Assembly: GCA_008632985.1 (NCBI GenBank) | Contig: QPGO01000040.1 | Coordinates: forward strand, 315,719 to 379,718 | Direction: 5' to 3' | From: Psammoneis japonica | Lineage: Eukaryota | Length of the DNA stretch: 64,000 nt | Shown here: in pieces, positions 1-64,000 of the stretch | Layout of the letters: the number at the start of each line of letters is the position of its first letter | Position numbering within the stretch: position 1 is the stretch's first letter | Notes under the pieces: generated by a model | Told to the model about the DNA's origin: nothing | Seen by the model: the letters and a program-made list of their open reading frames with translations, nothing else | The model's database searches: none | Translations under genes and position numbers: made by a program

Positions 1-3000
1 AAGGGTGAGAGCAAGCTTCTTGAGACAGGACACAAGCGACTTGTTGTCACAATGAATGTCCAATGTCTTGTTCAATCTGGAATGGTGACATGCAACACAT
101 CGGCAGATAAAACGAAGAATGGAAAGGACACCGCAAGCCTCTGCACGGTGCGACGATGGTTCATGCCCGAAACTGGTCCTGCACAATCTACGAGGGGAAC
201 CCCTTGGAGTGTGATCGACCACCCAAAGGCAGCGCCTTCGTTGACAGATCCATCACTTCCCGCGACAAGTGCAGAAGAGTCGAAGTGTTGAACCAAGAGA
301 AGGGGGGAAACATGGAAATCTAGTTCCGCAAACAGCTGAGATTCCCATTGAGGGAGTGATTTCAGCATGTCTTGAAAAGAATCTGGAGCACTCGGTGCGA
401 TTGCAGGGGCCACCGTCGTTCTTGGGATGCTGAATTGCCATCTTCCGTCTTCTGTCGTAGTGACGTCTGCTGGGTGTGATTCATCGGTTGGCGCTGGTGC
501 CACCTCGATCTCTCCAATGGATGCCGCTCTCGTTCCGTCGACCAAGAAGATCTCAAACCCTGACGGGCCCTTGACGTGTGGGCAATTTTCTGAGGAAGAA
601 CAACAAGCTGACGCCTGCATGCGCATCTGCGATGGAGGAACTGGCCAGTCTCCCAGTGGTTCCTTTGAACGAATTGTGGAGGCATGGCACAGGGTTTTGC
701 AAAATTTCTTCCACACTGACCAGGCCCGAGCATTCGGCTTGTGTTGTTCAACATTGTTCAACGCACTCACACTGCTCCGAATCGAGGGGTCACCATTTGC
801 CTTGGTTTCATCCAAATGTGTGCCATCCGCTGGGGTCATGTCGGAGACTGCAAGCACACGAAGGAACAATCGGCAACAATCAATCCATCGGATTTCTCTG
901 TGACTGAACTGTTGTGATCGAAGCACAACATCCACAACAAATTGGTCGTTGTCACGTTGAAGGGGCAGAATGCCATTGTGTGTCAGACAGACTTTGCCCT
1001 TGATTCCATGCAGAAACGAGCGAACTGAAGCGAACCAACACGATTCAAGGTGTGGCAACGGAGTGTCGACGTCCCATGAGAAGCTGTCACCTGTGCCCAA
1101 GTTCAGCTGTGTCCATGCGATTGCGACATGAAACAGTTTGTGAGGTTGATCCTCTCCGAGATGCAGATTCTCGACTCCCCGGGAATGTTTCAGCAATTGC
1201 TGCAATTGGGCCACACCCTGCTCTGCGTCAAGGGATCTAAAACCTCCTCCACCGAGTGCTTGGGGACCGTGTAGAATGAGTCGTTTGGTGTTGCGGTTGT
1301 AACCACATTTGGCAAATGTCACTCTCATCGCCTTCTGCTGAACTTTCTGGAGCTCTTTGTCCTGAAAATTAGAATTCGGCAACANNNNNNNNNNNNNNNN
1401 NNNNNNNNNNNNNNNNNNNNNNNNNNNNNNNNNNNNNNNNNNNNNNNNNNNNNNNNNNNNNNNNNNNNNNNNNNNNNNNNNNNNNNNNNNNNNNNNNNNN
1501 NNNNNNNNNNNNNNNNNNNNNNNNNNNNNNNNNNNNNNNNNNNNNNNNNNNNNNNNNNNNNNNNNNNNNNNNNNNNNNNNNNNNNNNNNNNNNNNNNNNN
1601 NNNNNNNNNNNNNNNNNNNNNNNNNNNNNNNNNNNNNNNNNNNNNNNNNNNNNNNNNNNNNNNNNNNNNNNNNNNNNNNNNNNNNNNNNNNNNNNNNNNN
1701 NNNNNNNNNNNNNNNNNNNNNNNNNNNNNNNNNNNNNNNNNNNNNNNNNNNNNNATCTTGTTTCAAGGCATGGGACAATTCGAACGCTGTTGGTTGGGGG
1801 CCAGTCCTAAACTCGTTGACCTGTTTGGAAGTGTCATCGACGTAGCCTCTGTTGTGTGCTCTAATGAAGAACTTCCCATCTGGAGTCTCGAAAAAGGACC
1901 CGATCGCATTGGCGTCAAAAATGTCAAACAAACGACTGCACAGGGTGTTCCAGCACCAAGGAGAGTTGCCGCTCCCTTGTCCTGTTCCGTAAAGAGGGTG
2001 CTGAGAAGAGTGTGAGTAACTGCGCTGCGCAAGACCCAGCAGTGTGCGAAGCCAGTGTCGAGCATGGTGCAGAGTTGACACATTCACTTCCACCACGGAT
2101 GAAGACATGCCGTCACTTCGTGAACACAATCCCACAATGGACGGAATGTTCCGATTGCAGCAGGAGGTGCAGTCGTCGTCGCTGGTCAGTGACGTCTTGC
2201 GGGATGCTCGGGTCATTTCCAACATCAAATTTTCTGAGAACACTGGCGTTTGAGCTGACAGGAAAGACCGACAACCACAGATTCCCGGATCACACATGCG
2301 ATGGTTCTCCACATGCTGAGCTAGCTCTTGCCATTTGATGCTTGTAACAATTTGAAAGTCTGCCTTGCCAGATGTGCATCACATGCAATCTGTGTGTTTT
2401 GTTGTTCCCAGGTTCTTTGAAGATCACAACGTTGACGATGTCCTTCCATCGGTCACAAGAATGACCCCATTTCAGAGCGCAGTTGATCAAGTGAAGGCGA
2501 ATCTTGAAGAGAGTCTGTTGGATCTGGTCGAGAGATTCTTTCCGGGAGGATGGATTCCCCTCTTTGTCAGTGTCCTTGGCAAAGGAGTGGGGGGCGTGTG
2601 ATGCCTTCCAGTGTCCCAAGTGCAACCCTGACTTGACAGACGTTGAAGTCGATTCAGACCATGACTTTAATTTCAAGAGAAGAGATTCTGCTGAGATAGA
2701 GTTCTGAACTGCGGGAGGAGTGCGGCGACGAAGGTGTTGAATNNNNNNNNNNNNNNNNNNNNNNNNNNNNNNNNNNNNNNNNNNNNNNNNNNNNNNNNNN
2801 NNNNNNNNNNNNNNNNNNNNNNNNNNNNNNNNNNNNNNNNNNNNNNNNNNNNNNNNNNNNNNNNNNNNNNNNNNNNNNNNNNNNNNNNNNNNNNNNNNNN
2901 NNNNNNNNNNNNNNNNNNNNNNNNNNNNNNNNNNNNNNNNNNNNNNNNNNNNNNNNNNNNNNNNNNNNNNNNNNNNNNNNNNNNNNNNNNNNNNNNNNNN

Positions 3001-6000
3001 NNNNNNNNNNNNNNNNNNNNNNNNNNNNNNNNNNNNNNNNNNNNNNNNNNNNNNNNNNNNNNNNNNNNNNNNNNNNNNNNNNNNNNNNNNNNNNNNNNNN
3101 NNNNNNNNNNNNNNNNNNNNNNNNNNNNNNNNNNNNNNNNNNNNNNNNNNNNNNNNNNNNNNNNNNNNNNNNNNNNNNNNNNNNNNNNNNNNNNNNNNNN
3201 NNNNNNNNNNNNNNNNNNNNNNNNNNNNNNNNNNNNNNNNNNNNNNNNNNNNNNNNNNNNNNNNNNNNNNNNNNNNNNNNNNNNNNNNNNNNNNNNNNNN
3301 NNNNNNNNNNNNNNNNNNNNNNNNNNNNNNNNNNNNNNNNNNNNNNNNNNNNNNNNNNNNNNNNNNNNNNNNNNNNNNNNNNNNNNNNNNNNNNNNNNNN
3401 NNNNNNNNNNNNNNNNNNNNNNNNNNNNNNNNNNNNNNNNNNNNNNNNNNNNNNNNNNNNNNNNNNNNNNNNNNNNNNNNNNNNNNNNNNNNNNNNNNNN
3501 NNNNNNNNNNNNNNNNNNNNNNNNNNNNNNNNNNNNNNNNNNNNNNNNNNNNNNNNNNNNNNNNNNNNNNNNNNNNNNNNNNNNNNNNNNNNNNNNNNNN
3601 NNNNNNNNNNNNNNNNNNNNNNNNNNNNNNNNNNNNNNNNNNNNNNNNNNNNNNNNNNNNNNNNNNNNNNNNNNNNNNNNNNNNNNNNNNNNNNNNNNNN
3701 NACCCACTTCGGCGCACGGAAGCCAAGGCTCCTGGAGTGGCAAGAACGTAGTCCAGTCTTCGTGAGCCTCGAACGCATGTGGAAAAATCAAGGTCTTCGT
3801 GATGGTGGTGCATGACATCGGACATGTTAAAGCGTTGGGCCATGGTGGCTAATGAATCAGAGTCATGCTGGAAATCAGCATTGAAATCACCGAACAAAAT
3901 GACGTCTCGGTCAGGTTCATCCAAGAATCATTCCAGGATCCGAGCAAGATCATAGCAGAAAGCTCGCCGCGGGTCCGGATTTGCACACCCTTGTTGTCGA
4001 AGGAGGGCCACCTGTTGAGCGCAAGCAGCAGTTTTTCCAGCAACTGAAGAAGAGTCAGAGCAAACTCTGCAACATGACATGAACACAACCTGCCGACCCT
4101 GTCTGCCGTCAAAAATTTGAACTGACCAACGTCCCAGAGGGTCTTCTTGTTGGGTGCGGCACCGAGCCGACAAAGCATTGCATGACATCAAAGCAGCACC
4201 TCCTGGTTTGTACGGGGTGGCGAAGGATGCAGAGGAGGAGGAGCACGCAAGTCTGCCGTGATGCAGGGACTGTTTGACCGTTGCCGTGCAGCTGCTGCGG
4301 ACTTGAAATTGAGTTGTGTCGAGGCAAATCTCAGATGTGCCGACCACGTCAGCTTGGATTTCCGTGGCCACCTGCGTGTGATCGTTAAAATCGCCGCCGC
4401 ATGAATCAAATGAACAACCATTGGCATTAAATGCGTGCAATCGTGTGTGGTCTTGATGTTTCGGGATGAGCAAGTCGCCGACGGGATCATTGGATGACAA
4501 TGTAGAATGGTCAATTGTGCCATTGGGTGGGGTGTAAGTTCGTCCTGATGACAAATGGCGCCACTGTTGTGCGGCGGGGTTCTCTGCATTAGAAGGGGTG
4601 TCACCCCTCATGGTGTTGCCGTGCTCCTTCGAAGGGAGACTTTGGTTGAGACTGATGTCTGCGTCATAGAAGAAAGGCAGGTGAGACGACTGGGCCTGCC
4701 TTAGAGAAAATTTGTAAAGGATGAATCGTTGGGCTCAGATTCGAGCATGGATGCATCGTCAGGAGGCTCTTTGTCGGAATTCCCAGGGGCAGAAACGGCG
4801 GCACGCTTGTGCTGCGGTGATGCAGGAGGGGGTTGCACANNNNNNNNNNNNNNNNNNNNNNNNNNNNNNNNNNNNNNNNNNNNNNNNNNNNNNNNNNNNN
4901 NNNNNNNNNNNNNNNNNNNNNNNNNNNNNNNNNNNNNNNNNNNNNNNNNNNNNNNNNNNNNNNNNNNNNNNNNNNNNNNNNNNNNNNNNNNNNNNNNNNN
5001 NNNNNNNNNNNNNNNNNNNNNNNNNNNNNNNNNNNNNNNNNNNNNNNNNNNNNNNNNNNNNNNNNNNNNNNNNNNNNNNNNNNNNNNNNNNNNNNNNNNN
5101 NNNNNNNNNNNNNNNNNNNNNNNNNNNNNNNNNNNNNNNNNNNNNNNNNNNNNNNNNNNNNNNNNNNNNNNNNNNNNNNNNNNNNNNNNNNNNNNNNNNN
5201 NNNNNNNNNNNNNNNNNNNNNNNNNNNNNNNNNNNNNNNNNNNNNNNNNNNNNNNNNNNNNNNNNNNNNNNNNNNNNNNNNNNNNNNNNNNNNNNNNNNN
5301 NNNNNNNNNNNNNNNNNNNNNNNNNNNNNNNNNNNNNNNNNNNNNNNNNNNNNNNNNNNNNNNNNNNNNNNNNNNNNNNNNNNNNNNNNNNNNNNNNNNN
5401 NNNNNNNNNNNNNNNNNNNNNNNNNNNNNNNNNNNNNNNNNNNNNNNNNNNNNNNNNNNNNNNNNNNNNNNNNNNNNNNNNNNNNNNNNNNNNNNNNNNN
5501 NNNNNNNNNNNNNNNNNNNNNNNNNNNNNNNNNNNNNNNNNNNNNNNNNNNNNNNNNNNNNNNNNNNNNNNNNNNNNNNNNNNNNNNNNNNNNNNNNNNN
5601 NNNNNNNNNNNNNNNNNNNNNNNNNNNNNNNNNNNNNNNNNNNNNNNNNNNNNNNNNNNNNNNNNNNNNNNNNNNNNNNNNNNNNNNNNNNNNNNNNNNN
5701 NNNNNNNNNNNNNNNNNNNNNNNNNNNNNNNNNNNNNNNNNNNNNNNNNNNNNNNNNNNNNNNNNNNNNNNNNNNNNNNNNNNNNNNNNNNATGCTTTGG
5801 GAGAAAATCCATGAGCAGAGCCACACGGGAGAGGTCCACGGCAGTCTCGTCCCATTGATGAAGTTGGACAAAAATCCCATCATCTTTGAGGACTTTGTTG
5901 ACAAAAGGAATGTTCCTAATGTCGGACAACATGAGGGAAGTGCGAATGCGGTGAGCGATGACAAACGTGGCAGGACGACGGCGGGAGCCACCAACTCGGT

Positions 6001-6410
6001 GCACGACAAAATGTTGGGAATGAGTGAGACCAGAGGTCCACTCGACGACGTCAATTTCGGGAATTTCCAACCCACGGTTCGAAAGTAAAGAGATTTTATC
6101 CACAAGAGGATCTTGAGAAGCCATCTGCTGCAAGGCATGGAGGACAGTCGCATGGCCCACAGCGAGCACGGTAGAAGCGTCATCATCTGCCGATGAAAGC
6201 TCAAAACGAAGAGCAATCTCCTTGATGGACGAGGCTGAAGTTTTTCCGGAGCCCGCACGGGCAGGAGTGGATGGAGTGTCGTTGTCATGAGGAGGATCAG
6301 GAGGAGGGTCACCGGCAAGGCTAGCCTGCGGCGGCGGAGGGATCGTCATGGCGACGGCTGCTTGGCACAAAAAGCCCGCAGGAATTCCACGCAGAACGCG
6401 CTGATGTGTG
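1..6410 (-). mobile_element. Non-LTR retrotransposon (LINE, Ambal-like): ORF1 + ORF2 (APE endonuclease, RT, RNase H); degenerate, interrupted by three N gaps, runs off the left edge
   Basis: ORF1 from ATG 6349 (MTIPPPPQ...) to 4664. ORF2 starts at 4611 with APE motifs (AFNANG, DVVGTSE, ILFGDFNA, GSRRLDYVL), RT motifs (LYGTGQGSGNSP...GYVDDT) and RNase H (AGSDGSV..GAAFGW..CAGPVSG). The clade name is inferred from the domain layout and diatom context. Confidence 0.85.
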
Positions 6411-6700
6411 CTTGCGTAGAAAAGTGCCATCCCACACTCTAAGTTGCACAAGCAACACACCGCCCTCTTGTTCCGCTGTGTGCGTGAGGTGATTGCCTCC
6501 AGTTTCCTCAGGTTCCACTTTGTCGAAGGTTCCCGCAACCCTGCTGACATTCTCAGCAAACACTGGGGATGCTCCCAGATTTGGGACCTCTTTTGCCCTC
6601 TCATGTTTTGGAACTTTGATTCCGAGGCCTTCAGTGATTCTGACTTTGAATCTGTTGCTGTGGACTCCTCAAGCAAACTGGGGAGTGACAGGATTTGAAC
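6410..6700 (+). mobile_element. Ty1/Copia (CoDi-like) 3' remnant: end of RNase H, PPT and start of 3' LTR
   Basis: PHSKLHKQHTALLFRCVREVIAS...NPADILSKHWGC..IWDLFCPLMFW matches the Copia RNase H C-terminus. PPT GGGGAG (6680-6685) is followed directly by TGACA. The 5' side abuts the LINE. Confidence 0.8.
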
Positions 6701-7379
6701 AAGATTTCAGTTCATCACACACAATTGTGTGTGCTCTTGGTTCCGCATGCAGTGTGCAGTGCAGTTTGCTTTTTAGCCATTTGGCTCACAAGAACAACAA
6801 CAGCAGCACCAACATCATGACAACAGTCTTTTGGCTCCTGCAACGGTCTCTGCACGAAGACTCATCTGCCATTTAGACAGCAGCAAGGAGTCGTTGTTTT
6901 CTTCCACCCAGTCATCTTCATTTTCTGTCACAGCCACGTCTGTGTGGCTTTTGTGCCAAAACCTGGACTTCTGATCCTGTTGTGACCACCCCATCAATGG
7001 AGTTGTCCTTTTCATTTGTGCTTGATGCTCCTGCTGCATGGGATGCAAAATGATGCATGACAGAGATGTGATGGTTGACCCAGCCAAGTGAGCTTCTGTT
7101 GTCTGTCACTGGGGAAAGCATGTTGACAGAGTGCTGACCTCTGCTTTAGAAATTTGCAAGAACAGTGTGATGTGATTCATTGTCTCTTTCATTCAGGTTG
7201 TCACTGCACCAGCATTGGCTAAATTTCTAGATGCTGCTGTGTGGCTGCTTCATCTGAACTGCTTGGCACAATCAAGAAAGTTTTGCATTTTCCATGAGGG
7301 GCAGTCTTGGTGGCAGCACCAATCAACACACCATGTTCTTCAGTGAGAACCTCTTGACATGTGCAGTCTGCATGTTTTC

Positions 7380-9000
7380 CAAAGCCCATCAAGGTGTCTC
7401 CTTCATCTTCACCCTCTCAACAATTTTCACTTCTTCACCAGCATCCTTTGTCTTCCTCTTCCACAGCACCTCATTTGCATGCCTGCCATCCTGTGCTGTC
7501 CTCTTCTTCCTCTTGAATGCTGTCATGTTCTTCACCACCACTGCCCAGCTCCAGAGAAAATTGACCCCCAAACCGGTTTTCAATCTCCTTGATGCAAGCT
7601 TTGACCTGTGCCAGCTCATCTTGTTGCCCTTGTCTGTCCAACAAATCATGCTCAACATGTTCCTTGATGCTGCTGATCTCCACAGAATCATCCACATTGC
7701 TGCCAGAAGAGTTGACAGCACTGTGTTTGTCACAAGAAGCTGAGTTGGGATTTCCCAAATCTCATTCTCCACATTTCATGAATTTGCAAAGTTTTTGGGT
7801 GCCTGTGAAATGTTGTGATTGTCCCAGCAGAGCAGCCCATGTGCCCCAAGCCTCTCATGTTGTGACTTCTGTTCTCATGTTGTTGAGTCAGTCCATCTTC
7901 TTTTTTGACATGAAATTTTTGAAACAAATCTTTGAGAAAGTTGTCTGGTTTGATGTTGTGATCTTCACAAAGGTGATCCTTCACCTCCGCAACCTTCAGA
8001 AAACGCATGGCAGATGCTTTCTTCACAGTCCCCCCATCAAGAGACCCAAGGACTTCAATCGGTCCATGTTGAAAGTCTCCAACTTCAATGTGCTGGCCTG
8101 TGCTGTTGCTGGAATTGATGCATCCATGCACCATGACATGGCATGCAGGACAGCAATGGAGCCCTCTTTGACAAAGAAAGTTGCTTTTTTGTGGTGTGTC
8201 TTGCTTTCCTGTGTGCAAGCTTGGGGAATCTGTTTTCATTCTTCCACTGTTTTTGTGACAATCATTGTTGGGTCATCTGATTTCAGCTGACCGTTCTCAT
8301 TGTCATCAGCACCCAGAAGCTCATTGTCACCTTGGTCATCATCATTGCTGTCCTTGTCATGCAAGGTCAGCATGCCATCCAAGCCAGGGTGTGTTTCAGT
8401 GGACTTCATTTTTTGCACACCACAGTGCCTTTCATGTCCCATTGCTGGAGGCTTGCAATTGTTCTCTTCATTGCTGTCTTGAAGCTCATTGTCACTGCCA
8501 ACCTTGAGGCCTGCACGTGAAACCATGTGATCCTCTTCTTCATTGGTGTTTTCAGACTCACTGTCACTTTCAAATTTTGGAGTGCACTTTGCATGTGAAG
8601 GCTTGCAATCCTCCTCTTCATTGGCATCTAGAAGCTCATTTTCATCTTGACTTTTGTCATCCCTGTCCAATCCTTCTCTTTTTTGCTGTCTTGAAGCTCA
8701 TTTTCAATTGCAAACTTGAGCACCCGCTTGGCATGTGGAGGCTTGTTCTTGAGGTTCTGCACTCTGTTGTCTGTGTCCTCATCATCAATCACCCTCCATC
8801 TGCTTGTTCCTGGAGCAACTTTCCTTGCCAGCCTTGTGGAATGGTGAGGTGCAGTGGTTGTTGACAAGCGCATTGCTTTCTTAACTTCCTCTTTGGAGTC
8901 ATTGTTTGAAAATGCCCCTGGTGGACCATCAGAGGACTCTGTGGAATTGTCATTGTCTGAGGGAGCACAGTCTCTGTCGCCACTGTCTCTCCACTCCTCT
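7380..9000 (-). pseudogene. Degenerate acidic ORF of unknown function with repeated [DE]NEL[LQ][DG] motifs, probably TE-associated
   Basis: Frameshifted ORF fragments. GAAGCTCATT recurs at ~8317, 8481, 8631 and 8692. TA and CG are almost absent. Confidence 0.3.
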
Positions 9001-12000
9001 TTGATTTCCTGCAATGCAGTGAAGAAATCTTTGCCTGAATGTTTTCTTTTTTGTGGCACACTGTGTCTCAAGCAGTCAAAACAGAAGTGCATGATGCACA
9101 GGAAATGGATTTCACCAGACATTGCACAGCTCAAGGGCGTTTTTTTCATTTCAAGGGAGCAATGACGTCATGATCATCATGTCAGATTCTAGCCAAACCG
9201 GGTGAAACATCACATGTGACATCACGATGCAAGGTCAGATTTTGCTCTGTTCCATCACACATTGTCATTGTTTTGTTCTGTTGTTTGTTTTTGCACACAA
9301 CACTTGCTTGTGCCTCTTCTTTTGTGATGTCTCACTCTCTCAACACGTTTGAGCACATGTCAATCCACTTTTGCCAACATTCCATGGTTTGTGATGATGT
9401 CTCTTCCCACCCCTGGCATTCTGTTTGCCCAAACATTCAAAAGTCAGGGTCTGCCAGAACGGCAGGTGTCCACAATGTTTGAAGGTCTTGACAAACCTCA
9501 GCTCCACAAGAAGCCACCTGATTCCCCTCCTCCAACAGCTGAAGAAATCATTGATTTCCTGCAGAATGTGCGCGACAGTCCTCCTTTGTTGCCGGCAGAA
9601 ACCGCCGCTCTCAAGACCAAGGACGCATGTGGGTCATGTCATTTTGTCAAGCAGTGCAACAACTTGGAGCCATGATTGGGCATGCAAGCAAGGACATTGT
9701 CTGGATTGCCTGGTGGAAGGTGAAAAGGTGTGGCTGACAATGCACTTTTGCAATTCGTGCAAACAAGGGACTGTCTGCAACATGCATTGTGGTGTTCATG
9801 GCTTGTGCAAGGTGCAGGTGGGTGCAAGGAAATTGAAGTGTTGACTGAAATTCATTCATTCTGTGGACATTTTACAAGCCAGTCAATGCAACATGCTGCG
9901 TGCATGAATTGCAAAAGGGGCACAGACCTTGCCCTTGATTCAGCATTGATGGATTGCAGCTCAGTGCACAGCACATCATCTGCACAAGCTCACTTTTTGT
10001 TCTTTGCAAATGTGACCTCATTGCTTGTCACTCACAGACAACAGAGACGAATGCATGAAAAGACACACACAGTGAAATCTGACTTTATGAGGGTGATGCA
10101 CTGGCGGTGCTCCAACAACCAATGAGCTGCAAAGTGCGTGCATGCAAAGGTGCAGACACAAACACACATTTTAAAAATTGTGCAACCTTTTCATTGAGAG
10201 GCATCTTGACAGTTTGAAAATGGGTTCATTGAAACTGTCAGTTTCCAAATGTGGCAATCACACCACACAACGATGATTTTTCCAGAGTGCACAGAACACA
10301 ACTGAAGAAGTTTTGAAAAAATGACACCAAAGGGAGATGGACAGCCGAGCAACAAGATGCAACAAACACAAACAACACCAGTTTTCAAGAGCACGTTGGG
10401 AACATTTCCATTGCACCCAAAAGAAATGACAAGATGAGTCTGGCAAACACAGCAACGGCTCTCTGCAATGTCGCAAGCTCATTTGGAGGGAACACCGGCA
10501 ACGGCAAAGGCAGAAACAAGATTCGCTGGATGCATTGTGATGAAACAAAAGACAAAAGTGCTGCTGTCCTGTTTCGCCATGATGACATGCAAAGCCAGGC
10601 AGCATCAAAAGATCACATCACACATCTCATCAAGAAACACCATGGAGCCAACTCCAGCAAGGTGTCCAATGAGACCACCTGGGATTCCTTCAAGAAAAAG
10701 CACGGCTCTTGCATGAAGGACATGAAGAAGGATGCCATTGACAGCATCAAGGCAGAGCTGCTGGCCATGTCTGTGGCTTGTGGCATGAGAGACAACAAGA
10801 CCAAGCTCCAAGTTTCCAAAACATGGCAAAGTGGGTGGCCAAGAGACCAATGTGGAAAGGATGGAGTGCTGCCTTCCACATCCTCCATGACAGCTGGGAC
10901 ATGCACTCCAATTGGTCATCAAACATGGAGGAGGCCATTTGGAGGAAGCGTGGTTTCAAGCACTCTGATGGCTTTGTTCCTTGCAAGAAGAAGCACGGTT
11001 GTGGTGTGAGAATTGTTGCTGCGGAAAAAACATGCAAGATCAGGGAACTGAGCAATTCTCTGAAAACACACTGTTGTGGGAACCACCCAACCATCAAAAA
11101 CAGTGCCAAATGGTTGGACGTGAACCTGGACAGGAGGGCATCTGCAGTTTTTCACTTCAAGCAGATGGCCATCAAGTTGCAAAAGCATGTTTCAAGGTTG
11201 CCAAGAGAGCTCAACACAAACTGCTCCATTCTGGAGAACATGCCTTGTCGCAAGGACAGTGGCGTCAACTTCAGATGGTTTGAGACAATCACATTTGGGG
11301 CTGACACAGCAAGAGAGATTAAGGAGGTGTTCAGCTTTGGCTGTGGCAGATCAAGACTGCAGATTGCTGGTGAAGAGATGTGTCCATCTTGCCAGGAGTT
11401 GACAACATGCCAAGATTCAAGTGCCTGCAAGAGAGCAAGTCATCCCACCAATGACAACTGGGTGGCAAGCTGAGACTTGAACACACTGCACGGTCCTGCC
11501 AATGCGACAAACAAGGGCACCACCACAATGGAGGGGGCTGGACACCAAGAATCAATTGCCGTTCCAACAATGATCAACGATGACGAGGGCAACTGGTGGG
11601 AACATGAGACAGGATCGTTTGTTGAGGGAGTGGATGAGGTGGGTGACTGGGCAACAGACCAAGGTTTGGAGACAGCATGGACATCAGAAAAGGCAGGTGT
11701 TGAAGGTGCAGCAGACCAAGATGAAAACACAGAAGGAACAGAGAAGGAAGTTTGACACCAGGCTTTGCTCCAAAACAGAGAACTGGAAAGCAGGCAGGCA
11801 GAGATGCATCACAACATTCAAAAATTGAGTGTGCCATGTGTGTGTCTTGTCTTGTCTTGTCATGTCATTCTCTGACCAGAATTCAAACAATTTCCCCAGG
11901 CAACAAAGATGGCAAGGGCAGAATTGATGAGGGCTGCACGGGAAAAGAAAAATGCGGTGGAAGGCAAAGTGACAAATGAAAGGAGCGACTCAAAAAAAAC

Positions 12001-12370
12001 CAAAGAGGAGCAAGAACCTGACCACTTGTTTGATGACAAGGAACTCAACTAACTCTTTGCAGCACGCCCCAAAGAAGCCCACTGCAACAGTTGCCCAGAG
12101 TGCATGGAGGCAATGAGAAAATTCAACAGAATGATCTTGGAGGGAACAGTTGGGGGGTTGGCTGCAAAAGCAAGGGAAAATGACAGAAAAAAAAAAAACA
12201 AGAAGAAATCAAAGAAAGGTGGCAACTGCAAGCAGAAATCCAAGGGGAAAATGAGCAAAGACAGTGGCACAGCACTTTCAAAGGGCACAGGCAAATTTGG
12301 CAGCAAAGCAACGGCTGCCAAGGAACAAGTCACCGATGGAACAGGCAATGAGCTGGAGGAACTTAAGGAG

Positions 12371-12505
12371 GATGAATGCTTGGTCAAGGAATTGCTCGGA
12401 CACAGGAAGCACAAAAAGAAGTGTCTCATGCTTTGAGACACAAGCAAAAAAATGTGGGAACCAGAAACAAACATCAGCAAACTGTTGGTGGATGAGCATT
12501 GGAAA
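12371..12505 (+). pseudogene. Degenerate chromodomain within a frameshifted ORF (~11,900-13,050)
   Basis: A single frame reads DECLVKELLGHRKHKKKCLML*DTSKKMWEPETNISKLLVDEHWK. With C/H restored to Y this fits the chromodomain pattern EY.V..IL.HR...YL..W.....TWEPE.NI...LV.EY. Confidence 0.65.
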
Positions 12506-14989
12506 AGAGCACAAGAGGATGAGGCAAGGGAGGTGCACACCAACAACAGGAAATGTGGACGTGCCACGCATGCAAGGAGCAGTTGGAGAATGGAGCAACA
12601 CCTTGCATTGAATGTGAAAAAAAGTGCCACAAGACATGCTCATTGCAGTTGGACAATGAACAGCACTGGTGCTGTGGTTGCGCCCAACCAAAGGACAGGC
12701 AGAGAATCACAAGCAACGTGGAGTGCAAGGTGCATGAACACACCAAGTTGTCACACTTCAAATGGTGTGAGACACTGTGGGAGCTTGTTGATTTCAAATG
12801 CAAACATTGTAAAACCAAGTGGACAGAGAACGACCGCAGAGCAGGTCACATGTGCGATGCAAAAAACAATGGGTGCTGCGGGGTGGCACATGTTGCATTC
12901 CTTGCGGCGACCAACAGTTGCAGACTGGGGGCATCTTTGGAAGAAACAAAAGAAGGGAGCATGAACTTGCATGGATGGGAGCGGGTGCAGGATTTGGCAG
13001 AAGCAAAAACAACAAGGTGGCAACAGGAGCAGCAAAATGGTGCACTGCAGCACTGACAGTTGATGCATGATTGTTGCATCGAACGTCAAATTGCACAACA
13101 TCAGATTTTGTGGTGTGCGGCCAACCTGAAAACCACATGCAGAAAATGACAGCACAAATGCTGAATTGAGAGTTTGGGTGTGACGTCCATGCAATGTGGA
13201 TGACATGCATCGAAAGTTCTGACATTGCAATGGTGACGTCATTGCCAGCACTTGGGGGGAATCTGACATCATGACATGGTGTCACACCATGATGTTGACA
13301 AGTGTTGCAACTGGAGCAACTTGCATTCTTGGGCAACACCATGGAATGACAAGTCAGGGAACTTGCCTTGACATGAGAACCCTTGACACAGGGCAACACA
13401 GATGGCAAACCCTCAAGTTGCGGGAGGGCCCCTCTGCATGTGGCAGTGAAGGGGTCAAGGGCCAAGATGTGTCAAGGGGGGCACAGGCTCAAGTTCAAGA
13501 AACAGGCTGGCATCTCGCCTCAACAGAAAAATGTTTAACATCCATTGTTTAAGATGATTTTTTACATGCCCATTTGCAACCTTTTTGGCAAATGTTTGGT
13601 CCATCATCTGTCCATCAGATCATGGATTTTCATGACCCTTAAAGTGTTTTTCACCGCGACACAGCACGGCACAATGGCGCCGTCACGCCGTCGCGATTTT
13701 GAGCACAATGGAAGGTGGGGCATCGGTTGCCGATGATTGCTTTGGTCCCTTTGGACACTCTAAAGGCTCGAATGCGTCATTGGCAACCAATGCCCCACCT
13801 TCCTTCATTGTGAAAATGCCGTCTCTTTTTCGCCATGGCCGCACCACGCACCATGCGTTGAGCGATCTTGCGAGTGATGACAAGGCACCTGCATCTCTGC
13901 GTGATTCAGTGCTCGTCGTTTGAATTTCCAATTTTCTCACACCAACATCATCAACTGTCATCGTCATTCGTGCAGCCATGGCATCCAGCAATGAAAAGAG
14001 CAGCAACACAGGAAAGAAAAAAACTTGTTGTCCTGTTAAAAAGAGAGTCAACAATGCTCTCATTCTCTTGACGGCACACGTCTGGGCAAGCTTTGATGGG
14101 AAATGGCTGTGCAAATGCAGGAGACATTCGCCGTGTGCTCCAGGTTAGCGGCATTCCAGGCGGAACAGCCCAAAATGACACACCGGATCCAAGGGCTTGG
14201 TTGCATTCTGCAGAAAGTCCAACAACAATGAAAGGTGCTGCCATTCAGCAAAATTTGAATCAGATCCCGACACTCCCGAATCTCAAGCCCACATTCAAAT
14301 TGAGTCATTCCGGATGGACTTGTTGGCGTGTGGTTTGTGTGATTCCCTTGTTGAATCCATTGATGCTTGCATGTTGCACAATCTACCATGAAGTCATGCA
14401 ACAAGGTGGACGCTGCTTCAGAATGGAGCAACCCATTTTATGGCAATTGCAATTACAGCGGTGTTGTTTTTTTCAACTGCCACTGCAACTGGTGACATTG
14501 AATCTAGAGTTGCAATTCACAATGTCATCACATTCTTTGAAATCATCACATTCTTCAGACGACTCAGCTGCCAGTGCAGTTGTCATGGTGTGCAAAGAAA
14601 CACCTCTCGCTTCAGTGTTGGAGGAGGGAGAAATAAAATTCTCAGATTGCACGTAATTTCAGTGCTTGAACACACGTGGAAAAGACAGCAAAACGATGCG
14701 CAGGCCAACCCACATTCGCAAAATGGGGCTCACGTGGTGGCCCTGCATGCCAGCCTGTTTCTTGGCCTTGAGCCTGTGAGGGGGGGGACTCCCCCCCCCC
14801 CAAGTTGGGCTGCATCTCAGGGGAAATGGTTTTCTGTGCAGCAGCATCACACTGCATCCTCAGGAGGGAAGCAAGTTGCAAAGTCACAGGAACACAACTC
14901 AACAGGACAAGCAAACAGACCACTCTCAACGACTCTTCTCAGCGTGCATCACAACACACCACTGCATCTTGACAAGTTGCGCGCGCACC

Positions 14990-16160
14990 ATGAATCCTGT
15001 CCTCTGGCTGCCGCCACTTGCATTTGAGGATGCTGCGAGGCTCTGCATCTGCATTCTCCTGTTGGAGGAAACATGGAGCAGTGGAGACATTGAGAATGTT
15101 GCGGGGGTGGCACAAGCCGTTCTCAACACAAGTCTGTCTGAGAAAGTCAACAAAAGGAAATGCCATGCCAGTGCAAACATCTGTGATGACAAAAAGCAGC
15201 ATGGCAAGAAATGTGCCAAGCCCAATTGTGACTCAGCTTTTTCTTCAATCACAAGGCACCACCTTGGCTCAGATGAAATCACACCACAGTTCAATGACAA
15301 GCAGTTTGAGCACTCCTTCAGAGTCACAAGGACAGCAGTGTTTCAACATGTTCTTAACCAGCTCTGTGGGTGTGACAGTTTTTTTCTTTGCAAATTCAGT
15401 GCTGCCAAAAAGCCTGGCATCCACTCTGAAGCAAAGGTCCTGGCTGCTGCTCTTAAGACCGTTTGTTGTGGCATGTCTGCCAGCTGTTTCTCTGATTGCT
15501 TTGAAATGAGAGAAACAGCACCAGGTGATTCAGCAAAGCACTTTGCACAAGGAACAAGGCACTTGCATGGCAAGACTCACCTGAGGAAGATGACCCAAGC
15601 CGATGCTGGTTGGGTGGCCAAGGAGCCACACAAGGAGACATTCAGCACGCAAGGATTCTTGGGATGCATTGACTGCATGCATGTGTTCTGGAAGAACTGC
15701 CCCATGTCATGGAAAGGACAGTGCCAAGGAAAAAAAGGAAAGCCATTGCTGATGTCACAAGCCATGTGTGACTGTGGCTTGTGGATGTGGCGTGCTGCCT
15801 TTGGATGCACTGGGACATTGAATGACATCAACACATGGGACCAAAGCCCGCTGCTCACTTGGATGCTTGACAGCGCTTTTGAGAACAAACTTGACCATGT
15901 GTGCAAAGTTGCATCAATCCTTTCACACAATTGCTCATTCTTGTTGATGGAATTTGTCCAGAACTTGCAAGCAAGATTCGTTTGCAAGATTTGTCAAGAT
16001 GACATCAGAGCCTGTTGGTTGCTCCAAGAAGTGCTTTGCTGTGTGGCAAGAAGTGGCAAGAAAAATGATTGAGCAAGCATGCGGTGTGTGCTCCAGAGAA
16101 AATTTTGCTGCCTTGCTGTGCCCACAGAGTTGTGGTGCACTGCTGACATTGAGGATCTAG
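14990..16160 (+). mobile_element. PIF/Harbinger DDE transposase pseudogene
   Basis: FEHSFRVTR..., GFLGCIDCMHVFWKNCPMSWKGQCQGK...DCGLWMWRAAFG..GTLNDINTWDQSPLL match the Harbinger motifs (DCMHW.WKNCP..W.GQY.GK, NDIN). Frameshifted after ~15,910. Confidence 0.88.
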
Positions 16161-19100
16161 CCTTTTGTTGCATCATTTGCATGACATGATGGTGGAGCAT
16201 CACATTTCAAATTCAAATGACCTGGAAGACAGCCATTTCTGCCAGTGTGCATTTGATGCACCTGCCACTGCAGGATCTGCCACAGGATCCGCTGCAGGAT
16301 CTGCCAATGGAGCCTCTGCTGGAGCCGCCGCTGGAGCCACCACCAACATTGGTTCTGGTGGGAAAGACATGGTTGCATCTGTGGAGCCCAATGAGTTGCG
16401 GAAACTTGCCGAGCTCAGACAGGAGGTGGCTCTTCAGTTGCGCAAGGACTTGCACAATGCTGAGCAGCACTGCCACCTTCATGCTGTGATTGTCAAGCAG
16501 CAGGTGCATGAAAACACCAATGCCACACAGCACTGTGACTGCTCGCAGGGCCCAAACCAACATTTTGGCCAGTCAGCAGATTGCTTGGTGACAGTCTTGT
16601 TCCAGATGGACTTGGAACATCTCATGCTTTTGCAGCCTCTCTAGACACTGAAGTTTCCTTTGCAAAAAATGGCAAGTGTCCATCTCACAAATGTTTTGCA
16701 ATGATTGCTCATTTGCAATTTTTGCTTGCAGCTCTGGAGGGTGGATCACATCCAAGGCCCAATTTGCAATTCACTTGCATGAATCGTAAATCCAAAAAGG
16801 GTTGCCAGTGCAAAACCCCCCTCTAAATGTGGTTGTTTGTAGAACGCAATGTGCAAGTCTGCCACACACCATCTGTCTGATGTGTGTCAAATGCGGCACA
16901 AAAAAACTGAAGTTTCACGTGCCAGCACAAAACTTTTGTGGGTGCAAAAGATTCCTGATGCTGCCAGTGGCAAGCAATGTGCTCACATGCCAGTTTGAAT
17001 CTAGGAAACTTGCAAAAAATTGGCGTTGACCATGGTGGAATCTTCAACTCAACCATGAATTTTTTTGCAAAAATGAGCGGTGACGCCTTGCCAATGCTGG
17101 AACCTTCATCAAGTCTTTGCCAAGCAGATGACAACATGCTCTTCATTGTGAGATGCAGCTGCATCATGTTGACCAACAACAAGGTTGTTCCAAGGTTAAA
17201 TGCACCACTCTGATGCAGCAGGATGAGTCATGTCCCTGTTGGGTTGCAGAAAACGGACAAGGTGGTTGATTTGTGTTGTTGATTGTTAGCGTCATCTTGT
17301 CATCAAGCATCATTGCAGCTGAAAGCATCTGCAATCTTTCCATTGCTGTTGCCTCAGTTTTGAGACCCAAAGCAAGGAAAAAACAGCAGCCATTGCAGAA
17401 GCAGCAGAAAAAAGCAACTTTTTCTGATGAAGCACCAATCCATTCACAGAAGGCTGGAACAGGAGCACCAGCTTCTGTGTCCATGGCAGGCCACACTCAT
17501 GGCAATGTGACAGGGCTTGTTGGAATGTGGCCAGGTGCAGCCCATCAAAAAAGCTGCAGCAGAGTTTTCCAAACTCACACGTGGCCTTTGTGCACACCAC
17601 GGAGTGTCTCTGTCCCACATTTGTGCAAATGCGAGTCTGTCACTGACTGCTGCATGTGTTTTTTATTTCCTCCACCAAAATGAGGTGAAGGAAACATTTT
17701 TAGAGTTGCAGACATTTTCAACCTTTGCAAATTTCTGCTTGATGCACTCAACAAGCTTGTTTGTGATGGTGATTGCATCAAGTCATGAAGCTGAGTGCAG
17801 AAAAGGATTTGACAATGACTGTGGTGGAGAGGGACACATGAGAGTTTGCACAAAATTAAAAGAACAACAGCACACATCATTTGTCACACCTGTGTTGCAT
17901 CAGCACACTGCTGTGTGTCATTTGCTTGTGCCAGCGACCATGTGCTGGACTGGCATGATGCGCATCTACAAAACACATGGTGTTCAGAGCTTGTGTGGAG
18001 TCTTTTTGTCAGCAATGATGACTGTGCAGAAAAAAAGGAAGGGGTGCACAAGAGCTCATGTGGCATCTTTTAAAAGAACGACATGTCTTTCATTTGCTGA
18101 TGCCAGACAACTGCTGGTGAAGATGCCAGCTCACATCCACATGACAAAAATCAGAGCACACAGTTTCTTTGTTCACCTTGGAAAAGGACTGGATGAGAGT
18201 TGACACAATGTGTCAGTCAGCACTTGAATTTTGTTTCTTTGTTCATGGTGACAAGACTGCATTCTTCATGATTGAGAAGAATGAACAATCAAGATGCCTG
18301 TGCCTCCCTCTGCAGAGATCTCTGCAAGACCCCTCTTCCTGCTGTTGTGTGATGGATGCACCTGCCAGCTTCACAACGCTTGCTGCACCTGCCACCAACA
18401 CCAGCCATTGTCTTTCTTAGACCAGAGCTTGTCTTTTTGTTGAGTTCTTCCATTTTGGCAATGCCATGCTCAATGTTGTCATGCCACTCCAAAGCTTTGA
18501 TTGCCAACCCTCTGGAAAGCTCTGTGCCATCAGCCCTCGTGAGGTTGTCTGCTGCAGTGCATGCAGCACTTGTCACTGTGGTGCCACTGCTGCTGGTGGA
18601 CGACATCACAGTTGGTGCAGACTTTTTCTTGGTGCATGGATTGACAACAATGCTTGGCATGTTCAATGTTTTGTGTCTCACTCAGCATCTCTGTTCACAC
18701 ACATTGGTTGCATGATGCCATTGTGTCTTGGCAGCTCCACCCAGCTCCATGTGTGCTGTTGAAGCAGCACAATGTGACTGAGATGATGATGCAAGCTGTG
18801 GTGCAGAGCACAAGGCAAGCACAAGCACTGGCACTTAAGATGAGCTGGTGCAAGCGGTGGTGCTGTGCATGCTGCACCACCTCTCACACAGCTTTTGTCA
18901 TGCACCCAGGGACAGACCAAGTTTCACACAATTTGCATCTCAGCAGTCCCAAGTTGCAACAATTGGCTGATTCCTTCCAAAAAAGGTGTCTTTGTGGAGT
19001 GAGTCAGTGCATGTCATGGCCATGGTGGCAGCAACTTCTCTGGTTCTCAATCTTCTCCAGAACAAGAAGCTGCAACTCTGTGTCTGCGGCTGACACACAC

Positions 19101-19764
19101 CATGAGCCCTGAGCTTGGCCACTTGGTTGCAGCACCTGTTCTCAACTTGCTGCTCTTGACACTTGTGCTGGTGAGCAAGCCAAGCCACTCAAGCATCAAT
19201 GAATCATGGCCTCTGAGAGAGCCCTCAGTTTCGGAAAACTTTCAACACCAGCGAACAAACACACACCAAAGGAGCTGAACAAGAGCTGTTTTGTTGTGTT
19301 GGAGAAAATGGAGAAAAGGTGCTTGGCTGCATCAATGACAAAAAATGTGTCTCTCCTGACACATGCACAGGTTGATTGGTGGAACTCATCGCATTCTTGA
19401 CCATGCTTGAGTGGAGAATGTCAAGCTGGACAGAGCTTGCAGTGCCAGTCAAAAAGATGAAAAAGACAAAGTTGAGCTGCACAGCTGTTTGAGACATGCA
19501 CCACACAGGCCAACATGTCTGCTGAGCTGTGCACTCTGACCCCAAAGGGCAGTCAATCAGTGACAGATCACCACTCTGATGCTCCAACTGTTTCAGAAAT
19601 TGTGAGAGGAAAACAACCACAAAATGTGAGCAAAGGTGAAGATCTCAGCAATGATTGTGTCTTCCTTCTTTGGCAGCTGCTGCTCAAGCCATCAGTGAAA
19701 GCAGCTGCTGCACCCCACCATGCAAGAGCTCAACCAATGGTTGACTTGCTTGCTCTCACACACC

Positions 19765-20333
19765 CACAGATTTGGACCAATCCAGGCTGTCCATTTTTCA
19801 TGTCATCAAAGCAAGCTCCCACAGAAACAGCATCTCCAACACGAGAAAGTGACATGCCACAACCAAAGTTGTTGCCAGCTGCTTGTCCAATGATGTTGCT
19901 CCTGCCAAGTTGCCCCCAATGAGAACCACCTCCAACACTGTCATCATCATCCACTCCAACCACAAGTCTTGGTTTGTCACCATTCAATGACAACTCACCA
20001 AACTGATTGCTGCCAGCTTCTCCAAGCAAATGTTGTCCCACAGGTTCCCACTGCTGATTGCTTGATGGAATCAAAACATGGAACACAATTTCTGTCACAG
20101 GGTTTCACTCTGCAGCAACACTCCCATCCAAAGACAACAAAATGGAGTCATCAAAATGACCACAGGAGGAAGCTTGGTTGTTCAAGACCTCTGCCCAGAT
20201 GCTTTCTGTGGCACTCTGATTTCAACCAAATCTTCAAACACAAGTTTTCTCACAACCACACCTGCTGCCTTGAGCTCATTGGTGACAATGGATCTTCCAA
20301 AGGGTTGGCCACCAATGCATTGATTGCCATTGT
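19765..20333 (-). pseudogene. FG-GAP membrane-protein pseudogene, piece 1 (3' part), paralog of 45,790-46,405
   Basis: Direct alignment by eye, e.g. agatttggaccaatcc / agatttggaccgatcc, gctcccacag / gctcctacag, ccaaagttgttgcc / ccaaagttatcgcc. Confidence 0.85.
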
Positions 20334-21300
20334 TGCGACACTTGATTCCAGTCGCCTTGCCCATTTCCTTGTCTTGCATCAAGTCCACCATTTCCACGCA
20401 ATTGGCAATTGCGGCACCCTCCTTGGCGGCCGTCAGGGTGACACATGCATTGGTCCGAGCATCGTTGTGCTGTCCTTTGCAAAAGACTTGAAAGCACTTG
20501 GCATCCTGATCCAGTTGCAGAAATTTGCGCTCAGCCCACTTTTTTCCCACAACATGCAACGGCAGACACGTAAAGCCCAAAAGAGAGTTGCAAAACTTCA
20601 TCATGGCCGGCAAAGTTGCCGGTGCCGTGGCGAAAATGAAGTGCCCAAAGGCCGGTGGCCACGCAATCCAGGAAGCAATGGGCGCCCAATTGCACAAATG
20701 GGGGTTGTGTTCCAACAAGACCCTTCATTGTTTGTGAGCACCCAGCACCATTTTGAATTCGGAAACAAAGTCCCTGGTGGCGTCAATGGGACGAAGGAGG
20801 TTTCGAAAACGAAGCAATGCCGAGAGCGACATGGCAATGCAGCGGATTCCGGCCCAAACCAATTTGGTGCTTTGAGACGACATTTTGTTTCCAAAATTGC
20901 CGTGTTCAATCAGTGCTGTGCTGAGACCATGCGAGGTGGCATCGAGAGTGGCACCCCATCCCGCGGCACCTCCACCCACGACCAACACATCAAACGTCGT
21001 GTTGGATTGGAGGCGTTCCAACTGTTGAGCGCACGTCGGGATGGGCTTGTTGTTTTTGGAAAGGATGATCTGTTCCGAGGAGGAGGTTCATTTCTTCTCT
21101 TCCAGAGAAGTTTTCTTGTCATCCAACAAGCTTGAGTTGCTGAAAAAGAACAGCCCACAAGAGGCAGCACCGGCAACCACACAATCTTGCACTGATGGGC
21201 AGCGGCGCAACTCATCATGGTGAGAATTCTCCAGGACATCAAATGGTGTTTGTGTGATGACGCTTTCCTCATTTTTCTGTTCACGCTGCGAGAGAGTGGT
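20334..21300 (-). pseudogene. FAD-dependent (mitochondrial-type) glycerol-3-phosphate dehydrogenase, 3'-truncated pseudogene
   Basis: FDVLVVGGGAAGWGATLDAT.HGLSTALIEHGNFGNKMSSQSTKLVWAGIR is the GlpD/GPD2 N-terminus, followed by GQHNDARTN...TAAKEGAAIANCVE. Contains stops/frameshifts and Y->C changes. Confidence 0.85.
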
Positions 21301-21927
21301 TTGTTCTGTGGTGCACAACATCATCGTGCTTGTGGCATGCATGCGCACCCGCTTCTGATGCTTCTCAATGGTCTTGCATGGAACAACAAGTGTTGAAAAG
21401 CAATCTGCGCAAGTGTGGTTGGCTCAAGTTTGCAATGATGGGCATTTGCTCTTTGCCCATGTTTCTCCCCGGAATTGCTGATTGGGCTCTGCACAGAATG
21501 TTTGCTCAAATTCTGAAAAACTGTCACTTTGATTCTGCAACCGCACCCGATGCCGCCATTTTTTCTCGAGGGCATCTCTGCAAAAGCCTGCTTTGCAACA
21601 AAGAAGGCCTTTGTGCATGATGTGATGGAACCAATGACAGTGCCAGACAGTCTCTCGTCTTTGGCTGTCTTTGGTGATTGAGACATCTGTGGCAGCGACA
21701 TGATCAAAAAATTTGGCAATCGCTTTCCTGCGCACGTTGTGACAACGCAGGACACCTGACTTGGGTCGATCAGCCAAGAGTGCTGGCTCGTGTTCTCAGT
21801 CAATTTCACTCAACGAGGCCCAAAGAGTGAGGCAAAAAAAATTTCCAACGTTGCAAGACATCTCGCTGGTGCAACAAACCCATCCAAGGAGCCGCCACGG
21901 ACAACATGCTCGCAGGGTTCCCAAGAT

Positions 21928-22307
21928 TTCATTTTCAAAAACAAGTGGCACCAAAAAACTCAAAAACTGACATCATGCGGGTGAGCAAAGTAGATTTTGG
22001 CCATTTTACGAAAAAAATCAAGTAGATTTTTTACTAAAGTCTACTGGATTTCTACCTGTAATCTTAGTACAGTCTGCACGTCACCCTAAAATGTGGAAAA
22101 AGTACAAAGAACCTGTTCTGCATAGAGTCTATTTCGCGCGATAGCGCGCATGACTACCCCAGATTTTCTTGCAGCAGGAGCTCGTTTTCTGACTAATAAG
22201 TAGTTTTCAGGTAAGTAGAAGTAGATTAAGTAGATTTCGAGCTATTTAGCAAAAAAACGTCATGATGTCGGAAGTTGATTTTTTCGGTGCCACTTGGTCA
22301 AAAATGA
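21928..22307. repeat. MITE-like foldback: ~50 bp imperfect inverted repeats enclosing several AAGTAGA(TTT) direct repeats
   Basis: tcattttcaaaaacaagtggcaccaaaaaactcaaaaactgacatcatg (21,928-21,977) matches the reverse complement of catgatgtcggaagttgattttttcggtgccacttggtcaaaaatga (22,261-22,307). Confidence 0.6.
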
Positions 22308-22453
22308 TTTTTTTCCAAATAAAAATAAACTCACGACTGGCCTACGTATTCATGGTGGATGGCAGACAGACGGCGGTGCGTCCACTTTTTCAAAGTCCCA
22401 ACAACCCATTCCCCCGCGATCTTGTTGACTGCTGTGTCCCTTATTTGATCGCG

Positions 22454-24508
22454 ATGAGTCCCAACACGAGCAAGGAAATGAGCGTTTGGGTCCAACTCTA
22501 CATCGGCAAAGAGAAGAGTGGAGATGTCTTTGACATCTGTGAGAATCTGAGGAATGTTAGTCATCTCAAGGAAGCAGTGAAGGAGAAGTGCAAGAATTCA
22601 CTCAAAGACGTTGACGCGCATGACCTCAAGGTGTTCGCCGCGGGTGCACAGCCGGGCCGAGATGAGCCTCTCCGCCCCGACAAGAAGGTTTCAGAGTTGG
22701 ATGAAACAAGTTATGGCAAGCCTCTGGTTGTGGTTGCACGGGGAATGCAGCAGCAAATCGGTGAGTGCATTCTCACGGGTTTCCAATTTGTTGTCGCATT
22801 CTGGTAGTCAATGTATCGTCCAAGAAAATCACTTTGCCAATGTTCTCTCCTGTTCCATATGTTTCAACTTGTTCTGGCTGAAAGTTAACCATGATGGTAT
22901 GTTCCTTGTCGACGTTCAATCGCAAATTCGGGAAATTGCAAAGCGGACGAGTTCAGGTCAAAGAGGATGAAATACGATGGTTGTGCTGAAGCGGTGGCAC
23001 TCGTCAACGCTTTTGAACAAGCCGTGAACGTCGAGTCGGGACATTTAAAATTTGTTTCTGAATTGTGTTCAACTCTACGGAAGCTTTTCTAACTTTTACA
23101 TTCTCGTAACCCGCTTCTAGCGTCCATACAGGCTACTAACGAGTTGCTGCGTGGCGTCAAGAGATACCTGGAAGCTCCCCATGAAAGGCATCCCGGCCCA
23201 ACCCCAATTGAAACTCCAGCAAGTATTGGGTTTATGACAAAGCTAGAGCTGACAGAACACAACGTTTTTCAGCGATTCAAGGAGGTCCCAGGCCAACCGT
23301 CTGTCCTTGATCAAAGCCAGCTTGGCCAGCTATCGGCTGTTTCCGACGAACACCAAGTGATTGCCTTCCTGACTCCATTCTTCGAAGAGATTATCGGTCA
23401 TGATTCCGATATCGGAGTGGTTAATTCAGAAGAGTGCCCATGGCTAGTGACTAGTTCGCACTCATCCAGATTCAACCAGAAACCAGACACCATCTTCTGC
23501 AACAATGCAATATACTCGGCACGCGCTCCTTTCCATACGATAGAACCTGTACTAGTTGGGCTTCGACGCCCGACAGACAAGTTCGGCGCTCTAACTGACT
23601 GGAGGCTTCGTGATTGCATTGATACCACTGGTGAAGGTAAGATCAAAATCGACAACCAAGCTTTTGGCGAAGTGATCAACTACGCAAGACACATTTGCTA
23701 CCATGGGGGTCCCGAGCGCACGAAGCTGTTACTCTTTGATAGGACCGAGTTTTGGCTTGTCTCCGCCGTAAGGGGTGCCATTTCACTCGTTCAGACCTGT
23801 GGCTGGGGCGTCCCGGGATCAAGGCAGATATTGAGGGACTATATTCACCTTGGCCGCTCATCGTGGATCAAGCTTTTAAATGATGCTTGTACTCATTGGC
23901 AACTCACAGTTTCGAGTGATTCGTTTCTCGGAATGGGAAGGTTCGGGCGAGTCTTCAAAGTTTCCAAGCGTGATGAAGGAGGAGGGCGTTCACAGTTTAT
24001 GGCTCTGAAGCTGGTTTTACCAGGAAGGCAGGGTGAACAACCTTTGGAGCTTGATAAAGAAAGAGACTCGTTAGTTCGGACGGCTCAAGTTCTTCCGGAT
24101 GTTGTTGCTCATGTTGAAGGCTTTAATAACTTTGGAGACAATGGAGCCGCGTTGCTCCTTCGTGATGTTGGCGGGAACGTACCACAAAAGGCAAGGCACA
24201 AAGTTTTTGAAGCCCTCGGATTGCTTCATGAAAACGATATCGTACACGGTGATCCTCGTCTTGATAATGCCATTTATGTACAGGAATCAGTACGCTGGAT
24301 TGACTTTCGAACGTCTGCTGTCTTTCTGGACCCAGCAGATATCAAGTTGAAGCGGCGCGACATGACGATTCTTGCGAGGTCTTGTTGCAAGGAAATGTCG
24401 CTCTTAGTTTTGGAACCAATGATCCAGCAATACAACGGGACCAAGGCCTCAGCTCGCGGGATTTCTGATACATTGATGGTCCAGCATCAGCAGGCAGTTC
24501 TAACTTAA
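22454..24508 (+). CDS. Crinkler (CRN/CR)-type protein: N-terminal Ubl-like domain + PD-(D/E)xK REase-like domain + kinase-like domain; exons 22454-22760 and 23121-24508
   Basis: Exon 1 VWVQL...NVSHLKEAVKEKCKNSLKDVDAHDLKVF...PLVVVA resembles CRN N-terminal domains. A phase-1 intron GTGAGT(22761)...TTCTAG(23120) joins the exons in frame. REase-like KPD...GEGK...GEVINY; kinase GMGRFGRVF, ALKLV, HGDPRLDN, IDF. No stops; Tyr retained. Confidence 0.8.
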
Positions 24509-24846
24509 TTACTTGTCTTTCTGCTCTTTCCAGAGAGTAAGTTTTTCAAGTATCCGGTGGTGATCCATGCTATGTATTCGCAATCCCTTTTTCTGCACGT
24601 TACGATATGGCTATCTGCAAATTATGCCTGGGGGTGCCGCGCCGCCACGTCCAGTTTCAAATCCACCTACAATAGTCTAAGTTAATAAAAATGAATAGTT
24701 TTGGAAAAATGACCGTTTTCACGAGAAACCGTCGCCAGTTTCCAGTTTCCACAAGTACCTAGTAGCTACAACCTAGTAGCTACAATGTAGCCTAGCATTG
24801 GGATGTTTAAATAAATGTAAGACTAAGTATGTGGTTAATTTTTTCT

Positions 24847-25700
24847 CTAAAAGTACTGGATGCGTGTGTTGTTCGGTGGTGGCTCAGGAGTTGGAGTTGG
24901 AGGACAATCCTGCAGCGGTGGCTTCTGCTTTCCTGTCCACTCAAGGCGCGGCTTCAAAATGTCAATCTTGCATCGATTCAAACGTCCTCCAAGCCCGCCA
25001 GTTGTTGCCAAGTTTTGTTGACTGGGCCGTTTCTTTTTAATTTGAGCTTCAACCTGGTGGTCCTTCTTCTCGTACTCAAGCATCTTTGCTAGGCACTTTC
25101 TTTGGATGGAGTCACCGTGATCCCAAAAGTTTTTGCTTTTCAGTGTTGGATTCGACAAAGGCAGCCCGCTCCTCTTCTGAAATAACGACATCAATCAGCT
25201 CTAGTGTGTTCGTCACCATGTATTTCTCCGAGAAATTGTTTGGTACCGAAATTTCACTGCATTTACCTGCTTTCAGCAGGCCAAATCGGTGCAACTCCAC
25301 AAGCATTGCAGTTACAGTGGTAGAAGTGCAGAACTTCTCTTCAGCTCGTGCACTGTAGTGCAAACTGGCGACTGCATTGGTCGAGCGCTTGATCGAGCGC
25401 TGGTGCATATCCGTACTAGGCAGCCGAACAACCTGCGGTGCCGAGGGTTCATCACTGCTTGCTGGATCGTGATGCGGGGACTTGTTTCTTGATCCATCTT
25501 CATCGCTGCTCTCTTCATCGAGAGCTCGTTTTAGATTTGGTGGACTCCTCAACAAAGCAAGCTTGGCGGTGGCTGTGGCGTTTGTCTCTCTGAGTTGGGC
25601 CACTTCACCATGCAAGTTTGAGACTGTCTCACAAATTTCGTTTTCCACGGGAAAGTCATTTGGTCAAATGGGCCACGATTCTGCACTACGCGCCGATGCG
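24847..25700 (-). pseudogene. Frameshifted ORF fragment of unknown function (coiled-coil/acidic, probably TE-derived)
   Basis: ORFs 25112-25648 and 24847-25194 appear to join through a frameshift near 25,125. No family recognised. Confidence 0.3.
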
Positions 25701-25899
25701 CATTGTAGAGTTTCAACGCCGCATCGTAGCCACCAGCGGTGCATGTTGCCGTGCCAAGAGAGGGAGTTCACCTGCCATGCTGTTCAGGCAGGAGGTGAGC
25801 GCTGAGACGAGAGAAACAGCAGCGCGGCAACGAAGGATGAAGAGAGATCCGGGCGAAGCGCAGGAAGCGCATGTGACAAGAGAATTGAACCGTTGGAAA

Positions 25900-27420
25900 G
25901 CAAGAACTCATCGTTTCAAACATTCGCTGGAATCAAGTCATCAAGAACTTCAAGATTCAGTGGAAGGCTCTCAAGGCTCACAAGGAAGATGATGAAAACG
26001 GGGTGCCCAAGATCTTGAAGGCACTGCCGGTCATGAAATGGACCGAGGCATTCAAGGACTTCTTGAGTCGAGCAATTGGGAGTCGCGCCATTCCCTCAGC
26101 TTGTGTCATTCGTGAGAGTGAAGACACACCTGTGCAGGCACCAACTCTGTTGGCAAACATGCCTCATTTGGAGAGACATGGTTCCATTGAGGCTGAGTTG
26201 ATGGCTTGAGCTTCCCATGCACATCCGTTTTGTCGAGATGACAACTCATCCGTGCGCCATTGCCTGGAGGAGGCAACTCTCGTGCGATGCATTGTGCAGC
26301 GTCAATTGGACCCTTCCAATGTGGGAATGATGGGTGTGGTGCATGGCTGGCACTGAGGGCCCACTTCAACACTGTTCTTCATGTGTTTGGGTGCTTGAAG
26401 AAGCACCACAATGCCGAGATGGTCTTTGACCCTGGCAACCCCATTGTGGAAGAGGCCCAATTTGAGTCGCACGATTGGACAACAAGTGAGTTTGGTCATG
26501 TTGAGGGTCAGGAAGCACTGCCTCCAAAAATGCCAGAACCTTGAGGACTTGGTTTTGTTGTGCATGCCAATGTCAAGGCAGACCACGCATCTGATGCGGT
26601 CGCCAGGCGACCCAGGACCGGTTTCCTTGTGCGTTTGAATTGTGCTCCTGTCCATTGGTGTGGCAAGAAGCAGATGAGTGTTGAATCATCGTCATTTGGT
26701 TCGGAGTTTGTTGTGATGAAGCAGTGCTGTGAGTGTCTCCATGCTGGGTTGAGACACAAGCTTCAGATGATGGGCACTCCTGTGGAAGGCCCTGCACACA
26801 TCCATGGAGACAACCAGTCTGTTCTGGTGAACACAACGATGCCAGAGTTGACCCTGAAGAAGAAGTTGCAGAGCATCACCATCATCTCGTGTGTGAGGGA
26901 TCTGCTGGGGATGAGTGGAAAACTGCGCATGTCAACACACACGACAATGGAGCCAATTTGTTGACTGAGACCCTCCCTTTTGGCAGCGAGAAGAGGAAGG
27001 GGTTTGTCAGACGACTCCTCCATTGCATCTTTTGCAATGGCGATTGAATTGTGACGGGGTGATTTTTGGGAGTGGAGTGGGCCCGATGCCGAACCACTCT
27101 GGCCCAATGTTGTTTTGCGTGACAGAGTGAGTGTTGTTGCTTTTTTGCAAATTTTGTTTTTCGCGGTGGACGTGGCCATGATGGTGAACCATCGGTGTTT
27201 GTTCGAGATGATTTTGTGAGGACAAGTCAGTCGTGGGTTTCACACCATGACTCAATTGAGAGGAGTGACAAAAATTGGTCATCACTGATGACATCAGCAG
27301 GATGTCTTCCAGGATTGATCCTGAACCTTTTGACAAAATGCTCACAAATTCAATGTGATGCAGAACATTTTGCAGACCATTGGTTTTGACACAATTGTTA
27401 GAATCCCTTTGTTTTTACAA
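25900..27420 (+). mobile_element. Internally deleted Ty1/Copia (CoDi-like) LTR retrotransposon: gag fragment joined to RNase H, PPT and start of LTR
   Basis: Gag-like KWTEAFKDFLSRAIGSRAIP..., DG.GAWLAL. RNase H ADHASDAVARRPRTGF...KKQMSVESSSFGSEF...GDNQSVL...NLLT. PPT GAGAGGAG (27,258-27,265) is followed by TGACA. The LTR end is uncertain. Confidence 0.88.
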
Positions 27421-27627
27421 CGTGATTTTAGCACCGGCACCAAGCAAGTCAGATGTGATTAGACTGAAGAGCAGGATTGCACCCTTGCATTCACTTTGGA
27501 TTGTTCAAGATGTGACTGTGGGCAAGCCTTGGCGCGTGTGGGCTCGTGTGGGACAGCATGTCCGCACACATGATGTGTCCCGCAATGTCCCGCAATGTCC
27601 GTGACGAGTGTCCACATCTGGCTGCTG

Positions 27628-30000
27628 CCGTCCCGTTGAAAAATTTTGTGAACTTTTTTTTTGCAAGTGCAAAATCTCAAGAATGAAAGACAAAATCAAA
27701 AATCGGCTTTCGTGTGACAAAAGCCGATTTTTGAGTTTTGTCATGGTGAGACCCCCAGAGCCCGTGCAAATTAGTGACAACCTTTTGTCCTCAAGCATTT
27801 GTGTGGCATGCAAGCCTGTGTGAATGTTGCAAACTCCAAGAGTGAAATGATGTCGTTAAATGCATCTTTTCATGCCGTGACACACACACGCTTGCCAGAA
27901 AATAAAAAATCTGTCGCCGAACAACAAGCGACAGTTGTTGTCACTTGTGAAATCCCAACACTTTGAGAGAAGGTCAAAGCGTCCCAGAGATGTCCATTCA
28001 ACATGAGACACAATTCGTCTTGAAGAGCTCTTTACGAGCTTTCTCCTGACATGTGCATGACCAAAGGTCATGCATTTTTCGTCTGCCCGTGTGTCTTTGC
28101 TTTTACCCCCACAGCGTGAAATTCTCAATCCGTGGCCATCGGAGTTGCACAAATGCGCATCATCAACAATGACCCACTCACTGTCATCACCGTTTGTGTG
28201 GCATGGCACTTTCATTGACAGGGTCGCCTCATGCATTGTCTGGCACACCTCGTGCCATGCTGGTTGATTGCTGAGGTTGTTTGTGCAGCATTGCCGGTCG
28301 CCGTTTGCACAAGCGCCGATGATCAGGGGTTTCATTTTTGTGTGGAATTTGCATGGGTTTCTACAGGGCGTCATTTTTTGCATCAAGAGTGCGCCTTGGA
28401 TTTGAGCACCAAGTTTGTCATGGATGATTCAGATTGTTGTAATGTGATGTCTAACTGACAATTCGCGTTGATTCATGCCTTGGTTTTGCATCACATCGAA
28501 CTGTGTGGGCAATGCGAGCGGCATTTGTTGCCATGGCCATGTCATTTTTCGCGTCGAAATTTGGGTGAGGCTCATTTTCATTCTTACACAAGATTGTCAG
28601 ATCCAATTTGTTTGTTTGTTTGTGCAATTGTTAGAGCACACATGTGTGCTTGCATCACATCCGTTAAATCCCATGCGCAACATTCGGCTCTGCAGTGCCA
28701 TCATTCTCGTGGGGGGTCTGGGGGGCCAGGCACAAGTTTTCCATTGTGATTCCTGATGCTTTAGAAACTTCTCGTGTGTGCGTTCCTGGGGGGCTGCAAA
28801 CTTTCTCGCGGGGTTGCAGCTACTTTCTCGCGGGATGCACATGTGTGCTTGCATCACATCCGTTGAATCCCATGTGCAACATTCAGCTCTGTGCAGCAGT
28901 GCCATCATTCTTGCGGGTGGTCCTGGGGGGCTACAAGTTTTCCATTGTGATTCCTGATGCTCTAGAACCTTCTCGCGATTGCATTCCTGGGGGGCTGCAA
29001 ACTTTCTCGCATGGGTTCCTCGGGAGAGCAACCTCGTCTGCCCTTTGTTTCAGGACTTTCCCAAAAGTGGTGGGCTCTAGATTGCAAAGCAAAGAATGCT
29101 TCTCACCCTGCTTTGACCACTCTGTGTGACATTCAACATTGGCACCCGCTTGAGCCACCCTGCACAGTGTGATGCAGCAGACACTTGAGCCGCCACTTTT
29201 GACACGACATCAACTGCATCCGCCCCACATGACATGGCATCAACTTGAGCCACCCCAGCATTTTCCTGAGGAAATGTGGACAAAGAACAAACCAAAACAA
29301 GAAGTTGAGAAAACAAAACAACACATTTAATCAACAGAGTCTGTCACCTTCGCAAATGCCGTGGTGTGATGCACTCTCACTGAGAATGTGACAATGAAGA
29401 AACACACCTCGGGTCCAGGCAATCTTTTCATTTGTTTTCATTGTGAGTCAGTTTTTGGTTTGACAACAGCAGGTCCAATGGCATCAACACAAAATCGAGA
29501 ATGCTCATTTTTAGCGGAGATGGCCGTGGTCGCTGATTTTTCCTGCACTGATGTTTCTCTCTTGTGTGTTTGTGTGATTTCAGAAACAGCTGTTTCTGTC
29601 ACATTTTGGCCACGTGGAGGCAAAAGCAAGACAGACACAGATCATCAAGTTTCACTCCACACAGTTCCTGGCATGAAAATTTGTGCAGGGGATGGATCGA
29701 GTTGCTCGGTGTGCACGTGCCTGACCACCCCTGCGGATGAAATGCAAAAAATGACAACACAAAAAGCCCAACATCGATTCAATGGACTGTGACAAAAGAA
29801 CAGCTAGAGTTTTCGTTGCTCAACATGCAAGAATGCCAAATCACGATAAAAAGAATTCACACACAGGTTCTTCACACCCGAGGCTCATCAAACACTTGTG
29901 CACCGCACACTCGGTTATGCACTTCCGCAGGAGATTCCACAGGTTGTGGGGTCTGTGAGGACATCCTGAAAAAAGTTCGCAAAATTTCTCACCGGGACGG
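27628..30000. mobile_element. ~2.4 kb non-autonomous TIR DNA transposon (Tc1/mariner-pogo-like by inferred TA target site)
   Basis: Left TIR ccgtcccgttgaaaaattttgtgaacttttt; right TIR reverse complement ccgtcccggtgagaaattttgcgaactttttt. Flanks are TG (27,626-27) and CA (30,001-02), both one TpA-type change from TA. Confidence 0.7.
28636..29018 (+). repeat. Tandem duplication, two ~180 bp units with a ~200 bp period, inside the TIR element
   Basis: gcacatgtgtgcttgcatcacatccgtt(a/g)aatcccatg...ggggggctgcaaactttctcgc occurs at ~28,636 and ~28,837. Confidence 0.9.
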
Positions 30001-31878
30001 CAGAGGGCATGCCACCGTGGTGCAAAAACCCAGCACATGCACCACCTCACGCACTGTAGAAACCTGCTGCACAAATCCATCATCGTCGCTTCTGCTGTCG
30101 GTCCGGGTGTTCGCAATGAACACAACTTTATGTGTTGACCAGGTTGAAGGTGCTGGAGAGGTTGCGGGGTGTTTGGTTGTTTCCAGAACGCCGTGCTGGC
30201 AGAGAAGCGGTCCGAAATTTGCGACAGTGATTCCGAGACGATTTTCGACGTGTCAGTCGAAGCATCGAGCGATTTGGCAAACAAAAGAAGACAATTTTTT
30301 GCCATCTTGATCGGCTGCGCGAGAAGCGACGTGTCCGACGAGGACGTGAGGGAGTCACTGCGACCGAATCTCGAATCGAAATTGGAGAGAATGGAGTGCA
30401 CAGAGGGCATGCTGGATGTCTTCTTGGAACGCCTGCACTGTGTCAGGGGGGAGGGAGCAACGAAGATGGCATGAAGAAACTTGTCGACCAGCGCTTCGGT
30501 CTTGGCGCCGACGCCACTGCATTGGGCACCAAAGGAACTCCACGCTTGGTGAGAAACCAATGCTTGTTGCCGCCGTAATTGCTGTCATGGAGGAGAAACA
30601 AGAAATGTTTTTATTGTCATCATTTGGAGGCACATCAGTTGAAAGCATCCTCAACTTCGCTTTCTCAAACTGCAGAACAACACAAGAGCTGGCTCTCATG
30701 TGTTTGTTGGAAAAGGCTGGGCTGACCGCAATGCAATTTTGTCAAATGTCCCTCAAGCTCTCTGCGATGACAGGCCTAAGATGCACGAGACTTGAAAGAG
30801 GGCAGGCGGCGTTGCTGACGACACGGTGTCGCAAGACACGGGGTTTGTCGAATTTGATTTCGATGATGAAGACAGCGACGGTGAATGGTGGGGCAGTGTT
30901 GGTGCTTTGTGACATTTGTGCTTCATTGGATCGTTTGAGAGAGATTCAGTTGTGCAGGGGTGTGTTTTCGCGGAAGTTTGCTGGGTTGTGCGGTGAGGCG
31001 ACTGTGAATTCGGCGGCTGGTGACATGCAACTAAAAAGGAGATGATGTTGTGACAGATCTTTCTTTCATCATGGCCAGAGGATTGCCAGAGCAATGACAG
31101 CACAGGCTTTTCCGCATTTCTTTTTGTTTGATCGCTCTTTGGTGCAAAAATGCAGGCATCGCGTCTTCGGAGCACAGCAAGCAGGAATTCACGCAATCTT
31201 GTGTTCTGAGGCCTGATGCAGCCCGGCAACAACACAGGTGAGGAACTCGCTCCCAGCGATGAAAGAGGCAAGAAGCAAAACCATGACAATTTGATCTGTC
31301 ATTCCACCAGCACGTCTCTGCCTGCTGCAGCATTTGCTCTTTGCCGTTGGACGGAGATTTGTTGTCTTTGACAACAGCGAGGGACTTGGAGGTCCCTGTT
31401 CAAAAGGTCGTGGTGACACTGGCTTCAAGGATGATTTCACATGAAGGCAGGCAGGTTGGAGAGGTGCCCTCACTGCCAAATCAACTTTTTAGTGTGATGC
31501 TGAGGACCTTCTCACTCTCGATCCACCTTTTTGCTGATCATGAATGACTCATCATGGAACGCTTTTAAAAAGCAGAGTGGATCATTTCAAGTGTCGCGCC
31601 TGTTGAACAAGCCAAACTGTGGCACTTTGACTGAAGTCAAGCAACTGCATGATGTGGAAGCATTTTTGTCAATGATGTCCTCTCGCCACTAGCTGGGTAA
31701 CAGTCACTCGGGGTCGAGTGTGAAATCGGGCGCGCGTGGGTTCGATGTGCGAGTGAGTGCTTGGGGTTCACGCGCGGCCCACTCCCTGCAGGCAAAGCCA
31801 CACACACATGCACACATGTTGACAATTTAAATTTTTATTTTCAAAATCTGCAGTGGGATCTGCCGGCACGTGAAAACG

Positions 31879-32073
31879 CACTCGAAACGTGTCCACCGAG
31901 CCGGCAGTCATGTGCCGGCCGTCGTGAAAGCATTCCATGTCTGAGAAAGAGTTCGTCAGGGCCGGCGAACAGCACCCCTCCACGATGCGATTGGCACAAA
32001 ATCTACGTAAATGCACAGAAACCAGCGTGTGGCTTCTGTGCAAATTAGAGCTCGTGAAAAATGAGCAGGGACA
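31879..32073 (+). repeat. Dispersed ~190 bp repeat, copy 1 (second copy at 58,320-58,514); probably a transposon terminus
   Basis: Shared gtccacc.agccggcagtc...gagaaagagttcgtcagggccggcgaaca...gagctcgtgaaaaatgagcagggaca. Homology ends at the same base in both copies. Confidence 0.9.
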
Positions 32074-32794
32074 TTTCATTTGTGCATAAAATGTAAAGTG
32101 CAATGATGCAAACAAACATGTGTGTAACAAACGCGGGAAAAAACACGACTCCTCGCGACATCACAACCCCGGTGACGCATCAGACGACGACACCCAGAAA
32201 GCTAAAGAACATGACAACAACAACTCTCTCCAACACACCAATCACATCTGAGGAGGAAATGAGTTCTTTCCTGCATTGTTAAAATGCAGGTTTTCCACAT
32301 TTAATGTGGCAATCCCACTTTTGCAATGTGCAACCCATGTCATTGGCGAGCAACAACAAATTGAGAGTTCTGTGATTAAATTTAAATTTTGGCTGTCAAC
32401 TCACCAAAACAGGCCCCACGTGCTTAATTTGGACTGTCAAATCCTGGCAGTCATGCCACTGTCGCATGACATGCACGACATTGTCTGAGATGCGGTCCCC
32501 GTCATTGAGAACCATGAGCAGACAATTTGGCTCTGTGACCCTGAGCCTTGGCAATTCACTCACTGATCTTTTAGTGCTGCATTTGCAATGACTTTTGTTT
32601 GCTCGTTGAAGGTTGGTTGTTGCTTTGTTTGCCCTTTGCTCAAGGGTGTCATTTGTGTCCTTTTAAGAGCACGCTTCGCATGCCAGAATGACTTTTGTTT
32701 GTGAGGTTGGCAGCCCTTTCACCTTTTAGTTCCCACACCAAAATTTGATCAAATCATCAACTGTGTCTGCGCTGTGGTCTTTGACACAATGATG

Positions 32795-33623
32795 GCCATT
32801 GTCAGCAGAATGGAGGCAGCTGTGCATGTGTTGGACAGGCCACAAGTGACTTGAAAAAGAACCAGCACCAGCCAAACCCAGCTTGACTCTTGTGTCTGAC
32901 ACCTGCAGCAACCTTTCCAAGACTTGCACTTCCTTGGAGTTTCATGACTTGCAAAAGTGGCAAGTTGGACTCTAGACTGTCAAATGTTGCACCCACACCA
33001 ACCAAGCCCATTGCCAACCCTGCTGCCATCTTCATTGTCAAAGGAGCTGGCAACGTGGGATTTTGTGATGCACAAGGGACAAGGGAGATTCTGTTGTTGT
33101 GTTGCTGGCAGATTGCAAGACAAGAACAATTGCAACAGAAACTCCAGCTGCCAAAGCACAACTCCAAAAACAATCAAAACACAGAGATTTCTTGTCTGTC
33201 CTCTGTCAACTGCATCCTTTGCAACCTCAGTTTCTGTGATGAGAGACACTTGCTGAAGGCCAGCGCTCCATTTTTGCAGATGCTCATTCTTGTCCTCAAC
33301 TGGCTGGGCAAGCTGTGCTTCCACAAGAGTGGAGCTGGCATCCTTCTGCAGTGCCAGCCCCAACTTGGATGACTGAACAGTCTTGAATTCATGCATGACT
33401 GTGCAGAGGTGTCATCACCTCAGCCATGTAGAATGGGCCTCCTGCATCTGATGGCAGCAAAAGCACTGACATGTTTGGTGCTTTGGAAGCCTTCATGTGC
33501 ATTCACAACATGCCTTCCACCAAACTGTTCTTTGTCAAGCAAAGTGTTGCAGGCATTTGCAGGTGGGGGGGATGTCACAGATCTGCCCCCCCCAATGCCG
33601 AAATGCTTGCAAGTGTGTCATTG
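32795..33623 (-). pseudogene. FG-GAP membrane-protein pseudogene, piece 2 (middle), paralog of 46,400-47,255
   Basis: e.g. tgtgcatgtgttggacaggccacaagtgacttg / tgtatgtgatggactggctataagtgacttg; KMAAGLAMGLVGV vs KMATGLVMGLVGV; STLVEAQLAQPVED vs SILVEAQLAQPVED. Confidence 0.9.
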
Positions 33624-34199
33624 CATCAGAGGGCTCGACATTTTAATGTCTGTGTGTTTGGCCCTCCATCTGTGTCTGCATTTTAAAAAGTCTTTGCTCT
33701 GTGTGACAGTTTCTGCTTTTTGTGTGACAAACAAAAAACTCCCAATCTTCACATCTGAAAGCTCTCATCTTCTGCTTTTTCACATCTCTGCCATTGTCAC
33801 AAGGACATGCAGCAGTTGACAATTTGCTGATTGTTGCGTTTGCACTTTCTGCCATTGTCATCATGTAAAGCATGTAAAGCATGCACTGCATGTTTGTCCG
33901 ATCAATCTGATTTTTCCTCTCCCTTCTTCCCCGTGTCTCTTTCATTTCATGCAACATGCCTCGCCTCTCCAAGTCCTGCATGGCCACCACTGCCAGGTCA
34001 CTTTTGTCATCGTCTCCAAACAGAAAAGCCAATGCATGACCTCTTGGTTCTTGGCGGACACCCGTCATTGGCAGAATCTCCCAAACATCACCCTCCCAAA
34101 CCTGTGGCATGTTGTTGTCTCCATGTCTTGGCAACGTCTTCTTTTTCATTGCATTTTTCTCCTTTCTGGGCCCTTTTGCCTTTGTCTTTTCTCCTTTCC

Positions 34200-37100
34200 C
34201 AACCCTTTTTCCTTTGTCGTTGTCTTTGCGACCACTGTCTCAAATTGAAGAGTTTTGAAGCAAAGGTTCTACGATGCACGCAACATCTTCCCACTGGTTT
34301 CTTGATTCTCCGTGACAACATTTCACTGTGCGCCCCAGAAAAAAATCATGATTGCGACCACTGGCTTCACACATTGTTTGGGACCTGCAACAAGGCTTCT
34401 GTTTGCATCAACTTTTTGGAGAATTTTCTTGCGCTTGGTCACCACGAGACAGCCAAGGACGAAGACCCTGTCTCGTTCCCTGTTTGTGTCAAGACGCTCT
34501 TCTGCACTCATGACACCTCCTGGGAAGAGCCTCTCAGGATGGCAATGATGGACATCAAACGTGAACAAATGTGTGCTCGTCATGTCAATGCTCAGCTCTT
34601 GAAGTGTGTGAAAAACAACAATGTTGTTTCCACTGCCAACGATTCTGGCAAAAGCAAATGTGGACGTGATCATTTTGAATCAATGCAAGTCAGTGCAATC
34701 CTGAAAAGGTTGGCAATGCAGTTCCCTTTGCAATGAAAAACGCCAAGAAACAAAAATTTCAGAAAGGCAAGATTGCAACACAACGCCGTGACTCCTTTGG
34801 TTTCTCATTGTTCTTTTTACCTTGTCCCTGTTCCTCTGCTTCTCCTCCTCCTCAGACTCCCTTTGCTCCACTGGCACCAGTCTCAGTGTGCCAAATGATG
34901 GCGCAACTTTTGACACATCTCCAGGTGAAATGCAGTCACTCCAAGACATTCCAACTCTAGAGGAACAAATCACTGATTCTCGCAAATTGTGGCCATCGCT
35001 CAGTGCGATTGCTTCCTTGCCTCCTCCCTTGCCTGAAAATTTCACAAAGGAGGAGCTTGAAGATGTTTTTTCCGGAGCCCTGCCTCTCCACTTGCAATTC
35101 CTGGCGACATGCAGAAACAGCATTCTCACCTTGTTGCATTTGAGGAAACTCCCATTTCTGGTGGCTTTCAAGGGGAATTGTGTGCAGCACCAGCTGTTTC
35201 ACAGCAGCTCTGGTTTTTGCTTGGCAAACGACATTTGGAAGTTTCTGCATGGTTTTGAAAATGGCCAGGCTCCCAAGAATCCAATGACCGAATCTGTGGT
35301 TGCAATTGCCCACCCTGCCCAGTCATCCTCTCATGTTTCAGAGGTGATCACTTGTCTTTGTTGCACAGACAAGATGTCTCAGAAATGCTTCTTTGGATTG
35401 AGATTCAGTGTTGCGTCAATCCTCTGCACCGTTTTGGAACACGGAGAGGCAAACAAGAAATGTGATGGAGCAGAATGCCAGCTGTGCTGTTGGATCCGGT
35501 TTGGTTGTTGCGGCCAGAACTGCAACATTGCTGACAGTGACTCAGCACTTGCAGGGCTGATGCACAAGCCTGGTGCAATCTGCTGAAAGGATGATTGGTC
35601 CAAGCTTCCAAAAAATGTTCAGTTGATGATGGCTTCAATGTTGGATGCCATGCAACTCTGTGATGATGAAATCCATGCGGCTGCTTTGAGGCAAATGCGC
35701 TCCTTCAACGACCCTGCACCAGACAGTCTTTTTGCAGCTTCACTTCAAGAAATGATTGGAGCAGAGCACTTGCAATGTGAGAACATTGAAATGCAAGCAA
35801 AGTGCACATCATTCTCTGCCCCAAGAGTTGAGACACGGAAAACCAAGCTCCACAGGGACAAGGAAGGTTGTGACAAGGAGGGACACACCAAGACAAGTGC
35901 TGGTCCCTCAAGCTTGTCGCTGCTGGATGAGCAAAAGCCAGCATTTGTGTTGAATCCTTGCATGGTTGCGCCAACTTTCGATCATGCCTCAAATGTCATT
36001 TTGCAAAACTTGATCTTTCCCATGCCGCAGAAAAGTTGCAACGCTGTGGCCCTTGTCGTCCTCCCTCTGGCAAGCCAAGTCACTTGAACATTGAAGATTT
36101 TTTCCTTGACCAACATTGTTCCTGGGTCAACAAGGACATTGGAAAAAACAACGAGCCATCAGAGAAGGGAAAGCATCCAGCTGTTGTTGTTCCAAGGATC
36201 CATCGTCCATTTGCAGTTGTGCGTGATTTAAATTTTCACTTGGTGCAACAGCGCCAATCAAAAATGTCCATGTTGTCGGTGTTTTGCAACTGCATTTGTC
36301 ACTCTGTGGTTGGTGGTTGGCAGACTGGATTCTCCTGTTTTTGCTGCTTGTGGTGCAACACCGATGGACAAACCCACCCTTTTGAGGCTGGTGATTGGGT
36401 CCTTCATTGTTTCCAAGAAGCTGCAAGGACATTCAGCAGCATTGTGGGTGACCGCAACAACCAACGTTGGCAGACACCAGGTCTGCACTTTGAAGATGTG
36501 TTTGTGTCAGAGTGTGGCACAAAACTGAATGGCTTGATGGACTTGATTGTCGCTGGTGCAGTTGACGCAATTGACTGGATCAACAAAAATGTTGGAAAGT
36601 CATCTTTTCATCATGAGGCAATTGAGGACAAGTTCAAAAGCATGGCTTCAACATGGGAAAGCAAAGGCGCAGACTGTGGAGAGTTCCGGCTCATGACCGC
36701 CATTCAGCTGTTGTCGCTGTGCTGTGTTGGAATCAAGCCTCACCCTGACTTGCGCAATCTGGTGTGTCCCGCAGCAAAGTTGGGGGGTGCAAAGCAGATG
36801 GATGAAATGAAGGCCCCCAATGATCAGCGGGGCACACTTTTGGGATGGATGTTGGCCAATTTCGATGTTGCCCACTTTTGCAAGAATGGTCCAGAGTGTT
36901 TGCTCTGCAAGCTTGGCACAGCTCAGGAGAAAATGGGTGTCTGCAATGTCTTTTGTTGTGGGCAGCATCTTTTTCTGTTGTTCTCTGATGGTCAATCAAT
37001 GATCAAGAAATTTGGAACATGCACTTGGGAGCCTGTGTTGTTTGTCTCCATTGACAAAGTCCAAGTTGAACTCCAACGGCAAGACGATGAAGAGAATCCA

Positions 37101-37300
37101 CAGCTGTTGTTTTGCCTCGCGTTGACCGTCATTGTCCCAACATGTTTTTTCAATCGATTGCAACCAAAACAGGAAGGCAGCTGCTGTGGACATGTTGTGG
37201 TTGGCTTCCAACTGGATTGGAAACTCTTTGGAAGCATCTGTCAACTCGTTGATGGACAGTGATGGAGATGGTGATGCGGTGGCTTTTAGCAACAATGATG
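34200..37300 (+). pseudogene. Large degenerate accessory ORF(s) of the 9.1 kb element, function unknown
   Basis: Collinear long ORF fragments 34822-35586, 35623-36087 and 35958-37262, all Tyr-free. Confidence 0.4.
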
Positions 37301-38271
37301 CCACTGATGTTCAAATGAAGCCAGCACCAACAAAAAGTGCTGTTGTTGCAAATCAGTGACTTGTTTGGAGGGTGACCAAGTCATGAAGCAAGTTGCCATC
37401 TTGTGCGTCATGCGACATCCATGCCAGACTGACCGCACCTTTCTGACCACACCTTTCTGCTCCAACATAAATCTAGATGCCCAAACAATGTGCTTTGGTT
37501 GGCAACAACACGTCCGGTCAATGCAAGGAATCTGTCATGTGCTGAACTGTGCTCAGCCAAGGGGGTGGCATTGGTTTCCTCTGATCAACACCAAAGAGAC
37601 AAGGCGTGCGCAATGGCATTTGAGGAATTCAGTGCGATGTTGACAGTCGCATTTACACTGTTTCAATCCAAGATGGTCACAAAGACCTTCATCACAACTG
37701 CAGCGCATGTTCTCGTGATTTTGTGCATCAAGTCAAGGATCACTTTAGCATGGTGGTCGATTTCGAGCATCGCAGTTTCAATCAAATCATGTTGGACTGC
37801 TGCTGGATGCCAGATGGAGAGTGGTGTGATGCTCATTTTGGAAGCAGTCAGTTCTTCTGAAATCTCATTGAACTGCAAAGCACACTCTCTGAGAAGGTGG
37901 GGGACGCGTTGACAGTGATTCCTTTTACTCAGGCCATGTTGAGCCAACTGCAAAGACACTGGATGGAACTGCATGCTGCGTTCCAACTTTGCACCATGGA
38001 TGCCGATCAGGCAAAACAAAGTTTGAGTCTTTTCCAAGCAAGTGACCTTGTTGGCTGCAACAAACAGGAACTGTGGTTGGGGAAACCGTCGGATCAGGAA
38101 GATGCACACCTGGGATTGTCCGAGCAACATCTCCTCACGTGCACACCAGAAGTGAGCCGCACTTGATGACATGGAATGTGTCAAGTTCCTGGCATTTGGA
38201 AGGAAATTGTAGACGACAATCGTTGATGCCTTCAATGTGCACAAGTCTCACGAACAATGGTGTTGGTTGCG

Positions 38272-40604
38272 TTAAAAAAGATCTGGCCAAATGGCCCTTC
38301 TGTCTTGCACCACCCAAATGTGTCTCATTTTTTCTTGTGTTTCCACTGCTCCTGGTTCTTCTTCATGCACCATTGCATTGTCTCTCATGGCCTCTGTGGG
38401 GACCACATGCAGATGAGGTGAGAAGACTGTTTTCTTGGGAGATGAAAGCCAGTGGTTTCTCTTTTGATCTAACAGCCAGCGACTGACCAGGTTTGTGTGC
38501 TGCAAACGTTGCCTCATGCTCCTCACGTCGGATTGATGAGTGCATGGATGGACCACGGCAAAAAGTGATCCTGCATCCTCTTGTTCAAAAAAACACAGCA
38601 AATGGGAGGGAAATTGTTGTTCACCTTGTCGGGTGCCAAAGGCAATGCAGGCAAAGTCGCACCATGGTCCTTCGCTGTTGCAGTCTGGGTGTGCATGGCA
38701 CACATCCTTTCCATTCTTGTTGCAAAACTCTGTCCTGCACAAGAGTGACAAATCATCATCACCTTGACCCACACATTCCTCCCATTTCTCTGACATGAAA
38801 TTGAGCAACACAGGATGAACCTGGCATTGACTCTGTGCACCATTCCATTCCCATCTCACAGCACCTGTCACTTGGCTGCAAGTGAGAGCAAACGTGCTTC
38901 CTCCCAGCTTGTGGTTTTCCACAACATTGGAGTCCTTTTCCATTTGTTTTGTTTTAGGCAAGATCCAGCCATTGGCAGAGATGGCAAGGTTCAGCTGCAT
39001 TTGATCCTTCATCCATGACACTGCCTGCTTTAAGAAGGTGTCTGGGCTCCGTTGTTGAGCGGTTGACAAGGGAAGCTTGAAAAAATCCTTCAGGAGGCAT
39101 TCAACCAACCCTGCATCAAAATTCATTGCGCGGTGACTGTGGTGAAGAAACACACAAAGATGGAGTGTTTCATTTGGCTTCTGAAGCTTCCACCCACAAC
39201 CATTGCTTCTTGGAACAAAATGAACCATCCTGGCAATGAGAAGGCAAATTTTCTTGTTTGTCTTTTGCATCAACCGTCTTGGAGTTTTGCGAGTGATGGG
39301 TGGGTTGCCATGTCTGTGCCATGCATGAAATGCAAGAAGATCCTCCAGCAACTGCATGAACAGCTGTGCACTGCAGTTGAGTTGTTTTCCCTTGTAATTT
39401 TTTTTCTTTTGGTTTCCTTGCTCATCCTCATCATCATTCTCACCCCCAGGAAGACATCCAACAGGTTTCCAGATGCTCTTGTCAGACCATTTGTCAAAGG
39501 CTGCGTGACCGGAGGTCATGATTGCAGGTTCACCACAATGGGATCCCACCCCCGCTGTCCGACCTGTTTTGTCGACGCAAATGATGTTGCTCTCGAGAAA
39601 TTCTTTCTCTGGATCTGTGGTCCGCTCTTTGCTGGTGTGCCTGTGCCACTCTCCAGCCAAACACACTTGTCGCCCGGTCCCTTGGCCTTGCACTTTCCAA
39701 AAGGGTTGTCTGGATTGGCCATGTTCTCTCTGCTGCACCACAGGTGAGGGTCAAGTGAAAACTGCTCCCAGACTCCAACAAAATTCCACCTGGGCACTGA
39801 CACACATTGTGGCAAACCGGTTTTGCCACTGGTTGTCTCTAGCATCACAGGTGCAGACTTGCTGGGTGGCAGAGGGAAGTGCATTGTCAAGGTGCACATC
39901 AACTCTTTTCTACGTGGAAGAATTGTGCCAAGCACTGTGGTCTTGTTCCCAGTGTGCCGCTTGATGAACTCAACAATGCAGTCGTACAATTCCAGGGGGG
40001 CACCATGTGTGTCCATGAGCTTCTTGCACAACTCTGCACATGCCCCATCAAGATTGGTCAAAGAGGGAGCGGAAGCCAAGGCATCTCCTGCTGGTTCAAT
40101 GTGCCTGTCACCCAATCGATCATCAGGAATTTCATCTGGTTGCGCAGATTCCTCCATTGTCATGTCCAACAAGGCAGAGAAGGAGTGACCACTGCCAAGA
40201 TCCAAATCGTTCATGGCAACAACATCACAAATGCTGTGATCAGATGACATGGACGACAAGTCATCCACACCATGTGGTGTGTCTGGAGATGGGAACAAGG
40301 GGCTGCTGGGATGGGTGCTGTCTGCAGAGCGGGGTGCCAACCTGCTACGAGCAGATTGCTGGAGATGGAATTCTTCATTGTCAGAGGATGAACCAGAAAA
40401 ATCTCCAGTTGAAGGAGCGTTGCAACTTTCACTGGGTGGCCCGCCTGTTGAAGATGGAATGTTGCTGTCATCACGAACTGTTTGATTGGCTTGCAACTCT
40501 TGGGCAGTGGAGTGACACCCAGGTTCACACCTCCAATGCACAGCAATTCTCAAAAGGTTTTTGCCACAGCCAGGACAGAGGATCGGGTTCCCTTCCATTG
40601 ACAA
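38272..40604 (-). pseudogene. Plavaka-like transposase pseudogene (internally deleted and frameshifted)
   Basis: IICVDKTG...GEPAIMT; FHAW; PRSNGCGWKLQK..ETLH...NFDAG..E..LKDFFK.P..TAQQR; HAHPDC.SEGPWCDFA (compare YRAHPNY...GPWYD). Family assigned from remembered motifs. Confidence 0.7.
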
Positions 40605-41069
40605 TCAAACAACATTGAGACGGTTGTCATTCACTGAGAATCATCATCCTGGCATTGTTGTGGTGAGAGAAAGTGGAACAAGACACAAAAAATGGCTTGA
40701 AAATTGCAACACTGCAATCCATTTTAGATTTGAGTGATTCTTGTGGGCATGACATGTTTGCATTTTGGATTGTGTCATCTTGATCTAACAATGGACATCA
40801 ACTTTTGCGAATGCTGTCAATGGACAGAACATCATTTCCGTTCAAATGATGTGACCACAACAACAAAAACACAAGTTTTGCAATTCATTGTTGCATGCAA
40901 ACATGTTTTCAAACTTTGATGTTGCTTGCAATGATGCACTCATTGTTTGAGAGGAACAAATTCCAAGACTCAAAAAAAAAGAAATGCTGGCTGTTGCTCA
41001 ACACGACCCAAATGACAGTTGCAGATCTCCGCGGCACACAAACAACTCATTGTTGCAGTGGAAAGAGCA

Positions 41070-42335
41070 AGATGTCATCTAGAGAGCAGCCAGCAGCAAA
41101 GAAGAGGAGGACAACAGAGCCTGTGGCCATGAGCCCAAGGCTTCAGGCAGCATTGAAGCAAGCAGGTGCACAGGCAGTGCATGATGCAATGAGACATGAA
41201 GTCAAGAAGGTGGCTGCAAATGAACTCTTTGCACACAAGTTGAGTTCGCAAGTGCATCAGAAATGGCAAGCAATGGGAACATCTCACTGTTTGTCAAGAA
41301 GAACATTGCTGGTGGCAACATGGACACCACAAATTGGTCAGGAGCTTGGGAGGAATGGGCAAGGAAGGCGGCAAACAGGCAAATTGACAACAAAAGAAAC
41401 ACCGTGTGTTCGGAAATCAGCAAGGATGCAAAGGCATGTGAGTGAAGTGATGCGCGTGTGTGAGTCAAGAGGTGCGTGCATCTCAAAAGAAGAGGATGGT
41501 GGCTCTTTATCTTTGCAGGCATTGTCACCCAAGAAGAGGGAAAGGAAAAAGAAAAGAGGCTCAAGACAGCAGCCACAAGGAGGAGGGGTGCCAGAGGAAG
41601 GAAGAAAAGTGCGAGTCAAGACGAAGAAATCCCGCATGTGCTGACTTGGGATGGATTTAGCCTGTTGAAAACAACCGGCAAAAACAGAAGAACAAGCAGG
41701 CATGCAAGTGGTTCTATGATCACATCCTCTGTCACACCAAGAGCAAGAAGGCATGGAGCAGCATCATCAAAACAGGAGAGGTCAAGGCGACTGAGCTGGC
41801 TGCAATTGCTGACGAAGCTGTGGCACTCTTGGCGATTGAAAATTGTTGGAGTGTGCAGGCACACCAAAAGAAAAAGGAGATGGCAAAGGAAGTGGGTGAG
41901 GAAATGGACCAACAAGAAAAGGTGCCCAAGCCTCTCTGCACAAAGCCAAAGAGTCAGCACAAGTCTTGGGGAGAGAAAGGAATCGCGCACTTCAACGAGT
42001 TCTGCAAAGAGGTGATGAAAGACAGAAACTCCAAGGATGGTCAGGAGTTTGACAGGTGGCATGCAGAGCTCAAGAAGAACAAGTGTGACAAGTCAGGAGG
42101 AGAAAAGAAGAAGAAGAAGAAGAAGAAGAAGAAGAAGAAAGCCCCAAGCAAGGGTCTGGAAAGGTGGAGGCAATGAACATCCTCACATTGGACAGCAGCG
42201 ACAAGAAGAGTGGAGACAACAGGCAGGATGAAGGAAGGAAGGATGCCACGGATGCCAGAACAGAGCAGCAAGCAGAGGAACAAGCGTCGGAAGAGGAAGA
42301 CTTGTCGGAACTTGGAGATGATGGCAATGACTCTT
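41070..42335 (+). pseudogene. Degenerate accessory ORF divergent from the transposase
   Basis: ADEAVALLAIENCW...PLCTK...SWGEKGIAHFNEFCKEVMKDR...EFD. Includes a (GAA)n tract at ~42,105-42,140. Confidence 0.5.
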
Positions 42336-42725
42336 AGAAGGAAAATGCATCAATGGCTTTGTTCAACGTAAGAGCAACCAAATGTTCATGGTTGAAAACA
42401 GCAGTTGACAGAAAAACATTGGGTTGCTGCATCACAAATGCAGTGGGCAATTGTCGTGACAGTGGAAAGCATTTCTCTTTCAAACAGCATGTTTGCAAAA
42501 TTCGGTGAATGAACCCTGCCACAAAATTGTGATGTTTTGTTGGAACATGGTGATCAGGTGAATTTTTCAGCAATGTGAAACCATTGAAGGAGGAACAACT
42601 AATTTGTTGAAAAAATTGTCAATGGCCAAGTTTGTTGTGGCTGATTTTTAACAATTTGTCACAACACATTGCAAAAATGTCACTGTGTAAATCTGCACAT
42701 TGTTGCAATGTCAAGCCCTCTGATG

Positions 42726-43385
42726 TGCCTCCACCATGTCAAATGGACCACCCTTGACTCACAGCTCACAGCAACCAAACCATCCACAGCTTCTGCTTTG
42801 TTGCATTTCTCTCAAAAAGAATGCCAGTTCCAACTGGTGCCATGCATGGTGGAAACTGTTTCATTCAAAGCAGTTGCATCACATCCATCAGCACCTGAGT
42901 GGCCCCTCTTGCACTTCTCATTGGGAGACTCACAATGTCCAGCAGTTTTGTTTTGTCTTCAAGTCCATCTTGTGCTCCTTTTTCTGCTTGCTTTGAACTG
43001 CTGTGATGACAAAAGCCCTGTTGCATGTTTTCCTCTGCAGCTGTGCTTCTTCCACAGCCATTTCTGCCTGTTTCTCACATTTCTGTTTTTCTTGTTCAGT
43101 GGCTGGCACCTGGCACACTTCTGATTCATGGCTTCTGCACTTCTCTTTTTGATGAAGCAAGAGAGCAGAGAGTCAAATCTGCAGCTTTGTTGGAAGCTTC
43201 AAGCTGTGTGGCAATGAAACAACCAGATGTTCTCATTGCCACTCCATGCTTGTTGCCTGTCTTCACAAAGCACAACATTTGATTGTGGGGGTCACATTGT
43301 TCAGCCACCATTTGTTGAATGCTCCCCCAAGCTGGAGCTGCTGAGTTGCTTCTTTCTGCATGGTGATCCACTGTTTGACACCGCC
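42726..43385 (-). pseudogene. FG-GAP membrane-protein pseudogene, piece 3 (5' end and upstream), paralog of 47,254-47,910
   Basis: cctccaccatgtcaaatggaccacccttgactca / cctccactgcgccgaacggaccgcccttgactca; ttgggagactcacaatgtccag is identical; EKQKCEKQAEMAVEEAQLQR vs EKQKSEKQAETTMEKAQLRR. Confidence 0.9.
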
Positions 43386-45095
43386 CAATGATCCATGATG
43401 TTGTGTCCAGCGCTGGCAGTTGCAAGGAGAACTGCGATGGAAGTCTGTCTGTGCAAAACAGTTTTTGCGCACACTTTTGCACTTTTGTCCGTTCCTGTTG
43501 AGGATGTGAGCAGGAAACTCAAAACTGCGCTGAAGTGGTGATGGGGTCAGCACCTCTGGAAGAAGGTGCAACATCTCCTGCACCTGGTGAAACATCTTCT
43601 GGCAACAGCTGGAAGAAAGTCCACCACACAGGAAATGGAAAAGACCTCACATGCCAAAGTTCTAGAAGCAAAACTCCCACAACTCTTTTGTGGAAACCTG
43701 AAAGTGGTTGAAAGATCACTTGAGCATGTTGTCTGTTGCTTCTTGCATGGACTTTTGCTTTGTGGGCAGGGTTGGAAGTTGCTGGATTCACTGTTTTAAC
43801 ACCCTGCCACTTCCAGCCAGATCCAAAATGCAAACACCCAGCACAGTGGGAACCATTGGATGCTTCTTGACAGGATGGACGGACAAACCAAACTCTGCTG
43901 CTGGAGCAGCTGCCTGGCAGCAGCAGCTAGCAGCTGGAGAGCACCATCCACCAAGAGCAACAAAGTTCATTTCCTTCAAGAGGAGAATGCCCAATTGGCA
44001 TTGGGAGGTTGGCAGATGGCCATGCTGTCATTTGTTGGACCCCTGCCAAGACGAATGACCTTGCCATGAAAAGATTTCGTGTCTGTGTGTTCAAAACCCT
44101 TAAATCAGGTGAGTGAACGTTTTCGGTGGAGCCTAAAATTCTGTTGTTGAATCTATGAATCACTGGCAACAATCCAGTGTGTGCAATTTATTTTTTCAGT
44201 CCTTTGTTTCATGTCTCTCTTGTCCTCACACTGCTGTGAAATTTGTTGGGCAAAGAAGCAAAACACGACACAAAAGGGAGCAAAAGCTCTTGTTCATTGG
44301 TTGTTTTCTGTGAACGAAAACAACTGCAGGCACAAATGAAATGCATGTGTTGGGATGAATGATGACTTTGAACACGTGTAAAAGATTGCAAACTTAATTT
44401 AATCAACAGAGCGCAGAAAGCAAGTTACAAAGAGTTGGTTGCAATCGTTTTCAACGCACCTGACTGTGTTTTGTGATTGGATGTAAGAACAGAGGTTCAC
44501 CAAAGATCACTGGCTGTGGAGAAGGACAACACTTTTTCATTGACCATGAATCCGGTTGCACAAGATGACCGATTGTTGGCCCGCTTGCCAAACGATTGCT
44601 GGTAAAAATTCGAGGAGCTGATGCACATGACGGACGAAGCAAAAGAACAAATTGCAGCATCAAAACATGATGCAGCCAGCGACGAGCTTGACCGATTGTT
44701 GGTGCAATCGACAAGCTCTGAAGGGAGTGTAGATTCCAACGTGGATTGGGAGATGTGGTTCAAGGAAGGGAGGAGGGAACACATAGATGACCCGCACCTC
44801 CGCCGTGACTGCATGGACATGTTTCACATGTTGCAACTTGCAACACTCCAGTGAATGGAGTTCGAATGATGATGAGGACCTCAAGGACCCACCGCTGTAC
44901 TGTATCGTCACTCTAGCTCGCCGTTCCATTCCACTCAAACCCATGCTTCCTCTAAGAACACTGAAACGCGACAGTCCGTGTTGCTCCTGTCTTGCTTTCA
45001 GCGATCTTTCCCGACGGGCTCTTCAAACGCAACAATGGCGACACACCAATGCGTTGATTTGAATAAAAAGGCGGTGACAATAATATGATGAATTT

Positions 45096-47743
45096 CTACT
45101 CATTAAGAGCGAACACATATGCCGATCCTGAATCTCTACCATTGGTAGCACGTCTAAATGCACCAACTCCAACCATGCTTCCGTTGGCTGACAAGGAGAC
45201 CGACCGTCCAAAGCAATCCCATTCAGCCTCGCCATTCAAACGTTCGCCCTGCTGCTTCCATTCCATTGTGTTGGTGTCAAATTGGAAGATAATTACTTGA
45301 CCCACATCTTCAAATCCAGCGACATCATGCCAATTACTGCCTACCGCCAATACCTGACCATTTCCATTCAAAGACACCGAATAACCAAAGTCATCACCCC
45401 CTTGTTGTGTAACAAGGGTTTGACCATGTTGTGTCCAGGTTGACGTTGCACGGTCATAGACGTAAACCAATACCCTCTCGTTGCTTCCTCGTCCGCCTAC
45501 TGCCATGACCAAGCCACTGTCGTCAAGAGAAACAGAAAACCCAAATCTACCATTGACAACTTGTCCAGAGATTGGATCTCCCATTGAATCCCACCTCGAT
45601 GATGACGTATTGTATTCATACACCGAGACCTGGCCAGAATTGCTTCCACTCGAATCATTTCTTTCTGCTCCAACAGCAACAACATTTCCGGAGCTACTCA
45701 TAGAAACGGATGTACCAAAACGATCATCAGCCGCTTGCCTACAAGAGTTTCTCCAAGTTGGCTCCAAGATGAAGTGCCGCGGTTGTATTGAAAGATTTGG
45801 ACCGATCCACACTTTTCACCATTGCTCGTGTCGTCAAAGCGAGCTCCTACAGCAACAATGTCTCCGACACGAGAAAACGACACGTCATAACCAAAGTTAT
45901 CGCCAACTGCTTGTCCAACAATGTCACTGCCAAGTTGCTCCCAACGATTCGTAGTGGAGTTGTGTTCAAATACACGAACATACCCAGAACCGCCTCCGCC
46001 ACTATCATTATCTGCTCCAACTGCAAGTATTGTCCCGTCGCCGTTCAACGACACCGACTCGCCAAACTCGTCGCCATCAGCTTCTCCAATCAAATCTTGT
46101 CCCATGGGTTCCCACTGTTGGGTGGCTTGATGGAATCGAAACACGGAAACATAATTTCCGTCATAGGCGCCCACTGCAATGACACTTCCGTCCAGAGACA
46201 ATGAAACAGAGTCACCGAAATGGTCATAGGGAGCTTTGCCATTGGAGACCTGCCCAACTGCTTTCCATGGCACCCTGGTTTCAACCAAATTGTCAAAGAC
46301 ATATTTTCCAGCAGCCACACCAGCTGCCTTGAGCTCACTCGTATAGGCGGATCTTCTGGCGACAGTATTGAACGGGTCGGTCGCCAATCCTTCGATTGCC
46401 ACCGCACTCTCGGTAGAAGTAGCAGTGTATGTGATGGACTGGCTATAAGTGACTTGTAAAGAATCAGCACCAGCTAAAGCCCGCTCGACTCTTGTGTCTA
46501 ACACCTGCAGCGCGGTTTCCAAGACTTGTACTTCCTTAGAGTCTTGTAACTTACGCAAGTGGCCGCGTTGGCTGTTGTAAACGCCCTCCACGTACTTTTT
46601 GGTCGCCGTTACCCACAAGTCGGATTCTATATCATCAAAGGTTGCATTCACACCAACTAAGCCCATTACTAATCCTGTTGCCATCTTCGTTGTCAAAGGA
46701 GCTCGTGACGTGGGATTTTGTGGCGTACGGGGCGACGAGGGAGTTTCTGCTGTTGCGATGTTGTTCGATAGTAAGACAACTACAATTGCAACAGAAACTC
46801 CAACTACCAAAAGCACAACTCCCAAGGCAATCAAACGACAGAGTTTTCTTGCCCGTACTCCATCGACTGCATCTTTTGCAACCTCTGCTTCCGCGAGAGG
46901 CACTTGGCGAAGACAAGCGTTCTCTTCTCGTAGACGCTCATTCTCGTCCTCAACTGGCTGGGCAAGCTGCGCTTCCACAAGAATAGAGCTAGCATCGCGC
47001 TGCAACGCCGGCCCCGACTCGGATGAGTCAGACATGACTGTAGAGGTATCATCACCCCCGCCACGTCGAACGGACCTCCCACGTCCGACGGCAAAAGCAC
47101 CAACATATTCAGCGCTTTGGGAACCTTCATGTTCATTCATGACATAACTTCCGAACTGAGCTTCGTCGAGCAAAGTGCCGCCATCAAGGGCAGGTAAGGG
47201 GATGGGATATGACAGATCTGTGTCCAATTCCGAGATGCATGTAAAGGCATCGTCGCCTCCACTGCGCCGAACGGACCGCCCTTGACTCAAAGCAACCGCA
47301 CCAAGAGGCGTTGGTTCAATGTTTTGGTATAGGTTAACACTGTCCTCAGCTTCTTCTTCGTGGTGTTTTTCGCGAAAAGACTGCCAATTCCGACTGTGGC
47401 GCGTTTCTGAAACTGCTTCATCCAGAGTAGTGGTATCATGTCCATCTGCACCTGAACGGCCTTTCTTGCGGTCCTTATTGGGAGACTCACAATGTCCAGT
47501 AGATACGTGTTCATCTTCAAATCTATCGTGGGCTCCTTCCTTTTCTCGCTTTAAACTTTTGTGATGACGAGAGCGACGTTTCTCTTTGCGTTTTTCCCTC
47601 CGTAGCTGTGCTTTCTCCATGGTCGTTTCTGCCTGTTTTTCGGATTTCTGCTTTTCTCGTTCATGCATCCTTTCACCACTGCCAGTGCACTTCTGATTCA
47701 TGTCTTCTCTACTTCTTTTTCCTTGTTGAAAGCTGTACGGCAA
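45096..47743 (-). CDS. Single-pass membrane protein with extracellular FG-GAP (integrin-alpha-like beta-propeller) repeats; one 1-nt frameshift at ~45,737
   Basis: Charged N-terminus, TM segment LIALGVVLLVVGVSVAIVVVLL, then ~7 FGxSVS(L/M)...xxAVGA repeats across ORFs 45698-47743 and 45096-45812. Confidence 0.85.
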
Positions 47744-48229
47744 TGAGGCAGCCAGATGTTCTCATGTGCGTTTTGTTGCTTGTTGCCTATCTTCACGAAG
47801 CACTATTTGGTTGCGGGGTCACATTGTTGAATTGCGATTTGTCGAATACCATGCTGGGAAGCTGCCGAATTGATTGTCTCTATGCAAAGTGATCCACTAT
47901 TCGATACTACGTTTTGGCATGACTCGACGACTCGGTATGCAACACCACGCATATTTCTGTTGTTTCATCAAAGATGATCAATGTAGTAGGGCCTAACGAG
48001 TGAAGCGTCGCAAGCGTCGCAAGCGTCATGGTCGGTCCGAGTGTGGGAAGTGTGGGCGGTGGGCGTGTGTGCTCTTTTTCATGTCCGGATGGATGGACGG
48101 ACGGACAAATCTGCTTGAACGTTTTTTTTTTTATTTTGGGCGGGAAATCTCGTTTACGACCCAGATCTCATCGACACCAAAGGAAATTCGCACAACAGAG
48201 TGGCAGCGTCAATGAAGAAAACTAGCGTT

Positions 48230-50866
48230 CTAGTTTACAGGGGAAACATGATATGCAAATGCCGATCCTGCCCTGAAGCTCTCAATGTTGCTTTCCTTTG
48301 CGCCAACTCCGACCACGCTTCCGTTCGCTGATAAGGACACGGAAGATCCAAATTCATCACGCTGAGCCTCTCCGTTCAAAGGTTCACCCACCTGCTTCCA
48401 TTCCATTGTGTTGGTGTCGAATTGGAAGATTACTACTTGACCGACATCTGCCAGTCCATCGAGGTCATGCCAATAGCTTCCTACAGCCACGGCATTTCCG
48501 TTTCCACTTAATGACACCGAGCGACCAAATTTATCCCCTTGTTGTTGTGTTTCTAAAGTTTGACCACGCTGTTTCCAGGTCGACGTTGTACGGTCATAAC
48601 TGAAGATCATAACTCTCTCGCCGCTTCGTGGGGCACCCACCGCCATGATTAAACCGCTGTCGTCAAGAGAGACGGAGCGTCCAAACCAACCACCGCTGAC
48701 TTGTCCATTGATTGGGTTACCCATTGGAGCCCATAAGGATAGAGTAGAGTTGTATTCATACACTAACACCTGACCAGCATCATCTCCACCCGAATCGTTG
48801 AAAGTAGCTCCCATCCCAACAATGTTTCCCGAGCTGCTCAAGGAAACAGACATCCCTAAGCGATCATCGGCCGCTAGACCATCTAGTGTCTGTCCAAGCT
48901 GCTCCCATGACGATACGCCGTAGTTATACTTTAACAGTCGAACCGATCCGGATTTGACGCCCGTGTCGGTGTCAGCCCAGCGAGAACCAACGGCAAGAAT
49001 GTCACCCGAATCCGAGAGAGAAACAGAGAAACCAAACCTGCCCCCAGCTACTTCTCCATCTATTCTTCTGCCACGTTTCCTCCAACGTTCCGCGGTTACA
49101 TTATATTCAAAAATTTGAACATAGCCATCATCGACGTCAATGCCAGGAACTCCAACAGCTAGTATTGTGCCGTTGCCGTTCAATGACACTGAAGTACCAA
49201 ATAGACCCCGGTCACTCTTCCAACTAAATCTTTCCCCATTGGTACCCACGTCTGCTTGTCTTGATTCAATTGATACACGGAAACATAATCTCCTGCGCTT
49301 GCTCCAACTGCCATGACACTACCGTCCCGAGACAAGGAGACAGTGTTGCCAAAACAGTCACCAGAAGCATTACCACTCAAGGCTTGTCCGACTGCCTGCC
49401 AAGGACCGTCTGGAGCGTACCACCCATAGTCGGAGCTGCTGCAGCAGGCACTTCAGTCGGTTGTAACGAGGGGCTTTGTGTCGGCGCAGATGAATTAGTC
49501 AAGTTTCCTGTTGGTAGTAGCGTAGCTGGATTCATGGTGGATGGTTCCACGGTAGGAGTAGAGTTTCCTGGAGATGGTTCCACGGTAGGGGTAGAGTTTC
49601 CTGGAGATGGTTCCGCAGTAGGGGTAGAGTTTCCTGGAGACGGCTGTGTTGAATTCTGCATTGAAGTCAGAAGCAGTTCATTGGCTGCGACCAAATTGTC
49701 AAAAATAGAATTTTCCGCCGCCCTTCCAGCTTCCTTCAGTTCATTGGTGTAGGCCGATCTTCTGGCGGCTGTCTTGAACGGTTCAGCGACCAAAGTGTCA
49801 ATTGTAACTTCGCTGTTTCCGGAATTGTATATGACTGCCTGATTGTAAGTAACCACTAGAGATTCAGCACCAGCCATGTCTTGCTCAACTCTTGTACCAG
49901 TCACCTCCAGGAAGGTTTCCACGTCTTGTACCTCGAGGACTTTCTGCAAATTACGCAGATACCGGCGACGACTGCTGTAAAATTCCTCCACATAATCCTT
50001 GGTCGCAGCTACCCACAAGACAGACTCAGGAGCAGAAAAGGTGTTATTAACACCGACCAAACCCATTTCCAACCCGGTTGCCATCTTCGTAGTCACAGGT
50101 AGATTTGGGGGTACTGTGGAAGGAGGCGATGTTGGCATTTGTGTTGGACTTGGTGTCGTGCTGGTTACCTCTGTTGACTCAGGAGATAGTATAAGAACTG
50201 CAACTGCCACGATAGCTGCAACCACCAAAAGCACAGCTCCAACAGTAAGGATAAAACAACGATTTCGTTGCCACCATGTTTTGACGGAACCTCCTGGAGT
50301 CTCCACTGCAGCAATCGATGTTTCATTCTGTGCAGGATGTGTTTCAGAGAACATAGAAGAAGCATCGCCCCCCATCAACAATATGGGATCCGGCTGACGA
50401 ACATCATGCTCCAAATCAGAGCTGGTGGAAGATGTATCATCACCTGGTGGAATGCTCTGCTTGTCCGCAGCCGTCTCTTCCTCTTGTGCTCCTCGTGAAA
50501 AGAATGACGAAGTTGAACGTCGCTCGATTCGGAAGCGGAACTCTTCATATCTGCATCGTATTCATTCCATTGTGCTGCAGCCTTCTTCCAGGATTCTTTT
50601 CTTGTCGAACTACTTAGACGTCGAGAACGACGTTCCGATCTTTTCCTATCGGGAGACGATCGATATTCTGGTACTTGTTCGTCTTCAAATGCTTCTTCAG
50701 AGTCTTTTTTAAAACCATATATAGATCCATCTCTTTTAACCCAGTCTCCGACTGATTCTTTATCTTCCCTCTTTCTAACACTGGAATGACGAGAGCGACG
50801 TTTGCTCTTCTTCTTGCGTGGATGCGCATCTTGCATAATTGCTTCATCCCTGTAGTCACCTTTCAT
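48230..50866 (-). CDS. Tandem paralogous FG-GAP repeat membrane protein with a Pro/Ser/Thr stalk; about three apparent frameshifts
   Basis: Overlapping ORFs 50375-50866, 49377-50414, 49180-49380 and 48230-49249. TM segment FILTVGAVLLVVAAIVAVAVLIL, shared TTKMATGL.MGLVGVN motif, and FGxSVSL repeats. Confidence 0.8.
49540..49645 (-). repeat. Coding 33 bp tandem repeat (PSPGNSTPT[AV]E x3)
   Basis: gtagagtttcctggaga occurs three times at 33 bp spacing. Confidence 0.9.
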
Positions 50867-51886
50867 GATTGTTGTAAGTGCACAAGAGTACAGTCAACAA
50901 CGTCGCCGAATGGTGGGTTAAAGAGACAAGGATACTGCGCTACTTGTTTGGCGTGGTGTGTTTGCTGAGAAGAAGGTCTTCGGGCTCTTCGCTCTCTGTT
51001 GGCTCTTCGACAACTTTTTCAAAATTTTGTTTTTGTGGGCAGTCTTGTCATCTGTAGACGCTACATAAGCTGATACCAGAATAGCAAACCGTAGGATGTA
51101 CGGGATTGTAAAGTATGACGAAAAATCATAAGAGGAATTAGTCCCGAGTTTGAATTGACCTTAAGTACTCATTTGTTGTTCATAACATTGGTGGCGTTTT
51201 GGACGAGCACACGCACAAAACGAACCGAAAGATTGATGGAAGCGAACTTTTTCGTCGCGGCTTGCTCACGCGTTGTACCGTAGCAAGGACGACGGTTGAT
51301 ACTGTAGTGTCGGCAGCCTCTCGCTCTACTTACTAAGCTACCAGCCAGCTACTTCTACTCTCCAGAGAGCGAGCTACTAGCTCTAGCTACTAGGAGAGAG
51401 GTGGTGTCTCTGGCACACCCACCGGAGCAGCGCAGTTGTTCTCAGGTTGCAGCCTGGCCATCAATCAATCTTTCAAACTCGCTTTGCCCCACAAGCTATA
51501 TGACTGGTAGCAACGCGGAAAAGGAGGAGCCAGAGTCCGTCTGACTAAATTGTCTATAATTTGTAATAAAGAGGGGAATGAGGATGCTGGACGGTTGACC
51601 GCATCAGCTCGATTCCACTTGCCACCCAACAGGCTCGGATCGTCCAATTGCTTTCCAATCCTTAAGGCTCCACAGTACTGTCAAATGCAGCTTGGTAAGA
51701 AATGGAAGAATGCCAGTGTTGCTTCTCCTTCTCGTTGTCAGTTTCTGGTCCTTTGTTGACACAACGGCGCAAGACCTAGCAGCTTCATCGTATGCGTAAT
51801 GTGGCGTTTTCCCCGGGTCGATTCTCCCGCCAGGAATATTGTGTCCTCAGGCTCGACAAGAACATCCTCTGGAACCGAGCCGCTTA

Positions 51887-53663
51887 CTATTTCAAAGTCC
51901 GTGGCAACCTGCGAATCACCGCCATTTTCGTTTTCGTCTCCTCCTCCGATGAATTTGACTCTTCCACGCGTTCTTGAACTGCGTTCAAAAGCTTCGCCTC
52001 CATTCTTTCCAGCCTCTCTTCGAACGGAACGTCTGTGTCGTCATATTCAAACTCTTCATCCACCTCGCTATCTGAAGGATTGGAATCGCCATCATCGCCC
52101 ATGGCTTTCAGTATCTGATCCATGCTTTCTAACCTTGCCTCAAATGACATAATCTCAGCCTGAGAAAGCCTCTTGGCATGAACAACGCGTCCATTTGCAT
52201 CTACTTCGCCCTCTACTGGCTTCTCCGAGACATCTGAGGTAGTAAACGCAAGACTAAGAGAGACTGTCGTGTCCGTATCTGCCTCGTGCTTCTTTATCCA
52301 CGGAAGTTCTAAAGCTTCAAGAGCTGTAGGCCGCTTTTGGGGGCTCATCTGTAACAAGGTCCACACAAAATCCTTGGCATCCATTGAAACATTGTCCCAG
52401 GGACCTCCCTCCATTGGCTTGTAGTGGCATCGCAATATCTGATCAATCATGACCTTTTCACGTTCCTTCCACCCCAAATCATCATTCGGACCCCAAAACG
52501 GCGGGTCTCCCGGGCATAGGAGCATGTACGCAATAACGCCAACTGTGTAGAAGTGGCATAAAATTGTAAGCACGTGGCTAGAGGGAATCTACATAGTACT
52601 CTAGAAAAGAACAACTTGATCCTACTTACCACTCCAAATGTCGCACTTGTAATCATACACGCCTTGCAAGACCTGCGCAAAAGAGAAAGCAGCCCAGATC
52701 AATGAGAAAGACAGAGCAGCATATACGGAAAAAAGGAGCAAATTCATCGCACGAACCTGAGGAGCCGTCGAGTAAAGAGTTCCCACTTTGTCTGACAAGG
52801 GTTGGCCACTCAGATACCGAGTGGATAGTCCGAAATCTATTACTTTAATCTCGGCATCATTCCCTGGTTTCTGTATTACAAAGCACATTATGTGAGCAGC
52901 AAAATCCACGGCCTATTATTTAGGAACAATCCGCCATGCGCCAACTTACATCGAAAAGCACATTCTCCATCTTCAAATCACTGTTGACCAAGAACAAAAG
53001 GTATTATGTGAGGCTAGATGCAATCATCAAAAACACAAAATCCTCACATTCCAGCGACTTACCGATGAACAATTTGATTCTTGTGCATGTAAGCACGGCA
53101 GAGAGCACTTTGCGCACAATCACTGCGGCTTGAAGCTCATCCACTTGGCACTCACGGAGAGTCCCGCCTGAACAATACTCCATCACTAGATAAATATGTT
53201 TTTTGCGTTCATACGCTTCGTAGACCTTGGCCACATTAGGATGCTTAAGGTGACTCATAATTTTGATTTCATTCCTCATTTCTTTCAGATACAGCTTGTG
53301 AACCTTGTTGCTGTGCTTGGATTTGATAATGCTCTTTAGGGCATACAGCTTTTCACCTTCCTGCGGCTTTCGCTTGGAAGCCAGGCTCATAATGTCAATC
53401 TGCTCCTTATAAGGGACGCTGATGCGTCTGGGGCGTCTTCGAACCAAATGGATGCTGGAGATACTTCCTTCGCCAATTTCCTCCACCGGTTCCCAGTATT
53501 CGAGAGCACTCGTCTTCATGTGATACTTGAACTGTTCGCTGTCTCCATCTTCGTCGTCGAGCGACATGTAAGAACGAGCGGTCTTCACGGAAACATTCTT
53601 TTTAGGCACTGGGGCCGTCTTTTTGGGTGATTCCACATGGCTAGTGGATTGACAGCCGCCCAT
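51887..53663 (-). CDS. CAMK/CDPK-like Ser/Thr protein kinase with a predicted N-myristoylation start (MGGCQS); 5 exons
   Basis: IGEGSIS, YALK, HR|DLKMENVLF, IDFGLS, VGTLYSTAPQ|V, CDIWS|VGVIAYMLL, RPTALEAL, with four GT-AG introns between ~52,540 and 53,062. One 1-nt slip near 53,095. Confidence 0.9.
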
Positions 53664-54502
53664 GGTGGTCGTTTGTTTATTTTTTTGCAAAACAAAGTGA
53701 CAGTGCGAAAAGTATCGGCATCAAATTCCAAAACTCTCCGACGCAAAACGGAAGTGGCGAGCGATCACGATGAAGCGGCGGCGATGACGTAGTTGTCGAC
53801 ACGTTCATTTCGCTTTATACATGTACATAAGTATACATATCATCAGATGAAAGCCAGACTCATACGTGTCGACCGTTAACGGACGTTACAAGACAAATCG
53901 CCCAATCAGCGAGTGCGCGGAGTGCGTGGGTTGACAGACGACGCATACGACTGTAGTAAGTCTAAAGTCGAGTTAGTCGGCAAAGTTGAAAGGCGACAGC
54001 ATCGTCCCTTTCTAAAAAGTAACATTAGCACGTACCGTACAGTACTGTAGGGCCCTAGCTAGAGAGTTGACTCACTCTCTATCGCTCTGGATCTTCTGAA
54101 TAGAAAGTAGAGAGTCTCTTTTGGACCTACTAGCTCCAATATTATGAATAAAAGCTTCCTGAACTAAACTTCTCACAAGCTACCAGTACTTCTTCTACGA
54201 GAGGCCAATTCCACCCTTGCTGTTAATAAGAGTCAGGATTCTCCGCAGTTCGAATCTTCGTATGAGTGAAGTTCACTACGTACCTCTATTCGTAGTTTGT
54301 ACAGTACGAAATGAGTAAGTAGAATGAAAAATGAAAAGGAATGTGTGAAAGTGGTTATAAAAGCAGTTTATGGCTTCGATGCCTAGCTCTAGTGCCGAAA
54401 GACAAATAGCAATCCCCGGCATTTTCCCCTCCCCATCAAGGCGAACTCGAGATGAAAGGTAGCAAACATTCCATTTAAAAAGGTGAATGCGACTAGAGAT
54501 TC

Positions 54503-55320
54503 TCATCTCGAATCTTCGCTCTCTTGTTGCTGTGCATCTTCGTCGTCCAACAGCAAAGGGCACGCTTCTTCTCCCGGCCATATTTTGTGAGGCATTGTTT
54601 TGGAACGAATCTTGCGTCCTCCAAACCAGTTTCCAAACAAGAATGAGTTTTCTCCCGAACGAATGGCGCTAGCAATCTTGTTGTCCTTTGCATTTTCCTC
54701 TCCGCTGCACAATGGCAAGGTATGCACCGTCAACATGCCGTGCAAGTTTCCAAACACAACATCCGTCAAGAGACGGTCACCCACCATACATAGCTCATGC
54801 GCATTCTCCAACTGAAAATGTCTCAGTACTTCATCTAATCCACCAGGCTTTTTTTCATCGTGTCGAATGACAGCAATCCCCATGGCATTTTCAATCCTGA
54901 TCGCGTCCTTGTAGTCCGGATCATCCTTTGTTCCGGCCGAGTTGCTTAGAATAGCCACGTTTTCTCGACCAAACACTTGCAACGCATTAGCAAGCCCCGG
55001 TGATGCCAGTGGATGTGTTATCGTTTCATAAGGGCAGTTAATGTATTGTCTTTATCAAACACTACAGCTCGTATCCCGCACTTGTCGCGCATCGCTGCAT
55101 AATTCAATTCTGTCGTCGTAGAAAACAAGAATAGTTTGAGGCAGAGGGGTTGAAAAGACAGACATCACCCACTCCAAGTAACTATAGCCCTACGAGACTT
55201 CTTTGTACGGGCAGACTCACCGGAAATATTGCTGACATGAACGTGCGGGGACATGAGATATGGTCTTCGCACCACAGATGCCAAGGTCATGAGGGCCTTG
55301 GTATTGAGTGACTGCACCAT
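54503..55320 (-). CDS. GEP4: Phosphatidylglycerophosphatase GEP4-like HAD phosphatase; intron 55,110-55,220
   Basis: MVQSLN..., AVVFDKDNTLTAPY, ILSNSAG, KKPG, MVGDRLLTDVVFGN. One C is missing in a C run near 55,033. Confidence 0.85.
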
Positions 55321-55688
55321 GGCAATCTAACAACACCACCTGCCAACTTTTGGTGCCCTTGGATTCCTTCTTGTGATAGTTTGGTTCCTTCTCTGCTCGC
55401 GTCGCTGCCTGTATGTACTGCCGCCGCCATGGGCGCAGAGCGAGCGCAATACCAGAATGATGAGCAAAACGAGTGGAACTACCTACAGTAGTACTTGTAC
55501 GACCAGCTACATGCAGTAGGTCAATACGGAAACGTACGTAGCGTTGGAGGGAGTTCGCAGGAAACGAACAGCAAAAATTTCAAAAATAAATGAGCGCAAC
55601 ATGGTATCTTCAGACAGACGCACAATACAGACGCAGGTCGGTTCAGAGTTGAACTTGGCTCAGAGCTTTTGACACTTGTGAGTTGACC
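55321..55688. promoter_or_regulatory. Probable bidirectional promoter between the GEP4-like and TMCO1-like genes
   Basis: Head-to-head start codons ~370 bp apart. Confidence 0.5.
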
Positions 55689-56356
55689 ATGACGGCCCAT
55701 GATATTTTTCGTATTGGAATGACTGTTGCTGTAGCGCAGTTGGTATGTGACTTATTCTTTAACTATGTTCTCTTTTCGAAAGAAGGATATAAACGAGCGG
55801 TTGCCAACCTGAAACGAGCGCAGACCAAGTTGCAGAAAATGACGACCGCAGAAGCACCGGCAACAAGCAGCAAGCAACGTCCGCCAAGACTCTGGAAAAG
55901 CAAGCCAAAAAACTCCAGCGTGCACAAGACGATGTGGCAGAAGCCTCGTCAGATGTTGCGAGGCGACACATGGGGCCCACATTCTACACCAGCTTGGTGT
56001 TTCTGCTGATGCACCGCATTCTGGGAACCGAGTATAAAGGAAAGGTGATTGCGATTTTGCCGTTTGTTCCGTTCAAGCTTTTGCGGCGCTTGACTCAATG
56101 GGGTGGTTTAAGAGAGCAGTTAGCCGACGTACAGGATTGGTCGTCTGGGGAGGTTACTGACGTCAATCAGGCGTGTGGGTTTCTGTTTGTGTACATTATC
56201 TGCTCCCTGAGTGTCAAGTTTGTGATTCATCAAGTCGTTGGAACTCCGCCTCCAAAAGGTGCCGACAAGGGAGTCATGTCGATTATGGAATCCCCAAAGA
56301 ATCAACGATTTTTGAAAGCGGTTGGTGTTGATATGGATGAGTTGAAGAATCAATAA
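55689..56356 (+). CDS. TMCO1: TMCO1-like (DUF106/EMC3-TMCO1 family) ER membrane protein; 1-nt slip near 55,890
   Basis: TM segment, coiled coil, then GKVIAILPFVPF...ACGFLFVYIICSLSVK...VGTPPP (compare TMCO1 GxVVAKLPF.P...DCSFIFLYILC). Confidence 0.75.
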
Positions 56357-56699
56357 AAAAGCGTGTCATAGGATGAATTAGATACTACTCTTGTTGAGCT
56401 AGACAAGGTCGTCTTAGGGTTGCCCATATCTGCAATTTCTGCATATGCATACTAACCTAATTGAGATCTCCAAAGATACCTTTTTATCGTTATACCCTAT
56501 TGTGTGAATACCAGAATACTTCACGACAAAAAGAATACTCTGGCAACGTCCCCGTGAATGCCAGGTTGTATAATATGATCCCCATGATCCCCCCACCACA
56601 TACCCAAATAAGACACGTCACGGTGTTCTTCTATCCCAATACGAAGCCGACGCGCCCCTACAATACATGCCTCCTCCCGTTTTGCTGGACAATAAGAGT

Positions 56700-58050
56700 G
56701 CCTATGGCAATTTCCCCGTAGATGCCATAATGCGCCACCTCATTCCCAATGCCAGCTTGAACATATGACCCCCCCTTTGTTCGTTCCGTCCAGCACGCCC
56801 CAGCCCCTTACGGAGACGCAAGAAGAAGGTGTGTGTTGTCGTCTTCCACGAGACGAACACCATTGTTGTGGCGTTCTTCACACTCGTGGGCATTGGCTGC
56901 AATTGCCTCAATGTAGGATTTAGTGTCTCCAACTTCAAAGGCTGTCTTTTGGATCTTGAGGACTACCACCCCTCCAGGGAAAAGATCCTCGTCTGTTGAA
57001 TGCTTGTACCCCATGAGCTCTCTCTTGAGAATCTTGGACTGAGATTTGTCTTCCACAGGAATCGCGACAACGTGGAATGACCCTACCTTGAATGCTTCTC
57101 CAAGCGACATCTGTTGGCCGGGTTGGAGCTGCTGACACAGCCCTTTTAGAATCGCATCACTTGCGAGTTTCACGGCGGGTTCAGGAATGTCCACGACAAC
57201 AAGTTCCGGTTGATCACGAAGGTGAAAACCCATGCTGCAACAGAAGGCAAGCGAGTCACCTTCGTCACACACTGGGCGAAACTGCAAAGGACAATGTCGC
57301 ACGTCTGAAAGTCTTTTTTCGAGTCACTGGACATCCAGCACAAGGAAATGGCAGTGAGGGTGACTGCGATTGACAATCCCCTTGGCACATTCAGCCGCCA
57401 TGCGAGCTTTGTCCAACTGCAAGGTGTGGAAGAAACCCTGAATGACGTTGCACCATCCGAGCGCAAAGGAAGGATCACAATCGATGGTGCGCTTTGCGTC
57501 AAGCAGGACCACATCCCATTCTGGAAGGAGTTTGTAAGCTGCACTTCGGCTGTGAAAGAAATTGTGATCAAACCCATTCAACTCAATTGCTTGAGTGTAG
57601 AATCAATGGCTTGGACAACCAGCTGTGGATCGGGATTGTTTGGACTCTGCTTGCAAGCAGCCTGTTTGGTCTTTAGTCCCTTTTCGTTGAGAGCGTTGGC
57701 TTTCTTGTTCTCTCGCCGAGGATCTCCACTGCTGGCACTGCGGTGCATGCGTTCCAACCGGTCATGCTCCTCTTGCTCCCAGTCATGGTGGGCTGGAGGA
57801 TGAGATGCAAGTGGTTGCACTGTCGAGAGCTTTGCAACTCTGCAAAACTGACGGCAGACTTTCTTGTGATGAGGCCAATCCTGAGTTTGGCAGTCGCGAG
57901 AGCAATGCACAATTGCTTTGCAGCGGGAGCAGACCCGCAATTTTGAGGTCTCGTTCTCCTCCATGCCGCAAATGGAACAGCGATGCTTGACAGATTTGGG
58001 TGAGTCTGACAACATGATGGTGTCGCACGAGAGGCTTGCTGCTTGGGCAA
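56700..58050 (-). pseudogene. zf-MYND protein with a DUF4262-like C-terminal region; degenerate
   Basis: CSICG...LRVCSRCKAIVHCSRDCQTQDWPHHKKVC is a MYND finger (YCS->HCS). AFCCSMGF...QPELVVVDIP resembles DUF4262. Contains stops/frameshifts. Confidence 0.7.
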
Positions 58051-58168
58051 ACGCAATGGATGAAAATGGCGCTGAACGCATCGCATGTTTCGTCATCAAG
58101 GTGCGGCATGTCGCAAGTCACAACTCGCGGTGTCGCGGTCAGCGGTCAGTCGTCGCATGGCCCTGCTT

Positions 58169-58242
58169 GTGCACACGAACCACCTGGTGGTCCGTGTGCA
58201 TTTTTGGGTGCACACGAACCACCTGGTGGTTCGTGTGCACCC
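58169..58242. repeat. Two tandem palindromes; the second is perfect (18 bp arms, 1 nt spacer)
   Basis: gggtgcacacgaaccacc-t-ggtggttcgtgtgcaccc at 58,206-58,242, with a near-identical copy at 58,169-58,200. Confidence 0.9.
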
Positions 58243-58319
58243 TGCGCAAAATGCTGCGTAGATTTGCACCGAACAAATCTGAGTGCAGCAAATCCGACGC
58301 AGGATCTGCGTGTTTGCAC

Positions 58320-58514
58320 CACTCAACACTTGTCCACCAAGCCGGCAGTCTGTGCCGGCCGTCGTGACAAATGTTTTGTGTCCGAGAAAGAGTTCGTCAG
58401 GGCCGGCGAACAACACCCCACTACGATGCGACTGGCACAAAATGTGCGCAAATGCACAGGAACCAGCATGTGGTTTGTGTGCAAATTGGAGCTCGTGAAA
58501 AATGAGCAGGGACA
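58320..58514 (+). repeat. Dispersed ~190 bp repeat, copy 2 (see 31,879-32,073)
   Basis: Direct sequence match. Confidence 0.9.
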
Positions 58515-58624
58515 GTTGCGGGATGATTGAAACTCGCAAAACAGGTGAAAAATCTAAAAAATGGGAAAATCGCAGAAACACCGAAAAACGTCAAAAACAC
58601 ACATCGTTTTCATCGTCGTAGCTC

Positions 58625-59030
58625 AGAGCTCACAAGACCTCTGGTCATGGGCGTGGTTGGGTCAGTGCCCTGGCTTCATCTCACACTTGGCCACTTGTGC
58701 AGTTCATCTGGAACTGTCTGCAAATTAAAGTCCAACATCAAAAATTAATCAGCAGAACTGCACTTGACTGTCTGCTCTCATTCCTGCGTTCAATGCCATC
58801 GTGATCAGATGGAACATTGTTCTTGTTCGTCCGTTCAGTCATGAGCTGTCATCTCAGACATCGATGTCTCTCAGATCATGACAACAGTCTTGTTTGAATG
58901 ACCCTGGCGAGTCTGCAGAGCATCCTGGAGCTGACTCAAAGCCCTCACGTTTCACACACAGAGGGACGAAGCCCGGGCTTGCAATCGTTTCTGCCATCAC
59001 AGCCACCTTTGCATTTGCCAAGTTTTTCTG
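58625..59030 (-). pseudogene. Degenerate copy of the 3' end and downstream region of the frustulin-like gene (62,868-63,300)
   Basis: GFESAPGCSADSPGSFKQDCCHDLRDIDV vs intact GFESVPGCSADSPGSFKNDYCYDPRDIDV. Confidence 0.92.
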
Positions 59031-59850
59031 TGCACCAGATCCCCAGTGCCAGGTGTTCAATGTGATCACCCCACACCCAAACAGGACACAGCAGGGTGTT
59101 TTTCAATCACATTGCGAAGGTGACGCACCCCAACAATGAACGCTTCTTTCTGTCACTCTGACAGCAAGAACGTCCATGGCAACGTCCCCGTGAATGCCAT
59201 GATGTGGCAGCTGATCCCAATGCCAGCTGGGGCACAAGCCCCCCCCCCTCTTTTGTTTGTTCCATGCACTGCATGCCAGCCTTCTGCTGCAGTGATGCAA
59301 CAAAAAGAAGGTGTGTGTTGTCATCTTCCATGAGATGAGCACCATCATTGCAGCGTTCTTTGCACACTCGATGTGGGACCCAGTGTCTCCAACTTCAAAG
59401 GCTGTTGTTTGAATCTTGAGGACTGCACTCAACCCAGGTGAAAGCTTCTCGTCTGTCGAGTGCTTGTGACCCATGAGCTCTCTCTTGAGAATCTTGGACT
59501 GAGACTCATCTTCCACAGGAATTGTGACAACGTGGAATGATCCCACCTGAGTGCTTCTCCAAGCAACATCTTTTGTTGGCCGGGTTTGAGCTGCTGACAT
59601 GGACCTTTTAGAATTGCATCACTTGCGAGTTTCGCGGCGGGTTCGGGAATGTCCGCAACAACAAAAAGTTCTGGTTGACTGCAAAGGCAAAAACCTGTGC
59701 AGCAGCAGAAGACAAGCAAGTCACTGTGTCCAATCAGAAAGGAAGGATCACACTCAATGTTGCACACAGTGTCAGCAGGACTGATCAAGCTGCGCACTGG
59801 TTGTGAAAGAATCTGCGACCAAAACAATTCAACTCAATTGCTCGAATGCA
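59030..59850 (-). pseudogene. More degenerate second copy of 56,540-57,600 (DUF4262-like region)
   Basis: ccatgagctctctcttgagaatcttggactgaga is identical in both; KRELMGHKHSTDE vs KRELMGYKHSTDE. Confidence 0.9.
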
Positions 59851-61077
59851 GAAGCTGCCTTGGAAATGGACTGGCTTTGCGTGCACATCCCAAATCAACA
59901 GCTGGCAATTTTCGCTGACCAGCCCAATCATGCTGGGGTCGCGACATTGCCAACCCATGTCTTCGACAACATCTGTGTGTCCAGAGTGCCACCAGGAGGA
60001 GCCTTGCAGCTGCTGTTCTTGGCAGTTGCAGAAACATCAAACAAACAGAGCTTGGCATCTTCTGTGCTCCATTCATGAGCCATCCCTCATCATGTTGAGA
60101 CCACACCACACCACATCCTTCCCTCGAATGTCCCACACAGACACCCTGTGGACAAAATGGAGAATCGTTGTGTGTTCCTTGGGAGAAGAGACGGGTGTCG
60201 ACAAAGTGGTTCTGCGGCATGTGCCGTGCACGATTGACTTCACCCCAAATGCTTGACCACCAATCTTGCTTTCTTTTCTTCGTCACAGTGTGCGGCCGGA
60301 TTCGTCACAGCCGCAGAGTTGCAGTTGGAGAACATCAATCACCGCATCTTCGCGCGACAAATTGATGCTGGCCGCCATGAGACAATTCTACTCTCCCATT
60401 GTGTGCAATCCCAACAAGAGCAAGTGCTCATCGACGCGAGGCAATTGCCTCATCACGTGCAACCACTGACAAGTCAGCGACGGCCATTCCAATGCGTGTG
60501 TCATGACAAAGTCGCAAATGGTGGCTGTTGCTGTTGGCAGACAGAAATGGCGTGCGGCCGTTATTTACGTCTTGGAAAAATAGCGTGCGGCCGTTATATT
60601 TGGTACATCTTGGCGTAGAAAATCATGTATGTGAAAAATCACATGGAACTTGGTAGTGACAATGCTGATACTCATTTTACGTTGATAGTTGCGTACAACG
60701 TTGGAGGGAGTTCGCAAGAAACGAACAGCGAAAATGTCAAAGCAATCACAAGAAAATTTGAGGAAAGAGAAAAGTACGATGCGGTCCTGCGGGAGTCATG
60801 TCCGGTTTTACTTGTACCGTCAACGAAACGTTGGCTTTTGAATATAAGTATCAGTGTTGGCTTTCTCGCATTTATATGAGAACGCCTGTTGCTATCGACA
60901 AAAGACTTAGAAATGTGTCCCGCAAGGCATCTCACACACAACCAGACATGGCCCGGCGCACGGTCGTTGGTCGTTGGAGTAACTGTTTGAAATCGTCCCC
61001 GTTTTTTTGTATCAATACGTTCACTTTGAGCGAGTGCTTTGCTCTCACAATCCGTTTCCAAGGGAATAACAACAACA

Positions 61078-62312
61078 ATGGACGACGACGACGATCCTTC
61101 CAACCGAATCCTCGCCGCAATGGAGCGCGCAACGGGATGGTCAAAGTCGCGGCTCCGCCGTCACGTTTCCTATGAACAAGAACACGATAACTACGTCAAT
61201 GCAACAGATTTAAGTCTGATAGATTGTCACGCTTTGGTTAAACTCCCGCGTGAAATTGGCCTGTTGCATCAACTTGTTGAATTGAGAGTGTCGTCCGACA
61301 AACTCAAGCGGGTCCCTCGTGAAATCGGACAGCTGAAGCGACTTGAATTTTTGTCTGTATTTTACTGCCGGAAAATCATTGCATTCCCCGATGAAGTCTG
61401 TGAACTGAGAAGCTTGACGGGGCTAAATTTGTTTGGTTGCACGGCTCTCAAAAGTTTGCCAGCGGGAATTGGGCAGCTGAAACAACTCAAATTCCTTTGC
61501 CTTTCGTCTTGTTCAAGTCTCACAGAGTTGCCAGTGGGAATTGGACAGCTGCAGCAGTTGGAAGACTTAATCTCCAATGGTGCAGCAAACTCAAAGAATT
61601 GCCAGATCAAGTGTGGCAGTTGACAAACTTGGCGGGGCTGAATTTGCATGGTTGCGGCTCCCTCACTGCGTTGTCCCCCAAGATCGGACAGTTGCAGCAG
61701 CTTAAGAGACTCGATCTTCAAGATTGCTGGGAGCTCACAAAACTCCCAATTGAGATTGGGACACTGTCACAGCTGCAAGTATTAATACTTGACAGCAGCT
61801 CCAGTGGCTTGGATGAATTCTTGCGAGTCGCCGTGTGCAATTTGGTCAATCTAACGAGGTTAGATATCACAAGATCTGATGAGATGCCTTCCAAGATGGG
61901 ATGGCTTACAAAGTTGCCTCCCAAGATGGGATTGCTCAAAAAATTGGAGCATCTGGATCTGTCTGACTGCGAGCAGCTGAAGTTCATTCCAAAGGAAATC
62001 CTTGAGCTGCCGAGTCTTTACTATCTCAACTTGGAGGGTTGTTCGTCGCTTTCAATCACTCCCAAGGACATTGGAGAAGTTTCGTATTCTATTCAACATG
62101 TGGACATGCCGACATATGATGAGGAGACGTTTGGCGAAATGCGGTGCTACATCCGAATGAACGAAGCAGGAAGACACTTGCTGCATCGCCACGATGTGCC
62201 TCCAGCTCTTTGGCCGCATGTCTTGGCAGGTCCGCGCAGCGATGAGAACTTTATTTTGTGGTTCTTGATGAACAATCCGGACTTTGTCAAGAAAGGAGAA
62301 AGCAAGGAATAA
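61078..62312 (+). CDS. Leucine-rich repeat protein; 1-nt slip near 61,567
   Basis: Repeats of LxxLPxEIGxLxxLxxLxLxxC across ORFs 61039-61623 and 61437-62312; C-terminal NEAGRHLL...PPALWPHVL. Confidence 0.88.
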
Positions 62313-62487
62313 GTGTTATGAGTAGCCAGTGACAGTTCTTAGGTAAATGTAGCTAGATGTACAAGTGTTAGGTTACTATCTGATTATTATCTATTTTGGT
62401 ACTTACTGCTAGTTCGGATGTCATTCAGATTATAGCAATTCTGGTGCATCCGTGAAGGCTCAGAATACTTGATGGAATACGGTACCC

Positions 62488-62685
62488 GGTATGGACAGAA
62501 CGGGACAACAGGAAGTCGAGACTCGATACCCGGTATGGACAGAACGGGACAACAGGAAGTCGAGACTCGATATCTGGTATGGACAGAACGGGACAACAGG
62601 ACGTCGAGACTCGACATCCTACTTGTTGGAATACGGTACACAGTATGGGCAGAACGGGACAATAGGACGTCGAGACTCGATACCA
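62488..62685 (+). repeat. Minisatellite: four copies of a ~44 bp unit
   Basis: gtatgg(a/g)cagaacgggacaa(c/t)agga(a/c)gtcgagactcga occurs at ~62,488, 62,532, 62,576 and 62,643. Confidence 0.92.
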
Positions 62686-63131
62686 TATTACAGTTTATTG
62701 CTCATTCTTAATGTGTTTCTCTCGGTATACGCATGATGGCACCGATACCACTCTAGCCAGCCTGATATTATGATGAAAATTTCTTGATTGTATCTGCTTA
62801 TAGCTCGATCTCAATCTTCATAGGATACTACGACAGCTACCGTCTTCGCTTGATGACGATGACAAAAAGCTCACAATACCTCTGGTCATGGGCGTCGTTC
62901 GGCCAGTGCCTTTGCTTCGCATCTGGCGTGCCAAAAGGAGCATTTCTTCCTTGTACATCCATTCGTCTTAAACTATCTACAAAATGGAAGTCCAACGTCG
63001 AAAAATAATCAATAATCTGAAGAACTACGATCGAATATATCTGCTCTTTATCCTACGTTCAATGCCTAAGTCTATCATCTTAACAATCTTAACTCGAAGA
63101 ATTTTCACCTATTTAGTCCTGAACTATCGTC

Positions 63132-64000
63132 TTAGACATCAATATCCCTCGGATCATAACAATAGTCGTTTTTGAACGACCCTGGCGAGTCTGCAGAGCA
63201 TCCTGGAACTGACTCAAAGCCATCACGTTTCATACACAGAAGCCCAGGCTTGCAATCGTTTCTGCCGTCACAGTCACCTTCGCATTTGCCAAGTTTTTCT
63301 AAGGGATTCTCTCCGACATCGTTGTACATGGGCTTACCATCGGTGCCATACTGTGTGGGCTTTCTTTCGTAGACAATTTTTTCGGGATCGAAGCAATAAT
63401 CTGTTGTTGCTGTTCCTCTTCCGGCACAACCCGGCACAGCTTCCATGCCGTCACGAATCATGCACCGCATTTTGCCTTCACAATCTTTGTTGCTGTCACA
63501 GTCGCCTTGGCATTCACCCAAAATAACATTTTTGTCATCAGAAACATCCGCGAGCATTGGTAGTGGAGTTGGAGCGGGAGTCGGAGAAGGAGTCGGACAG
63601 GTGATGATGTGGCAAAACCACTGCTTTCTACATTTGCTCTTGGGTGAGCCTCCGAAGCATCCCTTCCTCTCACATTTGTTGCAAGCGGCCCTCTCACACT
63701 CTTCAAAGTTAGGGTCATCTCCGCAAGGGTGTGGAGGAGGGGCAATCGCAGCGCAACCATAGTATTCACACCTCTTGCAGTCCAAGGTGTCGCTGTTGGC
63801 ATCGCAACCAGCGCACTTCTTTTCTTTACAAGCCCGCTTTTTGCACAATGGTTCAACTGTGGCGCAACCGAAACGCTTGCATCTGGTTTCATCGCCGGTG
63901 AGCCCAAAACAGTCCTCCCGCTCACACTTTCCGCACTGGAGTGGCTTACAAAACACATCGGAACACCCTAGTTCCTCGTTACAGATATCGGGGATGGGAA
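63132..64000 (-). CDS. Frustulin-like Cys-rich cell-wall protein (partial; 5' end beyond the window)
   Basis: Two acidic cysteine-rich domains with the frustulin signature C-[EQ]-G-D-C-D (LGECQGDCDSNKDC, LGKCEGDCDGRNDC...VPGC...DYC), preceded by a PTPSPTPAPTP linker. Confidence 0.8.
   Translation of the reverse strand, partial: PIPDICNEELGCSDVFCKPLQCGKCEREDCFGLTGDETRCKRFGCATVEPLCKKRACKEKKCAGCDANSDTLDCKRCEYYGCAAIAPPPHPCGDDPNFEECERAACNKCERKGCFGGSPKSKCRKQWFCHIITCPTPSPTPAPTPLPMLADVSDDKNVILGECQGDCDSNKDCEGKMRCMIRDGMEAVPGCAGRGTATTDYCFDPEKIVYERKPTQYGTDGKPMYNDVGENPLEKLGKCEGDCDGRNDCKPGLLCMKRDGFESVPGCSADSPGSFKNDYCYDPRDIDV

Follow-up and report, generated by a model that had tools for sequence, protein, structure and literature searches.

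The window, by which we mean the whole stretch of 64,000 nucleotides analysed, alternates between gene-bearing DNA of normal TA content and DNA in which the dinucleotide TA is nearly absent. We scanned 215 stop-to-stop open reading frames (ORFs) of at least 90 amino acids and 150 of the 185 ORFs of 60 to 89 amino acids with Pfam. In the TA-normal island at 21991..25727 (plus strand), a Crinkler N-terminal domain (22250-22807) and a weak Pkinase match (23093-24508) belong to one gene with a kinase-like part; an X2 contig covers 22424-24678 and connects 22759 with 23120 across GT..AG, while other X2 contigs reach 25557. The block at 44379..56809 (minus strand) carries tandem FG-GAP genes together with a protein kinase, a PGP phosphatase and an EMC3-like gene, with Pfam matches. 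Among named relatives, the best matches of the PGP phosphatase all come from diatoms, and the host genes are diatom-like. LRR genes, with Pfam matches at 61030-62312, lie in the block at 60562..64000, to which no strand was assigned.

Genes, relics and repeats in the TA-poor DNA

Among the 365 ORFs scanned, the only Pfam matches in TA-poor DNA were to Plant_tran, to the N-terminal piece of a DAO/FAD-oxidoreductase and to a zf-MYND ORF (57581-58117). The Plant_tran match, in two plus-strand pieces at 14780-16069 (PF04827, E=1.1e-20) and 15948-16157 (E=7.5e-4), corresponds to a Harbinger-type transposase relic (14780..16157) with 1,987 relatives at E<=0.001, confirming the Harbinger label of the first-pass annotation. 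The LINE, Copia and Plavaka-like labels given there found no Pfam support in the same ORFs, none of which contained a reverse transcriptase. The oxidoreductase fragment at 20728..21087 (minus strand, PF01266, E=7e-8), a DAO N-terminus, agrees with the G3PDH pseudogene proposed earlier without being specific for G3PDH. The FG-GAP pseudogenes proposed earlier were recovered as three minus-strand pieces aligning to intact FG-GAP genes of the window, namely, 19742..20295 (blastn 19768-20278 versus 45793-46337, 70% identity; tblastn with the intact protein, E=1.7e-25), 32783..33612 (32818-33612 versus 46421-47244, 71.5%; E=2e-26) and 42776..43381 (42783-43381 versus 47343-47907, 68%; E=1.6e-10). 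A further minus-strand piece, 58627..59042, matches the gene at 62868-63998 (58627-59029 versus 62868-63300, 73.5%; E=1.4e-10). No viral genes were seen in the TA-poor DNA of the window, and none of its Pfam-scanned ORFs was a deaminase gene with the HxE...PCxxC motif.

Most of the TA-poor DNA was at single-copy read depth, with a word depth of ~60 like that of the genes. Two elements are high-copy in terms of present-day copy number, one spared and one affected. The spared one is a MITE-like element at 21942..22296 (no strand), at the edge of a TA-poor block, with 36-nt inverted arms (21942-21977 and 22261-22296) that are 83% complementary; between the arms we found 26 TA in 283 bases, an observed/expected ratio (o/e) of 0.96. 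Its bin had a word depth of 291 in the public run X1, versus ~60 elsewhere, and contigs broke at 21942, 21977 and 22032. The affected one, a repeat at 13004..15004 (no strand; X1 word depth of 270 to 1,132 versus ~60), has a TA o/e of 0.10 overall and of 0.07 at 13671-14337, where CG is 0.80. At 13.7 to 14.3 kb its 31-mers are common to many copies although TA-poor; this repeat probably multiplied after TA loss, and a TA-poor consensus is likely for that family. Of the earlier view that the loss is targeted to repeats or heterochromatin, the repeat half is doubtful, since most TA-poor DNA is single-copy and the MITE-like element keeps its TA.

Extent and edges of the depletion

In the three TA-poor blocks pooled (42,112 non-N bases), we counted 196 TA versus ~2,795 expected (o/e 0.07), so that 93% of the expected TA is gone over 42 kb, about two-thirds of the window, while TG and CA each reach an o/e of 1.69. 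The gene blocks hold 801 TA versus ~1,356 expected (0.59). Block A (1..21941, no strand, with N gaps at 1385-1754, 2743-3701 and 4840-5791), computed for 1-21990, has 83 TA versus ~1,302 expected (0.064), with CG at 0.40, TG at 1.72 and CA at 1.71, and zero TA at 20572-21990. Block C (25728..44378, no strand) has 96 versus ~1,269 (0.076; CG 0.44, TG 1.66, CA 1.69), and block E (56810..60561, no strand) has 17 versus ~224 (0.076; CG 0.67). The island at 21991..25727 (TA 0.56, CG 0.90), the block at 44379..56809 (TA 0.60, CG 0.91) and the LRR block (TA 0.58) are TA-normal. The reported near-absence of TA is real, with o/e of 0.06 to 0.08 in the TA-poor blocks versus 0.56 to 0.60 in the gene blocks. 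Per kb, the TA o/e was 0.00 to 0.15 in most bins of 1-22, 26-44 and 57-60 kb, the highest TA-poor bins (28-29 and 32-33 kb) staying at or below 0.21, and 0.30 to 0.84 at 22-25, 45-57 and 60-64 kb; bins with N gaps (1-6 kb) give unreliable values.

The longest runs without TA measured 1,735, 1,672 and 1,420 bases. The counts made earlier by eye were accurate, TA occurring in the first 1,200 bases at 108, 189, 321 and 458 and next at 1238, and not at all between 7228 and 8629. The earlier span of 1 to 44,500 ends near a real edge (~44,379) but omits the third block at 56,810-60,561. The edges are sharp, within tens of bases, and a sharp edge also lies at 60389-60562; the TA-poor blocks, which are non-genic, end at gene blocks, in support of the proposed confinement. 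Three discrete blocks amid ordinary DNA match the confinement described for hypermutation in the chlorarachniophyte Bigelowiella natans.

X1 stems from the same sample as the window, with the platform not recorded. Its contigs cover 7001-13511 and 14708-21730 at 99.5 to 99.8% identity, and one (25265-26830) spans the edge at 25727. These contigs, at a word depth of ~60, reproduce the TA-poor, in places TA-free, sequence, which speaks against base calling as the source within the limits of a shared sample and unrecorded platform. Sized N gaps suggest that the assembly is a short-read scaffold. Between X1 and the window, TA-poor DNA showed 68 differences in 15,124 bases and gene sequence none in 2,664 (p=2.4e-5). 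Among the 40 listed of 122 differences, 6 involve TA and 16 CG, although the 12.4 kb behind them contain just 43 TA and 167 CG. For the listed differences the per-site rates are alike (6 of ~48 TA sites and 16 of ~181 CG sites). These differences count toward recent activity, though allelic or strain variation or errors in the consensus could also explain them.

Direction, sequence context and coding effects

The direction of change was read from the four TA-poor pseudogene pieces (4 of 11 self-matches) aligned to their intact paralogues in the window, the intact copy serving as a proxy for the ancestor at ~30% divergence. Of 71 TA in the intact paralogues, 2 were kept, 31 had become CA and 23 TG; thus 54 of the 69 changed TA ended as TG or CA, the same transitions as in B. 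natans. With a second paralogue as the outgroup, none of 10 ancestral TA was kept, 5 having become CA and 2 TG. The spectrum therefore rests on 54 (paralogue) and 7 (outgroup) polarised TA events. Per site, A>G occurred at 57/141 after T (0.40), 37/329 after A (0.11), 31/315 after C (0.10) and 20/300 after G (0.07). This is a ~4- to 6-fold enrichment after T (Fisher p=1.2e-18), consistent with the B. natans restriction to A after T, with background changes in other contexts at ~30% divergence; the intact-versus-intact control gave 30/123 versus 73/631. A>C and A>T at TA did not rise beyond 0.05 to 0.06, and 156 of 181 CA sites were kept. Neighbouring TG/CA outcomes were the same in 29 cases and different in 21 (p=0.30); there was no strand coordination, so that the single-strand, processive pattern that attacking deaminases typically leave was missing. 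Taken together, these data support a directional TpA>TpG/CpA transition process acting on both strands about equally (31 CA versus 23 TG), and bear out the A:T-to-G:C change, enriched at TpA over other A contexts, that had been proposed from composition.

The 3' neighbour also mattered. In TA-poor relative to gene blocks, the trinucleotide o/e was 0.02 for TAT, 0.07 for TAC, 0.16 for TAG and 0.26 for TAA, the largest gains being in TGC (1.72) and TGT (1.52). Surviving TA sites had the form YTAR, ATAT and GTAT/ATAC accounting for none of the 196, and the struck strand fitted "A then pyrimidine" at 23 of 32 informative sites (p=0.02). This preference for a 3' pyrimidine (depletion TAT>TAC>TAG>TAA) is new here. 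In the TadA/ADAT2 substrate, the target A follows T (U33-A34) and, for TadA, precedes C-G. The 5' T is present here, with TAC at 0.07 of normal and TAT even lower at 0.02, a preference unlike the ACG context listed for TadA/ADAT2 in Table 1 of PMC10661471. The same table lists ADAR with a UAG context and a 5' U preference; here the 5' T fits and the 3' G does not, TAG being among the less affected.

CpG was lost alongside. Of 112 CG in the intact paralogues, only 9 were kept, 43 having become TG and 40 CA, as expected of 5mC decay. In the TA-poor kb bins, whose TA o/e is at most 0.21, CG o/e lay anywhere between 0.04 and 0.95, and over 36 kb bins the coupling of the two losses was loose (r=0.48). 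CpG decay thus co-occurs with TA loss but is separable from it. Like the TpA change, 5mC decay turns a self-complementary dinucleotide into TG/CA in silenced DNA; it explains only the CG loss here and cannot remove TpA. Fungal RIP likewise makes dinucleotide-specific transitions on both strands, wrecks non-genic and duplicated DNA and leaves sharp compositional blocks. However, its chemistry and direction are opposite, RIP turning C into T at CpA and thereby generating TpA. It is triggered by duplication; here most of the TA-poor DNA has single-copy depth today, and of the two high-copy elements one escaped and one was affected. RIP was ruled out, TpA being lost and not gained and CA being kept; as argued in the first-pass annotation, neither RIP nor 5mC decay alone explains the loss.

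The coding consequence was clearest in the Harbinger-type ORF, which has no Tyr in 430 amino acids and 12.1% Cys plus His, compared with medians of 3.4% Tyr and 5.6% Cys plus His in 150 relatives of the transposase. At its six conserved-Tyr positions it has Cys three times, His twice and Gln once, and the pseudogene pieces keep none of 10 Tyr of the intact paralogues. Overall, not one of 16 conserved Tyr survives, and 12 have been replaced by Cys or His, so that the claimed loss of Tyr codons from degenerate elements held wherever it could be tested. Two metagenome relatives of the transposase have a TA o/e of 0.50 to 0.63. The pseudogene paralogues and the conserved-Tyr columns show that the ancestors had TA. 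With the X1 contigs and the A>G enrichment after T, this means that all three checks named in the first-pass annotation as possible refutations came out in its favour. DNA free of TA has neither Tyr codons nor the stops TAA and TAG; it gives rise to long spurious ORFs, and its transposon domains escape profile searches, as with Pfam here. Gene prediction and repeat annotation in such genomes will be misled.

Explanations and known systems

The best explanation, which we consider probable, is a TpA>TpG/CpA transition process in silent diatom DNA similar to that of B. natans. In DNA outside active transcription units, TpA would be converted to TpG or CpA, that is, A>G on either strand, most efficiently at TAY (RTA on the opposite strand). 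The process has come close to saturation over tens of kb and stops within tens of bases at gene-block edges, striking transposase relic, host-gene pieces and unclassifiable DNA alike, with ordinary CpG>TpG/CpA decay running separably beside it. Its direction, its context and the limits of the blocks are shown by the data above, with support from an independent read set. We infer that an enzyme is at work and that its target is silent chromatin, not repeats in themselves. The likeliest single mechanism would be DNA adenine deamination by a TadA/ADAT2-like enzyme, inosine being read as G, a candidate to which we give appreciable weight, well short of an even chance; thymine-directed modification fits equally well. 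Both a deaminase and a defence role are thus suggestions. The process may plausibly serve to disable mobile or foreign DNA, but the DNA struck includes pieces of host pseudogenes and a great deal of unclassifiable sequence, as would suit a by-product of chromatin no less than defence.

Such a by-product, a rather unlikely but serious rival, would arise if a silent-chromatin mark on T (or A) of TpA, for instance TET/JBP-type thymine hydroxylation, occasionally mispaired; TpA decay would then parallel 5mC CpG decay, mutation being a side effect of silencing and not its purpose. Oxidised thymine (5-formyluracil) mispairs with G. To our knowledge, 5hmU marking is not known in diatoms. Read on the opposite strand, A>G at TAY becomes T>C at RTA, so that the counts of changes and contexts all fit equally, and the similar per-site X1 rates at TA and CG among the listed differences, the coverage of whole blocks, the co-location with CpG decay and the missing strand coordination agree with such a mark. 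The SAR lineage offers a precedent in dinoflagellate 5hmU at transposons, in TA and TC (PMC11572971), but T>C at TpC, which on the other strand is A>G after G, is the rarest class of change here (20/300), a modified base in diatom TpA is hypothetical, and the B. natans process, seen in 11 of 15 lines, looks switched on rather than constitutive. A wider version, to which we give about the same weight, would make the self-complementary TpA a second "epigenetic" dinucleotide, carrying a heritable enzymatic mark of silent chromatin (hydroxylated thymine, as in dinoflagellates, or modified adenine) in diatoms, chlorarachniophytes and perhaps SAR generally, with TpA decay as its mutational shadow, as CpG decay is that of 5mC; if so, TA-free transposons, such as the repeat at 13.7 to 14.3 kb, would be invisible to the mark and free to spread.

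The remaining alternatives are far less probable. Pol eta-type error-prone patch resynthesis in heterochromatin (WA>WG), put forward as a candidate in the first-pass annotation, has its A>G hotspot at TA, which matches the loss, but its W-A motif needs AA to be hot as well, whereas A>G after A stays at background (0.11) and A>C and A>T at TA are not elevated; we regard it as a poor fit and very improbable. We rate no higher A-to-I editing at UA in element transcripts followed by reverse transcription and insertion of the edited copies. Although a 5' U/T preference is common to ADAR-type editing (PMC10661471), the depletion is uniform over contiguous blocks that contain pieces of host genes and unclassifiable DNA besides a DNA-transposase relic, has its edges at gene blocks and not at element ends, and affects both strands about equally; moreover, TAG, the context listed for ADAR in that article, is less affected, and the scanned ORFs contained no reverse transcriptase. 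Least credible is that there was no mutator, the pattern being a sequencing or assembly artefact or the DNA having been TA-poor from the outset through foreign origin or selection against TA. The shared sample and unrecorded platform of X1 and the probably TA-poor source copy of the high-copy repeat leave this reading some room; against it stand k-mer contigs that reproduce the sequence, one of them across an edge, host-gene paralogues 10 to 25 kb away that keep TA, and transposase relatives with 3.4% Tyr and, for the two metagenome ones, a TA o/e of 0.50 to 0.63.

If the B. natans-like process is genome-wide, TpA-directed hypermutation would not be the peculiarity of one chlorarachniophyte but would also operate, far more advanced, in diatoms, which are major phytoplankton and genetically tractable. 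The phenomenon would then reach beyond integrated viruses to include host pseudogenes as well as ordinary silent DNA and be shown to be separable from CpG methylation decay, TAY/RTA would be a constraint that any candidate enzyme must reproduce, and the enzyme could be sought by comparing genomes with and without the signature.

In animals, APOBEC3 (on retroviral DNA) and ADAR (on double-stranded RNA) also inactivate invading or repetitive nucleic acid by editing in a specific context. APOBEC makes C>U rather than A>G. ADAR shares the 5' U preference but acts on RNA with a listed 3' G (PMC10661471), whereas 3' pyrimidines are favoured here. No strand-coordinated runs were seen here. Dinoflagellates form 5hmU with a TET/JBP homologue; the base is concentrated on transposons, which it silences, and earlier studies placed it preferentially in TA and TC (PMC11572971). 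It is thus a repressive SAR-lineage modification with a TpA preference; it is, however, modification and not mutation, and the TpC preferred there is not mutable here, where mutation and not the mark was counted.

The closest precedent is B. natans itself. Our literature search returned no report of TpA hypermutation in diatoms, but the process is not undescribed, as the first-pass annotation had supposed: its footprint has been reported once before, in this unrelated alga, as de novo A/T>G/C hypermutation at TpA only (Mettrop et al., bioRxiv 2026, 10.64898/2026.01.13.699255). The preprint reports it in only 11 of 15 lines, at ~1000-fold the background rate, proposes an ADAT2-type deaminase, and finds TpA-poor, CpA- and TpG-rich clusters and coding sequences enriched for reverse transcriptase and DDE domains; its main text does not address trinucleotide context, a CpG link or diatoms. 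In both algae the changes are almost only A>G/T>C, only at TpA, in discrete and largely silent regions of an otherwise ordinary genome. According to the preprint, the B. natans events were seen de novo in integrated viral DNA of a rhizarian, with an NCLDV region at a TA o/e of 0.45, whereas here they are read from existing sequence in a stramenopile, in a transposase relic, host pseudogene pieces and unclassified DNA, at a near-saturated 0.07.

Distribution of TA along the window

We counted TA per kilobase and per block across the window, on non-N bases only. TA content divides the window into six blocks: three almost TA-free, interspersed with three in which TA is normal. The TA-poor blocks lie at 1-21990 (83 TA compared to about 1,302 expected), 25728-44378 (96 compared to 1,269), and 56810-60561 (17 compared to 224); pooled, they hold 196 TA in 42,112 non-N bases, an observed/expected (o/e) ratio of 0.07, and the three remaining blocks hold 801 TA in 19,607 bases, a ratio of 0.59. 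TG and CA both reach an o/e of 1.69 in the TA-poor blocks versus 1.17 and 1.20, respectively, in the gene blocks, CG falls to 0.45 versus 0.91, and the remaining twelve dinucleotides are nearly alike in both kinds of block. The three longest TA-free runs measure 1,735, 1,672, and 1,420 bases, and the edges are abrupt: 20572-21990 contains no TA and the following 260 bases contain 26, while 59610-60388 contains none and, from 60562 on, one is found every 10 to 15 bases. TA depletion is a real and striking feature of this DNA. TA-free stretches pointed out in the first-pass annotation were recovered, with TA at 108, 189, 321, and 458, the next one at 1238, and a TA-free interval between 7228 and 8629; the third block falls outside the extent that it proposed.

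Stop-to-stop open reading frames (ORFs) of 150 to 490 amino acids, overlapping one another on both strands, are plentiful in the TA-poor blocks, from which TAA and TAG are gone, and such DNA will give spurious gene models that are Tyr-free and rich in Cys and His. A strong A/T skew was seen at 8000-14000, changing its sign at about 10 kb (-0.18 to +0.25), as well as one of +0.20 at 40-42 kb, which hints at oppositely oriented A-rich elements now beyond recognition by Pfam.

The stretch is present in three public sequencing runs of one sample. Contigs of one of these runs (X1), aligned to 7001-27000 at a word depth of about 60, span the TA-poor DNA piecewise (0.9 to 5.1 kb, with 2 to 21 differing letters per piece), and a single contig (25265-26830) crosses the edge at 25727. 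This is support at the read level that is not fully independent, the sample being probably the window's own and its platform unrecorded. Contigs of a second run (X2) could be placed only at 22.4-25.6 kb of the 7-27 kb interval, where missing cover elsewhere is not evidence of silence. The N gaps of the window are individually sized (370, 959, and 952), suggesting that the assembly is a paired-read scaffold and not a long-read one, and a base-calling artifact over modified DNA is therefore unlikely.

Direction and sequence context of the change

The window was compared with itself, the intact copy serving as a proxy for the ancestor. Four TA-poor stretches turned out to be copies of intact genes within the window, at 68 to 74% identity. 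Only 2 of the 71 TA of the intact copies were kept, 31 having become CA and 23 TG; the 112 CG behaved similarly (9 kept, 43 changed to TG, and 40 to CA), and the remaining fourteen dinucleotides were kept at 49 to 86%. Of the 449 substitutions in 2,201 alignment columns, 143 are changes at TA or CG. The self-matches 56594-57259/59067-59724 and 31879-32076/58320-58517, tandem and inverted short repeats, and intact-intact pairs, which served as the control, were omitted from this mutation spectrum. Proper polarity came from two three-way alignments in which another intact paralogue served as the outgroup: none of 10 ancestral TA was kept (5 changed to CA and 2 to TG), nor was any of 13 ancestral CG (8 to CA and 4 to TG).

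The protein sequences point the same way. The Harbinger ORF, a relic of a Plant_tran-type transposase (14780-16157, forward strand), has no Tyr among 430 residues and 12.1% Cys plus His, compared to medians of 3.4% Tyr and 5.6% Cys plus His in the best 150 of its 1,987 relatives at an E value of ≤0.001. Six alignment columns have Tyr in at least half of 60 relatives; there the Harbinger ORF carries C, C, C, H, H, and Q. At ten aligned Tyr positions of the intact window proteins, the copies have C (four), H (three), or other residues (three). From the nucleotide and protein comparisons, we thus conclude that the ancestors carried TA, which was converted to TG or CA.

The paralogue alignments also contain double changes, 12 of CA to TG and 12 of TG to CA, each requiring two transitions. 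They suggest that the sites passed through CG or TA, or that an ancestral CG/TA was resolved in a different way in each copy. The FG-GAP genes form a tandem pair on the reverse strand (45099-47761 and 48230-50561; DNA about 70% identical), and three mutated pieces of this family lie in TA-poor DNA 2 to 26 kb from the pair.

With strands collapsed, A-to-G change was found at 57 of 141 positions after T, compared to 37 of 329 after A, 31 of 315 after C, and 20 of 300 after G (odds ratio, 6.6; p = 1e-18); for two intact paralogues, taken as a control, the values were 30 of 123 after T and 73 of 631 otherwise (odds ratio, 2.5). The 196 surviving TA are not random but sit in YTAR (TTAA, CTAA/TTAG, and CTAG), and ATAT and GTAT/ATAC, which make up 22% of the TA contexts in gene blocks, are absent among them. 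With the gene blocks as the reference, TAT falls to 0.02, TAC to 0.07, TAG to 0.16, and TAA to 0.26, the largest gains being those of TGC (1.72-fold) and TGT (1.52-fold). Where only one strand offered an A with a 3' pyrimidine, that strand was the changed one in 23 of 32 cases in the paralogue alignments (p = 0.02). Survivor contexts, trinucleotide ratios, and strand choice therefore identify the target as T-A-Y, or R-T-A on the opposite strand. Strand-coordinated runs of TG versus CA outcomes were tested for and were not significant, and processive attack on single-stranded DNA is thus not favored. Overall, these data show a process of TpA-specific transitions, biased toward a 3' pyrimidine, that affects both strands and only the non-genic blocks.

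Differences between the main X1 contigs and the window amount to 68 of 15,124 bases in TA-poor DNA (0.45%; 7001-21730 and 25265-26830) versus none of 2,664 in the gene (22249-24912; p = 2.4e-5). Transitions occupy 106 of 121 places in the tally of X1 differences, and the best-supported 40 of 122 include 16 of CG versus TG/CA and 6 of TA versus TG/CA, in 12.4 kb holding just 167 CG and 43 TA. These differences could be alleles, strain divergence, or consensus errors; if they are real, TA and CpG sites are about equally unstable there.

Elements and genes in and beside the TA-poor DNA

Pfam scans of 215 ORFs of at least 90 amino acids and of 150 of the 185 ORFs of 60 to 89 amino acids recovered from TA-poor DNA only the Harbinger-type transposase, a DAO-type oxidoreductase fragment, and a zf-MYND ORF, and even with the four pseudogene pieces added, most of the 42 kb is unclassified. 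Domains that would match the LINE, Copia, and Plavaka labels of the first-pass annotation were not recovered from these 215 and 150 ORFs; heavy mutation may hide them from Pfam. A word-seeded protein search at an E value of ≤0.001 returned no match for an intact FG-GAP ORF, and such a search returned a single one, a plant protein, for the Harbinger ORF.

Judged by read depth (k = 31), the TA-poor DNA is nearly all single-copy, with exceptions at 13.0-15.0 kb and 21.7-22.3 kb. The former is a high-copy repeat (13004-15004; word depth of up to 1,132 compared to about 60) with a TA o/e of 0.07 to 0.10 and a CG o/e of 0.5 to 0.8. Had its copies reached saturation independently, TG and CA outcomes would be scattered and shared 31-mers broken up; the copies therefore probably arose after TA loss, and the repeat may be an element that escaped from the TA-removing process. 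The latter holds a MITE-like element (21942-22296) with 36-nucleotide inverted arms, 83% complementary and 283 bases apart, a read depth of 291 (about 5-fold), and four copies of AGTAGATT compared to 0.54 by chance. Despite adjoining a TA-free block, this element has a TA o/e of 0.96, and it lies directly upstream of a spliced, expressed gene. Because the TA-poor DNA is mostly single-copy and the high-copy MITE is spared, repetition as such would seem neither necessary nor sufficient, and "everything outside active gene blocks" fits the pattern better than "repeats."

The gene at 22250-24505 (forward strand) combines a Crinkler N-terminal domain (Pfam Crinkler, E = 1.4e-5) with a kinase-like part (weak Pkinase match), and its GT..AG intron is supported by an X2 contig that joins 22759 to 23120 and omits 22760-23119. 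This combination is known chiefly from oomycete effectors; the present gene belongs to a diatom. For the PGP phosphatase exon, the named relatives that score best are all from diatoms, at 61 to 74% identity, and include Seminavis, Attheya, Odontella, Thalassiosira, Cylindrotheca, and Cyclostephanos, none of them close enough to indicate a genus.

CpG decay, candidate agents, and precedent

CG loss accompanies TA loss to a highly variable degree. Over 36 TA-poor kilobase bins, CG o/e ranges from 0.04 to 0.95 with TA o/e at or below 0.21 throughout (r = 0.48), and at 20-22, 30-31, and 57-59 kb TA is nearly gone at a CG o/e of 0.6 to 0.95. As CG varies this widely where TA is nearly gone, the TA process is either faster than, or independent of, cytosine methylation. 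A metagenome scan with the Harbinger ORF gave two distant loci at 31 to 39% identity (contigs L001, 3001-4868, and L002, 1-2421), which, in contrast to the window, have undergone CpG decay without TpA decay (CpG o/e, 0.08 to 0.44; TA o/e, an ordinary 0.50 and 0.63 at the loci and 0.33 to 0.54 over the contig stretches). The TA-loss signature was seen in no further Harbinger relative in that scan, and only one Tyr-free protein, 127 amino acids long, is found among the best 150 of the 1,987 relatives (E ≤ 0.001). This survey of relatives gives no hint that other genomes carry the signature, although gene callers rarely predict Tyr-free copies.

A targeted TpA editing process as described here is, in our judgment, probable; it would be the work of an enzyme, with chromatin state as its guide. 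The counts are compatible with two chemistries, A to G at TAY being T to C at RTA seen from the opposite strand. Within the targeted-editing reading, adenine deamination by a TadA/ADAT-like enzyme, already put forward in the first-pass annotation, is a possible agent: the 5' T fits (U33-A34 in tRNA), but the 3' base does so only in part, the contexts tabulated being ACG for TadA/ADAT2 and UAG for ADAR (PMC10661471, Table 1). The other chemistry is a thymine-directed modification; the reading of the mutation as the by-product of a TpA-directed chromatin mark seems to us rather unlikely. 5-Formyluracil can mispair with G. A precedent for thymine modification exists in dinoflagellates, where 5hmU made by TET/JBP enzymes marks and silences transposons and was found preferentially in TA and TC (PMC11572971), but TpC is not mutable here.

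Pol eta mutagenesis, the other candidate of the first-pass annotation, fits poorly because A to G after A is at background, and so does retro-copying of edited RNA, since the blocks are contiguous, their content is mixed, and both strands are changed.

In substance the idea of the first-pass annotation holds, but it now has a precedent in Bigelowiella natans (Mettrop et al., bioRxiv 2026, 10.64898/2026.01.13.699255). In mutation-accumulation lines of that species, 231 of 302 new substitutions fell in integrated giant-virus and virophage regions, and all but one of the 231 were A to G or T to C, every one of these at TpA, at a rate about 1000-fold over background and in just 11 of 15 lines. Clusters and coding sequences that are poor in TpA, rich in CpA and TpG, and enriched for reverse transcriptase and DDE domains were also reported, and the authors proposed an ADAT2-type deaminase. 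Its main text neither mentions diatoms nor analyzes trinucleotide context. This preprint was the only relevant paper on TpA hypermutation found in a search that lay mostly outside subscription journals; neither TpA nor hypermutation occurs in the Phaeodactylum tricornutum mutation-rate paper, the first such diatom study (PMC6604790), or in a further preprint (10.64898/2026.07.24.739820). The diatom is a second lineage in which this just-described kind of targeted hypermutation is seen, with further detail on what motif and what DNA are hit. New relative to the B. natans system are its occurrence in a diatom, the saturation reached there, TAY as the motif, and a TA loss partly uncoupled from CpG decay.

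Follow-up and report, generated by a model that had tools for sequence, protein, structure and literature searches.

When a dinucleotide has been all but erased from the repeats of a genome, what do the few remaining copies tell us about the agent that removed the rest? We ask this question of a 64,000-nucleotide stretch of Psammoneis japonica DNA (contig QPGO01000040.1), the whole of which we call the window and in which TpA has been lost from long blocks. A preliminary description, made from the letters alone, had drawn attention to the surviving TpAs of positions 6700..19400, which appeared to favor YTAR and to avoid RTAY, and had taken this tetranucleotide fingerprint as a sign of an enzyme with flanking-base specificity rather than of compositional drift.

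Surviving TpA in the window

TpA loss is confined to repeat-rich blocks and spares genes (4–5 TA/kb versus ~41 TA/kb). The features of the window are as follows.

1..21983, no strand: TpA-eroded domain 1, from two-state segmentation and profile (4.2 TA/kb; CpG retained in places, lost elsewhere)
6427..6933, plus strand: copia-family retrotransposon, 3' end with LTR; a sibling copy carries RVT_2
6700..19400, no strand: deeply eroded repeat DNA
14780..16072, plus strand: eroded remnant of a Plant_tran (PF04827) transposase (E 1e-20), which we take to be of PIF/Harbinger type
16711..16815, minus strand: eroded fragment of an 824-bp MITE, with near-identical intact copies on other contigs
16901..18982, plus strand: eroded dispersed repeat, with relatives 68–79% identical on several contigs
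21984..25418, no strand: non-eroded control block (41.6 TA/kb) with a kinase-like gene and a sharp boundary near 21,984
25419..44378, no strand: TpA-eroded domain 2, from segmentation (5.3 TA/kb; survivors 56 YTAR, 43 mixed and 1 RTAY)
44379..57008, no strand: non-eroded control block (40.9 TA/kb) with FG-GAP and kinase genes
57009..60562, no strand: TpA-eroded domain 3, from segmentation (CpG mostly retained, 44 CG/kb)
60563..64000, no strand: non-eroded control block (41.3 TA/kb) with an LRR gene

Across the sampled DNA, erosion is near complete over about half and is accompanied by CpG loss. The eroded sequence is also present in short-read contigs from run X1, which may be the sample behind the assembly itself (18 differences in 4,747 bases and 21 in 5,098), so that an assembly artefact is excluded; against this run there are also four exchanges between TA and TG or CA, compatible with either direction. 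As a separate observation, polymorphism is higher in the eroded DNA than in the neighboring gene.

The 12,701 bases of 6700..19400 hold 45 TpA (3.5 TA/kb, versus ~41 in genes), of which 32 are YTAR (TTAA 14, TTAG 7, CTAG 7, CTAA 4), 13 are mixed and none is RTAY. The preliminary description was accurate here: all 16 positions that it listed for TTAG, CTAA, CTAG and TTAA fit within one base (e.g. 6774, 10172, 15355), and the tetramers that it found essentially absent (GTAC, ATAT, GTAT and ATAC) do not occur. Its exceptions, said to be mostly TTTAY or RTAAA, are so in 8 of 13 cases versus a 15% share in normal DNA; by class, they are eight YTAY (TTAC 3, TTAT 3, CTAC 2) and five RTAR (GTAA 3, ATAA 1, GTAG 1). 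Could the classes nevertheless have been depleted equally? With each class normalized to its pool of xTAy, xTGy, xCAy and xCGy, equal depletion predicts 9.3 YTAR, 11.8 YTAY, 12.4 RTAR and 11.5 RTAY, and is rejected (chi2 = 72, p = 1e-15). Eroded DNA elsewhere in the window gives 62/26/25/1 in the same order (p = 3e-17), and non-eroded DNA leans the opposite way, with 239 RTAY versus 177 expected and 147 YTAR versus 196 expected. A tandem array is not what lies behind TTAA survival: one segment contains 25 TTTAAT/ATTAAA, yet 13 of the 16 eroded segments have YTAR as their largest class, alone or tied, and the remaining three have at most 7 TAs each.

Direction and specificity of the change

Comparison of intact or lightly hit copies with eroded ones, for the MITE and the copia element, reveals that TA becomes TG or CA. 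Intact MITE copies retain 60/60 TpA, whereas in one eroded copy (C204) 41 of the 60 (68%) have been substituted, all to TG or CA. Elsewhere in that copy only 6/367 other A/T bases and 3/51 CpG have changed, and no base has been deleted despite 11 homopolymer runs. At bona fide TpA sites of copia, outcomes other than TA, TG, CA or CG number 41 in 2,544. A>G occurs at 38–83% of TAN versus 0–4% of other NAN, among which AAY is hit most (2.5–3.5%) and the CA context least; overall, non-TA A>G (379/33,092) is about as frequent as non-CpG C>T (319/33,049). The hits are nearly all transitions, at least ~30-fold specific for TA and separable from CpG loss. The survivors are mostly ancestral: of 534 TAs left in eroded copia copies, 484 recur in another copy.

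A rule read strand by strand

What, then, decides which TpA is lost? We fitted a competing-risk model to 3,067 site-by-copy outcomes at 226 ancestral TpA sites from two families, the MITE and copia (21 sibling copies); the copia reference has undergone some erosion of its own (204 TA in 7,292 bases), and some hits may be common to several copies via descent (pairwise concordance 0.50–0.75). Strand by strand, the rate at 5'-TAY is ~4 times that at 5'-TAR. The rate factors are x4 for a +1 pyrimidine (site-bootstrap 95% intervals 3.2–4.8 for C and 3.2–5.3 for T), x2.2 for A at -2 (1.8–2.8), x2.1 for a base other than A at +2 (1.8–2.7) and x1.8 for a purine at -3 (1.5–2.1), with smaller effects reaching about -4/+3, such that the best context is roughly R-A-T-[A]-Y-not-A and the worst are TTTAAA-like A-tracts. 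A single +1 Y/R parameter gains 273 log-likelihood units and -2 Y/R alone gains 2. Fitted per family, the +1 Y factor is 3.8 in the MITE and 4.0–4.2 in copia, and copia-trained parameters raise the MITE log-likelihood from -518 to -467.

The mixed sites, YTAY and RTAR, offer TAY on one strand only, and it is this strand that was hit in 986 of 1,375 cases (207:72 in the MITE, 779:317 in copia) and in the majority at 31/36 MITE and 71/85 copia sites; a reader of symmetric RTAY that then struck either strand equally predicts 50%. Nor is a four-base recognition site needed, since the full 16-context model gains only 11 log-likelihood units over an additive +1/-2 model for 9 extra parameters. We are thus highly confident that the fingerprint is the sum of two per-strand rates, at 5'-T[A]Y or, equivalently, 5'-R[T]A. 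RTAY, offering TAY on two strands, is gone, and YTAR survives because TAY is read on neither. In the MITE alone, which has very few YTAR sites, YTAR survival (10/36) is no higher than that of YTAY (50/166). Of the earlier proposal, flank specificity holds up in these polarized comparisons; the single four-base site does not, and the enzyme itself stays putative.

Does the rule extend beyond its training families? In 106,892 eroded bases with both families masked, the model's ranking of all 10 folded NTAN classes agrees completely with observation, TTAA (0.81) being highest and ATAT (0) lowest (rho -1.0; probability of a perfect order by chance, 5.5e-7); the correlation is -0.97 where CpG is kept and -0.99 where it is lost. 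For 6700..19400 it predicts 26.5/8.4/8.4/1.7 versus 32/8/5/0 observed (YTAR/YTAY/RTAR/RTAY).

Hits are independent across strands and neighbors. Strand-coordinated bursts are absent, with 1,047 of 2,054 neighboring hits on the same strand (null 1,042 +/- 23), no per-copy strand overdispersion (chi2 34, 34 df) and residual strand correlation within +/-0.05 in ten distance bins from 1 to 7,300 bases. Hairpin loops have no effect (exp(beta) 0.99, permutation p 0.98), and neither do unpaired probability, local GC or CpG within 3 bases. For CpG within 10 bases the effect (x0.79) is borderline, at a permutation p of 0.049 as one of six tests, and we do not rely on it.

Candidate agents

A DNA adenine deaminase directed to silenced chromatin is the most likely agent, although for the deaminase chemistry we would claim only an even chance, and the same goes for the full explanation of a TpA-erasing, per-strand process with a deaminase as its agent. 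In repeat-rich domains, T:A at TpA becomes C:G, the strands being handled separately; in the proposed chemistry, A would be deaminated to hypoxanthine, which would pair with C at replication and be fixed as G. The enzyme would hit sites singly in the course of many divisions, its substrate being duplex DNA or DNA opened for a short time, and its target would be marked by silenced chromatin rather than by sequence homology. A processive single-strand deaminase would leave some strand clustering, unless many rounds had averaged it out.

The thymine may instead be the altered base. Thymine can be oxidized to formyl-uracil or alkylated at O4, and an enzyme of silenced chromatin that modified T in 5'-RTA, such that it paired with G, would leave an identical spectrum and context; because T[A]Y and R[T]A are the same pair, a thymine lesion fits equally well, and such a duplex-acting enzyme would also fit the restriction to transitions and the absence of strand clustering and of a hairpin effect. 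We nevertheless consider it unlikely. No precedent was found in the literature searched, and TAY is the optimum documented for TadA-derived editors in the accessible part of PMC10879117. The genome has no match to Tet_JBP (PF12851), a weak argument as this profile is silent in control genomes as well.

A more doubtful candidate is an error-prone polymerase of the Pol eta/iota type that refills repair patches in methylated repeats and inserts G across from T when the primer ends in T. Pol eta favors WA and makes T>C at TA, plus transversions (PMC9723645, accessible part), and the lead of AAY among non-TA sites is the order expected for WA; as their rate resembles that of non-CpG C>T, however, these non-TA A>G changes may be ordinary background. 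Against it, the hit rate at TA exceeds that at AA at least ~30-fold, TpA sites show transversions only near the background level, the eroded MITE copy lacks deletions and collateral changes, and no strand-coordinated patches appear at distances from 1 to 7,300 bases. Of the two spectra proposed for comparison in the preliminary description, that of TadA-derived editors matches at TAY and the WA of Pol eta does not.

Local failure of mismatch repair in heterochromatin, exposing ordinary T:G replication errors, is very improbable. T>C at RTA is a component of mismatch-repair-deficient spectra, and the greater polymorphism of eroded DNA is in its favor, but the TpA specificity nearly excludes it: the same MITE copy combines 68% of TpA hit with 6/367 other A/T changes and an absence of deletions despite its homopolymer runs.

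Least credible is that ordinary transitions at CA, TG or CG created the residual TAs anew, or that the pattern is a by-product of CpG decay or composition: 47 of the 534 copia residuals are private or from CG columns, and 8 of 13 window survivors with homologues have no TA in those homologues, but most copia residuals are shared, a creation/erasure balance predicts 19/10/10/5.5 for the 32/8/5/0 observed, poorer than the survival model, the ranking is unchanged where CpG is intact, and a related copia on one metagenome contig has lost CpG (O/E 0.01) and kept TpA, with 35/146 RTAY. New TAs, refuted as the main cause by the polarized comparisons, can account for a minority of survivors.

Relation to known systems

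RIP of ascomycetes, a C>T process that creates TpA, is likewise a context-specific, near-saturating mutation of repeats that serves genome defence. Here, TpA is removed rather than created, and single-copy DNA inside the domains is eroded too; for example, a search for a close paralog of 20,400–21,900 gave none, only 68–73% fragments at most.

The closest comparison is with Bigelowiella natans, in which integrated NCLDV/virophage DNA undergoes TpA hypermutation and mutation-accumulation lines show TpA-only transitions; the process is active now, in only some lineages, with a de novo rate raised ~1000-fold (Mettrop et al., bioRxiv 10.64898/2026.01.13.699255, accessible part). As far as that part goes, both systems change T:A to C:G only at TpA, on both strands and in silent foreign or transposon DNA, leaving TpA-poor, TpG/CpA-rich blocks. 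B. natans is a rhizarian alga measured de novo, whereas here the process is deduced from eroded copies and the TAY rule is measured; the accessible main text of the preprint gives no flank rule (context, trinucleotide, flank and diatom do not appear). Its candidate, ADAT2, is not favored by the +1 preference. We advance only tentatively, as a possibility that falls short of an even chance, that diatoms of this lineage have in common with Bigelowiella a natural DNA adenine deaminase, guided by chromatin, that works on duplex DNA, base by base, at (R-A-)T-[A]-Y. The rule bears directly on the 231 de novo mutations published for B. natans: what it predicts for them tests for one shared system in both algae. 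If true, this deaminase would stand as RIP's counterpart for adenine and as a naturally occurring editor of adenine in double-stranded DNA; such an editor would matter for genome defence, for base-editing tools and for the annotation and dating of diatom transposons.

TpA-erasing hypermutation has been measured so far in one alga, and a strand-resolved, quantitative rule provides an assay read-out for its enzyme: the mutations made by a candidate must be transitions only, favor TA at least ~30-fold and show +1 Y x4, -2 A x2 and A-tract protection. The rule argues against ADAR-like, amphioxus-ADAT2-like and Pol eta readings. How do the known enzymes compare, as described in the accessible parts of the cited papers? 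For TadA-derived base editors the best context is TAY (PMC10879117), and native TadA reads U-A-C-G in its substrate (PMC6506237); A>G and the TAY optimum are thus shared, with +1 Y at ~x4 per strand here. ABE, which is engineered, accepts CAT/GAY, whereas here TA is all but required and CA is the least hit non-TA context; -2 prefers A here and C in TadA's tRNA; and hairpin, unpairing and strand-run signals are absent here, although many rounds could hide strand runs. Amphioxus ADAT2/3, which occurs naturally in a eukaryote and can deaminate A in DNA, prefers GAA (TCG for C) and hairpin loops (PMC10354150), unlike the present system with GAA at 1–2% (near background), TAY at 68–83% and no hairpin effect. 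ADAR shares A>G, the 5' U/T preference and action on repeats, but it acts on RNA with UAG as its hot spot (PMC10661471), and TAG is among the slow contexts here (+1 G x1.3 versus +1 Y x4). Pol eta in somatic hypermutation shares T>C at TA, unlike the AA hits and the transversions within repair tracts (PMC9723645), which are not above background here.

Beyond this genome, a metagenome scan with copia RT yielded one locus, not TpA-eroded, and a scan of viral contigs yielded none. The largely open-access literature searched yielded nothing on diatom TpA erasure or on the flank rule of this erasure.

Deaminase genes in the genome

Profile searches of the genome matched PF00383 9 times, PF14437 5 times, PF18778 once and PF18750 5 times, and a protein search for APOBEC domains yielded 2. 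Scanning the DNA for the pattern HAE...PCxxC turned up 66 hits, from which 42 loci were translated, with intact frames only in already known genes. None of the genes found in these searches could be tied to TpA erasure. The deaminase-fold complement consists of the usual dCMP deaminase, ADAT2, guanine-deaminase-like genes, RibD and one APOBEC-like gene. Additionally, there is a bacterial-type TadA that carries Asp at the D108-equivalent position and an N-terminal leader, and that is probably organellar.

Surviving TpA sites

Genic blocks with ~41 TA/kb alternate along the window with eroded blocks holding 4–5 TA/kb, at a G+C content of ~48% in both. Judged by TA density, the eroded blocks are as follows.

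1–21,983: TpA-eroded block
25,419–44,378: TpA-eroded block
57,009–60,562: TpA-eroded block

Three runs of N at 1385–1754, 2743–3701 and 4840–5791 (2,281 bases in all) are left out of counts. Between 6,700 and 19,400, 45 TpA remain: 32 YTAR, 8 YTAY, 5 RTAR and 0 RTAY (Y, pyrimidine; R, purine). Equal depletion, which would leave 9.3, 11.8, 12.4 and 11.5, respectively, is rejected (chi2 72, p 1e-15). The preliminary description had proposed that YTAR resists here and RTAY is gone, which these counts bear out, and the 16 YTAR survivors that it located are all correct to within one base. Most exceptions were said to be TTTAY or RTAAA; 8 of the 13 non-YTAR survivors are, and in normal DNA the share of these forms is 15%. 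The window's remaining eroded DNA has the same pattern (62 YTAR, 26 YTAY, 25 RTAR, 1 RTAY), and its non-eroded DNA leans the opposite way, away from YTAR and towards RTAY. The YTAR bias of surviving TpA is real. Eroded sequence is recovered at 99.6% in short-read contigs; the genome comprises 597 contigs and 91 Mb, and its Plant_tran and copia content suggests that it is probably a diatom's.

Direction of change and flank rule

Changes were polarised in two repeat families, each with a fragment inside or adjoining 6,700–19,400. The first, an 824-bp MITE, has at least 8 near-identical intact copies that keep every TpA, plus a graded series of eroded copies. The copy on contig C204 carries 41 changes at 60 TpA, every one to TG or CA, along with changes at 6 of 367 other A/T bases and 3 of 51 CpG and no deletions; TpA is thus lost first and CpG later. 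The second family, a copia retrotransposon, was compared across 21 siblings using a 7.3-kb copy on contig C403, a reference itself part-eroded and tilted towards resistant TpA sites. Its 2,544 outcomes at bona fide TpA are 1,962 TG or CA, 531 TA, 10 CG and 41 other, and since 484 of 534 residual TAs are common to several copies, most are true survivors. The A>G share of opportunities is 38–83% at TAN versus 0–4% at other NAN. Outside TA, A>G in the copia and MITE alignments leans towards a 3' pyrimidine (252/15,750 versus 127/17,342 otherwise), with AAY highest, a lean that ordinary background, or else a weak side activity, could explain.

What, then, sets the rate at each site? Reading TG as alteration of the top-strand A and CA as alteration of the bottom-strand A gives two competing rates per site, which we fitted, with a single exposure per copy, to 226 ancestral TpA sites giving 3,067 site-by-copy outcomes; some changes may be common to copies by descent. 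Excluded from the fit were columns in which <70% of copies read TA/TG/CA, a pair of MITE copies that are essentially intact, a duplicate, and two fragments that failed to align. Distinguishing Y from R directly 3' of the A (+1) gains 273 log-likelihood units with one parameter; coding the base 5' of the T (-2) as Y or R gains only 2. Rate factors, with site-level bootstrap ranges, are 3.9 (3.2–4.8) for +1 C, 4.0 (3.2–5.3) for +1 T, 1.3 (1.0–1.7) for +1 G, 2.2 (1.8–2.8) for -2 A, 2.1 (1.8–2.7) for +2 not-A and 1.8 (1.5–2.1) for a -3 purine. Effects at +3 and -4 are weaker, and MITE and copia agree on all factors except +3. At mixed sites (YTAY/RTAR), the TAY strand is altered in 986 of 1,375 events and forms the majority at 102 of the 121 sites having one. 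Both strands of RTAY are therefore exposed, as against one strand of YTAY or RTAR and none of YTAR; TTTAY and RTAAA gain further protection from the -3 and +2 terms. Against the rule, YTAR survival in the MITE alone (10/36, very few sites) is not above that of YTAY (50/166).

Held-out validation

Segmentation of 224 kb (the window, 120 kb of flank and four 10-kb samples on other contigs) yielded 116,717 eroded and 107,283 normal bases; we then masked 6,512 bases homologous to the two training families. Relative survival is 0.81 for TTAA, 0.31 for CTAA, 0.21 for CTAG, 0.15 for GTAA, 0.12 for CTAC, 0.087 for ATAA, 0.031 for ATAG, 0.026 for GTAC, 0.008 for ATAC and 0 for ATAT. The model predicts this order of ten NTAN classes exactly (rho -1.0; ATAG and GTAC are a near tie in the prediction), and the order is unchanged in CpG-intact and in CpG-lost eroded DNA. 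For 6,700–19,400 the model predicts 26.5/8.4/8.4/1.7 (YTAR/YTAY/RTAR/RTAY). A creation-erasure balance predicts 19/10/10/5.5, against the observed 32/8/5/0, and fits worse.

Which process erases TpA?

Our main reading is a DNA adenine deaminase. A thymine lesion at R[T]A, in place of an altered A, is possible: T[A]Y names the same base pair as R[T]A, so either would leave an identical outcome in sequence. Among known systems, the TAY preference coincides with the optimum given for TadA-derived base editors (PMC10879117); the native TadA substrate is given as UACG (PMC6506237). Pol eta, the other comparison suggested at the outset, does not match, its reported preference being WA with transversions (PMC9723645). 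Nor do the reported preferences of ADAR2 for UAG (PMC10661471) or amphioxus ADAT2 for GAA and hairpins (PMC10354150) fit the rule.

The genome encodes dCMP deaminases, guanine-deaminase-like proteins, RibD, one APOBEC-like gene, a TadA of bacterial type that has a leader at its N terminus and keeps the RNA-type Asp, and an ADAT2 with Asn at that position, as is ordinary in ADAT2; apart from Pfam and PDB matches, these family labels are motif readings. Two frames with deaminase domains lie on loci L167 and L137.

L167:1057–2019 (genome G000, contig C2), minus strand: AID/APOBEC-like deaminase frame (SNAD4/NAD1/APOBEC_N, E about 1e-12), in non-eroded DNA
L137:313–1785 (G000, contig C79), minus strand: zinc deaminase domain and 2OG-Fe(II) dioxygenase (DIOX_N + 2OG-FeII_Oxy) in one frame

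None of the deaminase genes found (TadA, ADAT2, dCMP, guanine-deaminase-like, RibD, APOBEC-like) is tied to TpA erasure. Of the earlier proposal of an enzyme with flanking-base specificity rather than compositional drift, the specificity is supported by the polarised copy comparisons, and an enzyme is a likely agent. The DNMT5 and DNMT4/RID-like methyltransferases described in diatoms (PMC9998398) can account for CpG loss and not for TpA loss.

In the copia and MITE copies, changes are not clustered by strand, whatever the distance, and per-copy strand bias is absent; neither hairpin loops nor local GC nor predicted unpairing influences TpA change. These results fit hits at one site at a time, on DNA that is double-stranded or opened only briefly, building up over many divisions; many rounds could mask bursts. 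TpA erasure is separable from CpG decay, because TpA loss leads in young copies and a metagenome copia (n=1) lost CpG and kept TpA. This related element, on a 4,027-base contig (L214), has CpG nearly absent (O/E 0.01) and would be a case from another organism in which CpG, and not TpA, was erased.

In Bigelowiella natans, TpA hypermutation has been measured (bioRxiv 10.64898/2026.01.13.699255); the erasure here resembles it and is a variant of that recently described kind. The main text of the preprint contains no flank rule and no diatoms, and our literature search, covering few subscription journals, returned no report of TpA erasure for diatoms. New here are a quantitative flank rule resolved by strand, the validation of that rule on held-out DNA, and the negative clustering and hairpin results.

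Further observations in the window

The erosion boundary at ~21,984 runs through a small element (21942–22296) with inverted arms of 36 bp. Two places that are CG in the right arm read TG/CA in the left, and the interior TAs are kept, so the edge of the eroded domain seems to lie inside the element, which suggests targeting by position. Separately, 19900–21900 is apparently single-copy, with TpA erased (~1 TA/kb) and CpG partly kept; its relatives are only 68–73% fragments in non-eroded DNA on contig C93. A gene adjoins the eroded DNA.

22250–24678, plus strand: gene encoding an N-terminal domain of Crinkler type (PF20147, E 1e-5), with a kinase-like exon

Within this gene, a contig from sequencing run X2 connects 22,759 to 23,120, the junction expected if an intron were spliced out. 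Differences between run X1 and the window amount to ~0.4% of bases across the eroded DNA (6903–20660); the adjoining gene (22249–24912) has none in 2,664 bases. Among the matches listed (40 of 343), the 35 annotated X1 differences include 10 CG<->TG/CA, 4 TA<->TG/CA and 4 that form two TG<->CA double changes.

Follow-up and report, generated by a model that had tools for sequence, protein, structure and literature searches.

TA dinucleotide loss from a dead FG-GAP gene copy in the diatom Psammoneis japonica is likely targeted by genomic position

Introduction

The closest described counterpart of the process considered here comes from the rhizarian Bigelowiella natans, in which, according to the main text of a recent preprint, A:T to G:C changes at TpA made up 230 of the 231 mutations recorded in a pair of viral inserts (Mettrop et al., bioRxiv 10.64898/2026.01.13.699255). 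The same text reports a TpA mutation rate of ~6e-7 per site per generation, a ~1000-fold elevation, in mitotic asexual lines; a main insert that is single-copy and silent; ADAT2 as a proposed candidate; and long-term clusters in which TpA is low and CpA+TpG high and that are rich in transposon domains (10.64898/2026.01.13.699255). In the available text of the respective sources, RIP is described as premeiotic, homology-based, and C-to-T (PMC2330156, PMC5445492); diatom transposon islands as CG-methylated by DNMT5 (PMC9998398); an editor derived from E. coli TadA as preferring UA, with an optimum of CUACGAA (10.1101/631721); and AMT1-type 6mA as located at ApT in active genes and hardly mutagenic (10.1101/2024.10.28.620566).

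Here we analyze a 64,000-nucleotide stretch of the stramenopile diatom Psammoneis japonica (the window; assembly GCA_008632985.1, contig QPGO01000040.1, positions 315,719 to 379,718, forward strand). As in the preprint's account of B. natans, TpA has been changed to TpG or CpA on both strands within confined regions, and neighboring genes are spared. The two cases differ in target, extent, and lineage: viral inserts with a main-region observed/expected ratio (o/e) of 0.45 in a rhizarian, as against a host-gene copy and transposons with o/e of 0.00-0.1 in a stramenopile diatom. The TA loss is accompanied here by CG loss and a flank preference, while the preprint's main text makes no mention of diatoms, CpG, sequence context, or trinucleotides. 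In B. natans, the mutation rate was measured; here, sequence gives a rough lower bound on its excess over background. The phenomenon has therefore already been described; neither that main text nor the literature searched yielded its occurrence in another supergroup, an erasure close to complete, a target that is a host gene, the separation from CG loss, or the flank preference. In that literature, which covers subscription journals thinly, we found no account of TA loss of this kind from a diatom.

As far as the preprint's main text and the available accounts of RIP define them, the locus shows the testable features of the B. natans process and lacks those of RIP. Like ascomycete RIP, the process leaves dense dinucleotide transitions that ruin repeats and duplicate genes. 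However, RIP creates TA, whereas here TA is removed and CA/TG is raised to 1.7; and RIP targets are defined by homology, whereas here one copy is erased and the borders ignore homology. DNMT5 methylation followed by 5mC decay, as described, is likewise island-like on repeats and accounts for that half of the changes in which CG became TG or CA, but it cannot alter A:T pairs, and TA loss here is faster and separable. TadA/ADAT2 enzymes and adenine base editors, in the accounts available, share A-to-G change, a 5′ T/U preference, and best activity with a following C, as seen here; their natural substrate is tRNA, whereas here the enzyme is putative and the strand-specific preference weakly supported. 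AMT1-type 6mA, in its published description, resembles the present case in that an adenine is marked within a dinucleotide that is symmetric; 6mA at ApT was ruled out, AT o/e being unchanged here (0.86 vs 0.90).

Dead copy and spared paralogs

The FG-GAP sequences in the window are as follows:

19765..20333, minus strand: 3′-side piece of the dead FG-GAP copy; matches 45790-46400; 0 TA, 1 CG
32795..33623, minus strand: dead FG-GAP copy, middle piece; corresponds to 46413-47244; o/e 0.04 for TA and 0.06 for CG
42726..43385, minus strand: 5′-side piece of the dead FG-GAP copy, with non-coding upstream DNA; matches 47254-47910; 0 TA, 1 CG
45096..47701, minus strand: gene A, an FG-GAP repeat membrane-anchored protein and the copy's closest relative; TA o/e 0.53, CG 0.92 (both computed with upstream DNA to 47910)
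48230..50893, minus strand: paralog B, an older FG-GAP duplicate; ~70% identical to A at the DNA level, with a dN/dS of 0.26; TA o/e 0.59

The three pieces match consecutive parts of gene A (45790-47910) and are a single truncated, probably tandem copy of that gene, interrupted by two insertions; no 3′ part of gene A was found upstream of piece 19765-20333. Non-triplet gaps in the pieces number 5, 7, and 11, and dN/dS against gene A is near 0.7. Identity between 32810-33615 and 46413-47244 is ~79%, with background divergence from gene A of ~16% outside TA and CG. A previous sequence-only reading of this DNA had called the paralog intact; this holds for its TA content, but not for its frame, which has one break near 45738 in the present assembly. 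Paralog B has three such breaks (~49205, 49415, 50480), and those in either gene may reflect assembly error, small introns, or true pseudogenization. Contigs of both runs have one gap within 45120-47066. Homologs of gene A are 31-49% identical, too distant for DNA-level polarity.

Among the 32 gene TA sites aligned between 46413-47244 and 32810-33615, the copy keeps 1, with 13 changed to TG, 12 to CA, and 6 to other dinucleotides. None is kept in the other two pieces (0/10 in 19765-20290 and 0/16 in 42783-43385); the sequence-only reading had described the middle piece's pattern as extending to 19765-20333 and 42726-43385, and the eight pairs of gene and copy motifs that it had quoted were all located where it had placed them. 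Pooled over the pieces, the copy keeps 1/57 TA (one fewer site than the per-piece sum, owing to alignment ends) as compared with 1109/1637 other dinucleotides (Fisher p 8e-26), and sites with TA in the gene and TG or CA in the copy outnumber the opposite arrangement 45 to 0 (binomial p 6e-14). CG erasure in the copy, absent from the earlier account, is as strong as that of TA: 4 of 94 CG are kept and 73 are changed to TG or CA, with CG o/e of 0.03-0.06 among the pieces. The three-way alignment with paralog B that had been proposed places 103 changes on the copy branch and 45 on that of gene A; where A and B have TA in common, the copy has it at 0 of 8 sites. The TA loss rate on the copy's branch is at least ~28-fold over background, as a rough lower bound.

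Over five pairs of sequences, the A-to-G rate is 0.42 after T, 0.12 after A, 0.11 after C, and 0.06 after G. Both strands are affected, with 35 TG and 38 CA outcomes over the same pairs; a strand-run test found no runs, the two outcomes being randomly interleaved. RNA editing followed by retro-copying was ruled out, because strand use is even and the non-coding upstream DNA is erased as well.

Contigs of run X1, which may derive from the window's own sample and so serve as a check on the assembly rather than as independent support, span the middle piece (32126-34190, with 3 other and 9 gap letters), the piece at 42 kb into the 3′ flank of gene A (42147-45058; 4 other letters), and gene A (45034-49201; 2 other letters, 1 gap), at a depth of 58-66 across the copy pieces and gene A alike. 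Since the erased sequence is reproduced in these contigs, it is not an assembly artifact.

The claim that only one member of the pair was hit also stands: gene A and paralog B are undepleted, and the loss of synonymous TA from the paralogs that the earlier reading had set against its own interpretation is absent. The synonymous TA share is 58/215 (0.27) in gene A and 54/177 (0.31) in paralog B, as compared with 86/422 (0.20) over seven ORF stretches of five neighboring genes, which are possibly not single-copy; if anything, the paralogs are higher (p 0.07 for A, 0.01 for B). The same reading had cautioned that selection on the live copy could produce the asymmetry. Among the 57 sites, 36 are synonymously removable and 8 lie upstream of the start; all 44 are kept in the gene and lost in the copy, so site-by-site selection on the protein fails to explain the difference. 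If selection on the live gene purged entire bursts of mutation, silent sites linked to it would escape as well; this form of the caveat is weakened, because outcomes are interleaved at random and paralog B is untouched by TA erasure despite its three frame breaks in the assembly.

Insertions within the copy

Two insertions separate the pieces, one of which contains a spared island:

20334..32790, no strand assigned: insertion 1 (12.5 kb), separating two pieces, with a 12-base direct repeat on its two sides
21991..25417, plus strand: spared island within insertion 1; TA o/e 0.58, CG 0.90
33624..42725, no strand assigned: insertion 2 (9.1 kb), DNA transposon; TA o/e 0.05, CG o/e 0.35

The direct repeat of insertion 1 (20322-20333 and 32791-32802) has one mismatch. 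Changes that set it apart from gene A occur in both of its members, and the copy had thus probably begun to decay before the insertion landed. Insertion 1 contains part of a glycerol-3-phosphate dehydrogenase gene, a remnant of copia RNase H, whose one named relative is from Thalassiosira exigua, and other repeats; its main low-TA parts have TA o/e of 0.01-0.13 and CG o/e of 0.62-0.79. Insertion 2 has 19-base terminal inverted repeats (33624-33642, 42707-42725) matching at 18/19 positions, with TG on either side. Its predicted ORF may represent a decayed Plavaka-like transposase, for which the commonest phylum among the matches is Bacillariophyta; we treat this as a lead only.

The dehydrogenase fragment (20334-21982; FAD type, CG 0.68) is TA-erased, looks captured, and begins exactly at the insertion 1 junction. 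In the island at 21991-25417, a Crinkler-type N-terminal domain (Pfam PF20147, scoring over the cut-off) precedes an ORF of 471 aa that is kinase-like; the island's left border falls inside a small element with 36-base inverted repeats (21942-21977, 22261-22296), one arm of which is eroded. The sparing of this gene-like island could reflect either activity or youth. A 2.4-kb element nested in insertion 1 (27625-30003) has 35-base terminal inverted repeats and a 200-base internal tandem pair (28639-29010). A dispersed high-depth repeat (31731-32145 and 58193-58590; read depth ~1100) has partly lost its TA.

Domain borders and duplicate pairs

A two-state model divides the window into low-TA domains (41.4 kb in all, individually 4-22 kb; TA o/e 0.07, CA/TG 1.7) and normal domains (20.2 kb; TA o/e 0.58), with GC unchanged; borders fall at ~21985, 25425, 44378, 57007, and 60561. 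The domains and duplicate pairs discussed below, for none of which a strand is assigned, are:

6..21982: low-TA domain with piece 19765-20333; TA o/e 0.064
25434..31683: low-TA domain within insertion 1; TA o/e 0.092, CG 0.66
32428..44377: low-TA domain with the middle and 5′-side pieces and insertion 2; ends ~1 kb past homology
56488..57615: second duplicate pair, copy crossed by a domain border at ~57007; the partner, 59067-59864, is erased over its whole length
58627..59029: erased member of the third pair, a copy of 62868-63300; 1/21 TA kept

The domain at 32428-44377 ends 0.7 kb from the stop of gene A. Beyond the end of homology, 43386-44377 is still erased (TA o/e 0.10, in a single-depth contig), and no homolog of this flank was found within the window. 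In the second pair, the border cuts through one copy, leaving 25 TA in the 520 bases left of 57007 (the gene-rich side) and 4 in the 608 bases to the right (p 1e-5); across 59067-59724, the partner has lost these TA at every point. The second and third pairs are likewise one-sided (1/18 and 1/21 TA kept), with the erased copy always in a low domain, such that mixed-position pairs are one-sided in 3/3 cases. In the high-depth repeat at 31690-32425, which may be young, the remaining TA (0.31) exceeds that of the single-depth pseudogene. Erased targets comprise transposon remnants and embedded host-gene copies (the FG-GAP copy and the glycerol-3-phosphate dehydrogenase piece).

Fungal RIP normally mutates both copies of a duplicated sequence. 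Here, because the loss has sharp domain bounds, continues past homology, and stops partway across the second duplicate, position is a better reading than pairing; together with the untouched paralog B, this bears out the sequence-only reading's preference for position over homology pairing. The TA-targeting process likely picks its targets by genomic position, unlike the pairing of duplicates in RIP, and the targeting is best explained by position within a silenced, transposon-rich domain. The positional cue may be chromatin state, transposon context, or guidance by RNA.

Decayed LINE-like ORFs that contain N gaps occupy the left end of the window (1-6900); with TA at 0.12-0.21 and CG at 0.70-0.82, they seem to represent erasure at a younger stage.

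Separation of TA loss from CG loss

Because insertions 1 and 2 split the copy, they are younger than it, and the nesting offers a relative clock: CG o/e is 0.03-0.06 in the copy, as against 0.35 and 0.62-0.79 in the younger insertions, while TA is at most 0.13 in all. The insertions thus have almost no TA left and much smaller CG loss, which argues against TA loss being a side effect of 5mC decay; the insertions may, alternatively, have been TA-poor on arrival, from eroded donors.

Related copia loci elsewhere point the same way. Among the best 80 of 483 confirmed related metagenome loci, 11 combine CG o/e <0.45 with TA of 0.45-0.87, TA and CG have a rank correlation of 0.08, and one locus alone, L061, is TA-erased. 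Deamination of 5mC alone fails as an explanation, given that TA is lost ahead of CG and that these CG-eroded loci (11 of the best 80 of 483) keep TA. L061 is 70% identical to the window's copia remnant, with 0 TA in its first 690 bases at a CG of 0.77 and with conserved TA changed to TG or CA at 9/10 sites; the remnant itself shows conserved Tyr replaced by Cys or His and keeps 0/9 conserved TA. This environmental fragment (L061, 1-1448) has a TA-erasure border at ~690-1000 and mostly keeps its CG. Of the 120 copia RNase H relatives listed, 11 have Tyr-to-Cys/His changes at conserved columns, and 10 of these have ≤2 Tyr in the protein; since the query is itself erased, the search favors such relatives. 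No Tyr-to-Cys/His trend was found within eight other copia clusters (3-14 members listed in each), which, together with L061, indicates a process that is present beyond this assembly and patchy. A scan of viral contigs by copia alignment gave 64 pattern matches, none of them confirmed. Two JGI copia proteins that are 93% alike (P0088 and P0178) differ in that 4 of 6 Tyr in one are Cys or His in the other, a within-family snapshot of the change outside the source genome.

Sequence preference and recency

Against expectations derived from CA/TG flanks, the 180 TA surviving in low domains include 2 RTAY (44 expected) and 101 YTAR (39 expected; p 7e-31). The YTAR bias appears in all four low domains, with TCTAGA and TTTAAA-type sites predominating. 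A strand-specific TAY preference was not significant in a direction test (26 vs 16, p 0.16); RTAY survivors are rarer than an additive single-strand model predicts, which hints at duplex-level recognition.

The 40 listed differences between the window and X1 contigs are the best supported of 686 rather than a random sample, and some contigs may represent other copies; they comprise 14 entries forming 7 CA/TG doublets, 15 at CG, 6 at TA, and 5 others. As 35 of the 40 are TA, CG, or CA/TG-swap changes, such changes seem to be recent. One doublet lies inside the middle piece (33467-8), in a contig otherwise 99.9% alike, and could have passed through TA or CG.

Proposed mechanism and alternatives

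The account that we favor, with moderate confidence, is that A-to-G changes on one or the other strand removed TA from the copy because it lies in a sharply bounded, transposon-rich domain, where a TA mutator likely acts on silenced DNA and the presence of a partner sequence is irrelevant. The existence of a position-based TpA mutator is the part that we regard as highly probable; whether its chemistry is adenine deamination is evenly balanced. The mutator would probably be an adenine deaminase of the TadA/ADAT2 kind. Gene A would have undergone tandem duplication, and the copy would have been silenced and CG-methylated, with CG loss representing 5mC decay after DNMT5-type methylation of diatom repeats. 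The mutator would convert A to inosine at TA, which replication would read as G, over many cell divisions; the two later insertions would have split the copy and then been erased in turn.

Because TA is palindromic, a lesion on T is indistinguishable from one on A. The same positional targeting could then act through another chemistry, either a modified or damaged thymine at TA (5-hydroxymethyluracil, for example) or error-prone patch repair of the polymerase-eta type, triggered when deaminated 5mC is repaired; we consider this rather unlikely. Thymine modification occurs in other algae, polymerase eta prefers WA, TA and CG are lost in common domains, and the flank effect appears partly duplex-level, all of which such chemistries would accommodate along with the symmetric change of TA to TG and CA. 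However, a WA mutator predicts a raised rate at AA, where that rate is 0.12 as opposed to 0.42 at TA; moreover, TA loss precedes CG loss, also where CG is mostly kept, and CG-eroded copia loci elsewhere retain TA (11/80, from the best 80 of 483; rank correlation 0.08).

An improbable reading is RIP-like pairing, in bursts on both copies, with lineages hit in the live gene purged, or acting only once identity had dropped too far for the copy to pair with gene A. That every one of the window's three erased copies is a duplicate is consistent with it, as are the ~16% background divergence outside TA and CG and the RID-related DNMT4 that some diatoms are described as encoding (PMC9998398). Against it stand a domain border that crosses a duplicate, erasure that outruns homology, TG and CA outcomes interleaved without strand runs, an untouched paralog B that is frame-broken in the assembly, and a high-copy repeat (31690-32425) whose remaining TA (0.31) exceeds that of the single-depth copy. 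The mutation polarity is also opposite to that of RIP, and the main B. natans target, in the preprint's text, is single-copy (bioRxiv 10.64898/2026.01.13.699255). Hardly credible is the view that no mutator acted on the copy and that errors in assembly or polishing, normal drift, or a gain of TA in the live gene produced the difference. Some sites in the three-way alignment do have TA solely in gene A, but the erased sequence is present in X1 contigs, TA shared by A and B is missing from the copy at 8 of 8 sites, entire domains of 4-22 kb are TA-poor, and the copia remnant has exchanged Tyr for Cys or His and kept 0/9 conserved TA.

Beyond the position-based mutator favored for this locus, we tentatively propose that some diatoms may possess a heterochromatin-tethered genomic adenine editor, RTAY-preferring, that permanently disables silenced DNA, whether transposons or redundant copies of genes, without a homology search; it would be common to these diatoms and rhizarians, patchy among diatom lineages, and would decide which duplicate dies. 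The B. natans preprint, in its main text, leaves target choice open, and the natural controls at this locus (the live gene and its dead counterpart, nested insertions that differ in age, and a border across a duplicate) point to position rather than pairing. If this is right, a second eukaryotic supergroup would have a mutation-based genome defense, with polarity opposite to RIP; duplicates in gene-rich DNA could survive, unlike under RIP; and, diatoms being transformable, the enzyme could be found.

False open reading frames

Erasure of TAA and TAG stops and of Tyr codons leads to long, Cys/His-rich false ORFs and to skewed repeat dating. A Harbinger-like transposase remnant at 14780-16072 (Pfam Plant_tran) has an open frame that lacks Tyr and is rich in Cys and His; a homolog search with this ORF gave a single weak match, from a plant. 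An ORF with a MYND finger (57578-58117) lies in a low-TA domain (TA 0.09, CG 0.82), and its frame may be open because stop codons were erased.

Follow-up and report, generated by a model that had tools for sequence, protein, structure and literature searches.

A decayed copy of a frustulin-like gene and the one-way loss of TA dinucleotides in blocks of a diatom genome

The frustulin-like gene and its truncated copy

At one end of the window (the whole 64-kb stretch of DNA that was analysed) lies an open reading frame with frustulin-like features, and a truncated copy of its 3' end is found in a neighbouring block in which the TA dinucleotide has almost disappeared. The features of this part of the window are:

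63,132-63,998, minus strand: frustulin-like open reading frame of 288 codons, open at the end of the window
63,132-63,134, minus strand: stop codon of the frustulin-like gene
62,868-63,300, minus strand: source segment, which takes in the end of the frustulin-like gene plus the 3' flank and has an ordinary content of TA
58,627-59,029, minus strand: dead copy, identified by self-comparison, with the last ACR domain, the stop codon and approximately 260 bp of 3' flank
59,067-59,724, minus strand: copy of 56,594-57,259 in which TA is erased, at a distance of 37 bp from the frustulin copy

Translation of the open reading frame revealed two ACR-type domains (ECQGDCD...VPGCAG...DYCFDP and KCEGDCD...VPGCSA...DYCYDP) and a Pro-rich linker, CPTPSPTPAPTPLP. 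The ACR domains of frustulins are described as carrying the hexapeptide motifs CQGDCD and VPGCSG, and a frustulin as having at least three of five features, namely a presequence and ACR, Pro-rich, poly-Gly and Trp-rich domains (PMC4712521). Hexapeptide motifs of the published kind are found in the open reading frame, as are the ACR and Pro-rich domains; no Trp-rich or poly-Gly domain was seen, and the N-terminus lies beyond the window. A Pfam search of the open reading frame returned no family, and 13 homologues were found, one of them named as Thalassiosira, with identities of at most 42%. The label of frustulin, given to this gene in the preliminary description, could be verified in part, and frustulin-like is a fair term for it. 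The TA content of the gene and its flank is ordinary, with rho TA values of 0.84 and 0.53 for the two 1-kb intervals across 62,001-64,000.

In a BLAST self-comparison of the window, 58,627-59,029 aligned with 62,868-63,300 in the same orientation, with 73.5% identity over 442 columns (E 3.9e-70). The copy is truncated on its 5' side and a 7-bp insertion breaks its reading frame; it is no longer functional, is present as a single copy and was duplicated from the 3' end of the frustulin-like gene close by. The translated end of the intact gene reads CMKRDGFESVPGCSADSPGSFKNDYCYDPRDIDV and that of the copy CVKREGFESAPGCSADSPGSFKQDCCHDLRDIDV, each closed by a stop codon. Alignment and translation bear out the earlier reading that DYCYD had become DCCHD and that the TAA stop had become TGA, with the C-terminus DYCYDPRDIDV-stop of the gene appearing in the copy as DCCHDLRDIDV-stop. 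The copy has the motifs CKGGCD (read off the codons), APGC and DCCH where the gene has CxGDCD, VPGC and DYCY. A retroposed origin of the copy was considered and rejected, as 58,627 carries no sign of poly(A) and another local duplicate (59,067-59,724) adjoins the copy.

The stretch was found to be present in three runs from one sample, possibly the window's own, with no RNA run listed among them. A contig of run X1, produced by a different assembler, spans 58,483-59,499 at a depth of 55, with single-copy genes around it at 44-69, and over this span it shows three letter differences and two indels, none of which restores a TA. Depth over 58,675-60,008 is 55-61, corresponding to a single copy. 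Since the sample is possibly the same, the X1 contig excludes an assembly error but gives no independent biological support. Run X2 covered some of the genes, with one intron-like skip at 55,109-55,221; it gave no cover over 57,341-60,008, yet the frustulin-like gene was also barely covered, and this pattern is not informative on expression.

Directional substitution at TA and CG in source and copy pairs

The preliminary description had presented the frustulin pair as an internal control for the direction of mutation, quoting five changes at TA (cttaga>ctcaga, atatc>atgtc, cataac>catgac, aatagt>aacagt and catacac>cacacac) and four at CG (cgga>caga, aacga>aatga, ccgt>ccat and tcgc>ttgc). Segments 62,840-63,320 and 58,590-59,060 were aligned and the quoted stretch (63,130-63,300 against 58,852-59,029) was scored position by position. 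All of the quoted changes were recovered, and all five TAs of the stretch were classified as having become CA or TG. One CG>CT transversion is present besides; five of the eight CGs are changed and three kept. The 17 substitutions of the stretch comprise five at TA, five at CG and seven elsewhere.

Over the whole frustulin pair, 18 of 19 aligned TAs are changed in the BLAST alignment (nine to TG and four to CA), as are 14 of 19 aligned CGs (seven to CA and four to TG), with the other dinucleotides changed at 6-60%. At the background per-site divergence of 0.163, the chance of at least 18 of 19 TAs changing is approximately 5e-9. A MAFFT global alignment of the same pair gave 23 TAs, of which 14 had become TG or CA and one CG, one was kept and seven had changed otherwise. 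Scored per site, 27 of 47 TA sites are changed compared to 35 of 183 other A/T sites (odds ratio 5.7, p = 6e-7), the proportion of about one half being that expected of a single hit per dinucleotide, as TG or CA is no longer a target. CG sites are changed in 15 of 40 cases compared to 17 of 136 other G/C sites, with odds raised 4.2 times (p = 8e-4). When the alignment is read from the copy to the intact gene, the sites of TA and CG are no more changed than others. The pairwise alignment that had been proposed as a check places divergence at TA above that of other sites.

Four further pairs of a TA-normal source and a TA-free copy were available in the window, three of them fragments of an FG-GAP repeat gene and the fourth the duplicate that adjoins the frustulin copy. 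The features involved in these pairs and in the test of direction are:

45,793-47,907, minus strand: intact gene with FG-GAP repeats and ordinary TA content, to which three TA-erased fragments are compared
48.2-50.5 kb: paralog of the FG-GAP gene, used as outgroup
19,768-20,329: FG-GAP copy fragment, in the TA-free block 6,001-21,980
32,813-33,627 and 42,783-43,381: FG-GAP copy fragments, in the TA-free block 25,800-44,100
14,780-16,069: Harbinger-type transposase remnant (Pfam Plant_tran, E 1e-20)

Between 56,594-57,259 and its copy at 59,067-59,724 there are 18 TAs, of which 15 went to TG or CA and one is kept, and the paired open reading frames of the two segments show Y>H changes. When the five pairs (frustulin, the three FG-GAP fragments and 56,594-57,259/59,067-59,724) are pooled, 97 ancestral TAs gave 74 TG or CA and one CG, with three kept and 19 changed otherwise, and only five TAs remain in the copies over the aligned columns. 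Changes to TG (31) and to CA (43) do not differ significantly in number (binomial p = 0.20), which indicates that both strands are hit alike. The 153 pooled CGs gave 111 TG or CA, with 19 kept. In each of the five pairs, TA sites are changed in excess of other A/T sites (odds ratios 4.7-9.5, p from 1.4e-4 to 9e-8), with about half of the TA sites changed compared to 13-19% of the other A/T sites. Two paralogs of normal TA content (at 45.1 kb and 48.3 kb, 69% identical), compared with each other as a control, keep 34 and 44 TAs and show no one-way flow; their divergence is mildly raised at TA (odds ratios 2.3-3.0) and CG (1.7) sites, so part of the excess at such sites is ordinary. Double changes between CA and TG were also counted and are modestly in excess (34 of 430 compared to 114 of 2,184 other double changes; odds ratio 1.56, p = 0.039), as would be expected from two-step paths by way of TA or CG.

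As a pairwise alignment by itself gives no direction, other lines of evidence were needed for the claim that the intact gene holds the ancestral state and that TA and CG turned into CA and TG in the copy. This claim is supported by motifs, truncation, an outgroup and a transposon remnant. The domains of the homologues share C-x-G-D-C-D ... V-P-G-C ... D-Y-C-[YFV] (8 of the 13 homologues, read by eye). Also read by eye, the last intact domain of the gene keeps these shared residues, as does its upstream ACR domain (ECQGDCD ... VPGC ... DYCFDP), and the copy departs from the residues common to the homologues and to the gene's own upstream domain. Whereas the gene has an open frame of 288 codons, the copy has been truncated and frameshifted. 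When the paralog at 48.9-50.3 kb is taken as outgroup, the FG-GAP comparison assigns 91 changes to the copy lineage and 45 to the gene lineage. The 13 changes in TA context and the 22 in CG context are all assigned to the copy lineage, although the zero for the gene lineage is partly built in, as its context is read from a copy that is already free of TA. Finally, the Harbinger-type remnant, which lies in another TA-free block, contains no Tyr in 430 residues and, as read by eye, has Cys or His at 6 of 11 (P0136) and 5 of 9 (P0137) positions at which its homologues have Tyr.

TA-free blocks and their possible origin

The window contains 999 TAs, which are very unevenly distributed. Three blocks are almost devoid of them:

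6,001-21,980: TA-free block with the Harbinger remnant and an FG-GAP fragment; right edge sharp at about 21,990
25,800-44,100: large TA-free block with FG-GAP copy fragments
57,150-60,550: TA-free block with the frustulin copy, 11 TAs in 3.4 kb; right edge sharp at about 60,560

Together these blocks comprise 37,682 bp, approximately 59% of the window, with rho values of 0.06 for TA, 0.41 for CG and 1.72 for CA/TG, compared to 0.60, 0.91 and 1.18 in 19,203 bp of normal (gene) blocks; GC content is nearly equal between the block types (0.482 against 0.474). The longest runs free of TA reach 1,735 bp. Block sizes range from 3.4 to 18 kb, and the edges at about 21,990, 57,150 and 60,560 are sharp at the 100-bp scale, while that at 25,500-25,800 is more gradual. 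At about 21,990, 0-1 TA per 100 bp is followed by 10, and a similar step occurs at about 60,560. Between the first two blocks lies a TA-normal island (22,000-25,500) within TA-free DNA. Non-coding DNA of the normal blocks is itself rich in TA, with 62 TAs in 62,001-63,000 and 17 in 56,401-56,600, which argues for a regional effect and not for a fate shared by all unconstrained DNA.

The loss of TA can be separated from the loss of CG. Almost no TA is present from 57,150 to 58,600, where CG is normal (8-18 CGs per 200 bp), with 58,600-60,200 being low in CG, and among 1-kb intervals with rho TA below 0.12 the values of rho CG span 0.04-0.95.

The TA-free blocks contain 92 open reading frames of at least 130 codons, which are so long because TAA and TAG are gone. 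Pfam matches were obtained for two of the 92 (Plant_tran and zf-MYND), so a description of the blocks as rich in transposons rests on few pieces, and no viral domain, as would mark a target of the NCLDV or virophage type, was found by Pfam among the 92. What can be identified of the block content consists of pieces of host genes and remnants of transposons. At 1-6,706 there is also a LINE-like element in which TA is partly lost, and the block at 57,150-60,550 includes a high-copy repeat with a depth of 1,133 over 58,008-58,674.

The window is of eukaryotic origin, and the genes in it that are conserved resemble those of diatoms most closely. A gene for a GEP4-type phosphatase (54,506-55,051) gave 540 matches, the best at 73-75% identity, and those of the matches that are named are all diatoms. 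The TA-free signature was found in none of 765 1-kb intervals of 80 environmental contigs (440,067 bp) around the orthologue of this gene. The signature is hence not general to the gene neighbourhoods sampled, although such contigs under-sample repeats and are no evidence that other diatoms lack it; the process that erases TA may be restricted to certain lineages or may simply be invisible in gene-rich contigs.

The density of TA is 42.1 per kb in the gene blocks and 4.0 per kb in the TA-free blocks, and the bases flanking the dinucleotide have a strong effect on its survival. Counts by context, from 17.8 kb of gene blocks and 37.0 kb of TA-free blocks, are:

RTAY: 224 in gene blocks, 1 in TA-free blocks
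RTAR and YTAY: 389 in gene blocks, 58 in TA-free blocks
YTAR: 137 in gene blocks, 90 in TA-free blocks

The surviving TAs are mostly in TTAA, CTAA/TTAG and CTAG, and some of them may be newly created. A single-strand model, in which an A is edited when a pyrimidine follows, predicts the base that changes in mixed contexts and was compared with the outcomes in the source and copy pairs. RTAR gave 19 CA against 6 TG and YTAY gave nine of each (Fisher p = 0.11). The model fits RTAR but not YTAY, and the context effect is reported here as an observation without a settled explanation. The TA-free blocks hold 149 TAs against 7,960 CA and TG, and for RTAY the count is one against about 1,950. If the blocks are at equilibrium, TA is lost approximately 53 times faster than it is re-made, and for RTAY the ratio of loss to re-creation is of the order of one thousand.

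The reading we favour, and consider fairly probable, is that a region-targeted hypermutation of TpA to TpG or CpA has acted on these blocks alongside a separate decay of CpG. The duplication of the frustulin-like gene end came first, and the copy was then mutated in place along with the surrounding 3.4-kb block. In the first process, one or the other base of TpA undergoes a transition from A:T to G:C, giving TpG or CpA, and this has gone nearly to completion. Its most likely mechanism would be enzymatic editing of DNA at TpA, aimed at blocks of silent or repeat chromatin. Probably adenine is deaminated to inosine, which is read as G, as in Bigelowiella natans; the base attacked could be this A, or a T that is modified and mispaired. 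The second process, the loss of CpG, would most simply be explained by deamination of 5-methylcytosine in methylated repeats. The letters of this one 64-kb window show the duplication, the direction of the changes, their specificity for dinucleotides, the arrangement in blocks and the separate course of TA and CG loss; that an enzyme is at work, which base it attacks, what marks the blocks and that the editing is a defence are inferred from them.

A process triggered by duplication, in which homology is sensed as in the RIP of fungi and not chromatin state, is unlikely to be the cause. It would agree with the fact that all five informative TA-erased segments duplicate other sequences of the window, that the frustulin block holds the high-copy repeat described above and that diatoms are reported to encode DNMT4 enzymes related to fungal RID (PMC9998398). 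However, the partner copies are untouched, with the gene and its non-coding 3' flank keeping their TA, where RIP mutates both copies. The TA-free state also extends well past the duplicated segments into the single-copy DNA of 58,675-60,008, and the chemistry is the reverse of that of RIP, where CpA yields TpA.

It is more doubtful still that the blocks reflect an untargeted, genome-wide bias against TpA and CpG which becomes visible only where selection is absent, the genes being protected by purifying selection. In favour of such a bias, the blocks are mostly non-coding or pseudogenic, and the mildly raised TA divergence of the control paralogs points the same way, as do 7 of 29 differences in TA-normal DNA that read TA in the window and CA or TG in X1 (among the 40 listed of 149 differences). 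Against this, intergenic and 3'-flank DNA of the normal blocks is rich in TA (rho 0.84 for 62,001-63,000), the block edges are sharp at the 100-bp scale, and the island at 22,000-25,500 has kept its TA amid TA-free DNA.

Double-stranded RNA could in principle have been edited from A to I by an ADAR-like enzyme, with the product then reverse transcribed and inserted. We regard this as very improbable. The TpA context agrees with the preference of ADAR for a 5' U (bioRxiv 10.64898/2026.01.13.699255), and a LINE-like element with partial TA loss lies in the window; however, the end of the frustulin copy is free of any poly(A) trace and adjoins another local duplicate, the changes are symmetric between strands (31 TG against 43 CA), and the contiguous blocks span unrelated pieces, including the remnant of a DNA transposon; ADAR is also an animal family. 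An artefact of sequencing or assembly such as the miscalling of modified bases, or a reverse direction in which the genes gained TA, can practically be dismissed, given that the contig of another assembler reproduces the TA-free copy at normal depth, that indels and numerous further substitutions also set the copy apart from the gene, that the N gaps of the scaffold carry sizes (370, 959 and 952 bases), and that the reverse direction is contradicted by outgroups and family motifs.

Within the favoured reading of targeted TpA hypermutation, a further step may be taken. It is quite possible, though we stop short of calling it probable, that diatoms have a dedicated genome-defence system which marks silent, repeated or foreign DNA and enzymatically edits TpA in this DNA, with a strong preference for RTAY, until none is left, and that this system is the same as that of Bigelowiella or convergent with it. 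If so, the editing would remove TAA and TAG stops, Tyr codons and TATA-like signals, and TpA editing would be an old and widespread defence of the SAR lineages and not the curiosity of one alga. The window provides a signature that can be searched for in the genomes of diatoms and of SAR generally, namely TA-free blocks rich in CA and TG, without Tyr codons and with TGA as the only stop. It is of relevance to annotation too, as TA-free blocks yield long spurious open reading frames and conceal decayed transposons. The preference for RTAY, the symmetry between strands and the independence from CpG decay are constraints on any enzyme that may be responsible, and as diatoms are a group with genetic tools, the knockout of a candidate deaminase is feasible.

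Comparison with known hypermutation systems

Unwanted DNA is known to be hypermutated in a directional manner both in fungi, by RIP, and in animals, through APOBEC. A footprint of the same chemical kind as that reported for Bigelowiella natans is now seen in a diatom, a different major lineage, where it has been carried almost to its end across tens of kilobases. The frustulin copy serves as a control in this respect: it shows that DNA derived from the host was mutated where it lies, and that the footprint did not arrive with foreign sequence. No report of TpA hypermutation in a diatom was found in the literature searched, which had most subscription journals outside its reach, and the only precedent found for hypermutation specific to TpA is a 2026 preprint on B. 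natans.

RIP, a process of ascomycete fungi, changes C to T mostly at CpA, creates TpA and AT-rich DNA, and mutates both copies of a duplication. The blocks described here resemble its products in that transition hypermutation specific to a dinucleotide has inactivated repeated or foreign DNA in the germ line, leaving blocks of skewed dinucleotide content. They differ in that TpA is destroyed, GC content is unchanged and the source copy is intact.

Methylation of transposons at CpG by DNMT5a is reported for Phaeodactylum (PMC9998398). A decay of CpG through 5-methylcytosine is in agreement with the 111 of 153 CGs that went to TG or CA and with the confinement of CG depletion to repeat-rich blocks. 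However, it would explain the CG half of the pattern only, as TA was lost without CG in 57,150-58,600, and a second, independent process of this kind would be the simplest explanation for the decay of CpG in the blocks.

Among deaminases, TadA/ADAT2 and ADAR turn A into I, and I is read as G; the natural substrates of these enzymes are RNA. In tRNA the target A34 always follows U33, which agrees with the TpA context of the window. A preference for a 5' U, in agreement with this context too, is stated for ADAR (bioRxiv 10.64898/2026.01.13.699255, Discussion). Deaminases of the CDA type that are specific to stramenopiles and carry fused SAM and Tudor domains are on record (PMC3239186); they are no more than candidates for the agent of the TpA signature.

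The closest resemblance is to B. natans. Of 231 new mutations that arose in two integrated viral regions in mutation-accumulation lines of this organism, 230 were A>G or T>C. These GC-biased changes all fell on TpA, at a rate raised approximately 1000-fold and in some lines only (bioRxiv 10.64898/2026.01.13.699255, Mettrop et al., 2026). Its genome is also reported to contain clusters poor in TpA and rich in CpA and TpG, which are enriched in reverse-transcriptase and DDE genes, and deamination of adenine by an ADAT2-like enzyme was proposed by the authors (bioRxiv 10.64898/2026.01.13.699255). In the diatom window, A:T to G:C transitions at TpA likewise dominate, with 74 of the 94 changed TAs having gone to TG or CA. 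Discrete regions are hit in both organisms, with a long-term loss of TpA and gain of CpA and TpG, and the affected genes include reverse-transcriptase or DDE transposase types, many others being impossible to annotate.

There are also differences between the two. The host is a chlorarachniophyte (rhizarian) in the one case and a diatom (stramenopile) in the other, and mutations were observed in real time in B. natans, whereas here they are read from sequence alone. Its targets are viral, and those of the window are host gene fragments and transposon remnants. The erasure goes much further in the diatom, with a rho TA of 0.06 over 37.7 kb compared to 0.45 in the NCLDV region of B. natans. A term search of the main text of the preprint gave no mention of CpG or of flanking, tri- or tetranucleotide context (bioRxiv 10.64898/2026.01.13.699255); in the window, CpG is lost alongside TA but separably from it, and RTAY is much more affected than YTAR. 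Given the match between the footprints, the blocks may well represent the long-term end state of an editing process similar to that observed in B. natans.

Flanking context of the surviving TA

In all of the TA-free blocks, which are nearly devoid of TA and rich in CA/TG, nearly all of the TA dinucleotides that survive were found to lie in a pyrimidine-TA-purine context (TTAA, CTAA/TTAG, CTAG), with ATAT, GTAT/ATAC, GTAC and ATAG/CTAT being essentially absent. The purine-TA-pyrimidine arrangement (RTAY) accounts for only 1 of the 149 TA in these blocks, compared to 224 of 750 in the TA-normal gene blocks. Loss of TA is partial in the LINE-like element at the start of the window, where 8.4 TA per kb are present and RTAY makes up 1 of 37; a Pfam search with pieces of this element recognized none of them.

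1-6,706, minus strand: LINE-like element with a YVDD motif, its long ORFs broken by three N gaps

The window was also compared to contigs built by another assembler from sequencing run X1, which represents one sample, possibly the window's own. This comparison yielded 149 differences, of which 40 were listed, and all counts given here rest on those listed. In the TA-normal DNA of 44,001-57,100, 7 of the 29 listed differences have TA in the window and CA or TG in X1, with the reverse case (TA in X1, CA or TG in the window) occurring in 1 of the 29. The listed differences also include a double change of CA to TG at 59,767-59,768 in one X1 contig, within a TA-free block.

Island and edge of the TA-free blocks

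22,000-25,500: TA-normal island within TA-free DNA, bounded very sharply on its left side at ~21,990
57,581-58,117, minus strand: MYND zinc finger ORF of 179 codons, with a significant Pfam match (E 6e-11)

The island contains an ORF of 471 codons whose match to a kinase is weak (E 9e-4) and fails the Pfam cut-off. The island may have been inserted more recently than its surroundings, or it may be a gene that is protected. The MYND ORF possesses no Tyr codons, and the DNA surrounding it is TA-free with normal CG. Adjoining it is ORF 56,808-57,323, and as the TA boundary at ~57,147 falls inside this second ORF, a single gene seems to be half erased there.

Repeats and duplicated copies

58,008-58,674 and 31,879-32,076: two window copies of a high-copy repeat, identified by read-contig depth and self-comparison
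62,466-62,684: short array of ~55-65-bp units (GGTATGGACAGAACGGGACAACAGGA...), apparent repeats recognized by eye
19,768-20,329, 32,813-33,627 and 42,783-43,381: TA-erased FG-GAP fragments, matched to the intact gene 45,793-47,907 by self-comparison of the window

Read-contig depth over the high-copy repeat is 1,133, compared to ~55 elsewhere, and its two copies share 87% identity, with 11 of 12 CG kept and TA almost nil. The short array has the LRR gene on one side and the frustulin-like gene on the other; self-comparison recovered only one pair of its units (62,466-62,530 and 62,620-62,684, 91% identity).

Self-comparison also revealed that the frustulin-end copy, a TA-erased duplicate of the 3' end of the frustulin-like gene, is separated by 37 bp from the copies that come next, those of 56,594-57,259 and 57,456-57,615. 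The whole arrangement (58,627-59,864) is the junction that would be expected of an old tandem duplication whose unit extends from position ~56.6 kb to position 63.3 kb. Both inner halves of this putative duplication, which are redundant, are covered by the TA-free block.

The three FG-GAP fragments have the order and orientation of consecutive parts of the intact gene and seem to derive from a single old paralog that insertions of ~12 kb and ~9 kb have broken up. If so, the TA-free region there would consist of nested insertions in a dead gene copy.
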